DNA from: a phage
Reading direction: 5' to 3' (one strand)
DNA length: 64,000 bases
Assembly: GCA_011911785.1 (NCBI GenBank)
Contig: GCA_011911785.1_4084.1
In this document: piece after piece, positions 1 to 64,000 of the stretch
How the letters are laid out: every line of letters begins with the position of its first letter
Position numbering within the stretch: position 1 is the first letter of the stretch
Position numbers and translations under genes: made by a program
The notes under the pieces: generated by a model
The model's database searches: none
Seen by the model: only the letters and a program-made list of their open reading frames with translations
Told to the model about the DNA's origin: nothing

Positions 1-86
1 CTGGAAATAAGTTTTTAAATGGAAGACATAAGTGTAGAATACAAAAGAATAATTTTTATCTTCCAAGTACAATAATCAGTGAAGAT

Positions 87-2126
87 GTGTATTATTTAAA
101 ACTACATTGTAAGCGTGATGGTACATTTAATAACGTGGAAAGTGTTGTTTTCAATTTACAGGCTATTAACGTCATGCATTTTGGGAACATTTCACCATCA
201 GGATTATTGCGTGCCAACAAAGCAACTGTTACATTTGATAGTAAAGAAATATGGGTAACACCTGGATTAACTGTTACCGATGATGAACAGTTATATTGTA
301 TTGGAGACATAGAGTATGGTTCAGATAGTACTTTATTCATTCAAGGCTTCGGTCGTAAACGTCCGTATCAACCAAATGTAGATAGTGCCGTTGACACCAG
401 TCCACGTGTATTCTTCCCCGCTTATCGCTTGCTTGATATAACAGAACAAGATTTACCGTCTCGACATATTACAGGTAAAGCAGCTTACTTACGACCAGAT
501 GACTTAGCGTTTCCGGTTGACGGAATTAATAAAGAAGTTAAAGTTAATATAGTTGATGATACTGGTAAGATTACAAAAAGTGGGCTTTCTTTTAACCCGA
601 ATGGACAATTCTTACAAACATTTTTACATGAATCAGAACCAACTGACGTTTACTTTAAGGTAGAAATCGTAGATATTCTCAAAACCTACAATACACTTTC
701 TGAACGTTTTGCTATTGATCAGCGTTTTAAAGCATATCAAATGTGGGTATGTCCAAACGATGTATCTACTATTGCTGCTACTGATGAAAAACCAAAACCT
801 AATCATTTATATCAATTAAGAGATAACGTTGTGTATCCATATGTTATTAGTGGTGAATATGATGAAGGTATGATCAAACCATTATTCAAAAGTTCTGATT
901 GGAATGATTTGGGTTATTATGATGTGTCATTGGGTAGTGGTATTATTGGTGAAAAGCGTATGTTCCGTTTCTTGGAAAACGCCGCTGAAGGTTCATCTAT
1001 ACAAATAATTACCGATCCTGACTTGGGAACTATACACGTTGGAGAATACTTCGGTCATACAGTATATCCTCAAATACTTACTAATAGTAAGAATCAAGTA
1101 TCTTGTGTATTAGTGGGCGGTGATGACATAACAAAATATGGATTGGATCTTACACCTGATGGGTATCTTGTAGGTACAGCATATGCATTAAGCACTGATT
1201 TTAGTGCCAATGATGATATAAAATTGAATTTCCAGGTTGAAGTTTATGACACTGAAGGTAGTAGTGTTATTGGTGATTTCAAATTAAAAATCGTTCGCGG
1301 GTTGGGGCAAAATCATTTGAGTTCACATATTGTTCCATCTGTTCAATTTGAACGTGAATGGTTTAAATGTATCAGTACTCAAACATTTGCTAATTATGGT
1401 TTCCATCGTCAATCTGATGACAGATATGGTTTACAGAAAGTTCCTAGGATTCTTCTAAAAGAAAACTTTGTTAGTCAAAACTATAATTACACTAACTTAA
1501 ATGATTTGAAAAAAGTTCTCCGTGAGAATATAATAGATCCATCAGGGGCGACAATCCCTAACGGTAAATTCAAGATGGTTATTGGTAATTACAAAATCAT
1601 GTCAGCACTTGACAACAAAGGAAACCTTCTGTATGATTTAGTGTTTAGAGAGTTACATCCAGAAGGAACACAAGTTGCTGTTTCTACCAATCCCAGAATC
1701 TACACAAACGTAGATAACGGACTACTTGCCGAATTATTTGGTTTACGCCAGAATATTTACAAGGCTGTTGGTGAAGACACAACCAACTTGGTAAAAGACC
1801 CAACAGACTTAGTTAACCGTGGGTTATATGTTGATGCTATACCAGGTATAAGTGATGAGATGATTGATACTGTTCCACGCTTCATGAATCATCCATATAT
1901 TGAAGATGGGATTGAGAAAAAATTTATGCCTATCATTCCAGTAGCATACTGCTTACCTGGTAAGGGTGAAGCGTTTTTCCAAATGTTATTACAAAACAAC
2001 GAACATAGTTCAATGGTTAGTACTGAATTTGAAGTAACAGCAGTTGAATTCGGATACTTTGCTCAAGATCATGAGCGTTATGTACATGATACATTTAGAA
2101 TTGCATTACAGAATGATATAATATAA
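87..2126 (+). CDS. hypothetical protein (679 aa)
   Basis: Long ORF with GTG start; in-frame stop at 36-38 upstream; no motif recognised. Confidence 0.6.
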   Translation: MYYLKLHCKRDGTFNNVESVVFNLQAINVMHFGNISPSGLLRANKATVTFDSKEIWVTPGLTVTDDEQLYCIGDIEYGSDSTLFIQGFGRKRPYQPNVDSAVDTSPRVFFPAYRLLDITEQDLPSRHITGKAAYLRPDDLAFPVDGINKEVKVNIVDDTGKITKSGLSFNPNGQFLQTFLHESEPTDVYFKVEIVDILKTYNTLSERFAIDQRFKAYQMWVCPNDVSTIAATDEKPKPNHLYQLRDNVVYPYVISGEYDEGMIKPLFKSSDWNDLGYYDVSLGSGIIGEKRMFRFLENAAEGSSIQIITDPDLGTIHVGEYFGHTVYPQILTNSKNQVSCVLVGGDDITKYGLDLTPDGYLVGTAYALSTDFSANDDIKLNFQVEVYDTEGSSVIGDFKLKIVRGLGQNHLSSHIVPSVQFEREWFKCISTQTFANYGFHRQSDDRYGLQKVPRILLKENFVSQNYNYTNLNDLKKVLRENIIDPSGATIPNGKFKMVIGNYKIMSALDNKGNLLYDLVFRELHPEGTQVAVSTNPRIYTNVDNGLLAELFGLRQNIYKAVGEDTTNLVKDPTDLVNRGLYVDAIPGISDEMIDTVPRFMNHPYIEDGIEKKFMPIIPVAYCLPGKGEAFFQMLLQNNEHSSMVSTEFEVTAVEFGYFAQDHERYVHDTFRIALQNDII

Positions 2127-2139
2127 TAGGAGAAAAAAT

Positions 2140-2448
2140 ATGTTCAATCCATTTTTTGACCCTTCTGGTATGAGTGATAAAGAACTCCAACAAAAGATTA
2201 ATGATCAAAGTTTACGTATTAGTTCCGCTCGTGCCGCTGGCTTGAGTGATTCTATCATTGGTAACATGCAAATAGTACTGAATCAGTGCTATGAAGAAAT
2301 GACTTTACGACAAGGTAGAAAAGAGAAAGACACATACGAAGATACTGATCCATGTATTTTTGATATGAATTCTTATCTATCAGATGAAGAGGATAGTAAA
2401 AAGAAAAATGAAAGTTCAAGGAAACAGATATATAAGTCCCAATGGTGA
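2140..2448 (+). CDS. hypothetical protein (102 aa)
   Basis: ORF preceded by AGGAG RBS (taggagaaaaaatATG). Confidence 0.6.
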   Translation: MFNPFFDPSGMSDKELQQKINDQSLRISSARAAGLSDSIIGNMQIVLNQCYEEMTLRQGRKEKDTYEDTDPCIFDMNSYLSDEEDSKKKNESSRKQIYKSQW

Positions 2449-2926
2449 TGTTAAATGTAATTTGAATGCTGTAGTTTATGCTATGAATTGTGGGTCTGAT
2501 ATACAGTACTTACAATTACAAGATATAGATGAACAAGAGCGTTTGAAGTTTAACGATAACTGTAAAAAATTTGGACTAGAGCAACGTATGTTGGATTATA
2601 CAATTGACCATGATAGTAATCATGAGTTATGGCGTTATGATCCAATGTATGACAATATCAATCTAAGAGAATTCTTTTTACAAAAGTGTTCCACACCTGA
2701 AGCAAGACAGCGTGTGGAATACGAAATTGATTTATACGAACAATATAATATGACAAAGCTATTGCGTTGTATGATATGGTTGGTAGATTATATGGAAGAG
2801 CACAACATCTTCTGGGGCTTAGGGCGTGGTAGTTCTGTAGCCTCATATTGTCTGTTTCTGATTGGTTTGCATATGGTTGACTCATTGAAGTATGATCTCG
2901 ATGTGAACGAATTTCTGAAATGGTAA
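2384..2926 (+). CDS. hypothetical protein (about 170-180 aa)
   Basis: ORF overlapping the previous stop; true start may be 2408 or 2483. Confidence 0.45.
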   Translation: MKRIVKRKMKVQGNRYISPNGDVKCNLNAVVYAMNCGSDIQYLQLQDIDEQERLKFNDNCKKFGLEQRMLDYTIDHDSNHELWRYDPMYDNINLREFFLQKCSTPEARQRVEYEIDLYEQYNMTKLLRCMIWLVDYMEEHNIFWGLGRGSSVASYCLFLIGLHMVDSLKYDLDVNEFLKW

Positions 2927-2984
2927 CGAAACATGTGATATAATGGTTGTTGTGACGTTATAGCACTTAGAAAAGGGATTTTAT

Positions 2985-3347
2985 ATGTCAAAACATACTA
3001 CTTATCGTGGCACTATCATTGATATGGATATGCTAAAATATCAGAACCAACATCAGGTTGCATTGGGTAATGCTAAACTAAATGCTCGTGGTGATAAAAT
3101 TGGTTCTGGTGGAACTGTAATTAAAACTCGTGAAGAACTACTTCAAGAGAAAGAACGTGAAATGCAAATTCCTGACTATATTCCAGAACATCAGGCACAA
3201 AGCACTGATTATTCTGATGATGGTTGGGATGATGCAAGCTTTGAAGTTGAGCATGTCGTTGTACAAAACGAAGAAACAGTTGATCCTTCAGTTGCACCTG
3301 AAGAGAAGAAAGCACCACGCAGAGCAAAAACTAAAGATCAGGAGTAA
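2985..3347 (+). CDS. hypothetical acidic protein (120 aa)
   Basis: ORF with upstream purine-rich RBS. Confidence 0.55.
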   Translation: MSKHTTYRGTIIDMDMLKYQNQHQVALGNAKLNARGDKIGSGGTVIKTREELLQEKEREMQIPDYIPEHQAQSTDYSDDGWDDASFEVEHVVVQNEETVDPSVAPEEKKAPRRAKTKDQE

Positions 3348-3352
3348 TACAA

Positions 3353-3676
3353 ATGTCTAAAGTTATGACAGCATGTAAGGGAAAAGTACTGGTTACTGAT
3401 TTAGAACATGGCGAACGAAAAACTGCTGGTGGAATTGTTTTAACAAATGATGACGGTAAAATTCGTGGTATTCGTTGTCGTTGGGCTAAAGTTTATTCAG
3501 TTGGTGAAGATATAACTGATATTAAAGAAGGTCAATGGATTCTTATTGACCACGGTCGCTGGTCCAGAACTATTGAGGTTGATGGTGTTCAATTAAACTT
3601 AGTTGATTACCCAGCCGCAGTATCTTTGGTTTCCGATGAAGACCCACGTACTTCAGTACAAACATTTGGACGTTAA
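3353..3676 (+). CDS. GroES-like co-chaperonin (Hsp10 family)
   Basis: 107 aa; KTAGGIVL motif as in GroES (KSAGGIVL); glycine-rich beta-hairpin pattern; RBS aggagtaatacaaATG. Confidence 0.65.
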   Translation: MSKVMTACKGKVLVTDLEHGERKTAGGIVLTNDDGKIRGIRCRWAKVYSVGEDITDIKEGQWILIDHGRWSRTIEVDGVQLNLVDYPAAVSLVSDEDPRTSVQTFGR

Positions 3677-3730
3677 TTATAAAAGTAAGCTCGGAATATA
3701 TATTCTGGGCTTTTTATTTGGTTATATAAT

Positions 3731-4000
3731 ATGATTACAGATAATGATAAGTTTAGCTTTTCGGATGTTCAACTTGTTTCAAAGAATAATAGGTTTTTGT
3801 TTGAAGATAGGAAGAATACCAAATATGTTTATGAAGTATCTCACGATGTATTTAAGCACTTACTTGTAGTTGCTGCAAATGCAAAAGCACGTGGCATTGA
3901 CAATAAAGTAAATTCTTTTGACTATCTCTTTAATCAGTTGGAGATGACAGAAGACCTATTCACCGCACTACTATACCATCTATCAGATTGGACTCACTAA
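3731..4000 (+). CDS. hypothetical protein (89 aa)
   Basis: ORF in gene-dense + strand context. Confidence 0.5.
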   Translation: MITDNDKFSFSDVQLVSKNNRFLFEDRKNTKYVYEVSHDVFKHLLVVAANAKARGIDNKVNSFDYLFNQLEMTEDLFTALLYHLSDWTH

Positions 4001-4019
4001 TTTACATGAGGAATAATAA

Positions 4020-4973
4020 ATGACTACACTATGGACTGAAAAATATCGCCCACAAACCCTAGAAGATTACGTTTTCAAAAATGATGCTCTTCGTAAAAAG
4101 ATGGAAGAATGGATTTGTACTGGCAATATTCCACATATTGGATTCTTTGGTCCCGCTGGTACAGGAAAAACTTCAGCGATTAAAGTACTACTAAATGGAC
4201 TTGAAGCTAATGGTCACCTGGACCCAAGTGATGTAACAACTCTAAACATGTCAGATGAGGGTATTGATGCTGTGCGTGATAAGATTGACGCAGCCGCAAA
4301 ACTATCATGTTTTGGACGTTATCGTGTATTTGTTCTGGAAGAAATGGAACAGATGAACCACAAAGCACAAGGTAGCCTGAAGCGTGTAATGGAAGATTAT
4401 CACGAGAATGCTCGTTTTATTCTAACCAGTAATGAGCCACATAAAATTTTGAAACCTATTATTTCTCGTGTGCAAGTAATTACAATCGAGAAGCATGATA
4501 TGGAACAGTTTATGACCCGTATCATCAACGTACTGTTAGCTGAGGGTGTAGATTTATCATCCGAAGAAAGTATTGATCAAGTGCAGCAATACATCAATGC
4601 ATCGTACCCTGACTTCCGCAAAACATTAAACGTATTGCAGAGTTCAGTAGTTGATGGTAAACTAGTAAAACTAGAAGACAGTATTGAGAATTCTGCTGGG
4701 TATCGCACGGCAATCGTTGATGCATTAAAGGCGGGAAACATTCGTCAGATGCGTGAGCAGATTGTTCAAAATATCCCTGATGACGAAATGGATGCATTTT
4801 TCTCGTATCTGTATCGTAATGCAGAAATGTTCAGTACTGATGAAATCACACTAATGAAAATCAAGGTTAAAATCCGTGATGCAGTTGTCAAACAATCAAC
4901 AGTTTCTGATCGTGAGATGAACCTGAGTGCATTACTATGTGAAATTGACTTGATTTGTTCAGGAAATATGTAA
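4020..4973 (+). CDS. sliding-clamp loader ATPase subunit (T4 gp44 / RFC small subunit-like)
   Basis: Walker A GPAGTGKT; EKYRP N-terminus; SRV(C)-like motif; YPDFRKT box resembling T4 gp44 FPDFRKT; 317 aa vs 319 aa for T4 gp44. Confidence 0.8.
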   Translation: MTTLWTEKYRPQTLEDYVFKNDALRKKMEEWICTGNIPHIGFFGPAGTGKTSAIKVLLNGLEANGHLDPSDVTTLNMSDEGIDAVRDKIDAAAKLSCFGRYRVFVLEEMEQMNHKAQGSLKRVMEDYHENARFILTSNEPHKILKPIISRVQVITIEKHDMEQFMTRIINVLLAEGVDLSSEESIDQVQQYINASYPDFRKTLNVLQSSVVDGKLVKLEDSIENSAGYRTAIVDALKAGNIRQMREQIVQNIPDDEMDAFFSYLYRNAEMFSTDEITLMKIKVKIRDAVVKQSTVSDREMNLSALLCEIDLICSGNM

Positions 4974-5593
4974 TGAAACAACGTTGTGTAGTATGGGATT
5001 GTGATGAAGTGCTATTGGACCACATTGGTGGTCTATATAATTTTGTTAAAGAACATTATGATATTCATCCAGAAACACCATATCCAGAAAAATATGATTT
5101 GTGTCAGTGGTTGGGTGGAATTACTCAACCTGAAGTTCAAGAGATTCTAAAACACTTCAACCATCGTTCTTATGAGTTTGGTCTACTTGACCCAGTAGAA
5201 CATAACACGGTTGGAATTATGCAAGAATTACGTGATAAGTTCCCATATGATAAATTTGTAGTACTGACTAAATCTGGTACATTCGGTCACGGGGAAGTTC
5301 TCCGTAAGGTGAATCTCATTAATGTATTTGGTGAAGGTATTTTTGATGATATCATTATCATTGAAATGTATGAATCCAAAAAATCAGCACTAATGAAATT
5401 AAAAGCTCAATATGACGTTAAATTTTTGATTGACGATTATATTAAAAATATAGAAACGGCTATAGAGTTGGATATACCTGCTGTTATGATGTGTGCGTGT
5501 CATAACCATGAATACAAGCATAACAACGGCTTTGATTATGTTAATAATTGGAGCGAACTTCGTCTAAAAATTTACGAACTAATGAAAAAATAA
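4973..5593 (+). CDS. HAD-superfamily 5'(3')-deoxyribonucleotidase-like protein
   Basis: N-terminal DxDxV-type motif (VVWDCDEVLLD); start refined to ATG 4973 overlapping the upstream stop. Confidence 0.5.
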   Translation: MKQRCVVWDCDEVLLDHIGGLYNFVKEHYDIHPETPYPEKYDLCQWLGGITQPEVQEILKHFNHRSYEFGLLDPVEHNTVGIMQELRDKFPYDKFVVLTKSGTFGHGEVLRKVNLINVFGEGIFDDIIIIEMYESKKSALMKLKAQYDVKFLIDDYIKNIETAIELDIPAVMMCACHNHEYKHNNGFDYVNNWSELRLKIYELMKK

Positions 5594-5597
5594 CAAT

Positions 5598-5628
5598 AGG
5601 GGAACTTGATTCCCCTTTCATTGTTTTC
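5598..5628 (+). terminator. putative intrinsic terminator
   Basis: GGGGAA-loop-TTCCCC hairpin followed by T-rich tract. Confidence 0.45.
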
Positions 5629-5676
5629 AAAGTAGTAAATAATATAAATGTTCAAGTTTTTAAGGGAATAAAAAAC

Positions 5677-6252
5677 ATGGAAGATATGAATACAACAGAC
5701 AATGCTATCCAGCAATTATATGATAATTCTGGAATGTTAGACATTCTTCTGGCGGTTGAAAAATATTTTGATGACAATGATTTATATGCCTATACTGGTG
5801 TAATTGAAGGTGAACTAGTTGAGGGACCAAATGTTACTAAGTACTGGTGTACTGTTACATTCAAATATTATAGAGAAAACTTTCCAGATCCAACAGCATT
5901 CACAGTTTTAGAAAAACATGGAACTAAAGTTCAAGTTAAAGCTGATTACGAAATACGACCAATTGCGAAGCCTCGTAGTCGTAATGATATGAAAACACAA
6001 GCAACTCAACATGGATCAGTGAATGTACCAAGAACCGAAAGAGTACCAGTACTACTAGTTCGTTTTCAAATACCGCGAAATCTAATTAATCCAGAAAGCT
6101 TTGATGAATACAAACTAATGGCATCTGAATTTAATAGTAATCCAATGAACTTAGATCAAAATTCACCTGATATGAGTATGGAAGATGAGCAGGATGTTCA
6201 AGAATTAGATGCAGAATTTGGTGCACCTGATGAACAGAAAGGAGGAATGTAA
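5677..6252 (+). CDS. hypothetical protein (191 aa)
   Basis: Start refined to in-frame ATG 5677 with RBS aagggaataaaaaacATG downstream of the hairpin. Confidence 0.55.
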   Translation: MEDMNTTDNAIQQLYDNSGMLDILLAVEKYFDDNDLYAYTGVIEGELVEGPNVTKYWCTVTFKYYRENFPDPTAFTVLEKHGTKVQVKADYEIRPIAKPRSRNDMKTQATQHGSVNVPRTERVPVLLVRFQIPRNLINPESFDEYKLMASEFNSNPMNLDQNSPDMSMEDEQDVQELDAEFGAPDEQKGGM

Positions 6253-6932
6253 TGTCTAAACAATTAAATGAACAGGGATTGCGTCCTGAAGTGCTTAAAG
6301 ACCTGATTTACCCTATTATCAGTGTTGATGAATATACGCCTAAAATTGAAGATGGTAATATCGTTGTTATGTTTCAGGTGTTGAATAATTTTGATGCTGC
6401 ATATGATTTGTCCTCTTTCATTGAGAAATCACCAATCACTGCGGTAGATACTGAAGCTGCTGAAACACCTAACCTAGATGGTAGATATCAAGTATTTGTT
6501 GAAATGGAACGTAATGCAGAGTTTCCAGAAAAATTACTAACTCTAATTAAGACTATTGAAAACATTTGTCCAAATCCAGGATGGAAAATACAGCTTTATG
6601 GTGTTAATGATCCAATTGATGTAGACTTTGATGAAGTTCAGCAACGTGTTGAATTGGGAACACCAGATGCACTAAGTGAGTTTTTGGATTATGCTGGCGT
6701 AACTGTACTCAAAGAGGGTAATAACCTAAAACTACAAACCGTGTATGGTGATTTATGTTATAGTACTGGTAGTGGTTTTGCATCTGAGGAATACATCAAA
6801 TCTATGCTGAAAACTGAAACCAAATTAGATACATCAAGACTTAGTTCTATATTAGGTGAAAACTATACAGTACTACGTAGTGGTAATCAGTATATAGTTG
6901 GTAGAGATGGGAAGTATCTGGTGCTAAGATGA
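6252..6932 (+). CDS. hypothetical protein (226 aa)
   Basis: RBS aaaggaggaatgtaATG; ATGA-type overlap with upstream stop. Confidence 0.6.
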   Translation: MSKQLNEQGLRPEVLKDLIYPIISVDEYTPKIEDGNIVVMFQVLNNFDAAYDLSSFIEKSPITAVDTEAAETPNLDGRYQVFVEMERNAEFPEKLLTLIKTIENICPNPGWKIQLYGVNDPIDVDFDEVQQRVELGTPDALSEFLDYAGVTVLKEGNNLKLQTVYGDLCYSTGSGFASEEYIKSMLKTETKLDTSRLSSILGENYTVLRSGNQYIVGRDGKYLVLR

Positions 6933-7747
6933 GAATTTTAAATATGTTGAAATCTCTACATGAAAGTACTAAATTGGTTCAGGATGAAAAGTATCGTCGC
7001 AGTACTACAAAAGATTTAGCTTGTAGAATGTATATGCGTAGATTTGAGATTTCAAGGATTGGTAAGGGATGGGATGACATTAAACGTGATGATATCGATC
7101 CCGATGCAATCTTTAAAGCATATATGGCACGAAAGGTTTTCATTAATGAAAAAACATTTTATATTGACAGTGATAGAGAACGTGAAGTACAATTCACAAA
7201 AGGATTGTGGAAAATCTGGTGCATTGAGACATTTGGTGAGTTGTTACCTGAACCACCAGTACCAGAGACGTACAAAGAACTAAAGAACATCTTTGATAAT
7301 GAACATATACATATGAATTTTTCATTATATGAGACTGTCAATGAGGCATTGTTCTATGGTGAACTACACGGTCATAATGAATATTTTAGTTCTATGGTAG
7401 AGTTTGATTTGTTTTGTCATTTACCTGGGGTACAAAGCTGGACATCTGATCAGTACAGAGCCAGTAAGGTTGACAAACGTAAATTTTCAGCACAGAGATT
7501 TGTACAAGCAGCAATGGGTATGTATAAACTGGACTATCTGAACTGTCCAGAACCATATAAACATTTTTGGAAAGAAAGAGCACAGAAATGTTTAAACTAT
7601 GCTATCATACGTCTTATGGAAGTTTACATTTTAAAATTTAGGAATGCAACGGTGTATGATATGCCGGAGCCACCTAAAGATGAGAAGTACCCACCAGTTA
7701 AGGGTTTCAACTGGTACAGAGAGAAGAACAACAAAGGGACGTGCTAA
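6929..7747 (+). CDS. hypothetical protein (272 aa)
   Basis: ORF overlapping upstream gene by 4 nt. Confidence 0.6.
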   Translation: MRILNMLKSLHESTKLVQDEKYRRSTTKDLACRMYMRRFEISRIGKGWDDIKRDDIDPDAIFKAYMARKVFINEKTFYIDSDREREVQFTKGLWKIWCIETFGELLPEPPVPETYKELKNIFDNEHIHMNFSLYETVNEALFYGELHGHNEYFSSMVEFDLFCHLPGVQSWTSDQYRASKVDKRKFSAQRFVQAAMGMYKLDYLNCPEPYKHFWKERAQKCLNYAIIRLMEVYILKFRNATVYDMPEPPKDEKYPPVKGFNWYREKNNKGTC

Positions 7748-7763
7748 GGTGCGTCCTTTTTTC
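7736..7763 (+). terminator. intrinsic terminator
   Basis: GGACG-loop-CGTCC hairpin followed by TTTTTTT. Confidence 0.6.
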
Positions 7764-7772
7764 ATTTAGGTG

Positions 7773-7801
7773 TTGACAATACTAATCAAGTTAGATAGAA
7801 T
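7773..7801 (+). promoter_or_regulatory. sigma70-like promoter
   Basis: TTGACA, 17-nt spacer, TAGAAT. Confidence 0.6.
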
Positions 7802-7837
7802 AGCATTATTGATTTACTATTAATTAAAAAGAGGCTG

Positions 7838-8959
7838 ATGATGAAAGGAAAATATTTTTTCATTGAGAACAAACAAGAAATTGAAATCCAAGAGTTTGAT
7901 TACCAGTTTGTGTTGAATTCATTACTGAAAAAGTATGATCGTCGCGACAATAAAAAGTACTTTTATAATGTAATCGTAAAACGTACTTATGATTCAATGG
8001 GAAATCCCGAATTTGATGTTCGTAATTTAGAACTATCAAAAATTTACTATTCAAACACACGTTTGAATATGTTAGATCTCATGAAAGATGAAATTCATTT
8101 TAAAAATATTCAGATTCGTGATTTACCAGTGCCCCCACTTGAGCGTGAATACGAAGCATGGAAAGAAGGTCGTCTTAAACCACGTCCAGAACTTGCAGTG
8201 GTTGAAGTGCCAGCACCAATTGTTCTGACTAAAACACCAATTGATCCAGAAGATGAACGCATTGCGGATATCGAACAATGGATGGAATTTCCTGAAACTA
8301 TTAAAAAGGATTCTGTAAAAGTACTGGATTGGTTCGTAAACTTACCAGTATGTGCACAGGAAGTTGGTGTGAAGATTCAAAAAATTTCAGAGCGTCAATT
8401 GGACCTTAATGATGCATTACATAAGCATAGTGATTATGTTAGAACATTAATGAATAACTTAACCACTGCACTTGAATCGTTATTCCCATTGAAACCAACA
8501 TTTACACAAAAACTGTTTGGTAAAGCTGATATAAAGGTTCAACAGGCCGATTTACCTAAAGTAATGAAAGCATTGAATGATGCAGTGAAATATGATACGA
8601 ATAAGTTTAGTGGTTTAACTTCATTGTTTAATGAAATTCGAACTGAAGTTCGTGATATTAAAGATGAATTAGAATACGGAAAAATTGGGTGTGAGTATGC
8701 TATTCGTCGTTTGGATGATGCATTTGAATATGAACTGACTCTTGAACGTATCATGAAAATGAGCATTACCGCCGCAATGACTGAAGCTAGTATCGTTAAT
8801 GTGAGTAAACAGTATCAGATTGATATGAATAGAATGGTAGATATCCAAACTATTACTATTCCGTTGATTATCAATCGTTTACAGACACAAGTTGGAAAAG
8901 CAGTAGACGCAGATACCGCCGCGATCATTCGCAACTTAGCTTACGGCGATAAAGAGTAA
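7838..8959 (+). CDS. hypothetical protein (373 aa)
   Basis: ORF with RBS aaaaagaggctgATG downstream of a promoter. Confidence 0.6.
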   Translation: MMKGKYFFIENKQEIEIQEFDYQFVLNSLLKKYDRRDNKKYFYNVIVKRTYDSMGNPEFDVRNLELSKIYYSNTRLNMLDLMKDEIHFKNIQIRDLPVPPLEREYEAWKEGRLKPRPELAVVEVPAPIVLTKTPIDPEDERIADIEQWMEFPETIKKDSVKVLDWFVNLPVCAQEVGVKIQKISERQLDLNDALHKHSDYVRTLMNNLTTALESLFPLKPTFTQKLFGKADIKVQQADLPKVMKALNDAVKYDTNKFSGLTSLFNEIRTEVRDIKDELEYGKIGCEYAIRRLDDAFEYELTLERIMKMSITAAMTEASIVNVSKQYQIDMNRMVDIQTITIPLIINRLQTQVGKAVDADTAAIIRNLAYGDKE

Positions 8960-8968
8960 AAATAGTTG

Positions 8969-8997
8969 TTGACATAACTGTGTGTTGCTCGTATAAT
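8969..8997 (+). promoter_or_regulatory. sigma70-like promoter with dyad symmetry around the -10
   Basis: TTGACA, 17 nt, TATAAT; inverted repeat GTGTTGCTC / GAGCAACAC brackets the -10. Confidence 0.6.
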
Positions 8998-9044
8998 GTT
9001 TATCACAGAGCAACACTATCTTAAATTAAATGAGGAATAACCTA

Positions 9045-10172
9045 ATGTCCGAGAAAGAAATCAATCCAAAAAAAGCAACTACCAAAACTTCTAAGCGTAC
9101 TACGACCAAAACCAAAGGTAATACTTTTGATGCGAGTGATATTTTCGACCAACAGTCTAAGACGTTACCAGTACTGAAAGATACAAAAGGTAACACTATG
9201 TCTTTAACTGTTCAGAACATTAACACCATTGGAACAACTGCTGGTGCAGGTGTCGGACGACTGGCTGATGAAATCATGTCAAAAGTGAACGTCACTGATG
9301 ACAATACTGAATTTGGTAAATCAATTACCACAATTTTATCACTAACCCGTGCTGTTGATATTGACAGTCTACAAGATGATAAATCAATTGTAGGTTGGGT
9401 CAAAAAACTCTTTGTCAATGCAAAACAGAAAGTTGGTGATCAGTACAAGAATAGTAAAGAGCAGATTGATGAAATCATGAACACACTCCAGGTTGGTATC
9501 AATCGCCAACATAGTGAATGTGAGTGGTTGGATACTGCTTACAATGAGAATAAAGCCTATCTATTTGAATTACGCGATACGCTGGTTGAATTGGAACAAG
9601 TTACAAAAACTCAAGATGCTAAACTGGAAGAAATGCAAGCGAACCCTGATGTGGATTCTTTCGCAATCCAAGAGCAGAAGATGATTTGTGAAGCATTGTC
9701 TAAACAGGAAGATAAGATTCGCCGTCTTATCATGATGTGTGAGCTTAGTGGCCCTCGTCTGATGAGTATGAAGAAAGTGAATCTAAACACTGTATCTAAA
9801 TTTGAAGATCTGAAATCTGTTGTCATCCCTGCATGGAAATCACAACTAGCAGAACAATTGATTTCTGAACGCCAACGCAAAGATAATGAGTTGGGTAATT
9901 TGATTGATAATGAAACTAACCGTTTACTTGAAGTGAACTCCAAAATGGTAGCAACTAATATGTTAGATGCTGCTAAAGCTAATAACCGTGGTATTGTGGA
10001 TATTAAAACATTGCGTAACGTACACAAAACAATGATCGATAGCATCGAAGCAGTACTGATTGAAGAGAAGAAAGGTAAGGAAGAACGTGAACGTGCTAAA
10101 CATGAAATTGCACAGTTGTCCTACGAACTTGAAGAAACTCTTCGCGAAATTGCTGACAAAGCTAACAAGTAA
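9045..10172 (+). CDS. hypothetical coiled-coil protein
   Basis: Start refined to ATG 9045 (RBS tgaggaataacctaATG); K/E-rich heptad-like C-terminal half. Confidence 0.55.
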   Translation: MSEKEINPKKATTKTSKRTTTKTKGNTFDASDIFDQQSKTLPVLKDTKGNTMSLTVQNINTIGTTAGAGVGRLADEIMSKVNVTDDNTEFGKSITTILSLTRAVDIDSLQDDKSIVGWVKKLFVNAKQKVGDQYKNSKEQIDEIMNTLQVGINRQHSECEWLDTAYNENKAYLFELRDTLVELEQVTKTQDAKLEEMQANPDVDSFAIQEQKMICEALSKQEDKIRRLIMMCELSGPRLMSMKKVNLNTVSKFEDLKSVVIPAWKSQLAEQLISERQRKDNELGNLIDNETNRLLEVNSKMVATNMLDAAKANNRGIVDIKTLRNVHKTMIDSIEAVLIEEKKGKEERERAKHEIAQLSYELEETLREIADKANK

Positions 10173-10175
10173 TAG

Positions 10176-10204
10176 TTGACATATAAATGTGCCCATTGTA
10201 TAAT
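10176..10204 (+). promoter_or_regulatory. sigma70-like promoter with hairpin-embedded -10
   Basis: TTGACA, 17 nt, TATAAT; inverted repeat ATGTGCCCATT / AATGGGCACAT flanks the -10, followed by T-rich tract. Confidence 0.6.
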
Positions 10205-10237
10205 GGGCACATATTTTATTAATTATCTAAGGATAAT

Positions 10238-10939
10238 ATGATGGCAGATAAAGTTACACACTATGCAGTTGATATTGAATCTTTCGGAACTCCAGAACGT
10301 AGTGGTTATGATATTACCATTCCAAATTACGCAATTGTTTTAGTTCCAACTAACCCAATGAAAGATATCTCACGTTATGCATATGTTAAACTACCATTCC
10401 AAAAACAAATTGATGCTGGTCTTAAAGTTGATGCAGGTTCAATGAACTTTTGGATGAATATGTGTCAAAATGATCATAAAGGTGCATATGAAGAAGTAGT
10501 TAGTACACTCACGTTGACAGAACCAGAAATTATTTCCGGTAGTCAAAACAATTTGTATAAAACAAAAAATGTACTTGATTTGTGGAATGCACTTCGTTAT
10601 GATCTTAATGGAAATGAGAACAATATTGAAATTTGGGGTAATGGCTGTCACTTCGATTGTAGTATTCTTCAAGCAAACCATCGTAAAATGTTTGGTGTGG
10701 GCGAATTGTGGAAATACAATGCACCACAGAATGCCCGAAGTGTTAAGAATCGCCTAACTGAAGATGAAAAATTTGACATGGATTCCATTGTTGATGTACA
10801 ATTGAAAAAGTTTGTGGAGATGGTTGCTGATCATGGTCTTTATGGTCTAGAACTTCACCACCCATTATTCGATGCAGCACGTGAAGCTATCCAGGTTTCA
10901 TATTGCTTAAATGCAATCAACGAACGCGGAAACTATTAA
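10238..10939 (+). CDS. DEDDh-type 3'-5' exonuclease (DnaQ/DexA-like)
   Basis: Exo I-like YAVDIESFG, Exo II-like WGNGCHFDCSIL, Exo III-like HHPLFDAAREA. Confidence 0.6.
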   Translation: MMADKVTHYAVDIESFGTPERSGYDITIPNYAIVLVPTNPMKDISRYAYVKLPFQKQIDAGLKVDAGSMNFWMNMCQNDHKGAYEEVVSTLTLTEPEIISGSQNNLYKTKNVLDLWNALRYDLNGNENNIEIWGNGCHFDCSILQANHRKMFGVGELWKYNAPQNARSVKNRLTEDEKFDMDSIVDVQLKKFVEMVADHGLYGLELHHPLFDAAREAIQVSYCLNAINERGNY

Positions 10940-10949
10940 AGGTAACACA

Positions 10950-12047
10950 ATGAACTTAGCAATTCTTCTAATACCAAGTTTGATAGTTGTTCTAATCATG
11001 AAGTTCAAATACCATACTGCCATAACAACAAAGGAATTGCTAATTCATACTGGAATTTGCTTTCTTGCAGCGGTGTTGGTATTGGGAACATCATACTTGA
11101 TAAACTACAGCCAACTTCGTGATGTTGAAATTCTAAATGGTCAGGTTACAGAGAAATACAGCCAACGTGAGAACTGCACATCACAATCAAGTTCTTGTAA
11201 ACACTATACTTGGCATGAGCGTTGCTGGACTACCTATGATTCTAAAGGTCGCTCACAACGTGAATGTGAATCTTATAAGGTATTCGACTATCCGTATGAG
11301 ATTGATTGGTACGTTAAAAGCACTGTTGGTAAGTTTGAGATTGAAAGGGTCAATAGACAAGGAACACAAACTCCACCACGCTGGCAAGAAGTGAAAATTG
11401 GTGATTATGCAGCAGCAGAAAACACATACATAAATTATCTATTTGCAGATAAACACTCATTATTCAGTACTGAAGATTTGATTTCTATGTATGATAAAGA
11501 ATATCTGGAATCTTTACCTGAATATCCAAGTATTAGTGATTATTATAAAACACACCACGTTATTAATAAAACTGATTACGATGTGAGTGGGTATGATGAA
11601 TATTTACGTGAAGTGTTAAAAACATTAGGTGCACAAAAGCAAGTAAACATTCAAGTACTAGTATATGATTATCATGACGTGAATTTTGTTGATGCAGTAA
11701 CCTCAATCTGGCGTGGTGGCAAGAAGAACGATGTGATTATGTTCTTTGGTATCAGTAATGATGGTGTCGTTAAATCATTCAATAGTACGTCATTCGCTAA
11801 AGGTATGAATAATGAAGAATTGCATTCTAAAATGCGAATGGATGCGTTAAATGAAGTATTAACACTTGACTTACTTAAAGTTCAGGTTCATAATATACAG
11901 ACTAAGTTTGAACGTCTGTCGAATAAAGAGTTTGAATACATGGCAGTTAAAATGGAACCACGAAAAGATGTTATGATTGCTGCATCTTTGATTCTCATTG
12001 TACTGTCGATTGTTGTTGGTCTTTATATGAAGGAAAATAATGTATGA
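10950..12047 (+). CDS. membrane protein (N- and C-terminal hydrophobic segments)
   Basis: Start refined to ATG 10950; hydrophobic stretches at both ends. Confidence 0.55.
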   Translation: MNLAILLIPSLIVVLIMKFKYHTAITTKELLIHTGICFLAAVLVLGTSYLINYSQLRDVEILNGQVTEKYSQRENCTSQSSSCKHYTWHERCWTTYDSKGRSQRECESYKVFDYPYEIDWYVKSTVGKFEIERVNRQGTQTPPRWQEVKIGDYAAAENTYINYLFADKHSLFSTEDLISMYDKEYLESLPEYPSISDYYKTHHVINKTDYDVSGYDEYLREVLKTLGAQKQVNIQVLVYDYHDVNFVDAVTSIWRGGKKNDVIMFFGISNDGVVKSFNSTSFAKGMNNEELHSKMRMDALNEVLTLDLLKVQVHNIQTKFERLSNKEFEYMAVKMEPRKDVMIAASLILIVLSIVVGLYMKENNV

Positions 12048-12598
12048 ATAAGCCTCTGATTTTGTTGGTTGGTGTGTTGGTGATTTTTGTTATTGGTGTG
12101 TTTGCAACTGTAAGTATGTATAGTTCAGCACATGATAGTGCAGTGAATTTTGAAGGTAATATTAAAAAGTACTACGATGCATCTGAAAGTCAACTGAGCA
12201 GTTATACACTAACTATTCAAGAAAAGGTTCAAGTATCGGACAAATATAAGGATGCATTGAAAGAGACAATCGAAGCGTACTTTAAGGGACGTGAAGGAGT
12301 TGATCAGAAATTTGTAATGTCACAGATTCAACAACAAGTTCCAAATCTTGATCCTAAGATTTATCAAGAGTTGATGGTTACAATTGATGCAGGGCGTGAG
12401 AAGTTCAATAACTTGCAGAAAATGAAAATTGAACAATGTACTGATTATGAGAAATTCCGTAAAGGTTTCTGGAACTCAAAAATCATCGATTCTAATACAT
12501 TCCCAAGTAAAGATATTGAACATTTGTGTACTGTTGTTTCTGATACTCGCACTAAGAAAGCAATGGAAACTGGTATTCAGGAAGTAATTAAATTGTAA
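12044..12598 (+). CDS. membrane-anchored protein (184 aa)
   Basis: Single N-terminal hydrophobic helix; ATGA overlap with upstream gene. Confidence 0.55.
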   Translation: MNKPLILLVGVLVIFVIGVFATVSMYSSAHDSAVNFEGNIKKYYDASESQLSSYTLTIQEKVQVSDKYKDALKETIEAYFKGREGVDQKFVMSQIQQQVPNLDPKIYQELMVTIDAGREKFNNLQKMKIEQCTDYEKFRKGFWNSKIIDSNTFPSKDIEHLCTVVSDTRTKKAMETGIQEVIKL

Positions 12599-12603
12599 GT
12601 ATT

Positions 12604-12633
12604 TGGGGAGTACATTATTGTACTCCCTTTTTA
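12604..12633 (+). terminator. intrinsic terminator
   Basis: GGGAGTACA-loop-TGTACTCCC hairpin followed by TTTTT. Confidence 0.65.
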
Positions 12634-12647
12634 ATAGGATATAAACT

Positions 12648-13229
12648 ATGTTTTATAATGAAACTCTTAAGTTGTTCGAGCGTATAGCAGAAATCAAAAA
12701 GCGTGCATATGATAATATAATTCTTCCTTATAGTTTTGAATCAGATACTATAATTTTTAAAATGAAACATCATGCTCGTCATTATGAATTTATTTTAGGG
12801 ATAAAAGAACCTAAAATTGAATCCAATGTTCCAAATATATCATCATCTATCGCAGTTCCAAGCGGTGTAAATATTGCCCACGGTCATCCAATGACAATTG
12901 CGGCAACTTCATCCAATACGATTATTGAGCGTTATATTAAAGTTTGTACAACAACAGCTATGCAAAATATCATATCAGTTGAGTGGAGTGAACTACCAAG
13001 TAACTTCATTTACTTCACCAATAGTAATGGTACAACATCTGAGAAAGAATCTATGGGTAATAAGATTATGTCAGCTATGATTCTACATGAAAAAACGCTT
13101 ATCAATGGTGAAATATATTCATTAGAAGACAATCCAGATGCATTTATTAAAGACATTGAGGGTTCCAATAAATTTAGTATTTTAGAAGTATTAAATCTTG
13201 AAAAGGATTATAAACATGCAATACGATAA
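12648..13229 (+). CDS. hypothetical protein (193 aa)
   Basis: ORF following a terminator. Confidence 0.55.
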   Translation: MFYNETLKLFERIAEIKKRAYDNIILPYSFESDTIIFKMKHHARHYEFILGIKEPKIESNVPNISSSIAVPSGVNIAHGHPMTIAATSSNTIIERYIKVCTTTAMQNIISVEWSELPSNFIYFTNSNGTTSEKESMGNKIMSAMILHEKTLINGEIYSLEDNPDAFIKDIEGSNKFSILEVLNLEKDYKHAIR

Positions 13230-13746
13230 TAAAGATCTACCATATCTCCCCGATCTGGAAAGAGGTGTTAATGAGTTCGTTCAGGTAATATCAGAGTGGG
13301 ATGTATCAGTATTTTCATATAATCGTAAGAAGGATTTCGAATATAAAGGCGTTCATTTTTTTATCACGGATAATTTAATAACCCTGCAATCTAAAATAGA
13401 AATGTTTGGATCTTTAGACCCCATATATCGTCAGCCATATTCTGATCCATACAAAGAAAATATTGCAAGAATGTTTGAAAATAGAACAAGACAATATACC
13501 CGAAATTATTTTGGTACTTTCGATTTCACTAAAAAAGGTACATTGGTTGGATATACCATATCAACAGAATCTTTCACATCTATACATAGTGTGATTCTTG
13601 GTGAGAAAAAAATGTTAGTTAATAATGAAGATTGGTTAGACCGTGAAAATTTTCATGAATATGCATTTCAGCATTCTGTAGCAAATCCAAAAGAACCATT
13701 TGATGTGTTCTTTATTTCTAATGTATTAAGAATGTTAGGAGAATAA
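13216..13746 (+). CDS. hypothetical protein (about 176 aa)
   Basis: Start refined to ATG 13216 with RBS aaaggattataaacATG. Confidence 0.5.
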   Translation: MQYDNKDLPYLPDLERGVNEFVQVISEWDVSVFSYNRKKDFEYKGVHFFITDNLITLQSKIEMFGSLDPIYRQPYSDPYKENIARMFENRTRQYTRNYFGTFDFTKKGTLVGYTISTESFTSIHSVILGEKKMLVNNEDWLDRENFHEYAFQHSVANPKEPFDVFFISNVLRMLGE

Positions 13747-13747
13747 T

Positions 13748-14101
13748 ATGTTGATTTACTTATGTGTGCTTTTGGTTTCATTGGTTGTAGCAGTATTAGT
13801 ACTGAAAACTATTTCAACTATTCGTTCTAAAATTGATAAACATCAAGAAAATTCTGTTATCGATTTAGTTATGGATTTTCCTAAAATCAGTGCAGCCGTT
13901 GTTTTTGTTGTTATGTTATTTGGAACATACTGCGTAAAAGGCTACCTCTATGGTATGTATGATTGTAGCGTTCGCTCATATTCACAAGGTGTCGAAACTG
14001 ACTATAGCTGGTACTATGGTAAGTGTCGTTTTAAAAATGAGCATGGTATTTGGGTAGATTTTGATAAACTACGCGGAACACCATCAGGTGATGAAGAATA
14101 A
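13748..14101 (+). CDS. small membrane protein (117 aa)
   Basis: RBS ttaggagaataatATG; two hydrophobic segments. Confidence 0.55.
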   Translation: MLIYLCVLLVSLVVAVLVLKTISTIRSKIDKHQENSVIDLVMDFPKISAAVVFVVMLFGTYCVKGYLYGMYDCSVRSYSQGVETDYSWYYGKCRFKNEHGIWVDFDKLRGTPSGDEE

Positions 14102-14595
14102 TGTTTGAATTTCCTGATGAACAACCAAAAAACTACATTGACTGTACTGAAGATGGATACACGCATATCAATATCTACAGTAAAGGGAAAACTAAGCTAG
14201 GGAGAGATTTATCTAATTTTTCTCCCCATAGCTTTACACTAGAACCATATGGATGGTTTCCTTCGGTTGAGTCTTTTTATTTCTGGTTCCTCACTGGACA
14301 ACAGCATGAAGAACTTAGAAAGGTATCAGGAGCCGCAGCGAAAGCCGCTGCAAACAAATATATGCATGACCGTATAGAGATGACACCTGAGCGATTAAAT
14401 GTAATCCAGGATGCGATATGTGCTAAAATAATGCAGAATCCTGAACTTGCTGAACGATTGCGTAAAAGTACTCTGAAGTTTGAGCATTATTATTTGTATG
14501 GTGGTAAGATTATTGATGTTAGTGATGACCACCGTTGGTTTGTTCAGACCTTTGAGGATATCAGAACAGTACTGAAGGAGATGAATAATGGATAA
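14101..14595 (+). CDS. NADAR-domain protein (YbiA-like)
   Basis: SNF...F...S.E..Y core and C-terminal KF..ELAERL..EHY pattern resembling E. coli YbiA. Confidence 0.55.
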   Translation: MFEFPDEQPKNYIDCTEDGYTHINIYSKGKTKLGRDLSNFSPHSFTLEPYGWFPSVESFYFWFLTGQQHEELRKVSGAAAKAAANKYMHDRIEMTPERLNVIQDAICAKIMQNPELAERLRKSTLKFEHYYLYGGKIIDVSDDHRWFVQTFEDIRTVLKEMNNG

Positions 14596-14863
14596 AGTGA
14601 AAATTTGTTGTCTTGAATGTGAGATGTTTGTCACTCCGTCTGATACAATGTTGACAATAGAGGAACAAGTCTTTCCATTAAGAGGTGGCTATATAAAATT
14701 ACCAACACCATTTTATAGTACATCTTGTTCAATATGTGGTAATGAACTTGTTCTTCATGAGTTGAATCACGTTAATATTATGGTTGTAAATGCAATTAGT
14801 TCGTATGCAAAAGAATTGGTTAGAAATGACAGTTCATTTGCACATTTATGGGGTTTCAACTGA
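14588..14863 (+). CDS. zinc-ribbon small protein
   Basis: Two CxxC pairs (CCLECEM / CSICGNE). Confidence 0.5.
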   Translation: MDKVKICCLECEMFVTPSDTMLTIEEQVFPLRGGYIKLPTPFYSTSCSICGNELVLHELNHVNIMVVNAISSYAKELVRNDSSFAHLWGFN

Positions 14864-14864
14864 T

Positions 14865-15137
14865 ATGAATCATTCAAGAACTTGTTGGATATGTTACAAT
14901 AAGGATGTAGATCATACTCTTGAACTTGAATATATGGAGATGAACTATGCAACAGACGTAAGATCATTTTCTGCTGGTCGTGTTATAATAAAAACACCAC
15001 AATATCAGTGTTTGTGTTCAGTGTGTGGTGGGAATGGTGTATATCGCAATGAGGTTCAAATGGTAAATGATGCTATTGAGCTTTATTTTGGACAATATGT
15101 TTTGGATTTATATAAAAATGAACAAACTAACATTTGA
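14865..15137 (+). CDS. zinc-ribbon small protein (paralog of 14588..14863)
   Basis: Start refined to ATG 14865; CWIC / CSVCGGN pairs. Confidence 0.5.
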   Translation: MNHSRTCWICYNKDVDHTLELEYMEMNYATDVRSFSAGRVIIKTPQYQCLCSVCGGNGVYRNEVQMVNDAIELYFGQYVLDLYKNEQTNI

Positions 15138-15348
15138 TGCAACCCCAATAAATGAACTTTTAGTGCCCAGTGAAGGAAGCACTGTTAAAATGAACATGTA
15201 CTGGATTGTCAAAGATGGAAATGTATTCAGACATAAAATAACAAAAGTATGGCAATGTAACAAAAATGAAAGTATTGTTAAGATGATAGCTAATACTGTA
15301 GATGGTGCTGAAGTTGTTTTTATGCCGTATGCATATATTAAGGAATAA
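15118..15348 (+). CDS. hypothetical protein (76 aa)
   Basis: Start refined to ATG 15118. Confidence 0.45.
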   Translation: MNKLTFDATPINELLVPSEGSTVKMNMYWIVKDGNVFRHKITKVWQCNKNESIVKMIANTVDGAEVVFMPYAYIKE

Positions 15349-15350
15349 AC

Positions 15351-15527
15351 ATGAAAAAAGAGTTGACAATATTCGTCATTCCAACTATAATGTTGATATT
15401 GGCTCTGGTGTTCCCACAATCACATGTGGTTATGCTTAACATCATAGAACTAATTTTATTGGTAATACACTGTATTGTCTGTTACTATTACATTAACAGT
15501 AATGAGGATCGTGATGAAGTATTATAA
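15351..15527 (+). CDS. possible small hydrophobic protein (58 aa)
   Basis: Untracked ORF with RBS aggaataaacATG; two predicted hydrophobic helices; overlaps a promoter-like motif. Confidence 0.3.
   Translation: MKKELTIFVIPTIMLILALVFPQSHVVMLNIIELILLVIHCIVCYYYINSNEDRDEVL
15363..15391 (+). promoter_or_regulatory. sigma70-like promoter (possibly internal)
   Basis: TTGACA, 17 nt, TATAAT. Confidence 0.45.
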
Positions 15528-15936
15528 AATTCGTATCATTACCAGTTCAGGGGCATCAGCGTGGATTTTTTATGATCTTCCAGATTCATATACCATCGAT
15601 GATGTAAAAGATTTATACTACGAAGATAACAATTGGGTTTTTGATTTAGAATCCAAAAGTGTAGAGATTGATGAGATTACTGAACAAGAATACAAGATTG
15701 GCACACAAGCTATGAAGTACTTTGAACGTAATCTTAAAATGTTACAGGAAAATGTGTTCCCTGTAAAAGAATGGGCAATTCTCCTTGCTAATTCCAATAA
15801 ACCTGTTAGAATTGGTTATCCAAACTTTCATATGGTATATCGTATGAATGAAAATCGTGAATTGAGTTATCAATTTGATTACGATGCTGCTAAGTTTGGT
15901 GTTCTGAAATCGTTTGAAAAGGCATATCCAGTATGA
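15514..15936 (+). CDS. hypothetical protein (140 aa)
   Basis: Start refined to ATG 15514 with RBS aatgaggatcgtgATG. Confidence 0.55.
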   Translation: MKYYKIRIITSSGASAWIFYDLPDSYTIDDVKDLYYEDNNWVFDLESKSVEIDEITEQEYKIGTQAMKYFERNLKMLQENVFPVKEWAILLANSNKPVRIGYPNFHMVYRMNENRELSYQFDYDAAKFGVLKSFEKAYPV

Positions 15937-16268
15937 GTAAAGATAGCAAAGAGTTTATGTTGCGTTGTACTTGTGGTGATAAAAATGAACATTGTGTTCA
16001 CATTGCACAATTTGACTTGACAGAAGAACACGGTGATGATAAACTTGGTCAATGTACAGTCAGTATGCGTTTGAATCCTTTTCTTAAATGGTACAAGCGT
16101 GTATGGGTTGCAGTGAAGTATGTTTTTGGTCGCAATGACTTTCATTACGTAGAAGCTGAAATTGATGTTGACATTCTTAAAGAAGTTGTGTTACAATTAG
16201 ATGATACACGAACTGATGAGGAAAAGAAAGACGCACGAAATAAACGTAGTGATGTGAAGGTTTTATGA
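15933..16268 (+). CDS. hypothetical Cys/His-rich protein (111 aa)
   Basis: CTCGDKNEHCVH motif; ATGA overlap. Confidence 0.5.
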   Translation: MSKDSKEFMLRCTCGDKNEHCVHIAQFDLTEEHGDDKLGQCTVSMRLNPFLKWYKRVWVAVKYVFGRNDFHYVEAEIDVDILKEVVLQLDDTRTDEEKKDARNKRSDVKVL

Positions 16269-16459
16269 ACGTCGAGTTGATTGAAAAAAAGTACTGTACA
16301 AATTGCAATACAGCGTATACAATACAAGGTATGTTAGTTTGTACAACATGTCAGGCAACAGAAACAGCAACATTTTTGGTTGATGACCGATTCAGTGATT
16401 TGAAACAATTCAAAGCTAATCGCAATCTCCGTAACTTTAGTGATATGAATAAGGAATGA
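16265..16459 (+). CDS. zinc-ribbon small protein (64 aa)
   Basis: CTNCNTAY...CTTCQ two CxxC pairs. Confidence 0.5.
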   Translation: MNVELIEKKYCTNCNTAYTIQGMLVCTTCQATETATFLVDDRFSDLKQFKANRNLRNFSDMNKE

Positions 16460-16893
16460 ATATGAATCTTGAACAAGTAATCCGTAACAACCCATTCTTC
16501 GCAGAAAACCCTTCTCGTGTAATTGAAGCGATTAAAGTTGAAGAGCTAATGATTACCGTCAAATATAAAGAAGAAGGTGATGAAATTAGTAGCGTAGTAT
16601 GTGCTCTTCGTGCACCTTTCCGTAAAGAAGCAGCTAAGAAACCAGCATATGTACTATCTATCTGCTTGGGTTGTGTAGTTAAACTGGTTGTTGATGAAAA
16701 TAGTTTCAACATCAAGGTTGCACCAACTAATGATGATGAGAATGTTGATCTCAACTTTGATGGTGGGTTGCCAGAAGAAGAATTCTTCCAACAGTCACTT
16801 GTTGTAGATTTCCGTTCAGTAACTTATGACCATATCAAACTAATCAATGAAATGGTTGATATCGTCGCTAAGTTCGAAGAAGAAACCGCATAA
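16456..16893 (+). CDS. EEYFQ-motif family protein (family A)
   Basis: C-terminal PEEEFFQQSLVVDF...YDHIKLINEMV. Confidence 0.65.
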   Translation: MNMNLEQVIRNNPFFAENPSRVIEAIKVEELMITVKYKEEGDEISSVVCALRAPFRKEAAKKPAYVLSICLGCVVKLVVDENSFNIKVAPTNDDENVDLNFDGGLPEEEFFQQSLVVDFRSVTYDHIKLINEMVDIVAKFEEETA

Positions 16894-16904
16894 TATAAAA
16901 AGAA

Positions 16905-16938
16905 ATAAGGCTCTCAATCGGGAGCCTTATATTCATTT
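16905..16938 (+). terminator. putative intrinsic terminator
   Basis: AGGCTCTC-loop-GGGAGCCT hairpin then T-rich. Confidence 0.5.
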
Positions 16939-16970
16939 GTTAAATAAGACAAAGTAAAGGAGTACTTAAT

Positions 16971-17522
16971 ATGATCGAACAAATTCAAAAATTCACGAAC
17001 CAAATTGTAAATTTCCTAGCAGATAAAGAAGGATTCAGTACTGAAGTTACACATCACGGTGTTAACCTTAACGTTACTGCACCAAGCGGTGATGTAACGT
17101 CATATGACATGTATGAGTTATTGCTTTATACAATGGCAGTACGCAAAATAGGTTCTGATATAGAGCTAAACATCAATACTGATGACAAAGGGAACAATAT
17201 TTTTGCTATTAATACGGATGCTAAACTTGATGTAATTGCAGAAATTCAAAAAATTAACGAGTCATTTATTAATTTCCAACATGATACGATACAATCCGTT
17301 TTTATTGGTCATCAAACATCTGAAAGTGTTTGCCCTTTTTGTGTAATGACTCTCTATAAGAATGGTAATTGGATGCGTCATGATTTGGCTAAAGCTGAAG
17401 TTCTTTATGCCATTACACATGGTATGAAACTTGAACTAGATGACAGTGCTTTTGTCTTTAAGAAACTAAGAAAATTAACACTAGATGTTCAGACTAAATT
17501 AAAAGAACTTAATGATAAATAA
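16971..17522 (+). CDS. hypothetical protein (183 aa)
   Basis: RBS aaaggagtacttaatATG. Confidence 0.6.
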   Translation: MIEQIQKFTNQIVNFLADKEGFSTEVTHHGVNLNVTAPSGDVTSYDMYELLLYTMAVRKIGSDIELNINTDDKGNNIFAINTDAKLDVIAEIQKINESFINFQHDTIQSVFIGHQTSESVCPFCVMTLYKNGNWMRHDLAKAEVLYAITHGMKLELDDSAFVFKKLRKLTLDVQTKLKELNDK

Positions 17523-17631
17523 TTATGCCAGTAATGGCTAACATATTATTATGTTATTTTTCCTCCCTTCTATAATAAAATTAATTTATTATATTTTCCA
17601 TTTCTTATTGTACATTTTATATCTTTTCGTA

Positions 17632-17655
17632 CTGCCCCTCCCAGGGGCATTTTTT
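17632..17655 (+). terminator. intrinsic terminator
   Basis: TGCCCC-loop-GGGGCA hairpin followed by TTTTTT. Confidence 0.6.
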
Positions 17656-17670
17656 ATATTAGGATAAAGT

Positions 17671-18066
17671 ATGTTAGGTAGTAGAATAGGCAGCATCGTC
17701 ACAATTAAACTTTCTTATTATCTAAATGATTTTTCAAAGATCGATTTATCAAAATATCAGCAATCATCATTCTATTATGAATCATCTGAGCATAAATTTT
17801 CTATCAGCAAAGAACCGGTAAAACTAAAGTATCAGGGGGTTGCAGAAAAGAATGAATTCGTGTATGATTATGGTATGGACAAAATTGTATTCACTGAATA
17901 TACTAAGGGTACAAGACCTACATGGAAAGCGGATTATCATAGAAAATCATTCATCAATATACATAAGTATCTTGACGAAGAGCATTACTTTCAACAGTTG
18001 CTTTTGGAGGATTTACCATTCACTATTGATGATCTAAAAACATTATTTAAGTACTATGCGATATAG
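17671..18066 (+). CDS. EEYFQ-motif family protein (family A)
   Basis: C-terminal DEEHYFQQLLLEDLPFTIDDLKTLF. Confidence 0.6.
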   Translation: MLGSRIGSIVTIKLSYYLNDFSKIDLSKYQQSSFYYESSEHKFSISKEPVKLKYQGVAEKNEFVYDYGMDKIVFTEYTKGTRPTWKADYHRKSFINIHKYLDEEHYFQQLLLEDLPFTIDDLKTLFKYYAI

Positions 18067-18083
18067 TACTAAAGGAGATACAT

Positions 18084-18518
18084 ATGATTATATCATTCAA
18101 AAAAGTACTAAAATATTTCCAAAATAATAAACTTAAAGATATGAAAGTACGTGTCAATTTCTTTGCTAAAAGTGTGTGGTTTTGTACAGAGGATGAAATT
18201 AAGGTTAATGTAAGATTAACTGATTCATATGAAATAATTCGCCTGTACGCAACCATTGATGGTGTGGATACCAAGATATCATACATTTCAACGAGTGGTA
18301 CGTTGATCATGAGTACGCGAGAAAATGAAACTGATACATTCAATGAAATTAAGATAGAAAACATCCATGAAATCACATCTGAAGAGATACTATTTCAACG
18401 TTCACTTGTTGACAATGTACTAGATTTAACATATGATAATATCATACTAATTCACAAACTGCATGATGAGGCAAAAGCGTTTGCTCTAACCAAATTCGGA
18501 GAATTGGATGATAAGTGA
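18084..18518 (+). CDS. EEYFQ-motif family protein (family A)
   Basis: C-terminal TSEEILFQRSLVDNVLDLTYDNIILI; RBS aaggagatacatATG. Confidence 0.65.
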   Translation: MIISFKKVLKYFQNNKLKDMKVRVNFFAKSVWFCTEDEIKVNVRLTDSYEIIRLYATIDGVDTKISYISTSGTLIMSTRENETDTFNEIKIENIHEITSEEILFQRSLVDNVLDLTYDNIILIHKLHDEAKAFALTKFGELDDK

Positions 18519-18933
18519 CCTGTTGAATATTGATATCACTAAACTAAAAATTACCGATTGTGGTATGTGTGTCAATGATAAACGTAAGATTGATTATGCT
18601 ATACTTACTGATGGCAATAAATCTCTTTGGTATGATAAATCTGTAGGAATTCAATTTAGACATAGTTCTAGTACTGAAAAGTATTCAGAGACATTAGATT
18701 ACATAAGTAATGGTAGTATTATCTATGTAAAATATTCAGAATCTGGAAAAATTACAAATACCATTACATTCAATGAAAAGAAGTACTCTGAAGAAGAATT
18801 CTTTATGGTTAGTACTTTGTATGATTTTGGGTGTATCAGGTACTGTGATTATGTTAAAACATTGGACATTTCCAATAAGATCTATTCAATACTTGAGCAA
18901 TATGAAAAGGAGATTGTAGATGACAGTAAGTAA
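18508..18933 (+). CDS. EEYFQ-motif family protein (divergent)
   Basis: C-terminal SEEEFFMVSTLYDF (Q replaced). Confidence 0.5.
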   Translation: MISDLLNIDITKLKITDCGMCVNDKRKIDYAILTDGNKSLWYDKSVGIQFRHSSSTEKYSETLDYISNGSIIYVKYSESGKITNTITFNEKKYSEEEFFMVSTLYDFGCIRYCDYVKTLDISNKIYSILEQYEKEIVDDSK

Positions 18934-19330
18934 ATGTTACATTATCATTCGTGAAGACTTAGATATGCCAGTTGGGAAGCTTGCTGCTCAGGCGGGTCAT
19001 GCGGTTGATTCTATCTGGTCCACGATTACCGTTGCTGGTACATCAATTCGTGGTTGTAATGCTGTTGGTGAGAACCCAAGAGATGAAGATGAAAAGATCC
19101 TGAACGATTTCAGTACTTGGGTACAGGACGGTCGTCGCAAGATTATCTTAAAGGCTAAATCTGAAGAACAGATGCTTAATCTATTCGATAAAGTGAAAGC
19201 TGAAGGATTCACTGCAACTAAGATTCATGATTATGGATTCAACCATTTTGATGGTCTAACATTAACTGGATTCGTTGTGTTCCCGTGCACTGACGAAGTT
19301 AAAGCATTGAAAAGGGTAAGATTATGGTAG
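18920..19330 (+). CDS. PTH2-family peptidyl-tRNA hydrolase
   Basis: IIIREDLDM-PVGKLAAQAGHA resembles the PTH2 signature (R.DL.M..GK.AAQ..HA). Confidence 0.7.
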   Translation: MTVSKCYIIIREDLDMPVGKLAAQAGHAVDSIWSTITVAGTSIRGCNAVGENPRDEDEKILNDFSTWVQDGRRKIILKAKSEEQMLNLFDKVKAEGFTATKIHDYGFNHFDGLTLTGFVVFPCTDEVKALKRVRLW

Positions 19331-19704
19331 ATGAATTGGATAGAAAAATTGATGCTTTGTATAAATCAATTGAAACCAATGAGGTTACTGTATATTATGG
19401 GAGACAGAGTGTACAACAATCAAATTCATGTTTACGTTTAACCATAACCTTAGATTCAAGAGATAATCCATATACTTGTGTTTTCAAAGAAAGAAACACA
19501 ATTGAATGGATTGGTTGGTATATAGATGACCGTCTTTCATACCTTTATGATTTTGAAAATTATGATGGTTCAGAAGTTTACTTGAATTCAACTGAAGAAG
19601 AATTATTTCAACTATCATTAATTGAAAAACATGTAATGTCATATGACAATTTACAAAAAATCAAGTCAATAATGAATTATGCTCTATCTAAGGTAAAGCA
19701 ATGA
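19324..19704 (+). CDS. EEYFQ-motif family protein (family A)
   Basis: C-terminal STEEELFQLSLIEKHVMSYDNLQKI. Confidence 0.65.
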   Translation: MVDELDRKIDALYKSIETNEVTVYYGRQSVQQSNSCLRLTITLDSRDNPYTCVFKERNTIEWIGWYIDDRLSYLYDFENYDGSEVYLNSTEEELFQLSLIEKHVMSYDNLQKIKSIMNYALSKVKQ

Positions 19705-20141
19705 ACATTAAATTAGTTAAAAAATATATCAGTACTTTTAATAAAATTAAATTTATCAACGATGGTTTGACTGATCCTGAAGAACAAATTAAAAATACCA
19801 CATACGTAGGTCAGAATTGCTTTAAGATTATTATTGAAAATAATGTATTATCATTATCAGTTAATAATCTGGTATATGGTGATCAGATGTATATCGTGCA
19901 CAATGTTAATAACAATAACTTAGAAATTATGCTTCGTGATGATAATGTTATCAAAATATATCAGGTACAAAATGTAAGTGAATGCACTACTGAAGAGGGG
20001 TATTTCCAGGAATCACTGGTTCAAACATTTAATATTGATTTCAAGGATTTAAAATATCTCATGAGTACGCTAACAAAAATGCGTTCAGCTATCTTTAACA
20101 TCTTTTTTATTGATGAACAGCGACAAATGGATGTAAAATGA
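19701..20141 (+). CDS. EEYFQ-motif family protein (family A)
   Basis: C-terminal TTEEGYFQESLVQTFNIDFKDLKYL. Confidence 0.65.
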   Translation: MNIKLVKKYISTFNKIKFINDGLTDPEEQIKNTTYVGQNCFKIIIENNVLSLSVNNLVYGDQMYIVHNVNNNNLEIMLRDDNVIKIYQVQNVSECTTEEGYFQESLVQTFNIDFKDLKYLMSTLTKMRSAIFNIFFIDEQRQMDVK

Positions 20142-20560
20142 ACCCAAGAGATTGTTTTGATTTGTTAAAGGGAATGCCTATAGATTCACTAGTACCTGAT
20201 AATAGGTTTGAGCACAATCTTGATTTTCATGGTGAAAATTACAATGTATATATAAGCTACAGTGATGATGAGAGTGAAGAACTAACATTTGTGTTCATTT
20301 ATAATGTTTTTGAAGGTGATAAGTTGTTGGATGTTGAAATTGCATCATATACTGTCACAAATCAATACGTTATCGAAGATGAACTTCGCAACAAATTTGA
20401 TATAACACTGTACAGTACTGAAGAAGAGTTGTTTCAGTTAAGTACTATCAGTGATGTGTGCACAACCGTCGAAGAGTTAGCAGACGTTAAGAAAATCATT
20501 GACACTGTGTACAACAAGATATACAATACATTCCATATTGAGAAACAATTGAAAGGGTAA
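20138..20560 (+). CDS. EEYFQ-motif family protein (family A)
   Basis: C-terminal STEEELFQLSTISDVCTTVEELADV. Confidence 0.65.
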   Translation: MNPRDCFDLLKGMPIDSLVPDNRFEHNLDFHGENYNVYISYSDDESEELTFVFIYNVFEGDKLLDVEIASYTVTNQYVIEDELRNKFDITLYSTEEELFQLSTISDVCTTVEELADVKKIIDTVYNKIYNTFHIEKQLKG

Positions 20561-20564
20561 CACA

Positions 20565-20825
20565 GTGACTACAGTAGTTCGTAAACGCCACATGATGAAC
20601 ATGGATGAATTCCGTACATTTGACAAATATCGCACTATGTTTCGTATGCTGACACAGGGGCGTCCAATTGTCATTGTAACAGAAAATTACATGTCACCTG
20701 AAATCATGTTTGGTAATTATGAAAAGGTTTTCATGTTGTATGTGAAGCGTGGATTATTAACTATCAAGACCTTAGCAGAAGCAACTGATGAAGACATGGA
20801 TGGTGATAACACGTTTACCATGTGA
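20565..20825 (+). CDS. hypothetical protein (86 aa)
   Basis: ORF with GTG start. Confidence 0.4.
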   Translation: MTTVVRKRHMMNMDEFRTFDKYRTMFRMLTQGRPIVIVTENYMSPEIMFGNYEKVFMLYVKRGLLTIKTLAEATDEDMDGDNTFTM

Positions 20826-20901
20826 GGAACTATGAGCGAAAAACCAAAAGAACCATTAGACCGTGATGATGATTACTACGACGAACGTTATGGTGATAAA
20901 G

Positions 20902-21153
20902 ATGAGTGAACATAGTGCAGTGCTAAAAAAGATTTTAAATGATCTGGGTAGTGAAATTGAAGTTTCAGACGAAGAATATGAATTTTGGAAAAAGGATTTT
21001 GAACAACTGTCCGAGAGTGATAAAGTGTTCAATATGATTGGTGTTGTCAGTCAGTACTTACTCGGTGGTGGTCGTGCTAGTGCTTCAATCCTTGCATCGG
21101 CAATCATCTGTACTGCCCGATGGTGTCAAGAAAAAAGTATTGACGATTTCTAA
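20902..21153 (+). CDS. hypothetical protein (83 aa)
   Basis: Start refined to ATG 20902. Confidence 0.45.
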   Translation: MSEHSAVLKKILNDLGSEIEVSDEEYEFWKKDFEQLSESDKVFNMIGVVSQYLLGGGRASASILASAIICTARWCQEKSIDDF

Positions 21154-21211
21154 ATTAGGAGATATAATGTTTGTATCAGAGAGAAAGAATGTATAAGGAA
21201 TTATATTTTGC

Positions 21212-21240
21212 TTGACAATGGAGCAATAATATTATACAAT
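21212..21240 (+). promoter_or_regulatory. sigma70-like promoter
   Basis: TTGACA, 17 nt, TACAAT. Confidence 0.5.
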
Positions 21241-21384
21241 TAATCAATCTTATACAACGAGGAAACTCCAATTGAAATATGTAATACTCCTTATTCCAGT
21301 GGGGTCATTCCGTGAAATTCTACCTACTGATGTACTGGATGGTCTTAAAAAGAGAAATCCACATAAGTTTTAAATAGTATTAAA

Positions 21385-21425
21385 AAGGACAATACTGGGC
21401 GAATATTCGTCCAGTATTTTATTTT
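21385..21425 (+). terminator. putative terminator (imperfect hairpin)
   Basis: ACTGGGCG-loop-CGTCCAGT then T-rich tract. Confidence 0.35.
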
Positions 21426-21439
21426 ATAAAGGATTATAG

Positions 21440-22300
21440 ATGGAACCGATACGTGTACTATCTTTGTTCAATGGGATGAGTGTAGGATATATTGCATTAC
21501 AAAATGCTGGTATAGCAGTTGATAAGTACTACTCATCTGAAATTGACAAATTTGCTATAGCTGAATCCCAGGCTAACTTTCCTGATATCATCCAATTGGG
21601 TGATGTAACCAAATGGAAGGAATGGGATATCGAATGGGACAAGATAGATCTACTGATGGGGGGTTTCCCTTGCCAAGCATGGTCAGTGGCGGGTAAACAA
21701 GGTGGATTAACTGATATCCGTGGTCAACTATTTCTGGTTATGGTTGATATATTCAATCATATTAAAAGTTTAAATCCTAACTTGAAATTCTTATTCGAGA
21801 ATGTTAAGATGAAGGAAGATTTCAAGGAATATATCAATGGTATATTGCAACTAACCCCAGTACTGATAAACTCCCAGCATTACACGCCTCACTTCAGGCA
21901 ACGTTACTACTGGTACAGTACTGATAAGTTATTCATACCACCTGCAATATCCAAAGCCCCAAAGCTTCAAGATATACTTGATGATGGTTGGTACACAGAC
22001 AGAACCGCTTCGTACTGTATTGATGCCAATTACTTCAAGGGTGGAGATCCGAATCAGTACTTCAATAAGTCAAGAAGACAAATCGTTTTCAAAGACCCTG
22101 ATATCAACAGGAACTTCCTGATTGAGAAGGGTAAACGAAATGTGGACTATCGACATTTGACAGTGCAAGAGTGTTGCATTTTACAGGGAGTTGATGTAAA
22201 CTATTTCAAAGTGTCAAGTAACACACAAGCGTACAAAATGCTTGGTAATGGCTGGACAGCACCTGTTATAGAACATTTACTTCGTGATATATTCTTTTAA
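21440..22300 (+). CDS. DNA (cytosine-5)-methyltransferase
   Basis: Motif IV GGFPCQAWSVAG, motif VI FENVKM, motif VIII-like RQRYYW, motif I-like LFNGMSVG; short (286 aa). Confidence 0.8.
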   Translation: MEPIRVLSLFNGMSVGYIALQNAGIAVDKYYSSEIDKFAIAESQANFPDIIQLGDVTKWKEWDIEWDKIDLLMGGFPCQAWSVAGKQGGLTDIRGQLFLVMVDIFNHIKSLNPNLKFLFENVKMKEDFKEYINGILQLTPVLINSQHYTPHFRQRYYWYSTDKLFIPPAISKAPKLQDILDDGWYTDRTASYCIDANYFKGGDPNQYFNKSRRQIVFKDPDINRNFLIEKGKRNVDYRHLTVQECCILQGVDVNYFKVSSNTQAYKMLGNGWTAPVIEHLLRDIFF

Positions 22301-22315
22301 CCATTAGAGGCACAA

Positions 22316-23700
<1,385 letters not shown>

Positions 23701-23704
<4 letters not shown>

Positions 23705-24144
23705 CAGTACTGCACCAATTAAAGAAAGTTAAACATCCGGTAGTTTATAATGATTGGCTACGCCAGAAGGAGATGGGGGACTTTTACTACCCAAAGTCTA
23801 AAGTACTGGCAACGTCAAAAACTATATACCTGAAATATAACGATGAAGATTGTTTGTGTATTCAAATGGGATTCCATCCTAAAGTTGGATTGTTTACATC
23901 AAATCAAACATTTTATAAATTTAGAATTCAAAAAGATACATTTAGTATTCACATTGAAAAGCATGACGTAGAAGATACAATATATCGTGTGGAAAGTGAG
24001 CCTTTGAATCTTGTTGGGATTCCGTACAATAATTTAGAAGAAATGTACTTTCAGCAGTTGACAATACAAGAAGACTTTGGTATGATAGGACTTCAAGAGT
24101 TAGAGATGATTAAACAAATTCGTGATATCTACTTTAAGGAGTAA
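23701..24144 (+). CDS. EEYFQ-motif family protein (family A)
   Basis: C-terminal NLEEMYFQQLTIQEDFGMIGLQELEMI; ATGA overlap. Confidence 0.6.
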
Positions 24145-24146
24145 TT

Positions 24147-24290
24147 ATGCCAGTGCGTAACAGTACATCACGCTTTACACTTCAACAGAAAGCAGATCTT
24201 CTGAATATGGCTAATAAAGATTCTAATTTTTACTATCTAGTACTTGGTGGTTCAGTTGAAAAGATTGATCTACGCGAGTGTATGAAATAA
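24147..24290 (+). CDS. small hypothetical protein (47 aa)
   Basis: Untracked small ORF with RBS taaggagtaattATG. Confidence 0.4.
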   Translation: MPVRNSTSRFTLQQKADLLNMANKDSNFYYLVLGGSVEKIDLRECMK

Positions 24291-24302
24291 TAAGGGGACA
24301 AC

Positions 24303-24473
24303 ATGAGTCTGAGTGAATCCTGGAAACAGTTCAAAGAAGAGATTGGTTATCGTGGTGTATCGATTGAACCAATCAATCGTACTGAAAGCATTAAGGCCAG
24401 TACTAACGGTACTACCTATGACCGATATGACCCACGATACGGGTTACATGAAGAAGTCAAAAAAGAAGATTGA
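24303..24473 (+). CDS. small hypothetical protein (56 aa)
   Basis: Untracked small ORF, RBS aaggggacaacATG. Confidence 0.4.
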   Translation: MSLSESWKQFKEEIGYRGVSIEPINRTESIKASTNGTTYDRYDPRYGLHEEVKKED

Positions 24474-24499
24474 CAATATATCGAGAGTGTGTGATAATA
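24471..24499 (+). promoter_or_regulatory. sigma70-like promoter
   Basis: TTGACA, 17 nt, GATAAT. Confidence 0.5.
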
Positions 24500-24536
24500 C
24501 TCTCGTCTTTTAATTAAACAAAAAGGTAAAATAAAA

Positions 24537-25103
24537 ATGGCTGGATGTGAAAAGATTTGTGAATACAGTGATGAATACATTGGACATGAAATGTATCACC
24601 ATAAACGTAACCATATTCAAGTACTATCTAAGCACAGAAAACATTTCCGTGGTAAAGAGGCAACTCTTTTTGTTTTTGAAAATGGTTTGAAAGAAGTTTG
24701 GAAATCAGGTGGTCAATCCGACGCATCATTGGAATGTGTGAATCCAAATCCAACAGAAGAGAATTGGGATAATTATGAATACTTCCGCATGTTTAAACGT
24801 ACACCGTGGGGTAAATCCGAATGCTATGCTGTGTTTTTTGAAAACCTCGATGAATACAAAGCTGCACTGAAACAGTTCCAGCAACGACTGGTAATGGAAT
24901 ATGCATATTACCTGTACGTACCAGATGTACCAGGTAAAGTCGGTGGTATGTATCTTAACTTCTCAACTGATCTGAGTGCAGTTAAGCGTCGTTTGCGTCG
25001 TCTGGTAGGCACACGCAATCTTAAAATCAAATACATGAAAGGTGATTTCTGCGATTTCTATAATGAACAGAAATTGGTTAGAATCGGTTCAGAGGACATG
25101 TAA
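24537..25103 (+). CDS. hypothetical protein (188 aa)
   Basis: ORF with RBS aaaaaggtaaaataaaaATG. Confidence 0.6.
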   Translation: MAGCEKICEYSDEYIGHEMYHHKRNHIQVLSKHRKHFRGKEATLFVFENGLKEVWKSGGQSDASLECVNPNPTEENWDNYEYFRMFKRTPWGKSECYAVFFENLDEYKAALKQFQQRLVMEYAYYLYVPDVPGKVGGMYLNFSTDLSAVKRRLRRLVGTRNLKIKYMKGDFCDFYNEQKLVRIGSEDM

Positions 25104-25357
25104 TGGAACATCTTAAAACTATATGGGAACAAGTGAAAATCATCGTTGAATGTGTGGTATTCGCTCTTATGTCCTTAATCACAATTGTAGTTGCTTTGAT
25201 TCCATCCATCATTTATCAATATAATGGTGGAACTAACACTGATATTGACTTAGCATTGCGTATATTAGGTTTTGTGATTTGGCTCCTATTTGTTGTTTGG
25301 GTGATGAACCGCAAAAGTCCATATGAGCAAGATGAGAAATCGGATAATGAGTATTGA
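25103..25357 (+). CDS. small membrane protein (84 aa)
   Basis: Two hydrophobic helices. Confidence 0.55.
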   Translation: MEHLKTIWEQVKIIVECVVFALMSLITIVVALIPSIIYQYNGGTNTDIDLALRILGFVIWLLFVVWVMNRKSPYEQDEKSDNEY

Positions 25358-26141
25358 AAAGATATTAAAAGATAACTTAACAAAGTACTTGATGAATTGC
25401 GACCGTGATGTACGCCGTAATTTTAACGGGTACTTAAAACGTTATCCTTACATCATGTTTTGTCCTATTAAAATTAATAACGAGGAAGAACACGATTGTC
25501 TTCACATTGGATTCACAAATCGTGTACTGAATAAAAGTGAATTGTCTGATTCGGACGTATGGATTGAAACAGATGCACATGAGACTAATGTTTTCTATCT
25601 GTATACTCCATATGCAGAGATTGTACATAACATATGTGATGCTGTATTCATTAGTACTGATGAGTTTCCAAAACTTTATATAAAGCCAGCACCACTTAAA
25701 GTTGCTATCAATGCACCATCTGTCGGGGAGGATGTATTTGGTACAATACAGTACTGTGTAGAAGAACATTTGGATCGTGAGATTTCAATTGAAATGGCAG
25801 ACATGCTTGCTGATGCTGTATCTGAATGTACGGCCCTTGAAAGTTACCTTATATATGATAAATCGTATTATAATTTTAATAACATTGTTGAAGGTGAAAT
25901 CACAGTATGTATCAAATACAACAGTGAAGTTATTGGGTTTGTTCATTGTAAAGGGCATGATTTGTACCGTAAGAACATATCAGTTGTTGATCTAGAGAAA
26001 TGGAATCAGGTGATGGATTTAATCATTGACAACAGCGGTGTAAATGATATACTCGTTAAACAATATAGAGTAATCAACCCTAAAGATGACTGTGATTTGT
26101 ACTTCCCAGTACAAGGTGTAACTGACGAGGATAAGCGATGA
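25323..26141 (+). CDS. hypothetical protein (272 aa)
   Basis: ORF; start uncertain (25323/25335/25350). Confidence 0.5.
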   Translation: MSKMRNRIMSIEKILKDNLTKYLMNCDRDVRRNFNGYLKRYPYIMFCPIKINNEEEHDCLHIGFTNRVLNKSELSDSDVWIETDAHETNVFYLYTPYAEIVHNICDAVFISTDEFPKLYIKPAPLKVAINAPSVGEDVFGTIQYCVEEHLDREISIEMADMLADAVSECTALESYLIYDKSYYNFNNIVEGEITVCIKYNSEVIGFVHCKGHDLYRKNISVVDLEKWNQVMDLIIDNSGVNDILVKQYRVINPKDDCDLYFPVQGVTDEDKR

Positions 26142-26401
26142 AAATTTTAGAATACGTATATGGCAGTGAACATCAAAGCACTCTTTATGTTGGTAATGAA
26201 TTCAGTCCAGACCCTCTGGATATGTTACAACGCATTCAAGGGTTGAAGAAAGATATCAGTACTAAGGAACCGTTTGTTAAGCGTGTTGACGTTCAATCAC
26301 GCAATCCAGAAGAATATATTACCACAGATGCTGATATTAAAAAACTTCTTGCAAAGAATGGTTATGTTGAGTATAATCCTCACATCGTCAATCTTCAATA
26401 A
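26138..26401 (+). CDS. hypothetical protein (87 aa)
   Basis: ATGA overlap with upstream gene. Confidence 0.55.
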   Translation: MKILEYVYGSEHQSTLYVGNEFSPDPLDMLQRIQGLKKDISTKEPFVKRVDVQSRNPEEYITTDADIKKLLAKNGYVEYNPHIVNLQ

Positions 26402-26411
26402 GGGAAAGCGA

Positions 26412-26687
26412 ATGACCGAATCAACAGAAGTACTGAAAGAACGCCTATCTAAACTCCGTGAAGAACGCCGCATTGTTCGTCTGGATTGGGATATTCTTAA
26501 CCGCAAGGATGAACAATCCTATGCCAACTGGAGTTCAGATAAAGTTCGTAACGAACGTTCTAAAGAAGATGCTAAACAATTTTCAGCACTGTCCAAGCGT
26601 CTATCATGTCTGAATAGTGAGATTACTGGAATTCAAAAAGAAATCACTGAGCGTTTACTATCTGAACTGAGATCAATGTATGAATAA
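26412..26687 (+). CDS. hypothetical coiled-coil protein (91 aa)
   Basis: Start refined to ATG 26412 with RBS agggaaagcgaATG. Confidence 0.5.
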   Translation: MTESTEVLKERLSKLREERRIVRLDWDILNRKDEQSYANWSSDKVRNERSKEDAKQFSALSKRLSCLNSEITGIQKEITERLLSELRSMYE

Positions 26688-26976
26688 ACATGAAGTTCTA
26701 GTTTTTGATAATAAGTTCTATGTACCAACATGTGGAAGTACTGAATCATATTATCTAATTAATAATATCATGTCAGCAACCCAAACGTGTTGCCGTCAAC
26801 GTCCAGGTGAGTACGAGTTCAGCCAGACTATCGGGTATTACCGTTATACTGAGTTGGAAAGTTTCACAATTGATTCTAAAAAAGTTATTGACGTTCTTAT
26901 CAGTAACGGTTACAATGAACAAGAATCAAATAACACTGATTTACCTGTAGTTGAGATTGTTCTAAAAAATTCTTAA
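26680..26976 (+). CDS. hypothetical protein (98 aa)
   Basis: ORF. Confidence 0.5.
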   Translation: MNKHEVLVFDNKFYVPTCGSTESYYLINNIMSATQTCCRQRPGEYEFSQTIGYYRYTELESFTIDSKKVIDVLISNGYNEQESNNTDLPVVEIVLKNS

Positions 26977-27095
26977 GAAGTTGTGGAACAATTTCGAATC
27001 CAATGATATAATGTTTTCATCGGCAGATGTTAAAATGCAAATCACTTCCTCAATGATTGAGGGTTCTATAAAAAAGAAATAAAAGGGTATTAACA

Positions 27096-27305
27096 ATGGC
27101 ACAAGAAATTAAAGCACAAGTACTAGACGTAACTGATTTTGACCGCACTGTAAACTACATTCAGTTCCAAATTCACCAAGCGGAAGAAGCACTTGCTCAA
27201 TTCCACGGTACTGGTGCTAAGCCAATCATGTTCGCTCATCTCATCACTTGGAAGAAAAATCTCCAAGAAGAACTACACGAACTGCGTAAAGCAAATCGTA
27301 AGTAA
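27096..27305 (+). CDS. hypothetical protein (69 aa)
   Basis: RBS aaaagggtattaacaATG. Confidence 0.55.
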   Translation: MAQEIKAQVLDVTDFDRTVNYIQFQIHQAEEALAQFHGTGAKPIMFAHLITWKKNLQEELHELRKANRK

Positions 27306-27315
27306 TTAGGGTTTA

Positions 27316-27345
27316 TGCCCTGTCCATATGGATGGGGCTTTTTAA
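27316..27345 (+). terminator. putative terminator
   Basis: Imperfect palindrome around CCATATGG followed by TTTTT. Confidence 0.45.
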
Positions 27346-27370
27346 TCAAAAGTATAGAGGAAAAAAGAAA

Positions 27371-27910
27371 ATGGGTGTAGAATATTATTTTTTATTTGGA
27401 TGCCTTAGTGTTCTGGTGTTGATAACAGTAGGATTAATTATTAATACATGCATAAGTGGTTCTAAATATTTTCGTTCTTTCCAGTTTCTTATGTCAGCTA
27501 TGTCATATAATAAAGAAGCTGATACAGCCATTAATCTATTACTAGATAAGACTGAAGCTGGAATACTTATTGCGAAATTATCACCATCTGATGACACGAT
27601 TATGTTTGTCAATCCTAACGATGAAGAAACAACACTTGTAGCAAATCAATATCGCACTAGTCATGCAGATCCACGTTATGTTAAAGTTCTTAATTCAGAA
27701 GGTGAAATCTGGATTGGTTCTAAATACTATGCTTATGGATACATCCATCGTTACTACGGTCAACGAAAGGAAGAATTTTATAAGAAACGTCCAAGTTTAA
27801 ATACATTTAAACGTATTCTAAAACTTGAACACGAGTTAAAGAAACCAAGTTCAGAAAACGCAGCACCAAATCATGTGCATAAGCGTGATAGTGATATCGT
27901 GGAGTTATAA
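27371..27910 (+). CDS. membrane-anchored protein (179 aa)
   Basis: Start refined to ATG 27371 (RBS agaggaaaaaagaaaATG); N-terminal hydrophobic helix. Confidence 0.55.
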   Translation: MGVEYYFLFGCLSVLVLITVGLIINTCISGSKYFRSFQFLMSAMSYNKEADTAINLLLDKTEAGILIAKLSPSDDTIMFVNPNDEETTLVANQYRTSHADPRYVKVLNSEGEIWIGSKYYAYGYIHRYYGQRKEEFYKKRPSLNTFKRILKLEHELKKPSSENAAPNHVHKRDSDIVEL

Positions 27911-28206
27911 TGTCACCAGATGAAGCAAGTAAAGTCCTCGTTGAAGTTCAAAATCGACTTCTACACGTAATGGACGCAGTAAAAGATTTACCACAAGGAT
28001 ATCAGTACAAGGTTCGCGAAATGCTTTCTTGTGCTGAAACCGTAGTCTCGATGTATTGTGATGTTCAACACGGAATTATCCCTGAAGTTCTGAAGAAAGA
28101 TGTAACAGAAGAACGAGAAATCCCTGAAGAAGTTCAGGTAACACAAGTTGTTAAACAAAAAACAATCCTTGATATTAGTGATATCAATCTAGACTTAGGA
28201 GATTAA
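27910..28206 (+). CDS. hypothetical protein (98 aa)
   Basis: ATGA overlap. Confidence 0.55.
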   Translation: MSPDEASKVLVEVQNRLLHVMDAVKDLPQGYQYKVREMLSCAETVVSMYCDVQHGIIPEVLKKDVTEEREIPEEVQVTQVVKQKTILDISDINLDLGD

Positions 28207-28208
28207 AA

Positions 28209-28352
28209 ATGAGTTCACAGAAAGTTGATTTGGTTTTAAAACTCCAAGAGATTCAAGCACTTGCAAAAAATCTCGATGAAAAAAGTACTAAAATGGTAGA
28301 CGACCTCTGTGCATCTATTTTAGTAGTGTTTGCTGAAGCAGAAAAGAAATAA
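28209..28352 (+). CDS. small hypothetical protein (47 aa)
   Basis: Untracked ORF, RBS aggagattaaaaATG. Confidence 0.4.
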   Translation: MSSQKVDLVLKLQEIQALAKNLDEKSTKMVDDLCASILVVFAEAEKK

Positions 28353-28360
28353 AATATATT

Positions 28361-28390
28361 ACCCAGTACTTAGATACTGGGTATTTTTTT
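28361..28390 (+). terminator. intrinsic terminator
   Basis: ACCCAGTA-loop-TACTGGGT hairpin followed by TTTTTTT. Confidence 0.65.
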
Positions 28391-28401
28391 AAGGAAAATT
28401 C

Positions 28402-28794
28402 ATGACTGATACTGACTTACAAAAACTCATTGATTACATCTATGAAATGGTTCAAGATAAAAACAATATAAATTACATAGCTTCCGGCTCAAAACCAATT
28501 GGAAATGTAATGACATATTCTTTGTCTTTGTGGTTACATCAGTACTATAAGGTTGATTGTGTGTATTATCGCCCAGATATCAATGCATTTTATTTTGTGA
28601 ACCCAGCAGTATTGTTTGACCGATCAAAGAAGCTTCCAGATGATGAATCATTTATACCTAGTCCATTCTATGTATCCGAATCAGACGAAGACGAGTTCCA
28701 AAAAAATACTTCTTTAGAACGTGGTGCGGGATGTATCCCTTATAAACTCAAAGATAAAATTGATTTCATTGTAGAAGTTATGAAAACATGTTGA
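28402..28794 (+). CDS. family A-related protein (DEDEFQK subgroup)
   Basis: C-terminal SESDEDEFQKNTSLERG, similar to SDAEDEFQKRTVYEN in 33029..33412. Confidence 0.5.
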   Translation: MTDTDLQKLIDYIYEMVQDKNNINYIASGSKPIGNVMTYSLSLWLHQYYKVDCVYYRPDINAFYFVNPAVLFDRSKKLPDDESFIPSPFYVSESDEDEFQKNTSLERGAGCIPYKLKDKIDFIVEVMKTC

Positions 28795-28843
28795 TAAGTA
28801 CAGTGAACTATGATATAATACTATGACTTACTAAGGAGAACAT

Positions 28844-29413
28844 ATGAACTTTATTAAATTCAACTCATCTGAGTCAGAATCATACTTTAATACAAATAAT
28901 AAATTTAATATTATTCTTAAAGACGGAACGGTTGTTATCGGAGTATCATTGCTTTCATTTGATGGCGAAAAACTCAAAACTGTTTATAAATTCACCAATC
29001 TTGATGGTGATTACTGGGATACGTCAGATGTATCTAAAATTTGCACACATTATGTATTTGAATCTATTGAAGTTGGTGATGGCTGGGCATTGACCTGTAA
29101 TGGTAATAAAGTATTTTCTGGTAACATATTTGGGGTAATTTCCAGTAAAGAAATCGTAGACCATCATCTTCATGTTCTCAATAATAACGCCAACACTTAT
29201 ACACCTGATAATATCAAAATTCACGATATTGTAACATATACTGATTATAATGGTTTCAGACATAAAGCAATTGTAACTGAAGTTAAAAAACCAAAAAATT
29301 ATTTCGACCACGGTTTAATTGAAGTATATATGGTAGGTGGCGAAAAACAATACTTTGATCATTTCACTTATACTGGTTGGGATAGATTCCTAACCGTTGT
29401 TGAGGAATACTAA
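28844..29413 (+). CDS. hypothetical protein (189 aa)
   Basis: RBS actaaggagaacatATG. Confidence 0.6.
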   Translation: MNFIKFNSSESESYFNTNNKFNIILKDGTVVIGVSLLSFDGEKLKTVYKFTNLDGDYWDTSDVSKICTHYVFESIEVGDGWALTCNGNKVFSGNIFGVISSKEIVDHHLHVLNNNANTYTPDNIKIHDIVTYTDYNGFRHKAIVTEVKKPKNYFDHGLIEVYMVGGEKQYFDHFTYTGWDRFLTVVEEY

Positions 29414-29414
29414 C

Positions 29415-29891
29415 ATGCCAATTCGTGGTATACCAGAACCATTAAGTGAAGTTCTTAAGAATGTCAATGTTGGAACACGAGAAGTTAATCAGCGACGTGG
29501 TAATATATATTACTTTAAAACTACAGGAATGAGTTCTATACAGGTTGTTATTGGCACATCTATTACGGTCACGCGTGTTCTTGATGGTAGTACTGACTTC
29601 GTTGGATACAATGTACTTACTAATAAAGTAACACATACATATAAATGGAGTGGTTATAAAACCATCACATATGAGTTTGACTTAGCTAGAACTGAAGAAG
29701 AACGATTTATGTTGAGTACTATTAATCCAGCAAACTATCCTGACCTTGATGCATTTTTGCTAATTTTAAAATTGTATAATGAAGCAAATGAGAAAGCTAA
29801 AGAGTATGATAGAATCATGTATGAACGTAGAAAAGAACGTTCTCAAAAAAGTTATGATCTGTATGAAAGTTACATTCATAGATCCAAATGA
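29415..29891 (+). CDS. EEYFQ-motif family protein (divergent)
   Basis: Start refined to ATG 29415; C-terminal RTEEERFMLSTINPANYPDLDAFL. Confidence 0.5.
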   Translation: MPIRGIPEPLSEVLKNVNVGTREVNQRRGNIYYFKTTGMSSIQVVIGTSITVTRVLDGSTDFVGYNVLTNKVTHTYKWSGYKTITYEFDLARTEEERFMLSTINPANYPDLDAFLLILKLYNEANEKAKEYDRIMYERRKERSQKSYDLYESYIHRSK

Positions 29892-29929
29892 AATAAATAG
29901 TTACCTATAGATTAATCTAAGGAGTAACT

Positions 29930-30280
29930 ATGTTTAAAAGTAATCTTAAAGTAGAATTAATTAATAACGAAGGTCAACGTTGGAAAGTTCTAGAAGATCT
30001 AGAATACGAGTATAACGGTATTAAAATTGTTGTTCCCGCAGGTTTCAAAACTGATTTTGCAAGCGTCCCACGTATTCGTGGTATATTTGAACTAGTCGGT
30101 AATATGGGTCACGCCGCAGCAACAATACATGACTACTTGTATAGTACTGGTATGCTATCCCGTAAAGATAGTGATAAGGTGCTACTACAGGCTCTACGTG
30201 CTACTGAAGTTGGTAAGCCACGTAGTATGATTATGTATGCTGGTGTTCGTGTATTCGGTTGGTTGTTTTACAAAAAATAA
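29930..30280 (+). CDS. hypothetical protein (116 aa)
   Basis: RBS ctaaggagtaactATG; FKTDFASVPR...HDYLY motif. Confidence 0.6.
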   Translation: MFKSNLKVELINNEGQRWKVLEDLEYEYNGIKIVVPAGFKTDFASVPRIRGIFELVGNMGHAAATIHDYLYSTGMLSRKDSDKVLLQALRATEVGKPRSMIMYAGVRVFGWLFYKK

Positions 30281-30288
30281 AACTATTT

Positions 30289-30320
30289 ATGAGTACTGCA
30301 AGCAGTACTCATTTTTTTTA
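30289..30320 (+). terminator. intrinsic terminator
   Basis: TGAGTACTGC-AA-GCAGTACTCA hairpin followed by TTTTTTTT. Confidence 0.7.
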
Positions 30321-30333
30321 CTCCGAGGTACAT

Positions 30334-30549
30334 ATGAAAGTTATTATTAATCCAGCATCAAACTTTTTTGGTGAGGTTTTCGGTGCAGACAGTATTGTGC
30401 ATAATTTTCCACGAATTGAAATCGACGGAATTGAAGTCCAACGATATGGCAACCTGTACTATGTAATAGATGAAAATGGTTCTATTGTACACGACAGTGC
30501 ATTCTTTACCGAAGAAGAGATGAAACACTTGATAGTACTGGACAAATAA
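30334..30549 (+). CDS. hypothetical protein (71 aa)
   Basis: Start refined to ATG 30334 downstream of terminator. Confidence 0.5.
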   Translation: MKVIINPASNFFGEVFGADSIVHNFPRIEIDGIEVQRYGNLYYVIDENGSIVHDSAFFTEEEMKHLIVLDK

Positions 30550-30550
30550 A

Positions 30551-30736
30551 ATGACACTAGATGAATGGCATAAAAGAAACGATAAGCTGTATGAAAATGA
30601 TATTTTCTTCTTCGCATTCGGTGGTCTTGGAAGTATTTTACGTGATAGTGATGATTACTTCAATTCGATCATTAGCTATTATGATTGCTATGGGACTATG
30701 TACGCCATAGCACGAACAACGGGATGTTACAAATGA
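30551..30736 (+). CDS. hypothetical protein (61 aa)
   Basis: ORF; N-terminus MTLDEWHKRND loosely resembles family B. Confidence 0.45.
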   Translation: MTLDEWHKRNDKLYENDIFFFAFGGLGSILRDSDDYFNSIISYYDCYGTMYAIARTTGCYK

Positions 30737-30915
30737 CACATCAAGAATGGTTAGATGAATTAAAATTCAAACATGATCATTTTGGCTTTGGTGTACGCCA
30801 GGGTCATTATGATATTTTAAAAGATAAGAACAAGTTTAAATCATTTATCTTGGATGATGATAGTAATCGCTGGTTCATCTATGAGCTTGCGGTTAGAGGT
30901 AAAAAAATTGACTAG
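30733..30915 (+). CDS. MTHEEWL mini-protein (family B)
   Basis: MTHQEWLDELKF...GHYDIL...WFIYELAVR; ATGA overlap. Confidence 0.55.
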   Translation: MTHQEWLDELKFKHDHFGFGVRQGHYDILKDKNKFKSFILDDDSNRWFIYELAVRGKKID

Positions 30916-30960
30916 TACTGATATATATGCTATTCTTTTGTTTTAATCAGGAGAACAATA

Positions 30961-31460
30961 ATGCTCATTACGCATGTACCGGAAAGTATTACTGAAATTT
31001 TAAGTAAAATTAATGTTAATGAGTTTGAACGAACCGTTCGAAAACAGGGTACTTATCACTATAAGCACAAAGATGGTGATCATCAAATAAGCTTAGATCA
31101 GAACTATCAAACTCTAACAATTAAAATGGTTACTCGCTGGAATTTCGTTCGTAAAGACACTATTATCTGTGATTTTGGTAAAAATCTACTTAGAAAATGT
31201 TTCTCTGAAACAAATGGCATCTATCCAAACCCGAATAGAATTTTTACATATCGATACATCACAGATGAAGATGTACATTTCCAAGAGAGTTTGGTATGCG
31301 ATAATAAGTACTTTCCCGCATTTTCTGATAATTTGAAGTTAAAAGAACTATATAACTATTTCTTAAACGACAATATCCTGTGGGATGAAGAATTAAAACA
31401 ACGACAAATAGAACGTGAAAAGAAAAAAGTCTGGACTGGCTCACATTGGATGCAACGTAA

Positions 31461-31464
<4 letters not shown>
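30961..31464 (+). CDS. EEYFQ-motif family protein (family A)
   Basis: C-terminal TDEDVHFQESLVCDNKYF; RBS tcaggagaacaataATG. Confidence 0.6.
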
Positions 31465-32464
<1,000 letters not shown>

Positions 32465-32474
32465 TTAAAAAAAG

Positions 32475-33412
<938 letters not shown>

Positions 33413-33429
33413 CTGTAGTATTCAGTACT

Positions 33430-33621
<192 letters not shown>

Positions 33622-33622
33622 A

Positions 33623-33680
<58 letters not shown>

Positions 33681-33685
33681 CAATC

Positions 33686-33841
<156 letters not shown>

Positions 33842-33870
33842 CAAAAACGAAATTACAATAGGAAATTAAA

Positions 33871-34056
33871 ATGCAACTTTTAATTCTTTCAATATTGTAT
33901 ATTATTATAATGGTTCCGATATCAATACGTTTAATTACAGTTGAACGATTTTTATCGAAACATGGAAATAGGTCTATGATCTTTGTACCAATCGGTCTGA
34001 TATTGTTTGGTATATTTGCATTTATAATGGGAATTAACGCTACATTCATTTCATAG
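33871..34056 (+). CDS. small membrane protein (61 aa)
   Basis: ORF with two hydrophobic segments downstream of tRNA-Asn. Confidence 0.45.
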   Translation: MQLLILSILYIIIMVPISIRLITVERFLSKHGNRSMIFVPIGLILFGIFAFIMGINATFIS

Positions 34057-34065
34057 GAAACAAAT

Positions 34066-34547
<482 letters not shown>

Positions 34548-34554
34548 AAGAACG

Positions 34555-34587
<33 letters not shown>

Positions 34588-34588
34588 C

Positions 34589-34644
<56 letters not shown>

Positions 34645-34645
34645 T

Positions 34646-34879
<234 letters not shown>

Positions 34880-34882
34880 TGT

Positions 34883-35227
<345 letters not shown>

Positions 35228-35228
35228 T

Positions 35229-35657
<429 letters not shown>

Positions 35658-35665
<8 letters not shown>

Positions 35666-36020
35666 TCTAATAGTACGTATAATGCAAGATGTTCGAAAGA
35701 ACCTTTATACAGGCAATTTTGACGATTCGAACATTAAACTATTATGTTATGATGGTTTTACCTTGGTACATCCATCTGAATCAAATAATATATACATATC
35801 ATATACTTCCAAAAATCAATTATATCAATTTGATATATATAGCACAATGGCTAAAATAACTTTGGACGTATCCAAGCAGCCTATTCTTATCGCTGTACCA
35901 GAATGCAATTACACTGAAGAATCACTGTTTCAGTACTCAATGATAAATGACATTGGCGACTTGACATTAGAAGAGATTAACGCTATACTAGATGTATCAC
36001 GTTTGATTAATGCCTACTAA
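35658..36020 (+). CDS. EEYFQ-motif family protein (family A)
   Basis: C-terminal YTEESLFQYSMINDIGDLTLEEINAIL. Confidence 0.6.
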
Positions 36021-36033
36021 TTTGGAGATTAAT

Positions 36034-36225
36034 ATGTTCTGGAATTTGTTATGTCTTTTTGGTCGTACCTTTGTTCTTGCAATTATTCATACACCAGGTA
36101 TTCGTAATTTTGTTTCTTATGAATTTAAGAAAAATTATCACAACAATACTGAAGTTCGTGCCACTAAAATGTGCAAAGACTTCAATGTAACAGTACCACC
36201 ATTTAAGAAGTACGAGGATGAATAA
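36034..36225 (+). CDS. small membrane protein (63 aa)
   Basis: Start refined to ATG 36034 (RBS tggagattaatATG); hydrophobic N-terminus. Confidence 0.5.
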   Translation: MFWNLLCLFGRTFVLAIIHTPGIRNFVSYEFKKNYHNNTEVRATKMCKDFNVTVPPFKKYEDE

Positions 36226-36503
36226 TGGAATTCATTGTAGCTCCTGAAGAACTCAAGACCTTTAAGTTCAAAGATAATTATACGTATTCAAATCATTCCT
36301 TGAATTCAATTCATGTAATTGCAATGGTTGCATCTGAATATAAAGATAACCCGTGTATTGATTTTAAAACCACTGATGGTGAATATACATGGGTGATCCC
36401 ACGAGATAAATATAGTTATCAAGGGGCAGTAGAAATTCGTGACTCGATTCTAAAACAAATCGAAGATGGACATACTCATCCTAAACTAAACATTCAGTAC
36501 TGA
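36225..36503 (+). CDS. hypothetical protein (92 aa)
   Basis: ATGA overlap. Confidence 0.55.
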   Translation: MEFIVAPEELKTFKFKDNYTYSNHSLNSIHVIAMVASEYKDNPCIDFKTTDGEYTWVIPRDKYSYQGAVEIRDSILKQIEDGHTHPKLNIQY

Positions 36504-36832
36504 AAATGTTATACCGATAGCTTCTGGAGCAGTACTGAATCCTCCTTTTTCTTTCAGAAGCTATCACATATTTTGTCGTAAAATGGTACTGTGAGTGGTT
36601 TGTCTTTCCATTCTCTCCAGGTCCAGTACCTATCATTGTAGTTCTGGAGAGATATAACATGTATAATGTTTTTTACCTCCTGTTTATCATTATATATGTC
36701 ACTAAACGAGTAATAACTACCCTCCCTCTAGGTTATTACTTTTGATTTTGGTATTGACTTTCAATGCCGCAAATGTTATACTTAAGGCTGATTCAAATTG
36801 AATCGGCCTTTTTTCTTTTTAAGGAGAACACC
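36504..36832 (+). ncRNA. ORF-free structured region (candidate leader or small RNA)
   Basis: About 330 bp with no tracked ORF; nested inverted repeats GATAGCTTCTG/CAGAAGCTATC (36516..36565) and TCTCTCCAG/CTGGAGAGA; two terminator-like hairpins with T-runs. Confidence 0.3.
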
Positions 36833-37228
36833 ATGAATTTGGTTGTAGAAGACGATATCTTTTCCGATGCTATTGAGTATATGTACAATCTTGTTAGACT
36901 TAATGAATTTGTACAACGTCATACATTGACACATAAGGATGGGATTATTACTGTTGGTGCATACATTAATGGATACTTAACCGAGTTTTACAATTGTGAT
37001 AACATTTTTATAACCATTGATAACATCACTACGACTAATGACATATCCATTGATTTATTCAAAGATCATATTGAAATTGATATAGACAAGATGATTGCCA
37101 TCGATATCGATCCTGTAATGTATGAGTTACAAGAAGAAATGTATGAGCAATTATGCTTTGTGTATGATTTGAGTAAAATTTCATTCTTTGACTTACGCAG
37201 AATCTGTTACGTAGTAGGTAAGTTATGA
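36833..37228 (+). CDS. EEYFQ-motif family protein (divergent)
   Basis: Start refined to ATG 36833 (RBS taaggagaacaccATG); C-terminal LQEEMYEQLCFVYDLSKISFFDLRRI. Confidence 0.5.
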   Translation: MNLVVEDDIFSDAIEYMYNLVRLNEFVQRHTLTHKDGIITVGAYINGYLTEFYNCDNIFITIDNITTTNDISIDLFKDHIEIDIDKMIAIDIDPVMYELQEEMYEQLCFVYDLSKISFFDLRRICYVVGKL

Positions 37229-37698
37229 CAAATATACGTGATGTATTAATGCAGTACGGTATCAGTGCTGAAATGCTTTCAGATGAAATTATTAAAAACT
37301 CTAAGATAGAATTTATGTTTAATAGACACCGTTATCCAGGTGTTTATATTAATCGATCCTGTTCATTAATTTACTTTGAATACATGGATGAATATGTTAT
37401 CATTGAAGAAATCAAACTCAATGGATGGCACTGTACAATTGAGTTAACGAAACCAAGAACCAAGAACAAAATAGTGATTAGTATTAATATCTATTACGAT
37501 ATTAGTACTGAAGATGGAGCCTCACACTTTGTTCGAGTTTTGTCATCTGATGATAATTTAAAGTTAGATTATAAATCAGAAGAAGAATACTTTCAGGAAA
37601 GTTTAATCAATGATTTAGTTTTTGATTATAACTTTTATAAAGAACTATCAAAAAACTTCGTTGAATGTATCAAACTATATGAGGAAGAGGACGAATGA
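37225..37698 (+). CDS. EEYFQ-motif family protein (family A)
   Basis: C-terminal KSEEEYFQESLINDLVFDYNFYKEL. Confidence 0.65.
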   Translation: MTNIRDVLMQYGISAEMLSDEIIKNSKIEFMFNRHRYPGVYINRSCSLIYFEYMDEYVIIEEIKLNGWHCTIELTKPRTKNKIVISINIYYDISTEDGASHFVRVLSSDDNLKLDYKSEEEYFQESLINDLVFDYNFYKELSKNFVECIKLYEEEDE

Positions 37699-38114
37699 AA
37701 AATTATAAGTTAAGTACAGAATACAATGAAATGATCATCAATGCACTTGATAATCATGGTGAGTTTCGTTATCCAGGTGAAGGATTGAACGTTTACTTCG
37801 GAGATGAAAACTGGTGCTATCTGAATAATGGTGTTCTGACTATCCATATTCAGGATATTAAAAGTGATGTATCATTTGGAATTCACCTAGTTCCCGGTAC
37901 ATTGGTTAATGACGCACGTATCAATGTTATTGTCAATGAGAACGAATTCTTTCATGATGATTTTGAAGATGTTAAAATGGCAGCTAGTAAGATGTATACT
38001 ACTGAAGAAGAGTACTTTCAGGATAGTACTGTGAAAGATATGCGAATCCCTTATGAGTTGATGGTTTCAGTACAGAAATTTATTGAGGATTTCAGATGCG
38101 ATTTGATCAAGTAG
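37695..38114 (+). CDS. EEYFQ-motif family protein (family A)
   Basis: C-terminal TTEEEYFQDSTVKDMRIPYELMVSV. Confidence 0.65.
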   Translation: MKNYKLSTEYNEMIINALDNHGEFRYPGEGLNVYFGDENWCYLNNGVLTIHIQDIKSDVSFGIHLVPGTLVNDARINVIVNENEFFHDDFEDVKMAASKMYTTEEEYFQDSTVKDMRIPYELMVSVQKFIEDFRCDLIK

Positions 38115-38563
38115 TTAATCGTGAGTACTTGGGTCGTATGGTGGGTGCTGCAATTGACATGATGGTAAAAAAGATGTGCCGTTATCATCCATCACAATGG
38201 AATGCTTCATATAGCATTGAGATATATGCATATAAACTTCATGGGGCTGCAACTTCATTTGAGAAAATTCACTCATTGAGGCTTCACATGTACAGGGGAA
38301 CCGAACGTACATACACTGTAATTGTGAATTCCGGTGGTGTTACATTACATTTAACACCATTTAATGCTGTTAATTTGGATTTAAGTTCAGTTATTGAGAG
38401 CACAGAAATCTGTCACATTGAAGTTGGTGCTAATTATCATCCATTAACCGAAGAACAGTACTTCCAGATTCAAACTCTACATGATATCCATGACTTGACA
38501 TATGAAGAAATTCGTGATTTAATAAGATTAAGTGCAATGATTCCAAATAAGGGTACAGTGTGA
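38096..38563 (+). CDS. EEYFQ-motif family protein (family A)
   Basis: C-terminal LTEEQYFQIQTLHDIHDLTYEEIRDLI. Confidence 0.65.
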   Translation: MRFDQVVNREYLGRMVGAAIDMMVKKMCRYHPSQWNASYSIEIYAYKLHGAATSFEKIHSLRLHMYRGTERTYTVIVNSGGVTLHLTPFNAVNLDLSSVIESTEICHIEVGANYHPLTEEQYFQIQTLHDIHDLTYEEIRDLIRLSAMIPNKGTV

Positions 38564-38666
38564 ACGACCACATAACTGTCTGATTTGAATGGGTTGACAT
38601 TTAACCAATGTAAAAGAATTGTTTCTATATGTAATCGAATTACATATGAGTACACGGAGATATAAA

Positions 38667-39113
38667 ATGGCATTTGGTAACATTGAAGAAGTACAACTAG
38701 TATTTGAAAACTGTGAAGTTCAAAACTTCAAGTTCACTGACATTCTGTACATGTATGTTGGTGATGAATCGCAACGTGCATATCGTTATGCTAATGGTTT
38801 GTCAATTGAATCAGTACTGAAGAAGTTTGCTATTGTCTTTAAGAAAGACACGGAGGCTGATTTTTACAACGGAACTTCATTGGTAGATCGCCTGTCAGAG
38901 CGTGATGTTACTCATGTTGTGTTCTTCGGTGCAAATGACAAAATGGCATCATATGTCATTGACTGGGGTGAATATGATTCATGTAATATGCAGTACTCAA
39001 TCAATCAGAGGTTGCAATTTACACCTGATGGACATATCATCTTCACAAGCAGTACAGAAGATATGATTAAGATTGATGCAGAAGAGATTGATTCTTTTGC
39101 GAGGTACATGTAA
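38667..39113 (+). CDS. hypothetical protein (148 aa)
   Basis: Start refined to ATG 38667 (RBS cggagatataaaATG). Confidence 0.55.
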   Translation: MAFGNIEEVQLVFENCEVQNFKFTDILYMYVGDESQRAYRYANGLSIESVLKKFAIVFKKDTEADFYNGTSLVDRLSERDVTHVVFFGANDKMASYVIDWGEYDSCNMQYSINQRLQFTPDGHIIFTSSTEDMIKIDAEEIDSFARYM

Positions 39114-39577
39114 TGCGTCCAGTACTGAAAGATATTAAATCCAGGAAATATTTTCCTGGGTTTATGGAGTACATCATTGGGTTAGCTGAATCCAAGACTG
39201 GAAATAAAATTGATATCCAACTAGGTAATGTACTTATTTGTGCAAGATCTTATCGTAATAATTTCATGGACATTTTTGAAAGATCCAATTCGATTCTTGC
39301 ATCTCTTGATTTAGAGGGCTATTTAAATGCTAAATTCGTATTGGATATATACAGTCATGGGTTTTCAATAAGACCTTATAATTCACATTACAATGATGAT
39401 CCCAAAAACTTCTTTGTGCATGTAGAAAATGTTGACCAATTCACTGACCTTAGTGATGAAAGTTACTTTCAGATGCAGGTGGCATATGACCTACAGGACT
39501 TGACACGTCAAGAAATCAATGCTATCCTCTATGTATGTTCTAAATTGAAAGAAAATGAGGTAAGCGGTCGTGTCTAA
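39113..39577 (+). CDS. EEYFQ-motif family protein (family A)
   Basis: C-terminal SDESYFQMQVAYDLQDLTRQEINAIL. Confidence 0.65.
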   Translation: MRPVLKDIKSRKYFPGFMEYIIGLAESKTGNKIDIQLGNVLICARSYRNNFMDIFERSNSILASLDLEGYLNAKFVLDIYSHGFSIRPYNSHYNDDPKNFFVHVENVDQFTDLSDESYFQMQVAYDLQDLTRQEINAILYVCSKLKENEVSGRV

Positions 39578-39998
39578 TACAGCAAAGATTAAAGTTCATT
39601 TTCGTGACACATGGAAAGACGTAGATACTGGTAACGTACTAAATGTAGAATACAGTACAGAAACAGTTCATGCCGATGATATGGGAACGGCTAAAGCTCA
39701 AGCACAGAAACTGAAAGAAACCGAAGGTGTTGCCATTTTTGAAGGGGTTGAGCATACTCGTGAATGTATCAATGTAGATGTGATTACTGAAAATGTCACA
39801 GTACTATCAAAGGAACAGATGTTTGATTTCATTTTAAATCACACTGTATCTATTACACCAGACAACACACTTTGGACCAAAACTGATGGCACAAAGGTAC
39901 GTAATAAGTACAAAGTTATAATTGATGGTATTAACTATCAGGGTTATGACCTGGTAGATGCAATAAATGAACATACTAGTAAGAGTAGAGGTTATTGA
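39570..39998 (+). CDS. hypothetical protein (142 aa)
   Basis: ORF. Confidence 0.5.
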   Translation: MSNTAKIKVHFRDTWKDVDTGNVLNVEYSTETVHADDMGTAKAQAQKLKETEGVAIFEGVEHTRECINVDVITENVTVLSKEQMFDFILNHTVSITPDNTLWTKTDGTKVRNKYKVIIDGINYQGYDLVDAINEHTSKSRGY

Positions 39999-40324
39999 AA
40001 ATGTATGCTATAATTATCACTGTAATATGTTGTGCTACTATAATCATCTGCCGTTGTATTGAAAAGAATGCACACATTCGTGGTATGGAAATTGAAAAAG
40101 AACTATATACTGAAAACATAGCAGAAAAGAAACCACAATCTCCATATAAACTTCAGAGAGATATGCATAATGAGTCAAAAACATGGGGTTATTGCATTAC
40201 TCAAAATGGCAGTCGTCTAACATCAAGTTCTGGACATTATCAAATCATCCATAACATTGATGAAGCAAAAGAACTTGTTTGGGAACTAGAGGATCTTGGT
40301 GGCTATGAAAGAACGAAATTTTGA
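39995..40324 (+). CDS. membrane-anchored protein (109 aa)
   Basis: N-terminal hydrophobic helix; ATGA overlap. Confidence 0.5.
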   Translation: MKMYAIIITVICCATIIICRCIEKNAHIRGMEIEKELYTENIAEKKPQSPYKLQRDMHNESKTWGYCITQNGSRLTSSSGHYQIIHNIDEAKELVWELEDLGGYERTKF

Positions 40325-40508
40325 AATTTACAAAACAATTCAGGAATTAAACGTAAAGCATGATATAATGCTAGATGTAGACAATAAGATTGCTTACATG
40401 AAAAAAGAAACTGTTTCAATGCTTCAGAGATTTTCACAAAAAGCATTTTTAATGAAGTTCTGTGCAGATGAGCATCTCACGGGACGAAAACTCTATAACG
40501 AGGCATAA
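40296..40508 (+). CDS. hypothetical protein (70 aa)
   Basis: ORF. Confidence 0.4.
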   Translation: MVAMKERNFEIYKTIQELNVKHDIMLDVDNKIAYMKKETVSMLQRFSQKAFLMKFCADEHLTGRKLYNEA

Positions 40509-40509
40509 T

Positions 40510-40851
40510 ATGGATTTAAGCTCAACAATTAATTTTTTGAGTGATAATTACGAAAAGGTCATATCAAGGGGTGGTATTATTATCCACCCTGTAACAAATG
40601 AAATGTTCATGGTTCGCTTTGATGCAAATTCATATGACCAAGTACTTGTAATATCACAATTTATCGATTATAATGAAGTTGTTCAATTTTGCTGTACTGA
40701 ATTCGGAATCTATCTTAAAGATGCGGAAACTAATGAGATTGGTCATTACTTATATCAAACTCTGATGGTTACTCTAGATTTTGGACTTACTTTCGAAAAT
40801 CTGGTACAATGTCACTATATGTTTAAAAACTTTCCCGCGTCTGGGAATTAA
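40510..40851 (+). CDS. hypothetical protein, possibly degenerate family A member
   Basis: Start refined to ATG 40510; C-terminal YLYQTLMVTLDFGLTFENLVQ loosely resembles the family tail. Confidence 0.4.
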   Translation: MDLSSTINFLSDNYEKVISRGGIIIHPVTNEMFMVRFDANSYDQVLVISQFIDYNEVVQFCCTEFGIYLKDAETNEIGHYLYQTLMVTLDFGLTFENLVQCHYMFKNFPASGN

Positions 40852-40861
40852 TGGAGTTCAA

Positions 40862-41704
40862 ATGTCAAACATTATCGTATTCAAAACTGTATCATTCAAT
40901 AAAGATCTTTATTCTCATTCTTATGTGTCTTCCAATAATCTCATCATTGAGTTGACAAATGGGGCAACGTTGGCGGTAGAATTCGATTCTAGTCTTGAAT
41001 CCAACGCTGCACTAAAAGAACTAGCAATGGTATTAAATGGTGAACCAGTAAACAAATCCAAACCAACTGATGGGTTGGATATGTTGGTCAATAAGATCCT
41101 AAATGGCAAATCTTCTGAAATTGTTGAACTTCTTAAAAATTGTACTGATAAAATCACTGAAACTGTTAGTACTGCAAAATCTAAGGCTGAAGATAAGCTT
41201 TATGAAGAAGCATTTAAAGTCGTTGGTGCAGCAGCAGAATCTAAGTTAAATGGTATGATTAATAATCTTGACCAAGTGCTGTCTCATATGTTCACAAAAG
41301 AATATGAAACTGAAGAACCTGAATCCCAAGAACAACCTTCCAAAAAAGAAGATGTAAAATCTAAAGTGAAATCCGCATTTACTGGTGCTAAAAAGAAATT
41401 TGGTCTATCTGAAGATATCTTTGGATATTCTGATACCACAGCACAAACCGACGATGATTCACAGTCAGATGATATTCTGATTGGTGATATGCTTGATCGT
41501 CAGTTGCGTGCTGAAATTTCAGCATTCGTTGACAGTGTTGTTAGTTCTGAACGTGCACAAGATATGTTCGAAAGTATCAGTAAGAATTTTGGTGAAGAAG
41601 AATCGAAAGCTGCTATTGATGGATTTAAAAATCTAATTTATTCCGTTGCAGTGCAGCACCAAGATAAAACATTAGAATATGTGATTCGCAATTACTTTAT
41701 GTAA
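40862..41704 (+). CDS. hypothetical protein (280 aa)
   Basis: Start refined to ATG 40862 (RBS ggagttcaaATG). Confidence 0.55.
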   Translation: MSNIIVFKTVSFNKDLYSHSYVSSNNLIIELTNGATLAVEFDSSLESNAALKELAMVLNGEPVNKSKPTDGLDMLVNKILNGKSSEIVELLKNCTDKITETVSTAKSKAEDKLYEEAFKVVGAAAESKLNGMINNLDQVLSHMFTKEYETEEPESQEQPSKKEDVKSKVKSAFTGAKKKFGLSEDIFGYSDTTAQTDDDSQSDDILIGDMLDRQLRAEISAFVDSVVSSERAQDMFESISKNFGEEESKAAIDGFKNLIYSVAVQHQDKTLEYVIRNYFM

Positions 41705-41712
41705 TGAGAACG

Positions 41713-41741
41713 AAAAAGCCTCCATATGGAGGCTTTTTTTA
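41713..41741. terminator. bidirectional intrinsic terminator
   Basis: Palindrome GCCTCCATATGGAGGC flanked by A-run and T-run, between convergent genes. Confidence 0.75.
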
Positions 41742-42896
41742 TTGTTTGTCATAACCAATCACTACAATCTTAGCATCAAATGCTTCGGCAGAAGTAATTG
41801 TAACATTCTCATCATCATCAAGCTGAATTTCACATTGAACTGCATCATTGTTATTATCATATACTTGAACAAAAACAAATTCTTTTAAGTGTCCAGTACT
41901 GGATATATTAATTTCATACATTTCACCATTGCGTGTCCATTCAGAAGAAGAGACATTTTGTACATATGGAGATGTTTGTAATGTACTACCCAATATACTT
42001 AGTTTTATAGGTGTATTATCATATATTGTTACTGTAATATCACCAGTGGAGCTAACATTAATGCCAGCAGATACCAAATTATTATGATTATCATATACCT
42101 GAATAGCTAAGTTATTACCACGCCCATGTACATCACCAGGGATTCTTGCACTATACACATCACCAGGCCCAGTACTGAATGTAGTTACTGATACAGTAGT
42201 GGTAAAGCCGTCATCATCACCAACATCTAATATATTAAAATTAACGCTTTTTGTATTATAAAAATCAGACGTAAGAGTTATAGTTGCAGTTCCGGTTGAC
42301 ATAATTTCCGGTACTGTTATAATGAATTCATCATTGACTATTGTACTCGTTGAATACTCGGACCCATCTGAAAATTTTACAGTAATTGTCATTCCTGTTG
42401 TGTTGATGGTTTGTCCAGCATTGAACAGTTTACCCGATATTTCAGTATCCCCAACATGAACTGGATTAACTAAAATATTATCTATATCACGATCAATAAT
42501 TGAACAAGTTGGTGTGTACATATCAAAAGTAACATCGGAGTTTCCAAATATCGTTTTGTGTAATTGGAATTTAGTTACAAACCCTGTTGGATCTGTAGGT
42601 TTCAATTGATTAGTGTATCCACGAACAAAGAAAGTATTCTTTGCAATAACATCCAATAATTCATCATCGGATTTTTTATAGTTAAGTAAATTTCCTACCT
42701 TATCATAAGAAGTAATTTGTACGCGTCTATATATTTTGTTTGTTACAGGATCTATAATATCAAATAGTTTATAACTACGCTGTCTGTAAATTCTTATATT
42801 TTTTAATTTGGTTCCATCGATTAGTAAAGCACCATCCACGATATAACCACATTCACCGAACTTGTATTCTCCGGCATCAGCTATGGTTCTAGACAT
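41739..42896 (-). CDS. beta-rich repeat-containing protein (possibly Ig-like / structural or adhesin-like)
   Basis: Only substantial minus-strand ORF (385 aa); S/T/N/V-rich with two C-terminal repeats (VQVYDN...ITVTI). Confidence 0.6.
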   Translation of the reverse strand: MSRTIADAGEYKFGECGYIVDGALLIDGTKLKNIRIYRQRSYKLFDIIDPVTNKIYRRVQITSYDKVGNLLNYKKSDDELLDVIAKNTFFVRGYTNQLKPTDPTGFVTKFQLHKTIFGNSDVTFDMYTPTCSIIDRDIDNILVNPVHVGDTEISGKLFNAGQTINTTGMTITVKFSDGSEYSTSTIVNDEFIITVPEIMSTGTATITLTSDFYNTKSVNFNILDVGDDDGFTTTVSVTTFSTGPGDVYSARIPGDVHGRGNNLAIQVYDNHNNLVSAGINVSSTGDITVTIYDNTPIKLSILGSTLQTSPYVQNVSSSEWTRNGEMYEINISSTGHLKEFVFVQVYDNNNDAVQCEIQLDDDENVTITSAEAFDAKIVVIGYDKQ

Positions 42897-42961
42897 AAAA
42901 CAAACCCCTCATTGTTGAAATGCTTATAAAATATTTATGATAAGGAGGGTGAAAATCGGCC

Positions 42962-42990
42962 TTGACAGACCTGTATTTTTGAGTATAATG
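42962..42990 (+). promoter_or_regulatory. sigma70-like promoter
   Basis: TTGACA, 17 nt, TATAAT. Confidence 0.6.
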
Positions 42991-43017
42991 TACATTAATA
43001 GTGAAAAGGAGTATTTT

Positions 43018-43602
43018 ATGAATGTATTAGAAAATCGTTTAATTGTTAAAAATGGCAAGATGACTGTGAAACTATACTCTGATGAAGCAGATTCTTTCAT
43101 GGCGAAGGCAATCGAAAAGTCTGAGCGATATCAAGTTCTTGCACCTGAAAACAAATCACCTTATGGGTTTAATCACGCTCATAGTCATTTTGTTGGAATG
43201 GTTTGTGAACACGCATCGTTTGTATTGTTCTCTGAAATTGAAGCCAGTACTGGTATTAAGTTAAACATTGATCCAGCATTCCAATGTGATGGACGTGATG
43301 GTGAATGTGACATTAAAGTAAATGGATTGCGTATAGAAGTAAAAGGTATTAAGTATAAATCATGGAAAGACTTTGGTCCATGTGTCAGTACTCGACAATT
43401 GAAAAACATTCAGAAAAAAGCTGATGTTATTCTGTGGGTCTTGTATAATGAGAAAAAACAAGAATTTACGTTTGAGGGATTCAATTATGTAAAAGACATT
43501 AGTTCGATTCCAGTAGTATTAACAGGTGTACCAGGTCGTCCATTAATTGAGAATCACCCAGTTATTAGTATTCTTAAGCCACTACAGGAGCTACCACTAT
43601 GA
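43018..43602 (+). CDS. hypothetical protein, possible PD-(D/E)xK-like nuclease fold
   Basis: Start refined to ATG 43018 (RBS aaaaggagtattttATG); D...ECDIKV...EVKG pattern; weak. Confidence 0.45.
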   Translation: MNVLENRLIVKNGKMTVKLYSDEADSFMAKAIEKSERYQVLAPENKSPYGFNHAHSHFVGMVCEHASFVLFSEIEASTGIKLNIDPAFQCDGRDGECDIKVNGLRIEVKGIKYKSWKDFGPCVSTRQLKNIQKKADVILWVLYNEKKQEFTFEGFNYVKDISSIPVVLTGVPGRPLIENHPVISILKPLQELPL

Positions 43603-43838
43603 TTAAATGTAATATTGAAGTAAATGAATACACTACTAATCAATATAACGGTGAGAAAGAGTTTTCATTTAGTACAGTACAACATGTATTGAATTTCCCA
43701 GTACTTCCATCTATTGGTTCAGTACTGACAATCACAAATACGTATGATACCCAGTACGAGATCCTTGATATTGAGTACAGAGCAAATCTTAGTTCCAGTG
43801 CAGATGTTGAAATCTATATCATCGTAGAAGAGGTATAA
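43599..43838 (+). CDS. hypothetical protein (79 aa)
   Basis: ATGA overlap. Confidence 0.5.
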   Translation: MIKCNIEVNEYTTNQYNGEKEFSFSTVQHVLNFPVLPSIGSVLTITNTYDTQYEILDIEYRANLSSSADVEIYIIVEEV

Positions 43839-44164
43839 TGATGTTCAAGAACTTCATTGCTATAGTAGCAGTACTATTCTTAACTACGTGCTTCATCAAT
43901 CCAGTTTATGCTGATAAAGTGCGATGGAAGGATGTTAAATCACCATCCTATTGTGCTGGTTATGCTAAGGTAAAGGATGAACAACACAATAAGCAGTACT
44001 ATAAGGATATGTTTTCATTTTACAATTCAATGATTTCAGAAACTGACTTGATGGCAAAGAGAGTTGATCGTGAAGATTTCCTTCAAGGCTATGACATGAA
44101 TGATGATGAAAAAACATTAGAATGCGTAGAAGTTTTTAATTACATACGAGGGTTTGATGAATGA
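43838..44164 (+). CDS. putative secreted protein (108 aa)
   Basis: N-terminal signal-peptide-like hydrophobic segment. Confidence 0.5.
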   Translation: MMFKNFIAIVAVLFLTTCFINPVYADKVRWKDVKSPSYCAGYAKVKDEQHNKQYYKDMFSFYNSMISETDLMAKRVDREDFLQGYDMNDDEKTLECVEVFNYIRGFDE

Positions 44165-44625
44165 CAGCACTGATATGTATTAGTCTATTTGTTATTGTAT
44201 ATCAATTGATTTTTTCTATCATTGATGATGTTGAACATATTGCATATAGTAAATCTATATCTAAGTTTGAGGGCAATCTTGCTTTTTTTAAATCATTATT
44301 TTGGACATATTTGTTACCCAAAGAATTTTTAGTTGTGTCTTCATATTATTCATCATATAATCTAAACTATAGTATTAGTGATTTAGCAAACATTGAACTG
44401 GTTTGTCGAAATGCTATTAACAATGTTAATGGATACAAAGTTGTGATGAAAAATCCAGGGGTGATCCATTTTATAGAACCAGGTAACAGCAGTTCTGAAC
44501 TAAAACTTAGTGATATGTATCTTTCATATAACTCAATGGAAAGATTCGTTTTACCACCGTACTATATTCGTTTGATCCTAAAAGCACTACAAAATAAAAC
44601 TACAGATGTTCTTGACAGGCTATAG
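44161..44625 (+). CDS. membrane protein (154 aa)
   Basis: N-terminal hydrophobic helix. Confidence 0.5.
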   Translation: MTALICISLFVIVYQLIFSIIDDVEHIAYSKSISKFEGNLAFFKSLFWTYLLPKEFLVVSSYYSSYNLNYSISDLANIELVCRNAINNVNGYKVVMKNPGVIHFIEPGNSSSELKLSDMYLSYNSMERFVLPPYYIRLILKALQNKTTDVLDRL

Positions 44626-44640
44626 GTGAAGTGATAAGAT
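44612..44640 (+). promoter_or_regulatory. sigma70-like promoter
   Basis: TTGACA, 17 nt, TAAGAT. Confidence 0.45.
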
Positions 44641-44689
44641 AGTACCAATGAAACACAACACTAATTTATAATCTAATGAGGAACCAATC

Positions 44690-45148
44690 ATGACAGTATT
44701 AGCTACCCAATTTAAACGAAATACAGAGCAACGTGAAGGTTACTTGAGTATCAGTGAAGTGGTTGAAGGAAACTTCAAACAATACATTTTCAATGCTTCT
44801 ATTAAATTAAAAGCGACAAAATCTGATAAAGATCGTGGCTTTACTAAGTGGGTGGCTTACTGGGAAGATTCACCTGTTGCAATTGAAATGACAGTAATGA
44901 CAACAGTACTGGAAACTGGATACATTAAAGCGACCATTGTAGATAAACAAGTACGAACCATTGATGAGATTGGTCCTTACCCAGCACGAAATTCTAAAGT
45001 ATTTGGTAACTTGATTGATGGTAAGTTTATGTTGGATAAAGATGCACAAGTTTATGTGATGGATAAGGTAGAAAAAGCGGCAGCTAAAAAAGAAGTTGTA
45101 AATCAAAGTCAAATTGACTTAATCAAACAAGCATGGGGTTTAAAATGA
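44690..45148 (+). CDS. hypothetical protein (152 aa)
   Basis: RBS aatgaggaaccaatcATG. Confidence 0.6.
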   Translation: MTVLATQFKRNTEQREGYLSISEVVEGNFKQYIFNASIKLKATKSDKDRGFTKWVAYWEDSPVAIEMTVMTTVLETGYIKATIVDKQVRTIDEIGPYPARNSKVFGNLIDGKFMLDKDAQVYVMDKVEKAAAKKEVVNQSQIDLIKQAWGLK

Positions 45149-45588
45149 TTTCTATCAAATCCGTAAAATACATTTATCTTCTTGGTATTTTGTCTTGGTT
45201 TGCATTACCAGTACTGGACTTCTTTCAAGTCACAGATGGTAACAAGTACCAAACAGTAGTTTCAGTGTTTTCACTTTTATTTTTTCTTGGTGTCTTTTTT
45301 TCTAGTGCTTTTATGATCTTTAGTGATGAAGACGATGCAAGACGTTTCTATGCAGTAGTTTTTGAATTTAAACACTATGGGTGGTATCTAACACTCCCGT
45401 TCATTCCATGTATCATTTATGCTTTCAACTATGAATACTATTCATATATGGGCATGGCAATGATTTTGTTTATTATCCTTGAACGTATGCGAACGGTTCA
45501 AAACAAGTTTGCACAGGAGTACGAAGACATGCAAACTGCGGAAGAGATACGTAGGAAGTCAATTCCAACAACAAAGGTAGATTTATAA
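45145..45588 (+). CDS. multi-pass membrane protein
   Basis: Several hydrophobic helices; ATGA overlap. Confidence 0.55.
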   Translation: MISIKSVKYIYLLGILSWFALPVLDFFQVTDGNKYQTVVSVFSLLFFLGVFFSSAFMIFSDEDDARRFYAVVFEFKHYGWYLTLPFIPCIIYAFNYEYYSYMGMAMILFIILERMRTVQNKFAQEYEDMQTAEEIRRKSIPTTKVDL

Positions 45589-46013
45589 TGAGAACATACT
45601 ATAAACTATTACTCGCTCCCTTTTCATTTGGTATTTTATGTCTAATCGACGTATTATGCACAAAGTATTCGATTAGTACAGTACTTAATCCAGCGTGGTT
45701 TACTATTGCTATTGTTGGATACTGTCTGTGTGCGGGTATGGCTGCTCTTATTACGTTACTAACAATTGCAATGGATAATGACGAGAAAGATAAAAACAGC
45801 TTTGCGAATGACTTTGGGTGGAAAACGATCAGTTCAGTAACTATTGTACCATTTGCATTACTGACAGTTTATTTCATTCAAATGGGTGAGATCATTCCTG
45901 GTGTTGCATCATCAATACTTTTGTTAATGACAATAGTTGTTCGTTCACGACAAAATTCAATAATCCAAGAGTTTCTTGAACGAGAGGCAAGGGAAGGAAC
46001 AAAAACATCTTGA
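45588..46013 (+). CDS. multi-pass membrane protein (141 aa)
   Basis: Several hydrophobic helices. Confidence 0.55.
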   Translation: MRTYYKLLLAPFSFGILCLIDVLCTKYSISTVLNPAWFTIAIVGYCLCAGMAALITLLTIAMDNDEKDKNSFANDFGWKTISSVTIVPFALLTVYFIQMGEIIPGVASSILLLMTIVVRSRQNSIIQEFLEREAREGTKTS

Positions 46014-46038
46014 CATAAAATGTGTTAAGGGATATAAT
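46010..46038 (+). promoter_or_regulatory. sigma70-like promoter
   Basis: TTGACA, 17 nt, TATAAT. Confidence 0.6.
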
Positions 46039-46067
46039 TATTTTATCAAAACAAAGGAGGGACACAT

Positions 46068-46319
46068 ATGAATCTCGATGTGGTGAAATCATTAACTGAA
46101 GCTTTACAGAAAAATGAAGTCCAATGTCAAGAACTACGTGACACTATTAAGGTTGAATACGCTCGACTTCAAGGTATGTTACAAGAATCAGAATGGGTAG
46201 TTACTAAAAGCATCGAAGGTATCTACAAAGATATCGAATCAATGTTCAATAAGAAAAGTAAGATTGAATCAGATTCTTTTAATAAACGTAAAGAACTAAA
46301 TGCAGTTTTAGGTATCTAA
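46068..46319 (+). CDS. hypothetical protein (83 aa)
   Basis: RBS aaaggagggacacatATG. Confidence 0.6.
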   Translation: MNLDVVKSLTEALQKNEVQCQELRDTIKVEYARLQGMLQESEWVVTKSIEGIYKDIESMFNKKSKIESDSFNKRKELNAVLGI

Positions 46320-46323
46320 GTAC

Positions 46324-46353
46324 TTGACAGTACTGAAAATATAGGAGTACAAT
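46324..46353 (+). promoter_or_regulatory. sigma70-like promoter
   Basis: TTGACA, 18 nt, TACAAT. Confidence 0.5.
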
Positions 46354-46393
46354 GTACTCCTACTTTAATTGAAAACCAAAAAGGAAAAACACA

Positions 46394-46669
46394 ATGAACT
46401 CTATTCTAGTAGCAGTAAACCTGGTTGCTTCTCCGTCTTTTGATTTTAAAAAAGTTATTTCTAATAATCTTAAAAACATTTGCCCTGATACTGAACTTAC
46501 TTTTTGTGTATTCGATTCTGAAAAAGTTACTAAAGTAGATCTTAATTATCTCATGAACGATGTTAAGAGTGTTCAAGGTAAAACTAATTTAGATGTAGTA
46601 CGTTCTGTTGCTGACGACTACGATGATGCTCTGATCATTTCTGAATCTTTTGAAGAGGGTGTACTGTGA
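46394..46669 (+). CDS. hypothetical protein (91 aa)
   Basis: RBS aaaaggaaaaacacaATG. Confidence 0.55.
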   Translation: MNSILVAVNLVASPSFDFKKVISNNLKNICPDTELTFCVFDSEKVTKVDLNYLMNDVKSVQGKTNLDVVRSVADDYDDALIISESFEEGVL

Positions 46670-47133
46670 ATAAATTAGTTCAATGGGTAGAAAAAACTAA
46701 GGTCTATCCACCGTCTGAATTGTTTTTCCAAGCTGACTCTAAGCAAGCAAAGGCAGAAAAACGCGTTGTAGCCATTTGTGAAGACCTTTATAAACTTGAA
46801 GTACATACTCTTAGTGATATGCATACTGCGTTCACAGTGCTTGCAAACGCTGCTAAACGCGATATTCATAACATGAAGATGAAGTACATTGAAGAACTAT
46901 GCGGTGTGCTTGCATTCCATGTTGAATATTCGGTTAATGCATTAGATGCTATGCATAAGAAAGATCCCATCCTCCAAGCTTATTACAAAGGATGGTCAGT
47001 AAAAGCTAAAGAGCTAAAGGATGAAATCAAAGCATTACTTATTGAATCATTCCCTGATATTGATAAGGCAATGTTACTTTCGGAGATGCAGTACTATTAT
47101 GATTCTGAAAAAGATAAGGTACTTTCTAAGTAA
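46666..47133 (+). CDS. hypothetical protein (155 aa)
   Basis: ATGA overlap. Confidence 0.55.
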   Translation: MNKLVQWVEKTKVYPPSELFFQADSKQAKAEKRVVAICEDLYKLEVHTLSDMHTAFTVLANAAKRDIHNMKMKYIEELCGVLAFHVEYSVNALDAMHKKDPILQAYYKGWSVKAKELKDEIKALLIESFPDIDKAMLLSEMQYYYDSEKDKVLSK

Positions 47134-47530
47134 ACTAATTCTAAGTAAGCCCAAAGTACAAATACAAGCTCAAGAGGCTTTTGATATATACGAGGCATTG
47201 AATAATTGTAATTATGATTTACTCAATAAGCATTGTAGATCCAAAGTAGCTCTTGATTTGATTTGTGAACAAATGACAGTTAGTAACTTTTCAAAAAATT
47301 ACAACATTCACTATTTTGGATTTGATGGTTCACCTACAAAATTTGATTATAATTCTGCTTATGCAGAATTGGTTAATAGTAAGAAAAACATCAAAATAAC
47401 TGAATTCATTGCCTTGTATTTTTTCACAAAACTTGGTATAGTAACTGGATGTAAAGATCCCTTCCCATTTGATAAGGTATTGAAAGGAAGAGAACTTGAT
47501 ATATATTCCGCATTCTTAGATAAGGTGTAG
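47099..47530 (+). CDS. hypothetical protein (start uncertain)
   Basis: Tracked ORF 47021..47530 overlaps upstream gene; first plausible ATG 47099. Confidence 0.35.
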   Translation: MILKKIRYFLSKLILSKPKVQIQAQEAFDIYEALNNCNYDLLNKHCRSKVALDLICEQMTVSNFSKNYNIHYFGFDGSPTKFDYNSAYAELVNSKKNIKITEFIALYFFTKLGIVTGCKDPFPFDKVLKGRELDIYSAFLDKV

Positions 47531-47531
47531 A

Positions 47532-48029
47532 ATGACTACAGTATATGTTGACAAGCGTGTTGGATTATTGCTCACTGATTCACGAGTAACAACCACTACT
47601 GAGAGGTACTTTCTCGGATTATTCCCGTTAAAACCAAAAAAACAATATGGTGTAGTTACTCAAAAATCATTATACATTCATGATCGTCTGTTTAGTGCCG
47701 CAGGTTCAGTGAATGAAATCAATAAAGTATTGATGTATCTGATATATGGTGATATAGTACTACCCAGTAGAAAAGAGAACTGCCATTGTGTCTTGTTGTC
47801 CAAAGATTATTGTATTCACTTAGGAACAAAGAACGGGAAGTTTTTTAAGTACCTTGAGTTCATGCATGAGGAATATGTGTTCTTCATGGGAAGTGGTGGA
47901 GAGTACATGGTTGATGCTGCTGTGCATGAGAACCAAGACACACTACTTCAAAAAATATTCAGTACTTTCAAAGAGGTAAAAAACCACGATGAATATACTG
48001 ACGACAATATTAATGTATACCAATTTTGA
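47532..48029 (+). CDS. hypothetical protein (165 aa)
   Basis: ORF. Confidence 0.55.
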   Translation: MTTVYVDKRVGLLLTDSRVTTTTERYFLGLFPLKPKKQYGVVTQKSLYIHDRLFSAAGSVNEINKVLMYLIYGDIVLPSRKENCHCVLLSKDYCIHLGTKNGKFFKYLEFMHEEYVFFMGSGGEYMVDAAVHENQDTLLQKIFSTFKEVKNHDEYTDDNINVYQF

Positions 48030-48050
48030 TTTTTTCATTAGGAGAAGTAA

Positions 48051-49013
48051 GTGAAGAAACTAGACTTAAACGCAATTTCCGAAGAAGTACTGGATGAATG
48101 TTTTGCGAATGAAGAAGTCAATCCATTGGAAGCAATTGAACCATCAGAAGTTATTGAAGATGATATTCCACATAAAGTTCGTAGTAAAAGTAACATTAGT
48201 CTCAAGCGTCCAGTAGGTGTGACTAATGAATCCATCATCGAAGAGATTCGTGCTGGAATTAATGTAAAAAAGAACACTGACCTATTACTTCGTTATAACT
48301 ATGGTATGATCGTTGATGTTGCTTCAAAGTGTACATGTTATATTCCGTTTGAAGATAAAATTGCATATGGTGTAGAAGGTTTTATGCGAGCACTTAAAAC
48401 CTTTGATCTTAGTAAGAATGTCAAATTCATTACATATGCAACAACGTCCGTTTATATGACTATGTATAATGAAAGTTCAGATGCAAATTACATGGTGTAC
48501 TTACCACGTTATATGAGCGTTCATAACATCCAAGTACGTCGATTTAATGAATCATATCAACGTGAACACGGTAAGCGACCTACACCAGAATTAATCTCTG
48601 AGAGTACTGGTATCGAGCTTCAGCACGTTAAGAACTGTTTGTTATACCAGAATGCATATACGACTCTTGATGCACAACTGGGTTCAGATTCAGACGGAAC
48701 CCTTGGGGATATTCTGAGTTCATCTGCTCGTGATTATAACCTTAATGTTGATAGCATTTGTAATCCATTACGTTATGCAATCACAGAAATCATTGACGAA
48801 TTGAGTACTAAAGAACGAGAAATTATCATGCGTGTTCATGGTCTGGGGGATTACAAAGCAGAAACCCTTCGTGAAATTTCTGATAATGGATATGTTGATG
48901 ATAAAGGAAACATTGTTAAGTCCCGTTCATCTGTGCACCGAAAATATAGTGAAGCTATTCAAAAGCTTAAAAAAATAGTACTTGAAAAAGGGTACGAATA
49001 CGAAGATTTCTAA
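48051..49013 (+). CDS. RNA polymerase sigma factor, sigma70 family
   Basis: Region 2-like GFMRALKTFDLSKNVKFITYATTSVYMTM (cf. GLMRAVEKFD...FSTYATWWIRQ); region 4-like HTH STKEREIIMRVHGLGDYKAETLREIS. Confidence 0.8.
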   Translation: MKKLDLNAISEEVLDECFANEEVNPLEAIEPSEVIEDDIPHKVRSKSNISLKRPVGVTNESIIEEIRAGINVKKNTDLLLRYNYGMIVDVASKCTCYIPFEDKIAYGVEGFMRALKTFDLSKNVKFITYATTSVYMTMYNESSDANYMVYLPRYMSVHNIQVRRFNESYQREHGKRPTPELISESTGIELQHVKNCLLYQNAYTTLDAQLGSDSDGTLGDILSSSARDYNLNVDSICNPLRYAITEIIDELSTKEREIIMRVHGLGDYKAETLREISDNGYVDDKGNIVKSRSSVHRKYSEAIQKLKKIVLEKGYEYEDF

Positions 49014-49020
49014 AGAAAAA

Positions 49021-49047
49021 GGGTTGACTTAGGTCAGCCCTTTTTTT
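49021..49047 (+). terminator. intrinsic terminator (composite module type)
   Basis: GGGTTGAC-TTAG-GTCAGCCC hairpin followed by TTTTTTT; TTGACT hexamer in 5' arm. Confidence 0.7.
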
Positions 49048-49571
49048 ATGGGACAAAATGGATGTTCATGATACAATGATATTGTACAATTCTGTTGGCA
49101 TGGATGACATGAACCTGATCCACTCGAAAATGTAGAGGGCAGTTGAGCAGTCCAGCAGTGCGAAGTGCAGAAGAAACCCGTCAGATGTGGGCATATTATG
49201 AACCCCTCACGGCAATGCGGCACTATAAAGAACCACGTTAGGATGGCTGGTGGTTCCTCGATAGACATATAAGGATAACACCTTACGAATTATCTAAGGG
49301 AGAGTTATCAAATTTTGTACAGGAAAGTTGCGTCCAAAATTTGAGTACTCACATTAAGTATTTGATTGCATAGATACTTAATGAAGATACACTATGTTTA
49401 AAAGTGTAGACCGTCATATGAAACTGAAGTAGAGAGAAACAGGATGACCCGCTTTCGTACTCATTAAGAGTAATCTTCAATGCAATAGCTCTGATACCAT
49501 CAGCGTCAAATTCCCCTCCCAGCGGGGGGAAGAAAAATCCCTTCCTCAAATCCCGTCAATATTAAAAGTCC
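49048..49571 (+). ncRNA. GC-richer ORF-free island (candidate structured RNA or foreign insert)
   Basis: About 520 bp with no convincing ORF, visibly higher GC than surroundings, several G/C-rich potential stems. Confidence 0.3.
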
Positions 49572-49600
49572 TTGACAGTTATTAATCATTCGCGTAGAAT
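49572..49600 (+). promoter_or_regulatory. sigma70-like promoter
   Basis: TTGACA, 17 nt, TAGAAT. Confidence 0.6.
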
Positions 49601-49664
49601 ACGTAGTATTAGAAGCGAACAGACATCTCGAAGAGATGGATGACTAACTATTAAGGAACATTCA

Positions 49665-49874
49665 ATGAATACTACAATCTTTTTAATTGTTGCTCTTTCA
49701 ATGCAATCCGGTGTACAAATTACCCCTATGAATTCATTAAACCAATGTTTTTCTGTACGTGATAGTACATACGAACAAGTAAACAAAAATTCTTGGATGA
49801 CAGTTAGTGAAGAACAAATGTGGTGTTACAAAAGTGATATTAAAGCGAAATTTATTGTAGGACAAACTCAATGA
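49665..49874 (+). CDS. putative small secreted protein (69 aa)
   Basis: N-terminal signal-peptide-like segment. Confidence 0.45.
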   Translation: MNTTIFLIVALSMQSGVQITPMNSLNQCFSVRDSTYEQVNKNSWMTVSEEQMWCYKSDIKAKFIVGQTQ

Positions 49875-50065
49875 TTTATCGAGTGAGGTTTGAAGTTTGT
49901 AAAATTGTTTTCAATAGCAAAGGTGAAGCCTCACTCGATGAAACTCTGCACATATATAATCTCCAATTTAGGGCAAAAACAGAAGCTGATGCATTAGTAA
50001 ACATGTTTAATTTCAACCATAGGTGCGGGTATCATTTAGTAAGAGTTATAGAGGTTAAAAAGTAA
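49871..50065 (+). CDS. hypothetical protein (64 aa)
   Basis: ATGA overlap. Confidence 0.45.
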   Translation: MIYRVRFEVCKIVFNSKGEASLDETLHIYNLQFRAKTEADALVNMFNFNHRCGYHLVRVIEVKK

Positions 50066-50095
50066 TTACCGAATGCAGTGAAGAGGAAATCTAAA

Positions 50096-50890
50096 ATGAG
50101 TACTATCGATGAATTGATTCGACGGAATTCAAAATATTACCAACCATCAGAAATTGTGGATAATATTACTAAATCTGAGTTTGGACCTAATACTCGCAAA
50201 CTCATTCATGTAATGTCTCGTGACGGCTTTAAATGTGATTGTTGTGGTGAATCCAATGTAGTATTCACTTTACATAAGCACAGTACTAAAGAACGTTATA
50301 AATTCAGACCTTATGTACTTAAAGGGAAACGTCTTGTACGCATGACGTTAGACCATAATGTACTGGACTGTCTCCAGGGTGGTAATGATAAAGAAAACAT
50401 GACTGCACTGTGTGAGGATTGTAATGCCTTACGCCAGCATAAGTTCGCAGAGTACAGCGAGTTTAAGTACTGGTATCATAATGCAGACCGTTCAATTGAG
50501 CCTAATGTAAACTACTGCTTCATTGAGTACATCAAGAATGCAAAAGATACATACATTCTTAAATCCATGTCTCCGATTACAGTGTTTCCTGAGAATCTAT
50601 TCAGTACTATGGAGCGTGATTTTAAGCGTGGTATCATCAATGCATTCAAGCACTTAGACAAAGGTATCAAACACTTTGATGTTGAATGTTTAAATTCAGG
50701 TATGAATCGTTTAGTACAAATTTACATGAAATCGTTTATAGGTATTGACAGTGCACGACTACCAGTATATAATTACTTTATTGAAAGCGTAGAAGGTGAA
50801 TCACTTCGTGATTATGGTGAAAGATTTAATAAGAAAGTCTTCACTGCAATAGCAAATGAGATTCATTACTATAAACCATATGTAATTTAA
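50096..50890 (+). CDS. HNH endonuclease (possible homing endonuclease)
   Basis: Start refined to ATG 50096 (RBS gaggaaatctaaaATG); CDCCGE...LDHNVLD...GGND...N...LCEDCNALR. Confidence 0.6.
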   Translation: MSTIDELIRRNSKYYQPSEIVDNITKSEFGPNTRKLIHVMSRDGFKCDCCGESNVVFTLHKHSTKERYKFRPYVLKGKRLVRMTLDHNVLDCLQGGNDKENMTALCEDCNALRQHKFAEYSEFKYWYHNADRSIEPNVNYCFIEYIKNAKDTYILKSMSPITVFPENLFSTMERDFKRGIINAFKHLDKGIKHFDVECLNSGMNRLVQIYMKSFIGIDSARLPVYNYFIESVEGESLRDYGERFNKKVFTAIANEIHYYKPYVI

Positions 50891-50905
50891 TTAGAGGAAC
50901 TATCA

Positions 50906-51073
50906 TGCAAATCATTATCTTAATCGTTGGTATCGGTTTGGGCATCTATGGACATTCATGGGTAACTGAGAAGTTTCCTGACACCCGTCCAGATTACTGT
51001 ACAACTAAAACTGAAAGTACTGAAAGTATTGGAACTAAGATCGATAAAGTAATCGAGGTGATTAAACAATGAT
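50906..51073 (+). CDS. small membrane protein (55 aa)
   Basis: Untracked ORF, RBS ttagaggaactatcATG; hydrophobic N-terminus. Confidence 0.4.
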
Positions 51074-51150
51074 GAAACTTAATATATTTCTGGTTGTATT
51101 CACTGTCGTTGTTATCGGTATTGGTGCACTGGCATATATCCAACCTTAAA
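51070..51150 (+). CDS. possible hydrophobic micro-protein (26 aa)
   Basis: Untracked ORF MMKLNIFLVVFTVVVIGIGALAYIQP with ATGA overlap; speculative. Confidence 0.25.
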
Positions 51151-51160
51151 GGAAAAATAA

Positions 51161-51361
51161 ATGTTTAAATCGAATACAAATGTTGGTAAGCAGGTTCAAT
51201 TACTTGAAGACGTATCCACTATGAGTGGAACCTTCACTAAAGGTCACATCATGACTATTATTGCCGAAACATCCCGTGGCTGGGACTTGGAAGATGCTGA
51301 TGGTAATCGCATCCTTGAGGCTGGCTTCTATGGTCATCGTGAATATAAAATCATTGATTAA
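51161..51361 (+). CDS. hypothetical protein (66 aa)
   Basis: RBS aaaggaaaaataaATG. Confidence 0.5.
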   Translation: MFKSNTNVGKQVQLLEDVSTMSGTFTKGHIMTIIAETSRGWDLEDADGNRILEAGFYGHREYKIID

Positions 51362-51459
51362 GGATGCAAACGTGACTTTAGAGATTATCGTTGGTATTGT
51401 TAGTTTTATTCATCTGTGTTGGTTGGTTTGGGTATATGATGATTTTTAGTGATTAACAC

Positions 51460-51487
51460 TTGACAGAAGATATCAGTACTGTATAAT
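51460..51487 (+). promoter_or_regulatory. sigma70-like promoter (GTATAATGTTTAT class)
   Basis: TTGACA, 16 nt, TG-TATAAT; downstream GTTTATATCAAA box shared with 51808 and 62687. Confidence 0.65.
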
Positions 51488-51532
51488 GTTTATATCAAAC
51501 GAAATCCACTTTAACAAATGATAGGAAATATT

Positions 51533-51811
51533 ATGTCTTTTACCAAAGAAGAACGTGACCTTATTAAAAAAGCAATCTGGTTTTATGCTAATGAAGGGGA
51601 GTGCGATGAAGAAAAAGCACGTGAACTGTGTAATATCCTTGAGCAGAAACAAGAACTGAAAGTGTATCGTATCCGTGTTTTGGATGATGGGGATCGTATT
51701 GTCCTAGCTGAAACAAAAGAAGAAGCAGAACAAATCTTCACTGATAAAAACGAAAATCCACATTGGATGGAAGAAGTCTGTGAAGTAAAAAAAGGTACTT
51801 ATATCGATTGA
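51533..51811 (+). CDS. hypothetical protein (92 aa)
   Basis: Start refined to ATG 51533. Confidence 0.55.
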   Translation: MSFTKEERDLIKKAIWFYANEGECDEEKARELCNILEQKQELKVYRIRVLDDGDRIVLAETKEEAEQIFTDKNENPHWMEEVCEVKKGTYID

Positions 51812-51836
51812 CTGTACTGAATAATAGCAGTATAAT
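51808..51836 (+). promoter_or_regulatory. sigma70-like promoter (GTATAATGTTTAT class)
   Basis: TTGACT, 17 nt, TATAAT; followed by long hairpin GGGAATGCAGTGA...TCACTGCGTTCCC in the leader. Confidence 0.6.
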
Positions 51837-51929
51837 GTTTATATCAAAGGGAATGCAGTGAAAGGAAAGACAGCATAATCGTACTCGTCACTGCGTTCCC
51901 GCCCTTTTAAATTAAATGAGGAATTAACT

Positions 51930-52238
51930 ATGTTTCAAACTAACACTCAAGGTTTTGTAATCATCGATTTGAATCAAAACAGCGGTTATTGGATGAAACC
52001 TACTGACGCATGTATGCAGTTTGATTTTTTAGGTTACAGGATTAGTGTAAGTACTGGTGCTTCTGTACTGCGTGGTGGTTGTATCGTTGAACATCTGGTA
52101 ACTGATCCAGAAGGTCGTGAGTATGAAATCGCAGGTTCAGTACAAGATGCCATTATGTTTGTATGTCAGCGTGAAATGAATGGTTCGAATTCAAATGCAC
52201 TGACTCATGCTCTTTCTCAAGAAGTGGAGGTTCGTTAA
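51930..52238 (+). CDS. hypothetical protein (102 aa)
   Basis: RBS aaatgaggaattaactATG. Confidence 0.6.
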   Translation: MFQTNTQGFVIIDLNQNSGYWMKPTDACMQFDFLGYRISVSTGASVLRGGCIVEHLVTDPEGREYEIAGSVQDAIMFVCQREMNGSNSNALTHALSQEVEVR

Positions 52239-52483
52239 TGAAATATATTGTAGCAGTACTCGTCGCATTTTTACTCACTGCATGTGATGCTTCAACCAAA
52301 GAACGAACTAGTGAGTTTGTTTTACCAACTGAACTCAAAGAAGCAGGGTGTAAGATTTATCGTATGCAACAAGACGGTGCTGGTGCATCTTTGTACACTG
52401 TGTACTGTCGTAATGCAAACACTACTACGTCTTATATGAGTGGTAAAGTTCGCGTGGATACATCTGTGGTTCATGGAGAATAA
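52238..52483 (+). CDS. putative lipoprotein (81 aa)
   Basis: Signal peptide with lipobox-like LLTAC. Confidence 0.55.
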   Translation: MKYIVAVLVAFLLTACDASTKERTSEFVLPTELKEAGCKIYRMQQDGAGASLYTVYCRNANTTTSYMSGKVRVDTSVVHGE

Positions 52484-52485
52484 CA

Positions 52486-52854
52486 ATGAGTCTTGATACT
52501 ACTCGTTCGGCAAATATCTTAAAACGTTTGAATGACGAAGAATATCTAGCTAATACACGATATCAGCTTGAAAAACTCAGTCGAAATGTAAAATATATTG
52601 ATATCACTACACAGCTTCCACTGGATGAATATCACAAGTTAAACGAAGATATTGTATATCACCCAAATGAAATTTGGATTGAGTGGGAATCATGGACCCA
52701 CTCGGTTCTCCGTATCGAGGGCTATTGTGTGAAATATGAAAGTTCACTAGGTGATTTTACAAAAAAACTGTCGATATTGTGCACTGACACACATGAAATA
52801 GTTGAGGTGAATTTGAATCATATGAAGGGTTGCCGTTGGGGAGATCTTAAATGA
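52486..52854 (+). CDS. hypothetical protein (122 aa)
   Basis: ORF. Confidence 0.5.
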   Translation: MSLDTTRSANILKRLNDEEYLANTRYQLEKLSRNVKYIDITTQLPLDEYHKLNEDIVYHPNEIWIEWESWTHSVLRIEGYCVKYESSLGDFTKKLSILCTDTHEIVEVNLNHMKGCRWGDLK

Positions 52855-53126
52855 TTAAAAAACTATTGACTGTGTTTGTTGTATTCTGTACAATGTTTCT
52901 TACAGCATGTAATGATGACGGCAGGTTAAGTGCAAAAGACTTAGCTCGATATGATTGTACATTCACAGGTAAGTCTTTTATTAACGAGTATGAGGTATGC
53001 ACACAATCAGGTCGTATCTGTGGTGGTTGGGAGAAACGTCAGGAGCGATTGTATGTATATGAATGTCCTGGGCAACTCAACAAAGTAATAAGTACTCACA
53101 AACTTGTTTATGATAAGGTTGAATAA
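52851..53126 (+). CDS. putative lipoprotein (91 aa)
   Basis: Signal peptide with lipobox-like FLTAC. Confidence 0.55.
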   Translation: MIKKLLTVFVVFCTMFLTACNDDGRLSAKDLARYDCTFTGKSFINEYEVCTQSGRICGGWEKRQERLYVYECPGQLNKVISTHKLVYDKVE

Positions 53127-53335
53127 TGACTACCAATGAAATGATGCAGGTTATCTGGAATAAAGGTTGTGATCTTAAAATCACTAGTACTGATGTTCGT
53201 GTATTCAAAACTGAATACATGGAATACTTGGACCTTGATACTTATAATAATATTGTATCAATTGAACACAAAGGTGCAGTACTGGAAACAATTGACGTTG
53301 TTCTCAAGAAAGCAACGGATTTATTGGGAGCATAA
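53126..53335 (+). CDS. hypothetical protein (69 aa)
   Basis: ATGA overlap. Confidence 0.5.
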   Translation: MTTNEMMQVIWNKGCDLKITSTDVRVFKTEYMEYLDLDTYNNIVSIEHKGAVLETIDVVLKKATDLLGA

Positions 53336-53336
53336 G

Positions 53337-53483
53337 GTGAACAATAAAGAATGGGAAGAGTACCGCAAGAAGTGCCGAGAGTTTGATAAAGAACTCACTG
53401 GTACTGTGAACGCAGTAATGTGGGTATCTGCAATAATTGCAGTACTGGGACTGTTTGCAGTTATCATTAATAAGTTTTTTTGA
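53337..53483 (+). CDS. small membrane-anchored protein (48 aa)
   Basis: GTG start; C-terminal hydrophobic helix; replaces tracked 53169..53483 extension. Confidence 0.4.
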   Translation: MNNKEWEEYRKKCREFDKELTGTVNAVMWVSAIIAVLGLFAVIINKFF

Positions 53484-53492
53484 GGAATACAC

Positions 53493-53693
53493 ATGTTTAC
53501 TTTATATCTAGCCGTAGTACTAACAAATGGTGAAATCACACGTACATTAGGTGACGGTGTATATAAAACACCTGAGCAGTGTTATTCTGCGACACACTGG
53601 CCTCGTGATGCTGGTGAAGAAACTCGTACCGAATACAAATGTATGAAGGTCAAAGGTGACTTTGTTAACCTTAAGGTCATTGAGGTGAAGTAG
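53493..53693 (+). CDS. putative small secreted protein (66 aa)
   Basis: N-terminal hydrophobic segment. Confidence 0.5.
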   Translation: MFTLYLAVVLTNGEITRTLGDGVYKTPEQCYSATHWPRDAGEETRTEYKCMKVKGDFVNLKVIEVK

Positions 53694-54199
53694 TGAATCT
53701 TAGTACTGATAAGTTTGTAAAGTTCATAGAGTTTATCAACTTCAATGAGAGCTACAATGGTACGTACAATACTATGAATATTGTATCTGATAAAGTATTT
53801 GATAGTACAATGTTCTATTTGTATGATACAAACGGTGATAAGCTGTGTGATGTTACATTCGGTATTGGTGATCTTTTTGAATCTGCGGTTTATCTATCTA
53901 AACCAACGGTGCGTGATACATATGAAATTCACTTTCATAATAGACCGAATCACAAAAACATTGTAGAATATGATATACCATCATCACACGAACTGTTCAT
54001 TGTAGATTACAGTACTGAAGAGGGTGTATTTCAAAGTTCATTGCTATACAACTTTGAACTACACGATCCTGATATTCCTAAAGTACTGGCAATTTCCAAT
54101 AAGGTATGTGAATTGCCATATAACATATACATGTCAGTTCCTGGTAAAAGAGTAGGTAATTTCTGTAAAGCCTTTGACATACAAGCGGATGATAAATGA
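53693..54199 (+). CDS. EEYFQ-motif family protein (family A)
   Basis: GTG start; C-terminal STEEGVFQSSLLYNFELHDPDIPKVL. Confidence 0.55.
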   Translation: MNLSTDKFVKFIEFINFNESYNGTYNTMNIVSDKVFDSTMFYLYDTNGDKLCDVTFGIGDLFESAVYLSKPTVRDTYEIHFHNRPNHKNIVEYDIPSSHELFIVDYSTEEGVFQSSLLYNFELHDPDIPKVLAISNKVCELPYNIYMSVPGKRVGNFCKAFDIQADDK

Positions 54200-54420
54200 A
54201 CAGATACGTGATTGAATACGTGGGTATATCTGAATTTGATAACATTCGTGGCTATGAAAAGGTCATGAGTGAACGCACGATATATGTTAGGGGTCGCGAT
54301 GAAGCCCATGTTCTCTCTTTACTGTTAAATGACCTGACAAAGTTCAATACAACAAAGACACAACGTTATATTGAAACAATTAAATCTATTAAACTTTTAG
54401 ACGAGGATGATGAAGAATGA
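54196..54420 (+). CDS. hypothetical protein (74 aa)
   Basis: ATGA overlap. Confidence 0.5.
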   Translation: MNRYVIEYVGISEFDNIRGYEKVMSERTIYVRGRDEAHVLSLLLNDLTKFNTTKTQRYIETIKSIKLLDEDDEE

Positions 54421-54629
54421 ATTTATATCTAGTAGAAGGTACAGTGCAGGTTTTCCGTTTTGATGGTGATCGTGGTATGCGTTTCTCACATGTTGAAGAA
54501 TTTAAATTTGTCGTACATGCAGAAGGTGAGTACGAAGCAGAGATTAAAGTATCTGAATCCTTTGATAAGAAAGAAACAGTAGATGTACAGTATCAGCAAC
54601 TACAATTTAAAGTGTGGCCTACGCTTTAA
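54417..54629 (+). CDS. hypothetical protein (70 aa)
   Basis: ATGA overlap. Confidence 0.5.
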   Translation: MNLYLVEGTVQVFRFDGDRGMRFSHVEEFKFVVHAEGEYEAEIKVSESFDKKETVDVQYQQLQFKVWPTL

Positions 54630-54633
54630 AAAC

Positions 54634-54662
54634 TTGACACGCATGTAAAAAGCGAGTATTAT
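54634..54662 (+). promoter_or_regulatory. sigma70-like promoter
   Basis: TTGACA, 17 nt, TATTAT. Confidence 0.55.
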
Positions 54663-54693
54663 ATCTGTATTATGAATTAACTGAGGAATACGT

Positions 54694-55359
54694 ATGCTCG
54701 CCAATTTAAGTTACATTATTAGTGATGATATGGTACAAAGTCGTGGTATGTATCTTGAGAAAGTTCCATACGATAGCGATGGTATCAAAGGAACTTTATA
54801 CGAAAGTCGTTTTGACAGAAAGCATCCATTCTGGGAAAAGGCTAATCTAACGGAAGAAGATAGTAATCGTTTATTTTGTGCTGTGCAGACGCCTACACCT
54901 GGTATATTAGCGGGTTATGGTATAGATAAAGTCATTAACTTTATGACAGACTATGAAGTTATTAAAAGTCTGCAATATATTAATACGAACAATGGTGAGT
55001 TCTATAATTCTGATGATTTTCTTGCTATGTGTAGTGCTTCATATGAGAGTGAATTATTGCCAAGTGGTAGACCATTCCCATTGTCAACACATTGTAATTC
55101 CCCTTACGGTGTAGCTGACAACTTACAGCAGATCCTTAAGAAACATAAGAATGTTCTTACATCTGAAATGGAAGTTGTTATTGGATTTCATCCAGTGTAC
55201 AAGGAAGATCAACCTGAACATGGTGGGTGGCGTTGGCATAAGCACGGCACATACATTGGTACTCATAAGAAAAAGCATGAGTACTTGTATGATGAAGAAG
55301 GTATTGATGTTGTTTATTGTTACGAACTAATCCCAGTAAAGAAAAAGGAAACACTATAA
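54694..55359 (+). CDS. hypothetical protein (221 aa)
   Basis: RBS aactgaggaatacgtATG. Confidence 0.6.
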   Translation: MLANLSYIISDDMVQSRGMYLEKVPYDSDGIKGTLYESRFDRKHPFWEKANLTEEDSNRLFCAVQTPTPGILAGYGIDKVINFMTDYEVIKSLQYINTNNGEFYNSDDFLAMCSASYESELLPSGRPFPLSTHCNSPYGVADNLQQILKKHKNVLTSEMEVVIGFHPVYKEDQPEHGGWRWHKHGTYIGTHKKKHEYLYDEEGIDVVYCYELIPVKKKETL

Positions 55360-55601
55360 TGTTAATTTTATACGTTGTACTGATTTTATTAGTTAACTTT
55401 TCTCCAACTATTTTAACTTTAGTATGGGGTAAATTTTATGATGCTGTAAAAGTATTTCTCTTGAATACTGCATGGGTATTGGTAAGTCTGACTCTTTATT
55501 GGTCTACTGATTGGATGATGATTGTGAGTCATATACTACTATATATTTCATTCCTAATGTTGTTCCAAGAAAAAGAAGTACTTGACAAACTTGAAGGTTA
55601 G
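55359..55601 (+). CDS. small membrane protein (80 aa)
   Basis: Start refined to ATG 55359; multiple hydrophobic helices. Confidence 0.5.
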   Translation: MLILYVVLILLVNFSPTILTLVWGKFYDAVKVFLLNTAWVLVSLTLYWSTDWMMIVSHILLYISFLMLFQEKEVLDKLEG

Positions 55602-55610
55602 ACCTATAAT
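55582..55610 (+). promoter_or_regulatory. sigma70-like promoter
   Basis: TTGACA, 17 nt, TATAAT. Confidence 0.6.
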
Positions 55611-55633
55611 ATCCTTCTACTAAGGGGGATATT

Positions 55634-55894
55634 ATGGCAGTAGGGTTTGGTTCACCAGATAACCACCAAGAAACGATACAAGCAACTATTGATAATGCTA
55701 TTGACTTTGCTCGCTCAAATCTGTATAGTGGTGAGTCTGAAGAGTACTGCATCGACTGTGACTGTGAGATACCAGAGAAGCGGAGGTTAGTACTGAAGGG
55801 TGTAAAACGATGTGTTCAGTGTCAATCAAAGGTTGACAAGGTATATCAAGAGCGTTATAATAGACGTGGAAGTAAAGACAGCCAACTCCGTTAA
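55634..55894 (+). CDS. TraR/DksA-family C4 zinc-finger protein
   Basis: CIDCDCEIPEKRRLVLKGVKRCVQCQ matches the C4 finger pattern of TraR/DksA proteins. Confidence 0.55.
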   Translation: MAVGFGSPDNHQETIQATIDNAIDFARSNLYSGESEEYCIDCDCEIPEKRRLVLKGVKRCVQCQSKVDKVYQERYNRRGSKDSQLR

Positions 55895-55914
55895 ATTAAT
55901 ATGAGGAACTACTA

Positions 55915-56247
55915 ATGTTATCATTTATTCTTTCTATCCCTTGTTTTGTTCTTCTTTTTGTATTACTTTTTGAAGCATTCCAGAAAGATGAAGAAGTTAA
56001 AAATGACCTACGTAAACTATTCAATCTGGATAGTCCAGTAGTTGGGATCTTTTATGTTTTAGTATGTGTGTATGCTGTTGTGTGGCTATTGGGCTTTTTA
56101 TTACCACTATCTACTGTACTTGCATGGATTTCCGTTGTTGAAAATTTAGTAGCTATTGTATGGTTTATTCAATGTTTGTTTAGTGGTTTGGTTTCTGATT
56201 GGATTTTCTTACTTAAAGTGAAGTTTAAATCAAAATCTGATAAGTAA
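55915..56247 (+). CDS. multi-pass membrane protein (110 aa)
   Basis: RBS atgaggaactactaATG; hydrophobic helices. Confidence 0.55.
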   Translation: MLSFILSIPCFVLLFVLLFEAFQKDEEVKNDLRKLFNLDSPVVGIFYVLVCVYAVVWLLGFLLPLSTVLAWISVVENLVAIVWFIQCLFSGLVSDWIFLLKVKFKSKSDK

Positions 56248-56293
56248 TAACCAAGTACTCATATAAAATACAGAATAGTATTAAATACTTGTG

Positions 56294-56331
56294 TACTAGT
56301 TAAGTACGCAAGTATTTTTTTATTATTTTGA
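56294..56331 (+). terminator. intrinsic terminator
   Basis: AATACTTG...CAAGTATT hairpin followed by TTTTTTT. Confidence 0.6.
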
Positions 56332-56338
56332 GGTTAAT

Positions 56339-56704
56339 ATGGGAAAGCTTACAATTATAATAGCCATGATAATGGCACTTAATGTTATGCCAGTTGAAGC
56401 TAACGAGGACGTTGCGTGGTTCGATTGCATAGGAAATGATGGACAGTGGCATACGTTTTCCAGTGATCCATATAATGGTACTGATATACTAATAGATGGT
56501 GAAAATTATCGTTTTGTTAGTGAAAGTAAAATTGGCAACAAAAAGGTATCGACATTTAGAACTGATTCTGGTATAATTGCTAATGTCATACTGATAGTTG
56601 ATCCTGAAAATAATACAGGGGATATATATGTAGTGGTTTACCGTGATCATTCCAATAAAAGAAGTCTGGATCTTGATAAACTTCATTTACATTGTCAAAT
56701 ATAA
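56339..56704 (+). CDS. putative secreted protein (121 aa)
   Basis: N-terminal signal-peptide-like segment. Confidence 0.55.
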   Translation: MGKLTIIIAMIMALNVMPVEANEDVAWFDCIGNDGQWHTFSSDPYNGTDILIDGENYRFVSESKIGNKKVSTFRTDSGIIANVILIVDPENNTGDIYVVVYRDHSNKRSLDLDKLHLHCQI

Positions 56705-56718
56705 TTTAAGGTAAATCT

Positions 56719-57093
56719 ATGTTCAATAGTATCATTGGGTTCTCATTAGTACTTCCACAAATCATTTTTGGTATTTGTTTTGTAACTTTTATGATGGGGT
56801 CAATCTATGGTATATGGTATTACATTTTAAAACAATCAGATGGAATCATTTTAAAAATAACAATGCATTTTGATGTGGATTCACCAGCATGGAATTCATC
56901 TATTATTACCAATACATTGTATTTTATGATGATCATTTTGGAACAATTGGGATTTGTATCTAATAGTAATGTTTCTATGACCGCAGGTATGGCAAGTATT
57001 TGTTGTTTGTGGTATATTGTTTATAAGATTGATGTGTTGTATAATATGTATCGTGAAATGGTATTGAACAGAGATATGCAGAGGAAAAAATGA
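56719..57093 (+). CDS. multi-pass membrane protein (124 aa)
   Basis: Hydrophobic helices. Confidence 0.55.
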   Translation: MFNSIIGFSLVLPQIIFGICFVTFMMGSIYGIWYYILKQSDGIILKITMHFDVDSPAWNSSIITNTLYFMMIILEQLGFVSNSNVSMTAGMASICCLWYIVYKIDVLYNMYREMVLNRDMQRKK

Positions 57094-57443
57094 TGAAAGT
57101 TATATTATTTTTTATGTGTATTATTATGTGTGGTGTCTCTTATGCTGCACCCTTAGCCGGATTGCTTTGTAAAGAGAATTCTGAACAACACATATTCCAA
57201 GGGGATTCAGATGACCTTGATATCATTTACATCGATGGTACTGAATATACATACGTTAAAGACCATACTGTTGGTGATATCAGTTTCACTGAATATGCAA
57301 AAACAGGTGACACTGATTATAGAGCCTACCTTCAAGTGAATATGATAGAGGGTGAAGACGGAACACAAGAAGTCAAACTCGTACTTAAACGTATTGGAGA
57401 TAAGGAGGCTGATTTTGGAGGTGAGTGTACATATGATGATTGA
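57090..57443 (+). CDS. putative secreted protein (117 aa)
   Basis: N-terminal signal-peptide-like segment; ATGA overlap. Confidence 0.55.
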   Translation: MMKVILFFMCIIMCGVSYAAPLAGLLCKENSEQHIFQGDSDDLDIIYIDGTEYTYVKDHTVGDISFTEYAKTGDTDYRAYLQVNMIEGEDGTQEVKLVLKRIGDKEADFGGECTYDD

Positions 57444-57450
57444 TTAAAAA

Positions 57451-57476
57451 AGGTTGACTAACGTCAGCCTTTTTTG
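57451..57476 (+). terminator. intrinsic terminator (composite module type)
   Basis: AGGTTGAC-TAAC-GTCAGCCT hairpin then TTTTT; TTGACT in 5' arm; weak -10-like TTATAC 17 nt downstream. Confidence 0.7.
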
Positions 57477-57513
57477 TTATACTTATTCCATATTAATTGA
57501 ATAGGTGCACATC

Positions 57514-57954
57514 ATGATTGTATATCGTTTTGAACTGAAATTCAGCTATATTGAACCAAATCTGGAACCAGCCAAAACGGTAGGTCCATTCGCACGATAT
57601 TCATCACGATACAGTACTGCCAATGGTTTCGACCGTCTGCGTATGACCACACCTACACAATTTCAACCAGAACCCACCGACGATGGAATTTATTCTATAA
57701 AGCGTGGCTGGGCATTTGGATGCCAAAGTTTAAACGACCTGTTCAGATTCTTTACAATGGACTTAGGTAAACTTCATCGTTCAGGATTTTCTGTTTTTGT
57801 GTATGAAGTTCCTGATAACCATGTAGACATTGGACATAACCAAGTGCAGTACTATTGTGGTAGTGCAAAACTACTTCGTATTATGTCAGTAAAGGAAGCT
57901 AAAGAAGAATTTCGTGCCACAAGATTTAATAAGGAAGAGATGGTATATGGATAA
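57514..57954 (+). CDS. hypothetical protein (146 aa)
   Basis: Start refined to ATG 57514 (RBS aggtgcacatcATG). Confidence 0.55.
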   Translation: MIVYRFELKFSYIEPNLEPAKTVGPFARYSSRYSTANGFDRLRMTTPTQFQPEPTDDGIYSIKRGWAFGCQSLNDLFRFFTMDLGKLHRSGFSVFVYEVPDNHVDIGHNQVQYYCGSAKLLRIMSVKEAKEEFRATRFNKEEMVYG

Positions 57955-58303
57955 AACATCAACACGATTTGCAAAGTTCTTGAGTTATGAGATACCACAA
58001 GATCCGTATTTCGACCAACGTGACGATGAAGATTACATAAAGTTAACTCGTGAACTACGAAACAAGTTCCAACAGATTTTAAGTTCATACACTAATACAC
58101 ATCCACATTTAAAGTACTTCATTAAGGCAGATATAGATTCAGATGATTCTGAACTATCATTCCTTGAATACACAGTGGAGTGTGTTGGGTATGTACCCGA
58201 TAATAGTGTAATTAATCACAACAAAATAAAGTTCGACTTGTACGCTATTTGTGTTATAATGAATATAATTGCACAAATGAACAACTATTCAATAGGGGAT
58301 TAA
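57947..58303 (+). CDS. hypothetical protein (118 aa)
   Basis: Start refined to ATG 57947. Confidence 0.5.
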   Translation: MDKTSTRFAKFLSYEIPQDPYFDQRDDEDYIKLTRELRNKFQQILSSYTNTHPHLKYFIKADIDSDDSELSFLEYTVECVGYVPDNSVINHNKIKFDLYAICVIMNIIAQMNNYSIGD

Positions 58304-58567
58304 ATGAAACTGAAATTGAACTATCATGGTTTTCGTCTGCGTGATGATGTGGAGTTCCTTCGTCGCACACCAGGTGCTGAGATGTTTTTAACTGAAATGG
58401 GTGTCCCATTTAAAGTCGAGCACATTGGTGACAATGACTGCCTGGTATATGATAATCAACCGGATATCAACGTTCCGTGGTATTCTGAACATATGTACAT
58501 TGATATGGCGGCTCGCTACAACTGTACGTTCGAAATTACATCTAAAGGTATTGCTATTCAATTCTAA
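58304..58567 (+). CDS. hypothetical protein (87 aa)
   Basis: ORF. Confidence 0.5.
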   Translation: MKLKLNYHGFRLRDDVEFLRRTPGAEMFLTEMGVPFKVEHIGDNDCLVYDNQPDINVPWYSEHMYIDMAARYNCTFEITSKGIAIQF

Positions 58568-58588
58568 TAGTCTGATGGACACGAGTAA

Positions 58589-58813
58589 ATGAAATACATG
58601 CTGGTGGCATTAATGTTTGTGAGCACGATAGTACAAGCCAGAATCAAGTACTTTGTGAAGTGTACAAACGTTAGCGGTGGCTACACAGAGACATATCAGG
58701 GTAAGTCGGTTAAGATGGCAATACACAATGATAGAGGAACAGTGATTTTCCTTGTGAATGATATAATCATTTTGTACAAACCAGATGTACCATGTGAAGT
58801 AAAAAGATATTAA
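58589..58813 (+). CDS. putative small secreted protein (74 aa)
   Basis: N-terminal signal-peptide-like segment. Confidence 0.5.
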   Translation: MKYMLVALMFVSTIVQARIKYFVKCTNVSGGYTETYQGKSVKMAIHNDRGTVIFLVNDIIILYKPDVPCEVKRY

Positions 58814-58818
58814 ACTAC

Positions 58819-58850
58819 GGGGTTGGCATAAGTCAGCCCTTTTGTATAAT
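58819..58850 (+). promoter_or_regulatory. composite terminator-promoter module
   Basis: Hairpin GGGGTTGGC-ATAA-GTCAGCCC then TTTTG; TTGGCA in 5' arm, 16 nt, TATAAT. Confidence 0.6.
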
Positions 58851-58858
58851 GGTGACTT

Positions 58859-59437
58859 ATGAACCGTAAAGGTAAGTTTAAAGTATCAAAGAAGAATAAA
58901 AGTGGAAGGTTCAATGATATATGCTTAGGTTTTATCAAAGCACACAATAAACTTTCTGCCCTGAGTAGAAAGATAGTATCTAACAAGATTGATATTAGAT
59001 ATATAAGTACTAACAATAGTACAGGGAAAGATGCACATCCAACTGAAAATATTATTTCAGTATCCTTCGTATACGATGGTCTGGACATTACGATAGATGA
59101 TTACAGACGATACGGTACTGGGTTTATACGTATCTATTGCAGAGATGCATCTGATAAGCCGGAACGTATTCGTATTATCGGTACATTGAGTGCTGGTATA
59201 TTTGAGTGGGAGATTGTTCAACTTAAAACTATCGATGAGTACACCACAAGTTCTAATATTATTGAGTTGAATTGTAATGTGAAAGACCTCCCAAACTTGA
59301 GCGAAGAAGAATATTTTCAAGAAAGCTTGCTAACGCCAAATTTGGATGATATAATTAAACAATATAAGACAATGGTGTACTTCTTCAAATGTATCAAACC
59401 TAAGACTTGTTTGATGAATATTGTCCGTGATCTATAA
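58859..59437 (+). CDS. EEYFQ-motif family protein (family A)
   Basis: C-terminal SEEEYFQESLLTPNLDDIIKQYKTM. Confidence 0.6.
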   Translation: MNRKGKFKVSKKNKSGRFNDICLGFIKAHNKLSALSRKIVSNKIDIRYISTNNSTGKDAHPTENIISVSFVYDGLDITIDDYRRYGTGFIRIYCRDASDKPERIRIIGTLSAGIFEWEIVQLKTIDEYTTSSNIIELNCNVKDLPNLSEEEYFQESLLTPNLDDIIKQYKTMVYFFKCIKPKTCLMNIVRDL

Positions 59438-59448
59438 CAGGAAAAACT

Positions 59449-59880
59449 ATGTGGGTTAACGTTAATAGTACTGAACTTAATGAAATTGATATCTTTGCAT
59501 TTGTTAATCTGGAAACTGATACCTTTGTTCGTGGACGTTTGTTCATGAGTTCTGCCTGTGTTCGCAGTATTGCAGTTATGGATGAACTCGGTCAGGTAAT
59601 TGAGTGCCTACCATTACCTGCATGGGCATATAGCAGTACTGAAGAAGATGTAATGCATAAGATCTTTGAAGGGATCAATAAGCTACCAGGTGCAGATGTG
59701 AAGAATAAGATATTCAACATTGAGAATAAGAACTACAGTGCAGATGTACTGCGTCCTTTAGTTGATTCAGTACTGCAAGCTGCATTAGCTAAACCTAAGT
59801 GCATTATTTTAAAGTACATTCCAGAACTTTCCCTAACTAAAGAGGATATGAAAGGATTTATATTCTCATCGGAGTTGTGA
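59449..59880 (+). CDS. hypothetical protein (143 aa)
   Basis: ORF. Confidence 0.55.
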   Translation: MWVNVNSTELNEIDIFAFVNLETDTFVRGRLFMSSACVRSIAVMDELGQVIECLPLPAWAYSSTEEDVMHKIFEGINKLPGADVKNKIFNIENKNYSADVLRPLVDSVLQAALAKPKCIILKYIPELSLTKEDMKGFIFSSEL

Positions 59881-60104
59881 TGAAAAGGTATAAAATTGAA
59901 TACCTACTTAAAGTAAGAGAGAAAAGTATTAGTAGTGAGAAATACACCAGTGAGATATTCGTCAGAGATGAGTATTACATTGGTGAAAATGAAGTTGAAG
60001 TACTGTTACAATGCATAGAAAATGAATTTCGAGATATGACACGTTATATGTCATTTGAGATATCGTGTGCAAAAGTTACATTCTTGAACAATACTTCATA
60101 TTAA
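59877..60104 (+). CDS. hypothetical protein (75 aa)
   Basis: ATGA overlap. Confidence 0.5.
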   Translation: MMKRYKIEYLLKVREKSISSEKYTSEIFVRDEYYIGENEVEVLLQCIENEFRDMTRYMSFEISCAKVTFLNNTSY

Positions 60105-60108
60105 AAAA

Positions 60109-60140
60109 GGGTTGACTTTTGTTGACCCTTTTTGCTATTC
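60109..60140 (+). promoter_or_regulatory. composite terminator-promoter module
   Basis: Hairpin GGGTTGAC-TTTT-GTTGACCC then TTTTT; TTGACT in 5' arm; TATTCT/TATAAA -10 candidates. Confidence 0.6.
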
Positions 60141-60187
60141 TATAAATATGACATAGAGGTAACATTTAATAATCTATGGAGAAAAAA

Positions 60188-61726
60188 ATGCCAGATAATT
60201 TTAAATCAAAAAGTGGGGCAACACTTTCTGGACATTCGGAGAAATGGGCTGAAAAAAATCGTCGCCAATCAAGTCATGACGCAGGTCAAGGTTCCCGTGG
60301 CTCTCGCAACCAAGGAACGGGAGAAGCGGGGAAAGCAAACACAGTTGCATCACAGGGTCTTGATACTTCAAACATGTCCCAGCATGAAAAATTGAAGTAC
60401 TTCAATAGTCTTGGTCTTTTAAATCCGCAGCAGAAGCAACAACTTGCTGCTCTGGATAAAGCACAAGAACAACCTAAAGCAGCACCTGAAGCACCTGCAC
60501 AGCCTAAAGCGGCTAATCCGGTAAAAGAACTAAGTGATAAACTTGGGAAGATCTTTGCTAACAAACCACAACTAATTCAAGGTATCGTAAAAGCACTTCA
60601 AGCGGTTCCTAAAGAACAACTCAAGGATAAAGCACAAGCTGTTCTTGATAGTATGAAAGGGAATACCAGTACTGAACCAACTGAAGTATTCAGTACTATC
60701 ATGCGTGCACTTGAAGGTAAGCCACAGGCTGATGATGATATTGAGTTTGATGAACCTGCACAAGAAGTAGCAAATCTTGACTCAATCGTTTCTACATTTG
60801 GAAAAATTGGTGCAGAAGATAAGACTAATGCACAACAAGTTAAGAATGTACAAGCTAAGTTACAAAATCGTCTTGAAGGTAAAGATGAAAAGATTAAACT
60901 TGCAGCAGATGCGTTGAAGAAAGCATTAGAATCATATAAACCTGGTGAGAAATCTCGCTTCATTACTGCAATGAATGCAGTATTCGGTGCAATGAAGAAG
61001 TATGAAGCTGAACACGGTGAGAAAGTAACTCCTGATGGATATCTCCTTCGCAAAGATGAAGAAGGTGCTGTTGACCAGAAGAACGCTGAACCAGACTATA
61101 GTGATTTACCGGATACAGTTGATATGGATGGATACATTCATCGTCCTGATATGCAAGAATTTGGTTCAGACAAAGAAGGTTTTGAACATGCTATGGCTGT
61201 GTACAAAGCATTAGTCGATAATCCACAATATGCAAATAGTTTTGTAGATGAGTTTGATAGTGCATGGAACAACTACCAAGACAAAGGATATGATTTCCCA
61301 GCAGAAGCAGCATTCTTTGAACTAGGTAAACTTCTTGCTAAAAATGGTATTAATGTTGGTTCTAATGGTGAAGCAAACACTTCGGAAATGGACGCTGAAT
61401 TGGCTAAAGATCGTAAAATGACTGATAAGTCAATTCATGAACTACAAAAGCTAATGATGTGGATTGCTGAAATTGGCAAGAAAGCTGGTGCAGATCCTAA
61501 GAGCATTAACAGCAATATTAGTTGGATTAAACATAAGGTTGATAACAATGCCCGTAAATTACAAAAGGCATGGACCGACCTAGTGAATGGTGCAGACGAT
61601 GTTGATATCGATTCACCAGAAGCATACGAGTACGCATTGAACACACTTGATAACTCTTTCCAGGATTACGAAAATGGTAACGTAACTGATTGGGAAAAGG
61701 ATATCATGCATAAGTACGGTAAATGA
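60188..61726 (+). CDS. large low-complexity K/E/A/Q-rich protein (about 512 aa)
   Basis: Start taken as ATG 60188 (RBS ggagaaaaaaATG); Gly/Ser/Gln-rich N-terminus, PKAAPEAPAQPKAANP repeat-like stretch; locally higher GC. Confidence 0.6.
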   Translation: MPDNFKSKSGATLSGHSEKWAEKNRRQSSHDAGQGSRGSRNQGTGEAGKANTVASQGLDTSNMSQHEKLKYFNSLGLLNPQQKQQLAALDKAQEQPKAAPEAPAQPKAANPVKELSDKLGKIFANKPQLIQGIVKALQAVPKEQLKDKAQAVLDSMKGNTSTEPTEVFSTIMRALEGKPQADDDIEFDEPAQEVANLDSIVSTFGKIGAEDKTNAQQVKNVQAKLQNRLEGKDEKIKLAADALKKALESYKPGEKSRFITAMNAVFGAMKKYEAEHGEKVTPDGYLLRKDEEGAVDQKNAEPDYSDLPDTVDMDGYIHRPDMQEFGSDKEGFEHAMAVYKALVDNPQYANSFVDEFDSAWNNYQDKGYDFPAEAAFFELGKLLAKNGINVGSNGEANTSEMDAELAKDRKMTDKSIHELQKLMMWIAEIGKKAGADPKSINSNISWIKHKVDNNARKLQKAWTDLVNGADDVDIDSPEAYEYALNTLDNSFQDYENGNVTDWEKDIMHKYGK

Positions 61727-61735
61727 TAAAAAAAG

Positions 61736-61769
61736 AGGTTGACTTCGGTCAGCCTTTTTTGCTATAATA
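61736..61769 (+). promoter_or_regulatory. composite terminator-promoter module
   Basis: Hairpin AGGTTGAC-TTCG-GTCAGCCT then TTTTTT; TTGACT in 5' arm; TATAAT at 61764..61769. Confidence 0.65.
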
Positions 61770-61795
61770 CTCACATAACCTAAAGGAGAAACTCT

Positions 61796-62071
61796 ATGAA
61801 CACCTACGAACGTTTAGTTGGCTCAATGCGTTATGAAGAAATTTTAAGTGATATTGAAGAACTGAAAGACTCTAAAAGTTACATCCACTTAGATGAACTT
61901 ATCGTGAAGTATGGGGAGGTTGGTGCAAAAGAATTAATTTGCTTTATGGTTCATGTTCGAAATTTAAATTACTTTGATCTTTCATCGAAGAACGGTGAAC
62001 CGAATCTTTATTATCTATATTATTTGAAACATAAAGATGCATGTAATAAATTATTCTTAGAACTTTTATAA
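61796..62071 (+). CDS. hypothetical protein (91 aa)
   Basis: RBS aaaggagaaactctATG. Confidence 0.6.
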   Translation: MNTYERLVGSMRYEEILSDIEELKDSKSYIHLDELIVKYGEVGAKELICFMVHVRNLNYFDLSSKNGEPNLYYLYYLKHKDACNKLFLELL

Positions 62072-62084
62072 CTGGAGATATCTA

Positions 62085-62345
62085 ATGCAAAACCCTGAAT
62101 TGAAAATGTTTACACAAATCCGTCTTGCTCGTGTTGAACATGACACTAACTATGTACTGAACGATGGTCCTCCACAACGCGTTGAAGTTGGTTATATTGA
62201 CGTTGATAATTCACAATCTCTTCTGATTACCATTGGATCTAACTCTTACAGTGTTGCTACACTGGAGAGTGTATTGTCCCTGGCACAATCCGCAAGGATT
62301 GCCCGTAACGCTCTTATGAACTGTGATGAACCTGATAATGAATGA
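62085..62345 (+). CDS. hypothetical protein (86 aa)
   Basis: RBS ctggagatatctaATG. Confidence 0.55.
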   Translation: MQNPELKMFTQIRLARVEHDTNYVLNDGPPQRVEVGYIDVDNSQSLLITIGSNSYSVATLESVLSLAQSARIARNALMNCDEPDNE

Positions 62346-62676
62346 TTATATGTATGAATTAAACCTGGTATCGTTTATCGTATCAGGACTAGGATGGATG
62401 TACTATATGCTTGGGTATATTTTATTATTCTTCCGATACAATACATTCTACAAACGCTATTGGGATGATGCACCAATTCACTTCTTCGCATTTGTATTCT
62501 TAACTATGGCAGTGGGTGAAGTACTGCTAACTGGTATCCAAAGTACTGGTGGAATGATGTGCACACTAACAACATTCTTTGTTGTTTTTGGGACTGTAGT
62601 TTGGTTTTTCGCGTGGGGACTCTTCTCTTTGATTATGAAACTTGAGAAACTCCGAGACAAATTACCAGAGCGTTGA
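62338..62676 (+). CDS. multi-pass membrane protein
   Basis: Hydrophobic helices; start uncertain (62323/62326/62338). Confidence 0.5.
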   Translation: MNDYMYELNLVSFIVSGLGWMYYMLGYILLFFRYNTFYKRYWDDAPIHFFAFVFLTMAVGEVLLTGIQSTGGMMCTLTTFFVVFGTVVWFFAWGLFSLIMKLEKLRDKLPER

Positions 62677-62686
62677 TGAAAAGTAT

Positions 62687-62714
62687 TTGACAAACTCAAC
62701 TAGTACTGTATAAT
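62687..62714 (+). promoter_or_regulatory. sigma70-like promoter (GTATAATGTTTAT class)
   Basis: TTGACA, 16 nt, TG-TATAAT, then GTTTATCAAG. Confidence 0.65.
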
Positions 62715-62761
62715 GTTTATCAAGGGGATGAACTTCTCATCCCTTCAATCGAGGAACTACC

Positions 62762-63316
62762 ATGATTACTTTTAAGAAAACTGCCAACCACATCCATGAA
62801 ATCTACATTAACGGTCACAAAGCTGGCCTTCTTCGTTTACTCGCCCATCATCCTGATGCTACCGTATCTGATAATGAACCTAAAGATTGGCGTGTCTTTT
62901 TCTTTGGGAAGTACAGTGATTTTCAAGTATCAAACCTGAAGAACATTCGTTCAGTGTGTACGTTAACTGAAATTAAAGAAAAATTAGCAGAAGCATTGAA
63001 AACTAATCTAGATGGAGTTCTTCCACCTGATAACTTTGTAGAGAAAGGTTATGCCTTAGCTCATTTCAAAGATGGAACTATTCAATCTATCTATACTGCA
63101 TATGAATATCAATGGACTGAGTACTTCACTTATGGCTCCCGTGATACTTTGATGGCTTCACGTAGTAAATTGGAAGAAGTATTAACTATTATAAATGAAC
63201 GTGAACGTCATTTATATGATAAACCTGAAATGTGGAGTTCAACTTACATTGACCGTATTGACTATGTTATGATGACTCCAATCTTTGACACTGCTTACTA
63301 TGATTCTATGAAATAA
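62762..63316 (+). CDS. hypothetical protein (184 aa)
   Basis: RBS aatcgaggaactaccATG. Confidence 0.6.
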   Translation: MITFKKTANHIHEIYINGHKAGLLRLLAHHPDATVSDNEPKDWRVFFFGKYSDFQVSNLKNIRSVCTLTEIKEKLAEALKTNLDGVLPPDNFVEKGYALAHFKDGTIQSIYTAYEYQWTEYFTYGSRDTLMASRSKLEEVLTIINERERHLYDKPEMWSSTYIDRIDYVMMTPIFDTAYYDSMK

Positions 63317-63327
63317 GGATAACTTAT

Positions 63328-63504
63328 ATGAAACTACGTACTCGCAATCGTTTGATGGATGAACTGTACCACGAACGCTATACATTGAATGAAGTAAAGC
63401 GTCAGTTAATGCATACCTATCAGTTACCAGCCCGTGCAGCGAAACAACGTGCTAACGAATTGCTGAAAGAAGCAATCGAGTACTGGGAATCTGATTCGTA
63501 CTAA
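63328..63504 (+). CDS. small hypothetical protein (58 aa)
   Basis: Untracked ORF, RBS taaggataacttatATG. Confidence 0.45.
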   Translation: MKLRTRNRLMDELYHERYTLNEVKRQLMHTYQLPARAAKQRANELLKEAIEYWESDSY

Positions 63505-63543
63505 TATTACGTGATATGTCACGTTAATTAAGTGAGGCGATAA

Positions 63544-63795
63544 ATGAAAATTTTATTAGTTCTAATACTACTAATTGTTTTACCATTTACTTTAGTATCC
63601 CCTGAACTTGCATGGAATGTGTTTGTGTACTTAGTATGTACTATTGTAGTAAATGGTATCTTGTTCTTAGTTCTATTCATAAATGGAATAGGACACGGTG
63701 GAGGATGGACCAGTACTGCTGATATTGTACATAAAACCACTATGTCTTTATTTGTAGTGTGGAATTTATTCTGGACTTGGTTTGTGTTCTTCTAA
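63544..63795 (+). CDS. multi-pass membrane protein (83 aa)
   Basis: RBS taagtgaggcgataaATG; hydrophobic helices. Confidence 0.55.
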   Translation: MKILLVLILLIVLPFTLVSPELAWNVFVYLVCTIVVNGILFLVLFINGIGHGGGWTSTADIVHKTTMSLFVVWNLFWTWFVFF

Positions 63796-63803
63796 TTAAA
63801 AAT

Positions 63804-64000
63804 ATGAATATAGATTTGAAAGGTGCAACCAGAACTGTTATCCTTATTGGGGATTATGCTATCAAGATTCCAACCTTCAAAAGCTGGAAGTTATTCCTAA
63901 CTGGAATGATAGCTAACCTCAATGAACGCTCATGGATGCAGTACTCCAAGCGTAGTGACAGTGGGATATGTCCTACTCTGTGGTCATCGCGAACTGGCTT
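63804..64000 (+). CDS. hypothetical protein (3' end beyond window)
   Basis: ORF from ATG 63804 runs off the window end. Confidence 0.4.
   Translation, partial: MNIDLKGATRTVILIGDYAIKIPTFKSWKLFLTGMIANLNERSWMQYSKRSDSGICPTLWSSRTG

What the first reader, a model, noticed from the sequence alone, without database searches (positions are those of the whole stretch)
36504..36832. About 330-bp noncoding region with nested inverted repeats and tandem terminator-like hairpins
Between two family A sub-arrays lies an ORF-free stretch with an 11-bp inverted repeat (36516..36565, loop contains CAGTACTGAA), a 9-bp inverted repeat (TCTCTCCAG/CTGGAGAGA) and two hairpin plus T-run elements, ending at the RBS of the next gene. 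This suggests a regulatory leader, attenuator or small RNA.
Basis: seen in the sequence. Interest (0 to 1): 0.5.

Follow-up and report, generated by a model that had tools for sequence, protein, structure and literature searches.

The report
Phage early-operon boundary: hairpins, terminator, promoter
This gene-free stretch of a giant E. coli phage is where one early transcription unit ends and the next begins, a fairly ordinary regulatory cassette preceded by conserved RNA hairpins whose own role is unknown.

Summary
Region 36485-36835 holds four perfect inverted repeats of at least 9 bp, against 0.05 expected by chance, and the + strand folds far better than shuffles (z = -6.2).

The window matches Escherichia phage A4, an Asteriusvirus (121Q/PBECO4-type jumbo phage). 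The region is single-copy, syntenic and non-coding across about six lineages of the genus.

Its 3' end is a composite cassette:
- a sigma-70 promoter, TTGACT-17-TGTTATACT (36754-36782), whose -10 block is invariant;
- 2 nt later, an intrinsic terminator (36784-36820) that keeps its pairing through compensatory changes.

The expected start site (about 36788-36791) lies inside the terminator's 5' arm. I infer that upstream transcripts stop there, while promoter-initiated transcripts lack a complete hairpin and run into the next gene. This matches the logic of the PeSL promoter/stem-loop cassettes of T4-type phages, and canonical PeSL-like elements occur elsewhere in the window.

Upstream lies a structured 3' UTR: two interleaved 11-bp helices (pseudoknot topology) and hairpins HP2-HP4, three with CCUCC-type loops.

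The leader/attenuator reading is not supported. A 3'-UTR-derived small RNA cannot be excluded. No transcript data exist for this genus.

The parts
36492..36540 (+). Helix S1. Its arms (36492-36502 ATTCAGTACTG and 36530-36540 CAGTACTGAAT) are two copies of the palindrome CAGTACTG. The left arm overlaps the TGA stop (36501-36503) of the upstream gene.
   Evidence: repeat I3. 91.5% of cells are paired across 11 sequences. RNAalifold predicts it independently, with an A-U to G-C change at the extension pair. The motif is strongly over-represented across the window.
36516..36565 (+). Helix S2 (hairpin HP1). Arms 36516-36526 GATAGCTTCTG and 36555-36565 CAGAAGCTATC, interleaved with S1 in an H-type pseudoknot topology. 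The loop carries AUCCUCCUU (CCTCC at 36541-36545).
   Evidence: repeat I4. 100% of cells are paired. The window has G-C where the others have A-U, and UE-S1 and JNE01 have U.G wobbles. Hairpin energy is -18.5 kcal/mol.
36567..36655 (+). An 89-bp insertion specific to phage A4.
   Evidence: Absent from all ten other distinct sequences. No other copy exists in the phage collection or in the window. No significant similarity to HP1.
36657..36699 (+). Hairpin HP2: a 12-bp stem with one G.U and a 19-nt loop containing ACCUCCU (CCTCC at 36676-36680).
   Evidence: repeat I5. -10.2 kcal/mol. 92.9% of cells paired. JNE01 has a different, weaker stem that still presents CCCUCA in its loop. ph0011 lacks it.
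36707..36750 (+). Hairpin HP3 (arms 36709-36717 / 36732-36740) with loop UACCCUCCCUCUAG, followed by UUUUGAUUUU. In A4 it looks like a weak terminator.
   Evidence: repeat I12. Three pairs show changes on both sides. The window's stem sequence is entirely different from that of relatives, yet still forms a hairpin at the same place.
36750..36768 (+). Hairpin HP4 (GGTATTGA-CTT-TCAATGCC), which encloses the -35 hexamer.
   Evidence: Relatives have AGAAGTT...AACTTCT at the same position. Two pairs show changes on both sides.
36754..36782 (+). Sigma-70 promoter: -35 TTGACT (36754-36759), 17-nt spacer, extended -10 TGTTATACT (36774-36782). The inferred start site is about 36788-36791.
   Evidence: 10 of 12 matches, plus TG. 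The same promoter is found in G17 and JNE01. TGTTATACTTA is invariant in all lineages while the spacer varies.
36784..36820 (+). Intrinsic terminator HP5: a 12-pair stem (36784-36810) with a 3-nt loop, followed by the U-tract TTTTTTCTTTTT.
   Evidence: The only terminator-like site between 34000 and 39000. -15.8 kcal/mol. 99.2% of cells paired, with a compensatory U-A to A-U change in JNE01 and U.G to U-A in ph0011. Annotated as a terminator in the G17 and UE-S1 GenBank records.
36821..36835 (+). Shine-Dalgarno AAGGAG (36821-36826) and the ATG (36833) of the downstream gene (36833..37228, A4_157).

Best explanation
The stretch is the boundary between two early, host-RNA-polymerase transcription units of an Asteriusvirus jumbo phage.

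Upstream + strand promoters (for example 34824-34851 and 35961-35989) produce transcripts that run through the tRNA-Thr gene and the small genes ending at 36503. These transcripts then cross a conserved, hairpin-rich 3' UTR of about 280-330 nt and stop at the intrinsic terminator 36784-36820.

A sigma-70 promoter (36754-36782) sits immediately in front of that terminator. Its -10 ends 2 nt before the stem, so transcription should start at about 36788-36791, inside the 5' arm. Transcripts from this promoter would keep only a -4.7 kcal/mol remnant hairpin, separated from the U-tract. They would therefore escape termination and carry a roughly 43-nt leader into gene 36833..37228.

The logic is that of the PeSL promoter/stem-loop cassettes of T4-type phages. 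The upstream hairpins (S1/S2, HP2, HP3, HP4) most likely act in the RNA as 3'-end protection and partial terminators or insulators that keep incoming polymerases off the promoter.

Shown here: the sequence elements, their conservation, the compensatory changes and the strand. Inferred: the start-site position, the escape from termination and the role of the upstream hairpins.
For: - Promoter: 10 of 12 matches plus an extended -10 TG. It is found again in G17 and JNE01. The -10 block TGTTATACTTA is invariant in all lineages, while the spacer and flanks vary.
- Terminator: it is the only terminator-like site in 5 kb, at -15.8 kcal/mol. Pairing is kept in 99% of cells, with a compensatory change. 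It is annotated independently in the G17 and UE-S1 records.
- Escape from termination: truncating the RNA at 36789 or 36790 leaves -4.7 kcal/mol.
- Whole structure: 93.2% of cells are paired, against 30-50% when partners are slid. Six pairs carry changes on both sides, against 1.2 in shuffles, and 0 of 500 shuffles reached six.
- Strand: nearly all wobbles are G.U on the + strand, and the fold z-score is -6.2 for + against -3.3 for -.
- Conservation: the promoter/terminator core is about 100% identical. The downstream protein is only 33-44% identical between lineages.
- Context: the same window holds about 30 strong + strand sigma-70 promoters, several with stem-loops over the -35, the spacer or the -10 (8969, 10176, 46324, 57454, 61739). 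This is how PeSLs are described (PMC2839356, PMC4122927).
- Genus background: RpoD-like early promoters clustered among short hypothetical genes are reported for related jumbo phages (PMC5259590).
Against: - No transcript-end data exist for any Asteriusvirus, so the start site, and therefore the escape from termination, is inferred from standard promoter geometry.
- The promoter lacks the A-tract UP element that other promoters in the window have.
- The stem-loop lies downstream of the -10. Published PeSLs place it between the -35 and -10 or over the -10.
- The model does not explain why CCUCC-type loops recur, why S1 and S2 interleave, or why the -35 is enclosed in a covarying hairpin.
- ph0011 lacks half of S2 and all of HP2, so those parts are dispensable.
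Confidence: 0.65

Rival explanations
1. The conserved hairpins 36490-36745 are the body of a small RNA, most likely derived from the 3' UTR. Its CCUCC-type loops (anti-Shine-Dalgarno sequences) would pair with ribosome-binding sites of host or phage mRNAs. The S1/S2 pseudoknot would stabilise the RNA or direct its processing.
For: - CCTCC occurs three times in the region, against 0.07 expected. All three copies sit in hairpin loops, and this is the densest 330-nt window for CCTC in the 64 kb.
- C-rich loops persist in JNE01 and the window even where the stems differ.
- The structure is on the + strand and covaries.
- The best Rfam match, far below threshold, is to a C-rich-loop sRNA, suhB/mmgR.
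Against: - No promoter lies upstream of the hairpins on either strand.
- The Rfam score is 17.4 bits against a gathering score of 41.
- UE-S1 has lost the motif in two loops, and ph0011 lacks most of the element.
- The loops show no covariation with the downstream gene's ribosome-binding site, which differs between lineages.
- There is no expression evidence.
Confidence: 0.15
2. The two CAGTACTG palindromes (36495 and 36530) are DNA sites for a dimeric protein rather than RNA helix arms. They would be operators of a phage or host regulator that also acts at the many early promoters carrying the motif.
For: - CAGTACTG is the most over-represented 8-mer in the window: 38 sites against about 4.6 expected. 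The 12-mer with up to 2 mismatches gives 48 matches against 5.2.
- The motif sits directly 5' of the -10, or fused to the -35, in several promoters.
- It occurs in all three reading frames inside genes.
- Both arms being palindromic is unnecessary for an RNA stem.
- In JNE01 the right copy changed on both flanks and remained a palindrome.
Against: - BF17-type phages carry CGGTACTG in the right copy. That breaks the palindrome but keeps a U.G pair on the + strand.
- No binding protein is identified.
- This reading covers only S1, not the rest of the region, and it is compatible with the main explanation.
Confidence: 0.2
3. The whole stretch would be a 5' leader or transcription attenuator (or riboswitch) that controls the downstream gene through alternative hairpins.
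For: Tandem hairpins with T-runs lie directly upstream of a ribosome-binding site. S1 and S2 compete in nested folds.
Against: - The only credible promoter lies 3' of all hairpins but the last, and it overlaps that last hairpin.
- The terminator hairpin forms in every minimum-free-energy fold, with no competing antiterminator.
- No leader or riboswitch family matches.
- In JNE01 and in the window the flanking genes differ or have diverged while the element stays the same.
Confidence: 0.06
4. The functional strand is the minus strand. An antisense RNA would present GGAGG/GGA motifs in hairpin loops, as a CsrA-type or ribosome decoy, or a small minus-strand gene would be encoded.
For: - The + strand is unusually rich in T and C here, so the - strand is purine-rich.
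- The - strand loops read AAGGAGGA, CAGGAGGU and GAGGGAGGG.
- A 59-aa ORF on the - strand exists in A4.
Against: - No promoter on the - strand.
- The ORF is not conserved and its frame is broken in relatives.
- The wobble pairs are G.U on the + strand, which would be C.A mismatches on the - strand.
- The - strand fold is weaker.
- All neighbouring genes are on the + strand.
Confidence: 0.03

Closest known systems
PeSL (promoter-early stem-loop) composite promoter/terminator cassettes of T4-type phages (Arbiol et al. 2010, PMC2839356; Comeau et al. 2014, PMC4122927)
   Same: - A strong sigma-70-type early promoter is fused to a terminator-capable stem-loop.
- A Shine-Dalgarno sequence and start codon lie at the 3' end.
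- The cassette sits among small genes of unknown function in a variable region.
- Upstream transcripts are stopped while the cassette's own transcripts start past the 5' arm.
- Gene presence or absence differs next to the cassette (JNE01 lacks the 92-aa upstream gene).
   Different: - The stem-loop lies just downstream of the -10, over the start site, rather than between the -35 and -10 or over the -10.
- A second, covarying hairpin encloses the -35.
- The cassette sequence is single-copy per genome.
- The phage belongs to Asteriusvirus, not the T4 subfamily.
- Recombination at this cassette is not demonstrated.
Canonical intrinsic (Rho-independent) terminator
   Same: A 10-12 bp stem with five G-C pairs, a 3-nt loop and an immediately adjacent U-tract, on the transcribed strand after a gene block.
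   Different: A promoter's -10 element ends 2 nt before the stem, so the same hairpin is predicted to be truncated in transcripts from that promoter.
Small RNAs with C-rich anti-Shine-Dalgarno loops (Rfam RF00519 suhB/mmgR; similar classes recalled from memory, such as staphylococcal RNAIII/RsaE-type C-rich loops)
   Same: Several hairpins present CCUCC or UCCC-type loops, followed by a terminator.
   Different: The element has no promoter of its own. The Rfam score is far below threshold (17.4 against 41 bits). The motif is partly lost in UE-S1 and ph0011. No target is identified.
H-type RNA pseudoknots (for example the T4 gene 32 leader pseudoknot, recalled from memory)
   Same: Two helices with interleaved arms. 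The connecting loops of 13, 3 and 14 nt are long enough for both helices to form together.
   Different: The stems are unusually long, at 11 bp each. The element lies in a 3' UTR just after a stop codon. One helix is built from a palindrome that is over-represented across the genome. Whether both helices form at once is untested.

Membership tests
PeSL composite promoter/stem-loop cassette | Near-consensus sigma-70 early promoter | tested here: met
   TTGACT-17-TATACT with an extended -10 TG. The same promoter is found in G17 and JNE01. The -10 block is invariant.
PeSL composite promoter/stem-loop cassette | Stable stem-loop, able to terminate, physically joined to the promoter | tested here: met
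   Hairpin 36784-36810 at -15.8 kcal/mol with a U-tract, starting 2 nt after the -10.
PeSL composite promoter/stem-loop cassette | Stem-loop placed between the -35 and -10, or over the -10 (the commonest published positions) | tested here: not met
   Here the terminator hairpin lies downstream of the -10 and a separate hairpin covers the -35. Canonical placements do occur elsewhere in the window, at 10176, 57454 and 61739.
PeSL composite promoter/stem-loop cassette | Shine-Dalgarno sequence and start codon of the downstream gene at the 3' end | tested here: met
   AAGGAG at 36821-36826 and ATG at 36833.
PeSL composite promoter/stem-loop cassette | AT-rich UP-like region upstream of the -35 | tested here: inconclusive
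   The sequence upstream is T-rich (CTTTTGATTTTGGTA), not the A-tract seen at other promoters in the window.
PeSL composite promoter/stem-loop cassette | Repeated, similar copies that flank ORFans and mediate indels by recombination | tested here: inconclusive
   The class is abundant in the window, but this cassette's sequence is single-copy. JNE01 lacks the upstream 92-aa gene, with homology resuming at the left palindrome. Recombination itself was not shown.
PeSL composite promoter/stem-loop cassette | Promoter and terminator activity demonstrated in vivo | not testable with these tools
   This needs reporter fusions or transcript-end mapping. No Asteriusvirus transcript data were found.
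Intrinsic terminator | G+C-containing stem, short loop and adjacent U-tract on the transcribed strand | tested here: met
   Twelve pairs, five of them G-C, a 3-nt loop and TTTTTTCTTTTT.
Intrinsic terminator | Pairing maintained in evolution | tested here: met
   99.2% of cells paired, with U-A to A-U in JNE01 and U.G to U-A in ph0011.
5' leader, attenuator or riboswitch | Promoter upstream of the structured region, so that the structures lie in the gene's own leader | tested here: not met
   No promoter-like site on either strand between 36504 and 36750. The only one is at 36754-36782.
5' leader, attenuator or riboswitch | Alternative antiterminator structure that competes with the terminator | tested here: not met
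   The terminator hairpin is present intact in the minimum-free-energy fold of all 11 sequences.
5' leader, attenuator or riboswitch | Match to a curated leader or riboswitch model | tested here: not met
   No match near any gathering score.
Trans-acting sRNA with anti-SD loops (e.g. RF00519) | C-rich (CCUCC-type) motifs exposed in hairpin loops | tested here: met
   Three CCTCC motifs, all in loops, against 0.07 expected.
Trans-acting sRNA with anti-SD loops (e.g. RF00519) | Match to the family covariance model | tested here: not met
   17.4 bits against a gathering score of 41.
Trans-acting sRNA with anti-SD loops (e.g. RF00519) | Own promoter, or a defined processing site, giving a discrete stable RNA | not testable with these tools
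   No promoter is predicted upstream. Processing needs a Northern blot or RNA-seq.
H-type pseudoknot | Two helices with interleaved arms, both conserved | tested here: met
   Repeats I3 and I4 interleave. S1 has 91.5% and S2 100% of cells paired.
H-type pseudoknot | Both helices form at the same time | not testable with these tools
   The folding tools exclude pseudoknots, and nested folds pick S1 in some lineages and S2 in others. This needs SHAPE or DMS probing.

The most novel reading that the evidence does not exclude
The conserved + strand segment 36490-36745 could be a phage regulatory RNA released from the 3' end of an early operon. It would consist of a long-stem pseudoknot built on the genome-wide CAGTACTG palindrome, followed by hairpins that display anti-Shine-Dalgarno (CCUCC) loops. 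These loops would sequester ribosome-binding sites of host or phage mRNAs during early infection.
Probability: 0.12. Interest if true: 0.6.

Novelty: new member of a known kind. Interest (0 to 1): 0.3.

Why it matters
If the model holds, it gives a concrete, testable map of how an Asteriusvirus jumbo phage partitions its early gene arrays into separate transcription units. It does so with one hairpin that terminates incoming transcripts and is bypassed by the promoter placed in front of it. That would extend the PeSL concept beyond T4-type phages.

It also flags three conserved features with no explanation yet:
- interleaved 11-bp helices just after a stop codon;
- recurrent CCUCC loops;
- an 8-bp palindrome at about eight times its expected frequency.

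All three would be worth including when the first transcript-end maps of these phages are made. As it stands, the finding is a well-supported but fairly ordinary regulatory boundary.

Tried and rejected
- **Hidden gene.** All ORFs of at least 15 aa on both strands were compared across 11 sequences. None is conserved, and indels shift the frames.
- **Known RNA family.** Rfam at gathering thresholds and with permissive E-values gave nothing near threshold.
- **More homologues for covariation.**
  - The IMG/VR pattern scan returned one contig the length of the 121Q genome.
  - The metagenome scan returned 35 loci, of which only L019 (G17-type) is real and the rest are chance matches.
  - Diversity is therefore limited to about six lineages.
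- **Paralogous copies.** HP1 and the promoter/terminator core are single-copy per genome.
- **Origin of the A4-only insertion.** There is no BLAST match anywhere, no second copy in the window, and local alignment to HP1 is no better than shuffles (17 against a null 95th percentile of 19).
- **Stop-codon readthrough or frameshifting stimulated by S2.**
  - The read-through frame stops after 5 codons in G17.
  - JNE01 has no gene ending there.
- **Cis masking of the downstream ribosome-binding site by CCUCC loops.** That site differs between lineages (AAGGAG, AGGTG, GGGGAT, GAGGAT) with no matching loop changes. The upstream gene's site is invariant, so it offers no test.
- **Rho-dependent rut site.** C exceeds G only modestly.
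- **Published transcript data.** None were found for Asteriusvirus. A raw search for the motif returned only unrelated papers among those listed.

Full report
**Identity and context**

Window 36200-37300 is 100% identical to Escherichia phage A4 (ON286972.1). A4 is an Asteriusvirus, a 121Q/PBECO4-type jumbo myovirus of about 355 kb.

The finding is the intergenic gap between A4_156 (36225..36503, +) and A4_157 (36833..37228, +). It lies in a + strand block of tRNA genes and small genes. Those genes match only PHROGs of unknown function and have no Pfam domain.

**The observation**

Region 36485-36835 holds four perfect inverted repeats of at least 9 bp with loops of 40 nt or less. Dinucleotide shuffles give a mean of 0.054, and none of 2000 shuffles reached four.

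As RNA, the + strand folds at -96.6 kcal/mol (z = -6.2). The - strand folds at -82.3 kcal/mol (z = -3.3).

**Comparative evidence**

- The region is single-copy and syntenic in all 36 Asteriusvirus records hit.
- Fifteen loci gave 11 distinct sequences from about six lineages.
- Wider scans added only a contig the length of the 121Q genome and one G17-like metagenome contig. The other 34 metagenome hits are chance matches.
- No ORF on either strand is conserved.
- No Rfam family matches.
It has no other copy anywhere and no significant similarity to the neighbouring hairpin.

For the six helices I defined, 93.2% of alignment cells form standard pairs. Sliding the 3' partners gives 30-50%. Six pairs carry changes on both sides, against 1.2 in shuffles, and 0 of 500 shuffles reached six. 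Three of these are in HP3, two in HP4 and one in the terminator.

RNAalifold independently recovered S1, HP3, HP4 and the terminator. In the window, the HP3 and HP4 stems have different sequences from those of relatives but still form hairpins at the same places.

The wobble pairs are almost all G.U on the + strand and would be C.A mismatches on the - strand. The structured molecule is therefore + strand RNA.

**The 3' cassette**

A sigma-70 promoter, TTGACT-17-TGTTATACT, lies at 36754-36782. G17 and JNE01 carry it with an 18-nt spacer. TGTTATACTTA is invariant in every lineage while the spacer varies.

Two nucleotides after the -10 begins the only terminator-like site between 34000 and 39000. 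It has 12 pairs, five of them G-C, a 3-nt loop and the tract TTTTTTCTTTTT. Its energy is -15.8 kcal/mol. The G17 and UE-S1 GenBank records also annotate it as a terminator.

This core is about 100% identical between lineages. The protein encoded just downstream is only 33-44% identical.

**Mechanism (inferred)**

With standard promoter geometry (established knowledge), transcription starts about 6-9 nt after the -10, at 36788-36791. That is inside the 5' arm of the terminator.

RNAs starting at 36789 or 36790 keep only a -4.7 kcal/mol hairpin, separated from the U-tract by GGCC. They should therefore read into the gene.

Transcripts arriving from upstream promoters (34824-34851, a 12 of 12 match; 35961-35989, 11 of 12) form the full hairpin and should stop.

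The same geometry rules out promoter-proximal attenuation. A start at or before 36784 would lie only 2 nt after the -10.

**Comparison with known systems**

This is the logic of the PeSL cassettes of T4-type phages. PeSLs combine strong sigma-70 promoters with stem-loops that are effective terminators. They lie among ORFans and end with a ribosome-binding site and a start codon. The stem-loop is most often between the -35 and -10, or over the -10 (PMC2839356, PMC4122927).

The window itself holds about 30 strong + strand promoters. Several have stem-loops in exactly those positions (8969, 10176, 46324, 57454, 61739). RpoD-like promoters concentrated among short hypothetical genes were also reported for a related jumbo phage (PMC5259590).

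The cassette here differs in three ways: the terminator lies after the -10, a second hairpin encloses the -35, and the cassette is unique in sequence.

**The upstream hairpins**

S1 (36492-36502 / 36530-36540) and S2 (36516-36526 / 36555-36565) interleave with connecting loops of 13, 3 and 14 nt. This is an H-type pseudoknot topology.

Nested folding picks S1 in some lineages and S2 in others. Both are conserved: S1 has 91.5% and S2 100% of cells paired. S2 shows a G-C to A-U change. S1 shows an A-U to G-C change at its extension pair.

Three loops carry CCTCC, against 0.07 expected. This is the densest 330-nt window for CCTC in the 64 kb.

I could not link these loops to the neighbouring ribosome-binding sites. 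Readthrough, Rho loading and a minus-strand function also lack support. ph0011 lacks half of S2 and all of HP2, so these parts are not essential.

My working view is that they are 3'-UTR stabilisers and partial terminators. A 3'-UTR-derived anti-Shine-Dalgarno RNA remains possible at about 10-15%.

**S1 and the palindrome**

Both S1 arms are copies of CAGTACTG. This is the most over-represented 8-mer in the window: 38 sites against about 4.6 expected.

The motif occurs in all three reading frames inside genes. It also lies directly next to the -10 or the -35 of several promoters. S1 may therefore be a pair of protein-binding sites on DNA rather than an RNA helix, or both at once. The data do not decide.

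**Verdict**

The leader/attenuator interpretation is not supported. The most likely function is a transcription-unit boundary of a known kind, preceded by conserved RNA structures of unknown role. No transcript-end data exist for this genus, so the start site and the termination behaviour remain inferences.

Noticed in passing
window, whole 64 kb (e.g. 32490, 32899, 33423, 34574, 34695, 36495, 36530, 46328, 51474): The 8-bp palindrome CAGTACTG is the most over-represented 8-mer in the window, with 38 sites against about 4.6 expected. It occurs in all three reading frames inside genes. It also lies directly 5' of the -10, or fused to the -35, in several sigma-70 promoters, including tRNA promoters. 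Its function is unknown; it could be an operator for a dimeric protein or an RNA processing stem.
   Followed up: partly
window 34555-34830: An intergenic stretch inside the tRNA cluster is about 95% identical across Asteriusvirus lineages, far better conserved than the neighbouring genes. Two copies of the 16-bp palindrome TATTCAGTACTGAAT(A), at 34570 and 34691, are predicted to pair into a long closing helix. Two compensatory pairs are present and there is no Rfam match. It is a candidate for one or two conserved stable non-coding RNAs.
   Followed up: partly
window 8969, 10176, 46324, 57454, 61739: Strong sigma-70 promoters carry a stem-loop over the -35, the spacer or the -10. Examples are TTGACTaacgTCAGCCttttttgtTATACT at 57454 and a hairpin with the -10 in its loop at 10176. 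These are canonical PeSL-like promoter/terminator cassettes in a jumbo phage outside the T4 subfamily.
   Followed up: partly
L008 (phage JNE01) 1985-2010 compared with window 36225-36503: JNE01 and Turkey5 lack the 92-aa gene A4_156. Homology to the other phages resumes within a few bases of the left CAGTACTG palindrome. This gene presence/absence breakpoint lies at the edge of the element.
   Followed up: no
window 35083-35100: Another C-rich tract, GACCTCCCCTCCATATCA, lies in the intergenic gap just upstream of tRNA-Thr. It is the only other cluster of CCTCC-type motifs found in a + strand intergenic region near the finding.
   Followed up: no
window 33400-36000 compared with ON286972.1: The feature coordinates of the A4 record, shifted by the offset that holds at 36200-37300, do not line up with the window's tRNA genes and ORFs upstream of about 36000. 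tRNA-Thr is off by 15 nt, and the tRNA-Ser/Met/Asn spacing differs. Either the window differs from A4 by indels there, or the record's annotation is offset.
   Followed up: no

What the first reader, a model, noticed from the sequence alone, without database searches (positions are those of the whole stretch)
41713..43602. Lone minus-strand gene forming an orientation-inverted island
The only convincing minus-strand gene (385 aa, beta-rich, with two C-terminal repeats) is bounded by a bidirectional terminator and a divergent promoter region. Downstream on the + strand is a protein with a weak PD-(D/E)xK-like pattern. The inverted orientation and insulation suggest an acquired accessory module, possibly a structural or adhesin-like protein.
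Basis: partly seen in the sequence, partly recalled or inferred. Interest (0 to 1): 0.5.

Follow-up and report, generated by a model that had tools for sequence, protein, structure and literature searches.

The report
Conserved late virion-decoration gene, inverted
The lone reverse-strand gene is an already annotated virion surface protein of a jumbo E. coli phage, made late in infection from its own promoter inside a block of early genes; it is an old, conserved feature of this phage group rather than a recent acquisition.

Summary
41739-42896 (-) is the only free-standing minus-strand ORF in the window. It lies between a strong two-way terminator hairpin and a back-to-back promoter region.

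The window is Escherichia phage A4 (Asteriusvirus, 355 kb), and the gene is A4_168, annotated 'structural protein'. Its orthologs were found in purified virions by mass spectrometry (phAPEC6 gp077, CBB_496).

The same gene sits in the same inverted position between the same neighbours in at least four genera. RaK2-type phages are a clean empty site, with terminator and sigma-70 promoter directly adjacent. The roughly 1.2 kb promoter-plus-gene cassette is therefore an old gain or, somewhat more likely, a RaK2-lineage loss.

A T4-type late-promoter core (TAAATA, 41 nt before the ATG) is invariant in nine orthologous loci. The flanking plus-strand genes lack it and use dense sigma-70 promoters.

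The predicted protein is all-beta. A conserved N-terminal module is shared with other virion proteins that carry strings of Ig-like domains; three beta-sandwich domains follow, and the last two are repeats of each other.

Best reading: a dispensable, late-expressed surface decoration protein. Where it sits on the virion is unresolved. Ordinary and largely known.

The parts
41739..42896 (-). Gene for a 385-aa (42.6 kDa, pI 4.6) virion structural protein, A4_168 of phage A4
   Evidence: ORF. The window is 99.5% identical to ON286972, where this gene is annotated 'structural protein'. PHROG 10468 E = 5e-125. Orthologs detected in virions by MS.
42537..42896 (-). Codons 1-120: conserved N-terminal module, a small beta-barrel and the putative virion-attachment domain
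42213..42491 (-). Codons 136-228: first Ig-like beta-sandwich domain
   Evidence: AlphaFold2 pLDDT about 84-94. Foldseek hits to tandem Ig/FN3 arrays. Weak NCBIfam Ca_tandemer adhesin repeat, E = 5e-4, below cutoff. PF13620 precomputed for two homologs.
41742..42212 (-). Codons 229-385: two tandem repeated beta-sandwich domains, the most divergent part
   Evidence: Internal repeat, 27% identity, E = 3e-8; DNA repeat D3. 34-39% identity to genus-mates. Paralogous to A4_570 in the tail-fibre cluster, 30% identity, E = 1e-17.
42932..42939 (-). T4-type late-promoter core, CATAAATA on the minus strand; TAAATA starts 41 nt before the ATG
   Evidence: TAAATA is invariant at a fixed distance in 9 orthologous loci. 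The motif at -46..-25 occurs for 0/34 neighbouring early-region genes, 15/39 plus-strand structural genes and 19/40 minus-strand genes, with background about 0.005. The CBB paper lists late promoter Porf_496 for the ortholog.
42905..42910 (-). Ribosome-binding site GAGGGG, 8 nt before the ATG
   Evidence: Read from the sequence. A conserved GGAG-type block is present in alignment A2.
41712..41739 (.). Two-way intrinsic terminator shared by the convergent genes
   Evidence: Scored on both strands. -17.7 and -16.3 kcal/mol. Conserved in position with different stems in the 121Q group and 7t3. Present with the same stem at the RaK2 empty site.
42962..42989 (+). Perfect sigma-70 promoter (TTGACA-16-TATAAT) driving the downstream early genes
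   Evidence: Conserved in orthologous loci and in RaK2. One of 40 plus-strand sites scoring at least 11/12 in the window, against 0 on the minus strand.
43018..43602 (+). Divergent neighbour: highly conserved 194-aa protein with a PD-(D/E)xK-like motif
   Evidence: PHROG 16175 E = 6e-114. Invariant E64, D98, E107-x-K109 and Q127. 87-89% identical within the genus, 64-70% across genera. Only a weak Pfam NOV_C hit.
40862..41704 (+). Convergent neighbour: acidic 280-aa virion protein (A4_167) that ends at the same terminator
   Evidence: PHROG 14991 'virion structural protein' E = 2e-51. Orthologs phAPEC6 gp078c (4 peptides) and CBB_494 (1 peptide) found by MS; RaK2 ORF233 is annotated a virion structural protein.

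Best explanation
The gene encodes a late-expressed, probably dispensable virion surface (decoration) protein of a RaK2-like jumbo phage. It is an old, conserved resident of the early-gene region.

How it most likely works:
1. Early in infection, host RNA polymerase transcribes the plus strand from many sigma-70 promoters. It stops at the hairpin at 41712-41739 and restarts at the promoter at 42962.
2. The inverted gene sits in the gap between that terminator and that promoter, where no early transcription is expected.
3. Late in infection, the phage's gp55-like late sigma factor uses the T4-type core CATAAATA (42932-42939) to transcribe the minus strand through the gene.
4. The same hairpin, read in the other direction, stops this transcript before it runs antisense into the upstream genes.
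5. In the protein, the conserved N-terminal ~120-residue module attaches it to the particle. Three beta-sandwich domains project outward, and the distal pair evolves fastest. This resembles other Ig-like decorations that give weak, accessory adhesion.

Shown: the gene, its conservation and synteny, the motifs, the fold class and the shared N-terminal module.
Shown for orthologs only, from the literature: presence in virions.
Inferred: late timing, the function of the terminator and promoters, the anchor role of the N-terminal module, the position on the virion, and any adhesive function.
For: Identity and virion association.

Conservation: the same inverted position in eight other loci from at least four lineages, and 61 records with a full-length homolog.

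Late promoter:
- TAAATA is invariant in nine loci.
- It is strongly associated with virion and minus-strand genes genome-wide (19/40 and 15/39) and absent from 34 neighbouring early genes.
- The window's only other correctly placed motif (60141, +) precedes another virion protein.
- The CBB authors independently predicted a late promoter for the ortholog.
- A 'sigma factor for late transcription' is annotated in A4.

Early region: 40 plus-strand against 0 minus-strand sigma-70 sites scoring at least 11/12.

Terminator.

Insulated gap: at the RaK2 empty site the same terminator and promoter are adjacent.

Fold.

Anchor module plus Ig strings:
- A4_464 has the module plus seven Big_2 domains, and A4_463 is the module alone.
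- RaK2 gp039 carries it.
- Among 66 representative proteins the module is N-terminal in almost all.
- 8 of 10 sampled proteins carry Ig-like strings.

Base-to-tip divergence gradient, 66% then 56% then 39%.

Dispensability is suggested by the gene's absence from RaK2-type phages.
Against: - There are no expression data for any of these phages, so late timing rests on a motif.
- The core here is CATAAATA rather than the T4 consensus TATAAATA. Only about half of virion genes carry the motif at this distance.
- The position on the virion is unknown. MS shows presence, not location or copy number.
- The C-terminal pair is shared with a protein in the tail-fibre cluster, which also fits a fibre-associated role.
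- In A4 a perfect plus-strand sigma-70 promoter lies inside the gene (42296-42323). If it is active, the gap is not transcriptionally silent early in this phage.
Confidence: 0.7

Rival explanations
1. It is a component of the tail-fibre or host-recognition apparatus. The N-terminal module would dock on the baseplate or fibre network, and the variable C-terminal domains would bind the host surface, as in a receptor-binding protein or adaptor, rather than acting as a passive decoration.
For: - The C-terminal domain pair is paralogous to A4_570, which lies between the long tail fibre proximal subunit and a colanic-acid-degrading tail protein.
- There is a weak PHROG 1162 'tail fiber protein' hit to residues 274-385, E = 0.003.
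- The C-terminal end is the most divergent part, as in receptor-binding proteins.
- The fHe-Yen9-04 annotators called the ortholog a 'possible surface protein responsible for cell interaction'.
Against: - The gene is far from the tail-fibre cluster and is absent from RaK2-type phages, which keep the rest of the locus.
- The model shows no trimeric fibre, beta-helix or enzymatic fold, only beads-on-a-string Ig-like domains.
- The N-terminal module is shared with proteins carrying up to seven Big_2 domains, which is typical of decorations.
- A4's copy is no more divergent than its neighbouring genes.
Confidence: 0.2
2. It is an acquired accessory (moron-like) cassette, the first reader's view: a self-contained promoter-gene-terminator unit inserted by horizontal transfer into the early region.
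For: - RaK2, K64-1 and other Alcyoneusvirus phages have an exact empty site, with terminator and sigma-70 promoter adjacent and no inverted gene.
- The gene has its own promoter of a different class from its neighbours.
- The NJ tree of the 194-aa neighbour, rooted on an outgroup, places RaK2 basal. That would fit a single ancient gain.
Against: - The gene is present at the same site and in the same orientation in every Asteriusvirus, Mimasvirus, Eneladusvirus and 7t3/Munch-type genome examined.
- RaK2 is closest to Asteriusvirus by pairwise identity for both flanking genes, and is its sister in the midpoint-rooted A4_167 tree. That favours a loss in RaK2.
- There is no compositional or codon anomaly and there are no flanking repeats.
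- The terminator pre-exists at the empty site, so it is not part of the cassette.
- Both modules of the protein have paralogs in the same genomes, which points to intragenomic duplication and shuffling rather than import.
- Homologs were found only in these jumbo phages or in contigs of matching size.
Confidence: 0.1

Closest known systems
phAPEC6 gp077, 121Q gp155 and CBB_496 (PHROG 10468, 'virion structural protein' of RaK2-like jumbo phages)
   Same: These are orthologs. They are full length at 36-53% identity, of the same size, in the same inverted position between the same neighbours, and carry the same late-promoter core. gp077 and CBB_496 were detected in virions by ESI-MS/MS. 121Q gp155 is annotated 'structural protein, Ig-domain'.
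   Different: A4's copy is a divergent allele, at about 52% identity to other Asteriusvirus copies and only 34-39% in the C-terminal pair. No ortholog has an assigned position on the virion or a tested function.
T4 Hoc and T5 pb10 (Ig-like capsid decoration proteins bound at hexamer centres). This comparison rests on my own knowledge of those proteins
   Same: The design is the same: one attachment domain plus Ig-like domains that project from the particle. The size is similar to Hoc (about 40 kDa, four domains). It is non-essential, as suggested here by the gene's absence from RaK2. It is late-expressed. pb10, like this protein, has its attachment domain at the N-terminus.
   Different: No sequence or fold match to Hoc or pb10 was found. 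The attachment module is an unrelated small beta-barrel. Capsid location is not shown. The phAPEC6 hexamer-centre fibres are unassigned.
T4-type late genes, read from gp55-dependent TATAAATA promoters and often on the strand opposite to early genes
   Same: A TAAATA core sits about 30-45 nt before the start codon of virion genes. A gp55-like late sigma factor is annotated in A4 and CBB. In the parts of the A4 record I read, about three quarters of minus-strand genes are virion genes.
   Different: The first base is C rather than T here. No gp33 or gp45 homologs were reported for CBB. No transcript mapping exists. Late-motif genes also occur on the plus strand, for example at window 60141, so the inversion is not obligatory.
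Anchor-plus-Big_2 paralogs in the same phages (A4_464, A4_463, RaK2 gp039 'major tail protein', CBB_112)
   Same: They share the N-terminal module at 30-38% identity, carry Ig-like extensions, and are late-motif minus-strand genes that form small inverted islets.
   Different: Their extensions are canonical Pfam Big_2 domains, one to seven of them. A4_168's three beta-sandwich domains match no Pfam family above threshold. They also sit at a different locus.

Membership tests
PHROG 10468 / gp077-CBB_496 virion structural protein family | Full-length profile match | tested here: met
   E = 5.4e-125, residues 1-382 on profile positions 1-383 of 384. Full-length tblastn hits in 61 records.
PHROG 10468 / gp077-CBB_496 virion structural protein family | Conserved genomic position: inverted, between the A4_167-like and 194-aa genes | tested here: met
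   The same arrangement is seen in eight other loci.
PHROG 10468 / gp077-CBB_496 virion structural protein family | Physical presence in the virion | not testable with these tools
   Shown by MS for orthologs only: phAPEC6 gp077 with 10 peptides, CBB_496 with 4. No proteome for A4 was found.
T4-type late gene | TATAAATA-like core at promoter distance upstream of the gene | tested here: met
   CATAAATA at 42932-42939 (7 of 8). TAAATA is invariant in 9 loci. The motif is enriched at -46..-25 for virion genes, with 0/34 for neighbouring early genes.
T4-type late gene | Phage-encoded gp55-like late sigma factor | not tested
   I relied on annotation: A4_588 'sigma factor for late transcription' and CBB_244 as reported in PMC5259590. 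I did not verify the homology.
T4-type late gene | Transcript appears late and starts at the motif | not testable with these tools
   No transcriptome was found.
Hoc/pb10-type Ig-like capsid decoration protein | Ig-like domains exposed on the particle | tested here: inconclusive
   Three confident beta-sandwich domains with tandem Ig/FN3 fold matches. Exposure on the particle is not shown.
Hoc/pb10-type Ig-like capsid decoration protein | Homology of the capsid-binding domain to Hoc or pb10 | tested here: not met
Hoc/pb10-type Ig-like capsid decoration protein | Binding at capsid hexamer centres | not testable with these tools
   phAPEC6 has unassigned hexamer-centre fibres. Nothing links them to this protein.
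Acquired accessory (moron-like) island | Patchy presence among close relatives | tested here: not met
   Present in all Asteriusvirus and three further lineages examined. Absent only from Alcyoneusvirus.
Acquired accessory (moron-like) island | Foreign composition, or flanking repeats or mobility genes | tested here: not met
   GC 0.327 against 0.349 +/- 0.022, and codon-usage distance within range. No boundary repeats. No mobility gene adjacent.
PD-(D/E)xK nuclease (the neighbouring 194-aa protein) | Catalytic E...D...(D/E)xK constellation | tested here: met
   E64, D98, E107-V-K109 and Q127 are invariant in 8 orthologs.
PD-(D/E)xK nuclease (the neighbouring 194-aa protein) | Significant profile or fold match to a known PD-(D/E)xK family | tested here: inconclusive
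   Only PF13020 NOV_C, in 3 of 8 orthologs, best E = 0.022. Nothing in PDB, NCBIfam or PADLOC.

The most novel reading that the evidence does not exclude
The family defined by the shared N-terminal module (A4_168, A4_464 with seven Big_2 domains, and A4_463) makes up the so far unassigned flexible fibres. These are the fibres seen anchored at the centre of every capsid hexamer, or the 'hairy' appendages on the tail, of phAPEC6 and CBB. On this reading the N-terminal module is a previously undescribed virion-docking domain. The A4_168 cassette is present in the two phages documented as hairy (phAPEC6, CBB) and absent from RaK2, for which hairs have not been described, so it would be one determinant of that morphology.
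Probability: 0.2. Interest if true: 0.45.

Novelty: already known. Interest (0 to 1): 0.2.

Why it matters
It matters little beyond this phage group. The gene is already annotated as a structural protein, and its orthologs are proteomically confirmed.

The useful by-products are:
1. A clear, conserved example of a single late gene housed in the terminator-to-promoter gap of an early operon array.
2. Delineation of a small family of virion proteins that share an N-terminal module fused to variable Ig-like strings. This gives concrete candidates for the unassigned capsid and tail fibres of the 'hairy' jumbo phages.
3. An exact empty site in RaK2 that marks the gene as dispensable, and therefore a possible site for display or engineering in therapeutic jumbo phages.

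Tried and rejected
1. I suspected the A4 copy was unusually fast-evolving or had been swapped in, because megablast aligned only the neighbouring gene. Rejected: at about 52% identity it lies within the 27-89% range of its neighbours. A4 is simply a divergent genus member.
2. I considered the perfect antisense sigma-70 promoter inside the gene (42296-42323) as a conserved regulator. It is absent at that position in eight orthologs, so it is kept only as a side note.
3. Pfam, NCBIfam and PADLOC gave nothing above threshold for the 385-aa protein. A PDB profile search gave nothing.
5. There is no compositional anomaly, there are no flanking repeats, and there is no paralog inside the window.
6. 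Rooting gain against loss was inconclusive. Two single-gene NJ trees disagree on where RaK2 falls.
7. The literature held no assignment of this protein or of the hairy fibres and no paper with an A4 virion proteome.
8. My assumed fixed offset between the window and the A4 record failed at the window's start. The locally assembled genome therefore has an inexact junction. It was used only for paralog finding and for motif statistics at annotated gene starts outside the window.
Full report
**What is there.** The window has a single free-standing minus-strand ORF, 41739-42896 (385 aa). Every other minus-strand ORF of at least 100 aa is nested inside a plus-strand ORF. Its 3' end abuts a perfect 13+13 nt palindrome, AAAAAGCCTCCAT/ATGGAGGCTTTTT (41713-41738). 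The palindrome is flanked by A and T runs and scores as an intrinsic terminator on both strands. It folds at -17.7 kcal/mol on the plus strand and -16.3 kcal/mol on the minus strand, z = -6.3. Its 5' end faces a 121-nt spacer with a perfect plus-strand TTGACA-16-TATAAT (42962-42989). That promoter drives a 194-aa gene whose real start is 43018.

**Which genome.** The region is 99.5% identical to Escherichia phage A4 (ON286972, Asteriusvirus, 355 kb), where the gene is A4_168, 'structural protein'. It matches PHROG 10468 'virion structural protein' over its full length, E = 5e-125. Orthologs were found in purified virions by ESI-MS/MS. phAPEC6 gp077 gave 10 unique peptides and 37.8% coverage (PMC7247149). 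CBB_496 gave 4 peptides and 17.5% coverage (PMC5259590). The convergent neighbour (40862-41704; gp078c, CBB_494, RaK2 ORF233) is also virion-associated in those studies or annotations.

**Conservation.** A tblastn search finds full-length homologs in 61 jumbo-phage records at 36-53% identity. In every locus I opened, the homolog is the single opposite-strand gene between the same two neighbours. These loci were fEgEco12, phAPEC6, 121Q, UE-S1, 7t3, CBB, GAP32 and fHe-Yen9-04. CBB, GAP32 and fHe-Yen9-04 have one extra gene in the interval. Three further checks agree:
- GC content and codon usage fall within the range of the window's own genes.
- No repeats flank the gene.
- Its divergence from genus-mates (about 52%) is unremarkable against neighbours that range from 27 to 89%.

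**An exact empty site.** The 194-aa neighbour is more widespread, at 72 records. In RaK2 (Alcyoneusvirus), the A4_167 ortholog (ORF233) is followed after 141 nt by the 194-aa ortholog (ORF234), with nothing inverted between them. That spacer contains the same terminator, with an identical GCCTCC/GGAGGC stem, directly followed by the same sigma-70 promoter. Two things follow:
- The variable unit is the late promoter plus ribosome-binding site plus gene, about 1.2 kb.
- The terminator belongs to the upstream plus-strand unit and is not part of the cassette.

Single-gene trees do not settle gain against loss. The tree of the 194-aa gene, rooted on an outgroup, puts RaK2 basal on a near-zero branch. 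The midpoint-rooted A4_167 tree puts RaK2 sister to Asteriusvirus, and pairwise identities place RaK2 closest to Asteriusvirus for both genes. I therefore favour a single loss in the RaK2 lineage, without excluding one ancient gain. Either way the gene is evidently dispensable for making a particle of this type.

**Transcription logic.** The window is a dense early region. It has 40 sigma-70-like sites scoring at least 11/12 on the plus strand and none on the minus strand, where about 4 in total are expected by chance. Fourteen are perfect matches, against 0.18 expected. The inverted gene instead carries CATAAATA on its own strand, with TAAATA starting 41 nt before the ATG.

The evidence that this is a genuine late-class signal:
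- In an alignment of nine orthologous upstream regions, TAAATA is invariant at a fixed distance from the ribosome-binding site. The divergent sigma-70 promoter is also conserved.
- Across the A4 genome, TAAATA at -46..-25 occurs before 19 of 40 minus-strand genes and 15 of 39 plus-strand structural genes. It occurs before 0 of 34 plus-strand genes flanking this locus. The background chance is about 0.5% per site.
- The CBB authors derived the same ATAAATA late motif and list 'Porf_496' for the ortholog.
- A late sigma factor is annotated in A4.
- The window's only full plus-strand TATAAATA (60141) precedes another virion structural protein.
- In the parts of the A4 record I read, 42 CDS are on the minus strand, and about three quarters of them are virion components.

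The inferred mechanism is that a late gene sits in the gap where early transcription has already terminated and not yet restarted, and is read in the opposite direction by late-modified polymerase. The shared hairpin then stops it from producing antisense RNA to the upstream genes. None of this timing has been measured.

**The protein.** AlphaFold2, run with a 16-sequence alignment, gives a confident all-beta model (mean pLDDT 82) with four parts:
- a small N-terminal barrel (about residues 17-120);
- an Ig-like domain (about 138-225);
- two further beta-sandwiches (about 230-305 and 310-385), which are repeats of each other.

Foldseek against the PDB returns only tandem Ig/FN3 arrays such as filamin, the Bap BSP domain and S-layer domains. 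There is no solved relative by sequence. The N-terminal module alone gives only weak SH3/Tudor-like matches.

The architecture is informative. The N-terminal module recurs in several places:
- as the standalone A4_463 (124 aa; 31% identity, E = 1e-14);
- at the N-terminus of A4_464, which continues with seven Big_2 domains (Pfam E = 6e-118);
- as the fragment A4_466;
- in RaK2 gp039, which is itself a lone inverted gene.

An exhaustive search of 1.84 billion representative proteins finds only 66 that carry the module. It is N-terminal in almost all of them, and they range from 102 to 1551 aa. Eight of ten sampled proteins continue with Ig-like strings. The C-terminal pair is paralogous to A4_570 in the tail-fibre cluster. 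Identity to genus-mates falls from 66% in the N-terminal module to 56% and then 39% at the tip. This is the pattern expected for a conserved attachment domain carrying exposed, faster-evolving Ig-like domains. It works like Hoc or pb10, but it fails the homology test for membership of either family.

**Where on the virion?** This is unresolved. phAPEC6 cryo-EM shows unassigned flexible fibres at every hexamer centre, and unassigned decoration and 'hairy' fibres on the tail. A 2026 review cites no assignment. This family provides candidates, but the link is speculative. The paralogy with A4_570 keeps a tail-fibre-associated role alive as the main rival.

**The neighbour.** The 194-aa protein is the best-conserved gene in the neighbourhood: 87-89% identical within the genus, 64-70% across genera, and 32% in a Vibrio jumbo phage. 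E64, D98, E107-x-K109 and Q127 are invariant. Profile searches give only a weak NOV_C hit, which from my own knowledge is a PD-(D/E)xK-clan family. PDB, NCBIfam and PADLOC give nothing.

**Verdict.**
- The 'structural or adhesin-like' reading is supported.
- The 'acquired accessory module' reading is not supported, except that the gene forms a discrete cassette gained or lost once in deep time.

This is a known, annotated gene class in a known phage, so interest is low.

Noticed in passing
window 42296-42323 (+), inside the minus-strand gene: A perfect 12/12 sigma-70 promoter with a TG extended -10 lies antisense to the structural gene. It points the same way as the early genes and belongs to the window's population of strong plus-strand promoters. 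It is absent at this position in eight orthologs, so it is specific to the A4 lineage. If active, it would make an early antisense RNA across the 5' half of the late gene and add a second promoter for the downstream genes.
   Followed up: partly
whole window, both strands: There is an extreme strand asymmetry in sigma-70-type promoters. Forty sites score at least 11/12 on the plus strand and none on the minus strand, against about 4 expected in total. Fourteen are perfect matches, against 0.18 expected. Several lie inside ORFs.
   Followed up: partly
window 43018-43602 (+): This 194-aa protein is the most conserved gene of the neighbourhood, found in 72 jumbo-phage records including RaK2 and a Vibrio phage. 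It has an invariant E...D...ExK...Q constellation but no significant family or structure match. It may be an uncharacterised early nuclease.
   Followed up: partly
window 40862-41704 (+): This is an acidic (pI 4.7) 280-aa protein. Its orthologs are found in virions of phAPEC6 and CBB and are annotated as virion proteins in RaK2. Yet it lies on the early strand with no late motif within 90 nt, preceded only by a weak extended -10-like site (TGGTACAAT). How a virion protein is expressed from the early strand is unexplained.
   Followed up: no
window 60100-61726 (+): A terminator hairpin is followed by the window's only full TATAAATA (60141-60148) and then a 516-aa virion structural protein (PHROG 20398, E = 4e-192). 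It is a second late gene embedded in the early region, this time co-oriented with its neighbours.
   Followed up: partly
A4 record ON286972 about 345.9-354.6 kb (L016 10103-18820), outside the window: Seven tandem RCC1-like 'DNA condensation protein' paralogs lie on the minus strand. Each is preceded by a near-identical unit: a hairpin (GCCAGTACT...AGTACTGGC), a T-run, TAAATA, TAGTATAATGAATAAAGGAGG and then the ATG. The terminator, late promoter and ribosome-binding site were evidently duplicated together with each gene.
   Followed up: no
A4 record 91.8-95.0 kb (L011 41813-45020) and RaK2 L019 3001-3639: There is a second small inverted islet, holding A4_463, A4_464, A4_465 and A4_466. Three of the four (A4_463, A4_464 and A4_466) carry the same N-terminal module. 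It lies between dCMP deaminase and protease genes. RaK2 has a single 213-aa member (gp039) as a lone inverted gene in the same neighbourhood.
   Followed up: partly
window start against ON286972: The offset that holds for window 40700-44700 (record 312587-316587) does not hold at window position 1, where only 33 of 113 bases match. The window and the A4 record therefore differ by indels somewhere upstream.
   Followed up: no

What the first reader, a model, noticed from the sequence alone, without database searches (positions are those of the whole stretch)
48051..49013. Phage-encoded sigma70-family sigma factor
The 320-aa ORF has recognisable region 2 and region 4 segments. The many promoters in the window look like host sigma70 consensus, so this factor may drive a different promoter class (middle or late) not represented here, or may replace the host factor.
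Basis: partly seen in the sequence, partly recalled or inferred. Interest (0 to 1): 0.55.

Follow-up and report, generated by a model that had tools for sequence, protein, structure and literature searches.

The report
Jumbo-phage sigma factor, already annotated
The ORF is a real sigma-70-family factor of a RaK2-like jumbo coliphage, already annotated in GenBank and untested experimentally; it probably steers host RNA polymerase to a distinct middle promoter class, one copy of which sits just downstream and drives an undescribed structured RNA.

Summary
Window 48051-49013 (+) encodes a 320-aa sigma-70-family protein with regions 2, 3 and 4. It is 99.7% identical to gene A4_181 of Escherichia phage A4 (Asteriusvirus), which GenBank already labels a sigma factor. 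[quoted passage not shown] No experiment on it was found.

- Core-binding and A(-11)-pocket residues are kept. The tryptophan dyad, Q437/T440, H455/E458 and most -35-reading residues are replaced. A family-conserved insertion, predicted as a beta-hairpin, sits in the region-4.2 helix-turn-helix.
- The gene lies in an early region full of perfect host-type promoters.
- Genome-wide there is a separate promoter class, GrGACA-N16-TGnTAtAAT (21 sites against 0.4 expected). It precedes replication genes, the gp55-like late-sigma gene, a tRNA gene and four paralogous RNA genes.
- Its -35 differs between phage clades, as does the sigma recognition helix.

I infer, at about 45%, an early-to-middle-to-late cascade in which this sigma reads that class.

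Side finding: the 480 nt just downstream of the gene belong to a covariation-supported structured RNA family with no Rfam match.

The parts
46010..46038 (+). Host-type (class E) promoter, TTGACA-17-TATAAT, 12/12 match, about 2 kb upstream of the sigma gene at the head of the same + strand gene string
46324..46353 (+). Second host-type promoter, TTGACA-18-TACAAT (11/12), upstream of the sigma operon
48040..48044 (+). Ribosome-binding site AGGAG, 6 nt before the GTG start
48051..49013 (+). Sigma-70-family sigma factor gene (320 aa), ortholog of A4_181
48051..48224 (+). N-terminal acidic region (residues 1-58). Residues 1-48 have net charge -8. The MKKLDLNxIxEEVLDECF motif is family-conserved. 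The model predicts disorder. It may be a region-1.1-like element (inference).
48225..48476 (+). Sigma domain 2 (residues 59-142). The core-binding signature D102..G107..G110..A114..F118 D119 is kept, as are K125, F126 and Y129 (= K426, F427, Y430). Replaced: W433/W434 -> T132/S133, Q437 -> M136, T440 -> Y139.
48507..48725 (+). Sigma domain 3 (residues 153-225). H455 -> Y154 and E458 -> V157, inside the conserved PRYMSV motif.
48771..48989 (+). Sigma domain 4 (residues 241-313). The recognition helix S291-R-S-S-V-H-R297 corresponds to sigma70 T583-R-E-R-I-R-Q589.
48885..48920 (+). Family-conserved insertion NGYVDDKGNIVK in the turn of the region-4.2 helix-turn-helix (D283 and G286 invariant). 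It is predicted as a beta-hairpin at pLDDT about 85.
49021..49047 (+). Intrinsic terminator after the sigma gene: GGGTTGAC-TTAG-GTCAGCCC followed by T7
   Evidence: read directly; the same feature is annotated as a terminator in phage UE-S1
49050..49077 (+). Class M promoter, GGGACA-N16-TACAAT with TGn extended -10. It is the candidate target of the phage sigma.
49085..49561 (+). About 480-nt structured non-coding RNA, one of four paralogs per genome, transcribed from the class M promoter
31740..31766 (+). Second class M promoter in the window, 10 nt upstream of tRNA-Ser (31777-31866)
49572..49600 (+). Host-type promoter, TTGACA-17-TAGAAT, for the next small genes

Best explanation
The gene encodes the RpoD-like sigma factor shared by all RaK2-like ('group 2') jumbo phages, which carry no RNA polymerase of their own. 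It is transcribed early by host sigma70 holoenzyme from consensus TTGACA/TATAAT promoters. The protein then binds host core RNA polymerase through its conserved region 2.2 and region 4. Most likely it redirects the polymerase to the phage's middle promoter class, tGrGACA-N16-(g)TGnTAtAAT. That class precedes genes for DNA replication and nucleotide metabolism, the gp55-like late sigma, at least one tRNA gene, and four paralogous structured RNAs. The result would be a cascade: host sigma70, then this sigma, then the gp55-like sigma. Shown: sigma-family membership, orthology, an early-type genomic context, and the existence and statistics of the promoter classes. Inferred: binding to core polymerase, the timing, and above all the assignment of class M to this sigma.
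For: Family membership.
Orthologs are annotated as sigma in 121Q, PBECO4, RaK2, GAP32, CBB, BF and XaC1.
No phage RNA polymerase exists in this group, and sigma is its hallmark (PMC7824862).
The core-binding and melting scaffold is kept: D102, G107, G110, A114, F118, D119, K125, F126 and Y129 correspond to sigma70 D403, G408, G411, A415, F419, E420, K426, F427 and Y430.
DNA-reading residues are changed: W433T, W434S, Q437M, T440Y, H455Y, E458V, E585S, R586S, R588H and Q589R, while R584 is kept. An insertion conserved across the family interrupts the helix-turn-helix. The roles of these sigma70 residues are taken from PMC2613000.
Early context: perfect host-type promoters at 46010 and 46324, and 17 such sites in the window against 0.59 expected.
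Class M in the A4 genome: 21 sites on the + strand, 0 on the - strand, against 0.4 expected. The spacer is always 16. Sites lie upstream of SSB, primase, exonuclease, topoisomerase II, the DNA-polymerase operon, PNK, Clp, the gp55-like sigma and tRNA-Ser (with annotation).
The gp55-like late sigma is confirmed, and TATAAATA is avoided genome-wide, 13 against 59 expected.
No AsiA homolog was found.
The class M -35 is clade-specific although the hosts are all Enterobacterales, whose sigma70 region 4.2 I take to be the same (from memory, not checked here). Asteriusvirus has GrGACA. The GAP32, BF and Yen9-04 clade has GrAAC(A/G) (compare TGAAACG in CBB and GAP32, PMC5259590). The residue aligned with sigma70 R588, which influences -33, is H in the first clade and S in the second, and R292 becomes K.
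The single RaK2 example reads TGAACA, and there R297 is Y.
Against: No experiment links this sigma to any promoter.
Class M scores well as a host sigma70 promoter: GACA gives 4/6 at -35, and it has TGn and a perfect -10. Host holoenzyme could therefore use it, with or without a phage activator.
The phage sigma lacks the sigma70 residues known to read TGn (H455, E458) and -12 (Q437, T440), yet class M keeps TGnTATAAT.
The clade co-variation rests on two or three clades, and on a single promoter for RaK2.
PA5oct, a relative, was reported with only TTGAC/TATAATA promoters.
Confidence: 0.5

Rival explanations
1. Class M promoters are extended -10 promoters read by host sigma70, possibly helped or timed by a separate phage DNA-binding protein that recognises the G-rich -35 region. 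The phage sigma would then serve another, still unidentified and perhaps small, set of promoters.
For: Class M keeps a canonical TGnTATAAT and 4/6 of the -35. The phage sigma has lost the sigma70 residues that read TGn and -12. HTH regulators are encoded near the sigma gene in relatives: the GAP32_488 HTH protein and the CBB_511 regulator.
Against: k-mer and dyad enrichment in 260 upstream regions turned up only the E, E1, M and L motifs, so no orphan class is left for the sigma. In the GAP32 clade the -35 falls to 3/6 for sigma70 yet stays strictly conserved at spacer 16.
Confidence: 0.25
2. The protein is a general stand-in for host sigma70. It recognises the same TTGACA/TATAAT (class E and E1) promoters and keeps phage transcription running when host sigma70 is inactivated or limiting.
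For: Its best profile and structure matches are group 1/2 sigmas. Almost all phage promoters other than the late class carry TATAAT. The A(-11) pocket residues are conserved.
Against: Four of five region-4.2 base-reading positions differ from sigma70, and the HTH carries an insertion. The tryptophan dyad and Q437/T440 are lost. No anti-sigma70 (AsiA) homolog was detected. Class E promoters match the host consensus perfectly, as expected for host sigma70.
Confidence: 0.15
3. The protein acts mainly as a competitor or decoy. It occupies host core polymerase to shut off host transcription without directing specific initiation.
For: The melting determinants W433/W434 are missing. The N-terminus is strongly acidic.
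Against: The recognition helix and the HTH insertion are conserved across genera with sigma identity down to about 33-35% (R297 and Y299 in all but RaK2, D283 and G286 throughout). Region 3 is conserved too, which argues for retained DNA binding. Group 3 sigmas also lack the tryptophan dyad and still initiate (my own knowledge).
Confidence: 0.05

Closest known systems
RpoD-like sigma factor of RaK2-like / 'group 2.2' jumbo phages (A4_181, 121Q gp167, PBECO4, Sharanji RpoD, RaK2 ORF244, GAP32_490, CBB_513)
   Same: This is the same gene. It is 99.7% identical to A4_181, about 73% to 121Q/PBECO4, 42% to RaK2 and 33-35% to GAP32, CBB and BF. It has the same length, the same N-terminal motif and the same HTH insertion.
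   Different: There is nothing substantive. The window comes from a close relative of A4, not the deposited isolate (blocks of 96-99% identity with indels).
E. coli sigmaS / sigma70 (group 1/2 sigma factors)
   Same: It shares the sigma2-sigma3-sigma4 architecture, the region 2.2 core-binding signature, the TYA motif with Y430, and region 4.1. It has about 23% identity over 200 residues.
   Different: It has no region 1.1 or non-conserved region. It lacks W433/W434, Q437, T440, H455, E458, E585, R586, R588 and Q589. It carries an insertion in the 4.2 HTH turn (about 8 residues on the A1/hhalign reading, 11 in the A4 alignment with RpoD). NCBIfam scores are far below the equivalog cutoffs (92.8 against 354).
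Bacillus phage SPO1 gp28 (middle-gene sigma) and the SPO1 sigma cascade
   Same: The logic is the same: an early phage gene product replaces the host sigma on host core polymerase to switch to middle genes, and a further phage sigma handles late genes (my own knowledge; the SPO1 cascade is summarised in the abstract of PMC13401047).
   Different: gp28 is a small, highly divergent sigma whose promoters are unlike host ones. Here the sigma is RpoD-like and the candidate promoters keep a host-like -10. There is no sequence relationship beyond the family.
T4 middle transcription (MotA/AsiA sigma appropriation) and T4 gp55 late sigma
   Same: Middle promoters keep the -10 and swap the -35, they drive replication genes and the late-sigma gene, and late promoters are TATAAATA with a gp55-like sigma.
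   Different: No AsiA was detected. The substitute element sits at true -35 spacing (16 bp), not at -30 like a MotA box. The phage brings a whole sigma instead of remodelling sigma70.

Membership tests
Sigma-70 family (Pfam Sigma70_r2/r3/r4; TIGR02937) | Region 2 (core binding, -10 recognition and melting) | tested here: met
   Pfam r2 scores 5e-5 (23.4 bits, just under the cutoff of 24). hhalign against RpoD 377-576 gives probability 99.2%. The DxIxxGxxGLxxAxxxFD and TYA motifs are conserved.
Sigma-70 family (Pfam Sigma70_r2/r3/r4; TIGR02937) | Region 3 | tested here: met
   Pfam Sigma70_r3 scores 2.9e-11, 43.7 bits against a cutoff of 25.3.
Sigma-70 family (Pfam Sigma70_r2/r3/r4; TIGR02937) | Region 4 helix-turn-helix | tested here: inconclusive
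   Pfam r4 matches only residues 248-278 (17.8 bits against a cutoff of 24.1). The recognition helix follows a conserved insertion in the turn. AF2 predicts helix, beta-hairpin, helix at pLDDT about 85. The domain is present but non-canonical.
Sigma-70 family (Pfam Sigma70_r2/r3/r4; TIGR02937) | Binds core RNA polymerase and confers promoter-specific initiation | not testable with these tools
   This needs biochemistry. No published experiment was found.
Group 1 primary sigma (RpoD equivalog) | Region 1.1/1.2 plus the non-conserved region, and a score above the RpoD equivalog cutoff | tested here: not met
   The best RpoD-type NCBIfam scores are 60-93 bits against cutoffs of 354-1020. The alignment covers only RpoD 377-576.
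Group 1 primary sigma (RpoD equivalog) | Conserved DNA-reading residues W433, W434, Q437, T440, H455, E458, R584, E585, R588 | tested here: not met
   Only R584 (R292) is kept. The others are T, S, M, Y, Y, V, S and H (residue roles from PMC2613000).
Jumbo-phage 'group 2' RpoD-like sigma (Iyer et al. 2021; PHROG 351) | Orthology with the sigma of RaK2-, GAP32- and 121Q-like phages, in a phage that lacks its own RNA polymerase | tested here: met
   PHROG 351 scores 2.4e-50. tblastn gives full-length hits in 71 records. The profile search resolves a discrete clade of about 19 clusters before cellular sigmas begin. No RNA polymerase is annotated in A4.
T4 gp55-type late sigma | Similarity to gp55 family profiles | tested here: not met
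   This ORF hits only PHROG 351. The gp55-like protein is a different gene, A4_588 (PHROG 12791 and 234).

The most novel reading that the evidence does not exclude
This sigma, through a region-4.2 helix-turn-helix interrupted by a beta-hairpin, reads a clade-specific -35 element (GrGACA in Asteriusvirus, GrAACr in the GAP32 clade) at a fixed 16-bp spacing. It thereby runs a middle regulon that includes the late-sigma gene, a tRNA gene and four paralogous copies of an undescribed 480-nt structured RNA. One of those copies is kept directly 3' of the sigma gene from Asteriusvirus to RaK2.
Probability: 0.4. Interest if true: 0.65.

Novelty: already known. Interest (0 to 1): 0.3.

Why it matters
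The sigma itself adds nothing new: it is annotated and is a recognised marker of this jumbo-phage group. What matters is that its function has never been tested, and this analysis turns it into a concrete experiment. There is a defined candidate promoter class with exact coordinates, a predicted three-step sigma cascade, and specific residue-to-base predictions (H296/S with base 3 of the -35, R297 with base 1). Separately, the conserved multi-copy structured RNA under these promoters is a candidate new large RNA class in phages that are being developed for therapy.

Tried and rejected
- The second 'sigma-70 family' gene annotated in A4 (A4_187, window ORF 51518-51811) has no Pfam hit, and its PHROG is of unknown function. 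The label is unsupported.
- The A4_529 'putative sigma 54' is a ribosome hibernation factor (Ribosomal_S30AE).
- AsiA-type sigma appropriation: T4 AsiA finds 1173 T4-like records but nothing in A4 at E below 1. MotA was not tested.
- Rfam search of the downstream non-coding stretch, and of a GAP32 copy, gave only chance-level hits.
- Single-sequence folding of the RNA is not significant on its own (z = -1.43). Only covariation supports it.
- The four ncRNAs reported for phage PA5oct could not be connected to this RNA.
- Sigma-RNA adjacency is not universal: it is absent in GAP32 and XaC1.
- Literature searches found no transcriptomic or biochemical study of an Asteriusvirus sigma.
- The neighbours of the sigma gene (46068-48029, 49665-50065) gave only unknown-function PHROGs.

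Full report
**1. Observation**

The ORF at 48051-49013 (+) exists as described: GTG start, 320 aa. An AGGAG ribosome-binding site lies 6 nt upstream.

Profile searches place the protein in the sigma-70 family:
- Pfam region 3 is above its gathering score. Region 2 is 0.6 bit below its cutoff. Region 4 matches only in part.
- PHROG 351 'RNA polymerase sigma factor' scores 2.4e-50.
- Many NCBIfam RpoD, RpoS, SigB and FliA models score 1e-26 to 1e-10, all far below their equivalog cutoffs.
- phmmer against PDB sequences finds SigA, RpoD and RpoS chains at 3e-18 to 1e-13.
- hhalign of the family alignment against E. coli RpoD aligns residues 77-276 with sigma70 377-576 at 99.2% probability.
- An AF2 model (mean pLDDT 66.6) has confident sigma2, sigma3 and sigma4 domains. 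Its best Foldseek matches are sigmaS and sigmaA in initiation complexes.

**2. Provenance and prior knowledge**

The window is a close relative of Escherichia phage A4 (ON286972.1, Asteriusvirus, 355.5 kb, host E. coli LF82). Blocks are 96-99% identical with a few indels. The protein is 99.7% identical to A4_181, annotated 'sigma-70 family RNA polymerase sigma factor'.

Full-length orthologs are annotated as sigma factors in 121Q and PBECO4 (about 73%), RaK2 (42%), and GAP32, CBB, BF and XaC1 (33-35%). A search of 1.8 billion representative proteins shows a discrete phage clade of about 19 clusters at 50% identity, before the 60,000 cellular sigmas begin.

[quoted passage not shown] The CBB and Sharanji papers discuss the gene (PMC5259590, PMC11895373). 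I found no experiment on it. The finding as stated is therefore already known as an annotation, and its function is untested.

**3. Anatomy**

- Residues 1-58 are acidic (net -8 over residues 1-48). They carry a family-conserved MKKLDLNxIxEEVLDECF motif and are predicted disordered.
- Region 2.2 keeps the core-binding signature: D102, G107, G110, A114, F118 and D119 correspond to sigma70 D403, G408, G411, A415, F419 and E420.
- Region 2.3 keeps K125, F126 and Y129 (K426, F427, Y430).
- Replaced in regions 2.3, 2.4 and 3.0: W433/W434 become T132/S133, R436 becomes Y, Q437 becomes M136, T440 becomes Y139, H455 becomes Y154 and E458 becomes V157.
- In region 4.2, a family-conserved insertion (N279-K290, with D283 and G286 invariant) sits in the turn of the helix-turn-helix. 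It is predicted as a beta-hairpin at pLDDT about 85.
- The recognition helix reads S-R292-S-S-V-H296-R297, against sigma70 T-R584-E-R-I-R588-Q589.

The roles of these sigma70 residues (-31: R584; -33: E585 and R588; -12: Q437 and T440; TGn: H455 and E458; melting: Y425, F427, Y430, W433, W434) are taken from Hook-Barnard and Hinton 2007 (PMC2613000). The pattern is a conserved scaffold with changed DNA-reading surfaces, which is what an alternative-specificity sigma would show.

**4. Context**

The gene lies in a + strand string of small unknown genes. This string is headed by perfect host-type promoters at 46010-46038 and 46324-46353. The window holds 17 TTGAC-N18-TAnAAT sites, all on the + strand, against 0.59 expected. 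An 8-bp hairpin plus T7 terminator follows the stop codon at 49021-49047. From this I infer that host sigma70 transcribes the gene early.

**5. Promoter classes across the A4 genome** (Python on the fetched record)

| Class | Motif | Observed | Expected | Location |
|---|---|---|---|---|
| E | TTGACn-16..18-TAnAAT | 70 | 8.9 | concentrated at 0-20 kb and 280-340 kb |
| E1 | AAAAAGTACTTGCA-N16/17-TATAAT | 25 | 1.9 | an array at 6-25 kb |
| M | tGrGACA-N16-TAtAAT with TGn | 21 on +, 0 on - | 0.4 | spread over roughly 25-321 kb of the record |
| L | TATAAATA | 13 | 59 | mostly intergenic |

- In class M the spacer is always 16.
- TATAAATA is depleted genome-wide, which suggests it is avoided.
- Class M sites precede SSB (two sites), primase, exonuclease, topoisomerase II, the DNA-polymerase operon, PNK, Clp and ClpA-like genes, a nudix hydrolase, tRNA-Ser and the gp55-like late sigma A4_588 (annotation; PHROG 12791 and 234).
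- In the window, class M occurs twice against 0.08 expected: at 31740-31766 before tRNA-Ser, and at 49050-49077 directly after the sigma terminator.
- The CBB paper described an equivalent 'divergent RpoD-like' class (TGAAACG plus TATA) before DNA-synthesis genes and before its gp55-like gene.

**6. Linking the sigma to class M (inference)**

Three lines point this way:
- (a) No other orphan motif was found for the sigma to use.
- (b) No AsiA homolog was found, so a T4-style route to middle promoters is unlikely.
- (c) The class M -35 differs between clades even though all hosts are Enterobacterales, whose sigma70 region 4.2 I take to be the same (from memory, not checked here).
  - It is GrGACA with TG(A/C) in Asteriusvirus.
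  - It is GrAAC(A/G) with TGG in GAP32, BF, Yen9-04 and related contigs, always at spacer 16.
  - The sigma residue aligned with R588, which influences base -33, is H in the first clade and S in the second, and R292 becomes K.
  - One RaK2 promoter reads TGAACA, and in RaK2 R297 is Y.

Two points count against it. Class M is also a good sigma70 extended -10 promoter on paper. The phage sigma lacks the sigma70 residues that read TGn and -12. I put the class M assignment at about 45%. The broader statement that this is a functional sigma redirecting host core polymerase to phage promoters I put above 90%.

**7. Side finding: a structured RNA**

The 588 bp between the sigma gene and the next ORF are non-coding. 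They are one of four paralogs in A4, at record positions 65.1, 125.7, 205.6 and 321.0 kb. The paralogs are 70-80% identical, and each lies directly behind a class M promoter.

An exact 25-base core pattern finds 15 further copies in IMG/VR jumbo-phage contigs and one Citrobacter assembly contig that looks phage-derived. blastn finds the element in 72 phage records, with 4-5 copies per genome in most. These are the same genera that carry the sigma.

Structure evidence from a 19-sequence alignment:
- RNAalifold predicts 79 pairs in 16 helices, and 45 pairs show compensatory double changes.
- 97.2% of cells are paired, against 81% in shuffles and about 42% when partners are slid.
- The covariation score is 0.453, against 0.05-0.07 in the slid controls.
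- Most copies carry an internal terminator-like hairpin that itself covaries. The window copy lacks it.

There is no Rfam match. The UE-S1 record marks part of the element as 'repeat_region', and RaK2 annotates a 68-aa ORF over it. One copy sits just 3' of the sigma gene in Asteriusvirus and in RaK2-like phages, but not in GAP32 or XaC1. Its function is unknown.

**8. Verdict**

The gene itself is already known. The testable promoter assignment and the RNA family are the parts worth follow-up.

Noticed in passing
window 49085-49561 (+); paralogs at ON286972.1 65100-65650, 125708-126365 and 205572-206180; loci L011-L026 and L033: An undescribed family of about 480-nt structured RNAs, with 4-5 paralogs per genome in 72 RaK2-like jumbo phage records. 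Each copy examined lies behind a class M or related promoter. Of 79 predicted pairs, 45 have compensatory changes, and 97% of cells pair against about 42% in slid controls. There is no Rfam hit. One copy is conserved just 3' of the sigma gene in Asteriusvirus and RaK2.
   Followed up: partly
window 31740-31766 (+): A class M promoter (TGGACA-N16-TATAAT with TGn) lies 10 nt upstream of tRNA-Ser(tga) at 31777-31866. The window carries six tRNA genes between 31777 and 35217.
   Followed up: partly
window 50078-50890 (+): An intact 270-aa HNH endonuclease (PHROG 35175, 1.4e-148). In the deposited A4 genome the same locus lacks about 520 bp and is annotated as three small hypothetical ORFs. HNH genes also lie near two other RNA copies and next to the GAP32 sigma gene.
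   Followed up: partly
window 51518-51811 (+) (= A4_187): GenBank labels this 92-97-aa ORF 'sigma-70 family RNA polymerase sigma factor'. It has no Pfam hit and belongs to a PHROG of unknown function, so the label looks unsupported.
   Followed up: yes
whole window, and the A4 genome: The palindrome AGTACT, often as CAGTACTG, is 7.7-fold over-represented: 162 against 21 expected in the window and 922 against 120 in the genome. Most copies lie inside genes. It also sits immediately 5' of many -10 boxes (AGTACTGTATAAT at 32491, 32900, 51475 and 62702). Six GC-rich 6-mer palindromes (CCGCGG, CCCGGG, CCATGG, CAGCTG, AGGCCT, AGCGCT) are completely absent from the genome.
   Followed up: no
window 61737-61775 (+), and a decayed copy at 49021-49047; A4 record about 329.2, 333.5, 336.7 and 338.7 kb: Fused terminator-promoter modules. 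The hairpin GGTTGACTTCGGTCAGCC plus a T-run ends one transcript, while its TTGACT serves as the -35 for a TATAAT 17 nt downstream.
   Followed up: no
ON286972.1 6-25 kb (outside the window): An array of about 25 near-identical units: A-tract, GTACTTGCA, N16/17, GTATAAT, GTTTTACATCGAGG, a G/C hairpin, an SD sequence and a small ORF. This class E1 is probably made of immediate-early promoters with structured 5' leaders.
   Followed up: no
A4 genome; window 60141: The T4-type late motif TATAAATA is strongly avoided genome-wide (13 against 59 expected). The copies that remain are mostly intergenic. There is one copy in the window.
   Followed up: partly
ON286972.1 4139-6138 (outside the window): A 2-kb stretch with no annotated gene lies behind another GGGACA-N16-TATAAT site. 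It is not homologous to the RNA family and was not examined further.
   Followed up: no

What the first reader, a model, noticed from the sequence alone, without database searches (positions are those of the whole stretch)
49021..61769. Composite terminator-promoter modules with the -35 hexamer inside the terminator stem
Five intergenic sites (49021, 57451, 58819, 60109, 61736) share the architecture A-run, GGTTGAC(T), loop, GTCAGCC, T-run, -10-like hexamer. The 5' arm of the terminator hairpin carries a TTGAC(T) -35 element and a -10-like hexamer follows the T-tract at promoter spacing (16-19 nt); it is a clear TATAAT at 58845 and 61764 but weak at 49047 and 57477. One about 45-bp element could therefore both terminate the upstream gene and restart transcription.
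Basis: seen in the sequence. Interest (0 to 1): 0.6.

Follow-up and report, generated by a model that had tools for sequence, protein, structure and literature searches.

The report
Combined terminator-promoter cassettes in jumbo phage
Five short intergenic hairpins in this giant E. coli phage are real transcription terminators, and four of them also carry a start signal for the next gene; this design is already known from T4-like phages as "PeSL" cassettes, so this is a new example of a known kind.

Summary
Five + strand sites share the stem GGTTGAC/GTCAGCC, against 0.08 expected by chance. Each lies just after a stop codon and folds at -14 to -21 kcal/mol.

The window comes from an Asteriusvirus jumbo coliphage, 97.7% identical to phage A4.

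The dual terminator/promoter reading is supported for four sites:
- 57452, 58821 and 61737 have good sigma-70 signals.
- 60110 has a weaker -10 that abuts TATAAATA, a T4-late-type promoter, ahead of a virion protein gene.
- 49022 is a terminator only. No orthologue has a -10 there, and the stem shows a compensatory A-U to G-C change.

Among 41 copies of the same motif in other phages, 36 have a -10 at spacer 17-18, often with TGn. Their loops are often UUCG or GAAA.

The design matches the PeSLs (promoter-early stem-loops) of T4-like phages (Arbiol 2010, Comeau 2014). In Vibrio phage nt-1 PeSLs the -35 also sits in the 5' arm. The KP27 GenBank record annotates an overlapping terminator and promoter at such a site, and the CBB paper lists the same sequences as terminators.

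As with PeSLs, the modules border gene-cassette indels between relatives.

Verdict: real, correctly interpreted, a new member of a known kind. No transcript data exist for this phage.

The parts
49014..49047 (+). Module 1. It consists of an A-run, the hairpin GGGTTGAC-TTAG-GTCAGCCC and a run of seven T, 1 nt after the stop codon of the phage sigma-factor gene (48051-49013). TTGACT lies at 49024-49029 but there is no usable -10 (TATGGG). It is a terminator only.
   Evidence: The fold is -21 kcal/mol, z = -6.95. Orthologues in 8 Asteriusviruses are 100% paired with one compensatory A-U to G-C change. The G17 GenBank record annotates a terminator here. The sigma factor is identified by PHROG.
57445..57483 (+). 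Module 2. The hairpin spans 57445-57476 (core GGTTGAC-TAAC-GTCAGCC). The -35 is TTGACT at 57454-57459, the spacer is 18 nt, and the extended -10 is TGtTATACT with the hexamer at 57478-57483. It follows ORF 57090-57443 and precedes the gene starting at ATG 57514 (SD AGGTG).
   Evidence: The window's single copy aligns to both modules flanking a 355-bp cassette in phage A4.
58819..58850 (+). Module 3. The hairpin is GGGGTTGGC-ATAA-GTCAGCCCT with no A-run and only four U. The -35 is TTGGCA at 58823-58828 (TTGACA in A4), the spacer is 16 nt, and the -10 is TATAAT at 58845-58850. It lies between ORF 58589-58813 and ORF 58859-59437.
   Evidence: -14.4 kcal/mol, z = -3.2. PBECO4 has the same two genes 7 nt apart with no module, so the module is an indel between conserved genes. 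ATG 58859 is conserved.
60104..60148 (+). Module 4. The hairpin is GGGTTGAC-TTTT-GTTGACCC with two G.U pairs. The -35 is TTGACT at 60112-60117, the spacer is 18 nt, and the -10 region is TGcTATTCT with the hexamer at 60136-60141. This overlaps by one base TATAAATA at 60141-60148, a T4-late-type promoter. The module precedes the virion structural protein gene 60176-61726.
   Evidence: TATAAATA occurs once in 64 kb against 10.1 expected. The PBECO4 orthologue has the same module followed by TATAAATA.
61731..61768 (+). Module 5. The hairpin core is GGTTGAC-TTCG-GTCAGCC with a UUCG tetraloop. The -35 is TTGACT at 61739-61744, the spacer is 18 nt, and the extended -10 is TGcTATAAT with the hexamer at 61763-61768. 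An SD (AAGGAG) and ATG 61796 follow.
   Evidence: (11 of 12 matches plus TG).
10176..10212 (+). Related composite of another geometry. TTGACA-17-TATAAT has the hairpin 10187-10212 overlapping the -10. This corresponds to the PeSL subclass in which the stem-loop overlaps the -10.
   Evidence: Arbiol 2010 describes the subclasses.
24470..24505 (+). Related composite. TTGACA-17-GATAAT has the hairpin 24482-24505 lying between the -35 and -10 and overlapping the -10.
46324..46362 (+). Related composite. TTGACA-18-TACAAT has the -10 inside the loop of hairpin 46342-46362.
7733..7801 (+). Related composite. The terminator hairpin 7733-7760 lies just upstream of the promoter TTGACA-17-TAGAAT, whose -35 starts at 7773.

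Best explanation
The five elements are PeSL-type regulatory cassettes in the early, variable region of an Asteriusvirus jumbo coliphage.

As RNA, read from an upstream promoter, each element forms a G+C-rich hairpin followed by a U-tract. This releases host RNA polymerase a few bases before the -10 (intrinsic termination).

As DNA, four of the five carry a sigma-70 promoter built from the same bases:
- The A-run acts as an UP-like element.
- TTGAC(T/A) in the 5' arm is the -35.
- The 3' arm and the T-run form the 16-18 nt spacer.
- A TGn-extended -10 follows.

The new transcript starts about 7 nt after the -10, downstream of the hairpin, so it does not terminate itself. Each small gene or gene group therefore becomes an insulated unit with its own stop and start.

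Site by site:
- Site 1 (49022) has lost or never had the -10 and is a plain terminator.
- Site 4 (60110) hands over mainly to a late promoter, TATAAATA.
- Sites 2, 3 and 5 are the sigma-70 promoter candidates.

Because the roughly 40-nt modules are near-identical repeats in one orientation, they probably also serve as homology islands. Recombination between them would insert, delete or swap gene cassettes.

Shown here: sequence, folds, statistics, comparative conservation, and cassette indels bounded by modules. Inferred: actual termination, initiation by host sigma-70, and recombination at the modules.
For: 1. The motif is non-random and the hairpins are stable and strand-specific.

2. The -10 is specific to the modules. 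It is present at 4 of 5 modules against 1 of 20 other terminators (base rate 11.7%, P = 8.5e-4).

3. Copies elsewhere keep the promoter features. In IMG/VR, 41 unique A-run/T-run-flanked copies of GGTTGAC-N4-GTCAGCC were found. They include contigs whose lengths match RaK2 (345,809 bp), KVP40 (244,834 bp) and GAP32 (358,663 bp). Of the 41, 36 have a good -10 at spacer 17-18 and 21 have TGn. An A is favoured about 7 nt after the -10, and an SD plus ATG follows 20-40 nt later.

4. The loops are enriched in the stable RNA tetraloops UUCG (13 of 41) and GAAA (4 of 41). This points to selection on the RNA hairpin.

5. Site-1 orthologues keep 100% pairing through a compensatory A-U to G-C change.

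6. A 47-nt module query hits 315 phage records, with 8-11 places per Asteriusvirus genome. Seven A4 copies lie within 18.8 kb and eight PBECO4 copies within 13 kb.

7. nt-1 PeSLs have the same build, for example AAAAGGGTTGCACTATGCAGCCCTTTTTAGTATTAT. Arbiol 2010 states that the stem-loops may overlap the -35 or -10, and showed terminator and promoter activity by lacZ fusions. Comeau 2014 is the second source.

8. The KP27 GenBank record annotates an overlapping terminator and promoter on such an element. G17 annotates site 1 as a terminator. The CBB paper lists GGGTTGACTTCGGTCAGCCC... as terminators.

9. Cassette indels lie next to modules. A4 has a 355-bp two-gene cassette flanked by two modules where the window has one module. 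PBECO4 lacks module 3 between two conserved genes. Several window-PBECO4 alignment blocks start at module edges: 57446, 58857 and 60103.
Against: - There are no transcript 5' or 3' end data for this phage or any Asteriusvirus. Literature searches and the genome papers read turned up none.
- Site 1 has no -10. One PBECO4 copy (L124:33484) also lacks a good -10. The hairpin can therefore exist without the promoter.
- At site 3 the -10 ends 8 nt before the conserved ATG. The SD-like GGTGA would be absent from a transcript started there. Its U-tract is only four U, so both of its functions may be weak.
- The window's site-3 -35 is TTGGCA. This substitution keeps the hairpin (G.U pair) and weakens the -35.
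- The window-versus-A4 junction is not a clean recombinant, because the leader after the -10 differs from both A4 copies.
- The phage encodes its own sigma-70-family factor, so the polymerase holoenzyme that uses these promoters is not established.
Confidence: 0.72

Rival explanations
1. The elements are plain intrinsic terminators. They share a stem because they are copies of one another, and the TTGAC and the downstream TATAAT-like hexamers are incidental.
For: - Site 1 and PBECO4 copy L124:33484 have the hairpin without a usable -10.
- Site-1 orthologues change the stem in a way that keeps pairing but departs from TTGAC.
- The CBB and G17 annotators listed such elements only as terminators.
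- T-runs followed by AT-rich leaders raise the chance of -10-like hexamers.
Against: - A good -10 sits at the right spacing at 4 of 5 modules, against 1 of 20 other terminators in the same window.
- In other phages 36 of 41 copies have it, and 21 also have TGn.
- An A is preferred at the expected start position, and an SD plus ATG follows at 20-40 nt.
- PeSLs of the same build drove lacZ expression in RB49/phi1.
Confidence: 0.14
2. The promoters in the modules are real, but they are read by the phage-encoded sigma-70-family factor (gene 48051-49013) as a middle class rather than by host sigma-70 as early promoters.
For: - The phage encodes an RpoD-like sigma factor directly upstream of module 1.
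- The module promoters differ slightly from the many hairpin-free TTGACA-17-TATAAT promoters in the window. They have TTGACT, an 18-nt spacer and TGn.
Against: - The same modules occur in T4-like phages such as nt-1 and KP27. I did not check whether those phages encode an RpoD-like factor.
- The -35, -10 and TGn elements are canonical for host sigma-70.
- RB49/phi1 PeSLs were active in uninfected E. coli.
Confidence: 0.1
3. The inverted repeats are DNA operators for a dimeric phage or host regulator, not RNA hairpins.
For: The repeat is a near-palindrome, GTTGAC-N4-GTCAGC, repeated at several intergenic sites.
Against: - The arms are not palindromic as DNA but pair as RNA through G.U.
- The opposite strand folds markedly worse.
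- The loops vary and are enriched for UUCG and GNRA tetraloops.
- The outer stem covaries (GGG/CCC in the window, CCC/GGG in KP27), and site 1 shows a compensatory change.
- Every copy is followed by a U-tract and lies directly after a stop codon.
Confidence: 0.03

Closest known systems
PeSLs (promoter-early stem-loops) of T4-like phages: RB49/phi1 (Arbiol et al. 2010, PMC2839356); PST/T4 and nt-1/KVP40 (Comeau et al. 2014, PMC4122927)
   Same: - Both combine a sigma-70-like early promoter with a terminator stem-loop, an AT-rich upstream stretch, and an SD and start codon at the 3' end.
- Both are intergenic, lie among small genes of unknown function in variable regions, and occur as many similar copies in one orientation.
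- Both are associated with cassette indels.
- The published subclasses include stem-loops that overlap the -35 or the -10.
- nt-1 PeSLs read here have the -35 in the 5' arm, a T-run spacer and then the -10, exactly as in the window.
- The module motif itself gives BLAST hits in nt-1 (7 places) and in other Vibrio and Aeromonas phage records. It also occurs in an IMG/VR contig of KVP40's genome length.
   Different: - The host phage is an Asteriusvirus (RaK2-like jumbo group), not a member of Straboviridae.
- I found no paper describing PeSLs in this group.
- Promoter and terminator activity and mini-circle formation were shown experimentally for RB49/phi1 but not here.
- The -35 consensus here is TTGACT/A, against TTGYVH in nt-1/KVP40.
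Terminators and RpoD-like promoters catalogued in the RaK2-like jumbo phage CBB (Buttimer et al. 2017, PMC5259590), and GenBank features of KP27, G17 and Munch
   Same: - Identical core sequences are listed as rho-independent terminators in CBB, for example GGGTTGACTTCGGTCAGCCCTTTTTTGTATAA.
- CBB's RpoD-like promoters, preceded by UP-like A-tracts, cluster in the early region of short hypothetical genes.
- KP27 annotates a terminator and a promoter overlapping on one such element.
   Different: In the text and supplement passages I searched, these sources list the two functions separately and do not discuss a composite element or a role in recombination.
Morons of lambdoid phages (single genes flanked by their own promoter and terminator)
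   Same: Both are self-contained transcription units inserted between conserved genes.
   Different: Moron regulatory sequences are not conserved repeats and are not thought to drive mobility (discussion in Arbiol 2010). Here the promoter and terminator are fused into one repeated 40-nt module.

Membership tests
PeSL (promoter-early stem-loop cassette) | A sigma-70-like -35 and -10 pair at about 17-nt spacing | tested here: met
   Sites 2, 3 and 5 match 10-11 of 12 consensus positions. Site 4 has a 4-of-6 -10 with TGn. Site 1 fails, which resembles the degraded 'half' PeSL with an intact -35 and stem-loop but no -10 (Comeau 2014, Fig. 5 legend).
PeSL (promoter-early stem-loop cassette) | A stable stem-loop adjacent to or overlapping the promoter and able to terminate transcription | tested here: met
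   The hairpins fold at -14.4 to -21 kcal/mol and are followed by 4-7 U. Overlap with the -35 is one of the published subclasses. Termination itself was not measured.
PeSL (promoter-early stem-loop cassette) | An AT-rich stretch upstream of the -35, and an SD and start codon downstream | tested here: met
   A-runs are present at 4 of 5 sites. An SD plus ATG lies 26-31 nt after the -10 at sites 2, 4 and 5. At site 3 the ATG is only 8 nt after the -10.
PeSL (promoter-early stem-loop cassette) | Multiple similar copies clustered in hyperplastic regions among small genes of unknown function | tested here: met
   - The window has five copies in 12.7 kb, A4 has seven in 18.8 kb and PBECO4 has eight in 13 kb.
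- Window 53.7-62 kb matches only A4 at megablast level among 49 related records.
- The neighbouring genes have no known function, apart from one virion protein.
PeSL (promoter-early stem-loop cassette) | Association with insertion, deletion or replacement of the flanked genes between close relatives | tested here: met
   - A4 has an extra 355-bp cassette (A4_205 and A4_206) bounded by two modules, where the window has one module.
- Module 3 is present in the window and A4 and absent in PBECO4, between the same two genes.
- This rests on few events, and the junction is not a clean recombinant.
PeSL (promoter-early stem-loop cassette) | Demonstrated promoter and terminator activity, and mini-circle formation by recombination between copies | not testable with these tools
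   These need reporter fusions, transcript-end mapping and inverse PCR, as done for RB49/phi1.
Intrinsic (rho-independent) terminator | A G+C-rich hairpin immediately followed by a U-tract, at the 3' end of a gene and on the transcribed strand | tested here: met
   All five sites lie 1-8 nt after stop codons. Site-1 orthologues show a compensatory change. Site 3 has only four U.
T4-type late promoter (TATAAATA) | The exact octamer upstream of a late (virion) gene | tested here: met
   - The single occurrence in 64 kb, at 60141-60148, compares with 10.1 +/- 3.1 expected.
- It lies 28 nt before the virion structural protein gene.
- The arrangement is conserved in PBECO4 and A4.
- A related late motif, ATAAATA, is reported for the RaK2-like phages CBB and GAP32.

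The most novel reading that the evidence does not exclude
The roughly 40-nt module may be more than a design that arose repeatedly. It may be a regulatory cassette exchanged across phage families.

It is found in Straboviridae genera (nt-1, KP27), RaK2-like jumbo phages, phages of about 150 kb infecting Pectobacterium, Enterobacter and Vibrio, 50-kb Yersinia phages, and even a Brochothrix phage. Some copies in PBECO4, KP27, nt-1 and a contig of KVP40's length share not only the hairpin, -35 and -10 but also the first transcribed bases (ATCGAAAC); a RaK2-length contig carries the close variant ATCCAAACGAAAC.

In jumbo phages it would then drive cassette shuffling as PeSLs are proposed to do in T4-like phages.

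A further speculative layer concerns the overlap of release site and promoter. This overlap could exploit 'recycling termination', in which E. coli RNA polymerase stays on the DNA after releasing RNA and re-initiates at the nearest promoter (PMC11347151).
Probability: 0.25. Interest if true: 0.55.

Novelty: new member of a known kind. Interest (0 to 1): 0.3.

Why it matters
- It gives a concrete transcription map for an unannotated early region of a 350-kb phage: where units end and restart, and which genes are insulated.
- It extends PeSL-type cassettes from T4-like phages to the RaK2-like jumbo group. This offers a mechanism for the high gene turnover seen between otherwise close Asteriusviruses.
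- The modules are compact parts of about 40 bp that combine a terminator and a promoter. They could be useful for phage engineering and synthetic biology.
- The finding does not change current understanding of transcription.

Tried and rejected
- Rfam at gathering thresholds on the whole window found only six tRNAs. The evalue scan of 48950-49700 gave only weak matches, far below each family's gathering score, several of them at the module-1 hairpin. No known RNA family explains the modules or the ORF-free stretch after module 1.
- The search for related loci with the sigma-factor protein returned no confirmed relatives in IMG/VR. A conserved 19-mer found only one contig, of 348,532 bp, the length of the 121Q record. 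Orthologues of site 1 were therefore fetched one by one from GenBank phage records.
- A literature search for the motif as a text string was uninformative, with 11,594 papers matching short strings. The KVP40 genome paper (PMC180978) is not held.
- I considered that the conserved G.U wobble (the first T of TTGAC opposite G) is a universal rule, perhaps to avoid an antisense -35. This is rejected as universal. The fully palindromic GGTTGAC-N4-GTCAACC also forms composite modules in many other phage contigs and in two site-1 orthologues.
- A protein-operator reading was rejected, as set out under the rival explanations.
- The window-versus-A4 junction at module 2 was examined as a possible clean recombinant. 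The leader after the -10 differs from both A4 copies, so only 'an indel bounded by modules' is claimed.

Full report
**Origin of the window.** Window 49000-62000 is 97.7% identical over 96% of its length to Escherichia phage A4, an Asteriusvirus of 355.5 kb. About 48 other Asteriusvirus and related records align at megablast level only to roughly 49000-53700. The stretch holding four of the five sites (53.7-62 kb) is therefore a variable region within the genus. All annotated genes there are on the + strand. Most are short and of unknown function.

**The observation.**
- A degenerate pattern, GGTTGRC-N4-GTYRRCC, finds exactly these five + strand sites in 64 kb. Shuffles give 0.08 on average.
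- Each site begins 1-8 nt after a stop codon.
- As RNA they fold into hairpins of -14.4 to -21 kcal/mol (z = -3.2 to -7.0). The opposite strand folds at -4.7 to -13.4 kcal/mol, because the G.U pairs become C/A mismatches.
- The window has about 20 other + strand terminator-like hairpins, and their stems are unrelated to one another. The shared stem is thus specific to this cluster.

**Are they also promoters?**
- The window is full of + strand consensus sigma-70 promoters: 67 on the + strand against 11 on the - strand at 10 or more of 12 matches, many of them perfect TTGACA-17-TATAAT. Promoters of this type clearly drive this region.
- Taking the last five bases of the 5' arm plus the first loop base as the -35, four of the five modules have a good -10 at spacer 16-18. 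These are TGtTATACT, TATAAT, TGcTATTCT and TGcTATAAT.
- Only 1 of 20 other terminators has such a -10 at the equivalent offset. The base rate is 11.7%, giving P = 8.5e-4.
- Site 1 has TATGGG, which is not a -10.

**Comparative evidence.**
- Of 132 usable instances, 41 unique ones have the A-run and T-run flanks. They come from contigs whose lengths match RaK2 (five copies in 7 kb), KVP40 and GAP32, from other jumbo phages and from phages of about 110-120 kb.
- Among these 41, 36 have a good -10 and 36 have a spacer of 17 or 18. The commonest hexamers are TATTAT, TATAAT, TATATT and TATTCT, and 21 are preceded by TGn.
- The instances without A-run/T-run flanks, mostly in G+C-rich contexts, have a -10 in 12 of 91 cases.
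- The loops are UUCG in 13 and GAAA in 4 of the 41. These are stable RNA tetraloops.
- When copies are aligned on the -10, an A is favoured at the seventh base downstream, and an SD plus ATG usually follows 20-40 nt later.
- The element therefore shows selection both as an RNA hairpin and as a DNA promoter.
- A 47-nt module query finds 315 phage records: Klebsiella 117, Vibrio 55, Escherichia 37, Yersinia 21, Aeromonas 17 and others. There are 8-11 places per Asteriusvirus genome.

**Site 1 is different.**
- Orthologues after the sigma-factor gene in eight Asteriusviruses have either GGGTTGAC/GTCA(G/A)CCC or GGTTGGC/GCCAACC.
- All core pairs are kept (40 of 40 cells). One pair switches between A-U and G-C, four sequences against four.
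- None has a -10 after the T-run.
- All have a separate extended -10, TGATAYAAT, about 30 nt downstream (window 49069-49077). This precedes about 500 nt without a convincing ORF.
- The G17 GenBank record annotates a terminator here.
- Site 1 is therefore a conserved terminator whose stem merely resembles the module.

**Site 4 has a late promoter.**
- Its weak -10, TATTCT, overlaps by one base TATAAATA at 60141-60148.
- That octamer occurs once in the window against 10.1 +/- 3.1 expected.
- It sits 28 nt before the only virion structural gene in the region.
- PBECO4 and A4 have the same arrangement.
- A T4-like late motif is reported for the related phages CBB and GAP32.

**Site 3 is marginal.**
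- In PBECO4 the two flanking genes are homologous to those in the window but only 7 nt apart, with no module.
- In the window and A4 a 45-nt module fills the gap, and the conserved ATG (MNRKG...) starts 8 nt after the -10.
- A transcript started there would be leaderless or nearly so. The SD-like GGTGA would be present only on read-through RNA.
- The window copy has TTGGCA where A4 has TTGACA. This change keeps the hairpin through a G.U pair and weakens the -35.
- Its U-tract has only four U.

**Modules and gene turnover.**
- Relative to A4, the window lacks a 355-bp segment carrying two small genes, A4_205 and A4_206.
- In A4 that segment is bounded by two modules. The single window module aligns to both, with a 48-nt overlap of the two BLAST blocks.
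- The leader after the -10 differs from both A4 copies, so this is not a clean crossover product.
- Against PBECO4, alignment blocks start at 57446, 58857 and 60103, which are module edges. PBECO4 carries extra genes next to its own modules.
- Seven A4 copies and eight PBECO4 copies lie within 13-19 kb.

**Comparison with known systems.**
- Arbiol et al. 2010 defined PeSLs in RB49/phi1 as strong sigma-70-like promoters joined to stem-loops that terminate transcription. They are concentrated in hyperplastic regions.
- Those authors distinguished five subclasses by position of the stem-loop, including overlap with the -35 or the -10. They showed both activities with lacZ fusions, and showed mini-circles formed by recombination between copies.
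- Comeau et al. 2014 extended PeSLs to PST/T4 and nt-1/KVP40. For nt-1/KVP40 the stem-loop consensus is A3-4 G3-loop-C3 T3-4 and the promoter is TTGYVH-N17-TAWWAT.
- I read the PeSL-rich nt-1 segment directly. AAAAGGGTTGCACTATGCAGCCCTTTTTAGTATTAT and AAAAGGGTTGCTTCGGCAGCCCTTTTTTGTTATTCT have the -35 in the 5' arm, the T-run as spacer and then the -10. This is the same build as in the window.
- KP27's record annotates an overlapping terminator and promoter on GCCCTTGACTTCGGTCAGGGGC. There the outer stem is inverted relative to the window (CCC/GGG against GGG/CCC), while TTGAC/GTCAG is kept.
- The CBB paper lists GGGTTGACTTCGGTCAGCCC... as terminators. Separately it lists hairpin-containing promoters such as AAAAAGGAGTTGACAACAGTTGGCTCCTTTGCTATACT.
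- The window also holds the other PeSL geometries:
  - hairpin over the -10 at 10176-10212, 24470-24505 and 46324-46362;
  - hairpin just upstream of the -35 at 7733-7801.
- I found no paper describing PeSL-type elements in Asteriusvirus or other RaK2-like phages.

**Mechanism.**
- Shown: the sequence features, their statistics, the folds, conservation of both layers, and the module-bounded indels.
- Inferred from established knowledge of intrinsic termination and sigma-70 promoters, and from the RB49/phi1 experiments:
  - polymerase coming from upstream terminates in the U-tract, just before the -10;
  - a new polymerase binds the same DNA, using the A-run, the TTGAC in the 5' arm and the TGn-extended -10;
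  - it starts about 7 nt after the -10, downstream of the hairpin.
- Stopping incoming polymerases before they cross the -10 would also protect the promoter from occlusion.
- Which sigma factor is used, host or phage-encoded, is not established. Host sigma-70 is more parsimonious, because RB49/phi1 PeSLs drove lacZ in uninfected E. coli and the same modules occur in T4-like phages such as nt-1 and KP27.
- A speculative addition is that E. coli polymerase can stay on the DNA after hairpin-dependent RNA release and re-initiate nearby (PMC11347151). An overlapping promoter would be the nearest possible.

**Verdict.** The element belongs to a known class. This is a new member of a known kind in a phage group where it had not been described, of modest interest.

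Noticed in passing
window 49050-49570: About 500 nt downstream of module 1 has no convincing ORF; the + strand ORFs there are at most 35 aa. It is preceded by a conserved extended -10 promoter, TGATACAAT at 49069-49077 (TGATATAAT in PBECO4, G17 and 121Q). A conserved block, TGTACAATTCTGTTGGCATG, follows. A strong promoter at 49572 (TTGACA-17-TAGAAT) then precedes the next gene. There is no credible Rfam match. This may be a phage non-coding RNA.
   Followed up: partly
window 50078-50890: This is an HNH endonuclease ORF of 270 aa (PHROG E = 1e-148), homologous to PBECO4 gp353. Phage A4 lacks 520 bp of it (window 50116-50635), with about 10 bp of overlap between the two alignment blocks at the junction. 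A perfect TTGACA-17-TATAAT lies inside the ORF at 50745.
   Followed up: partly
window 60141-60148: TATAAATA occurs only once in 64 kb, against about 10 expected from shuffles. This suggests strong avoidance of the late-promoter octamer in the early region. The single copy precedes a virion structural protein gene (60176-61726) embedded among early-type genes.
   Followed up: partly
window 32476, 32885, 33409, 42296, 51460, 51808, 62687: There is a second family of + strand promoters with a conserved spacer and start region: TTGACN, about 9 nt, (C)AGTACTG, TATAAT, GTTTAT(A)TCAA. Several lie beside the tRNA cluster, which has six tRNAs at 31777-35216.
   Followed up: no
window 36754-36810: The promoter-like TTGACT-17-TATACT is followed within 2 nt by a strong terminator hairpin (36784-36810, -15.7 kcal/mol). 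A transcript from it would be about 30 nt or would be attenuated.
   Followed up: no
L124:38771 (PBECO4), L123 (KP27), L122 (nt-1), L016:6094, L013, L054: The first transcribed bases after the -10 are often (A)CATCGAAAC in modules from unrelated phages: PBECO4, KP27, nt-1, a contig of KVP40's length and uncultured contigs. A RaK2-length contig (L052) has the variant CATCCAAACGAAAC. ATCGAAAC occurs in 8 of 98 modules, against about 0.02 expected by chance on my rough estimate. This means either shared ancestry of whole cassettes or a constraint on the 5' leader.
   Followed up: partly
IMG/VR loci L125-L243: The fully palindromic variant GGTTGAC-N4-GTCAACC also forms A-run/T-run composites. They often have a GAAA loop and a TATATT -10, and occur in many AT-rich phage contigs of unknown hosts. 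The design with the -35 inside the stem is therefore much wider than enterobacterial and Vibrio phages.
   Followed up: partly
window 48051-49013 and 51518-51811: The first ORF is a phage-encoded RpoD-like sigma factor of 320 aa. The A4 record annotates the counterpart of the second, short ORF as a sigma-70 family protein. Their promoter specificity is unknown, and it bears on which holoenzyme reads the modules.
   Followed up: no
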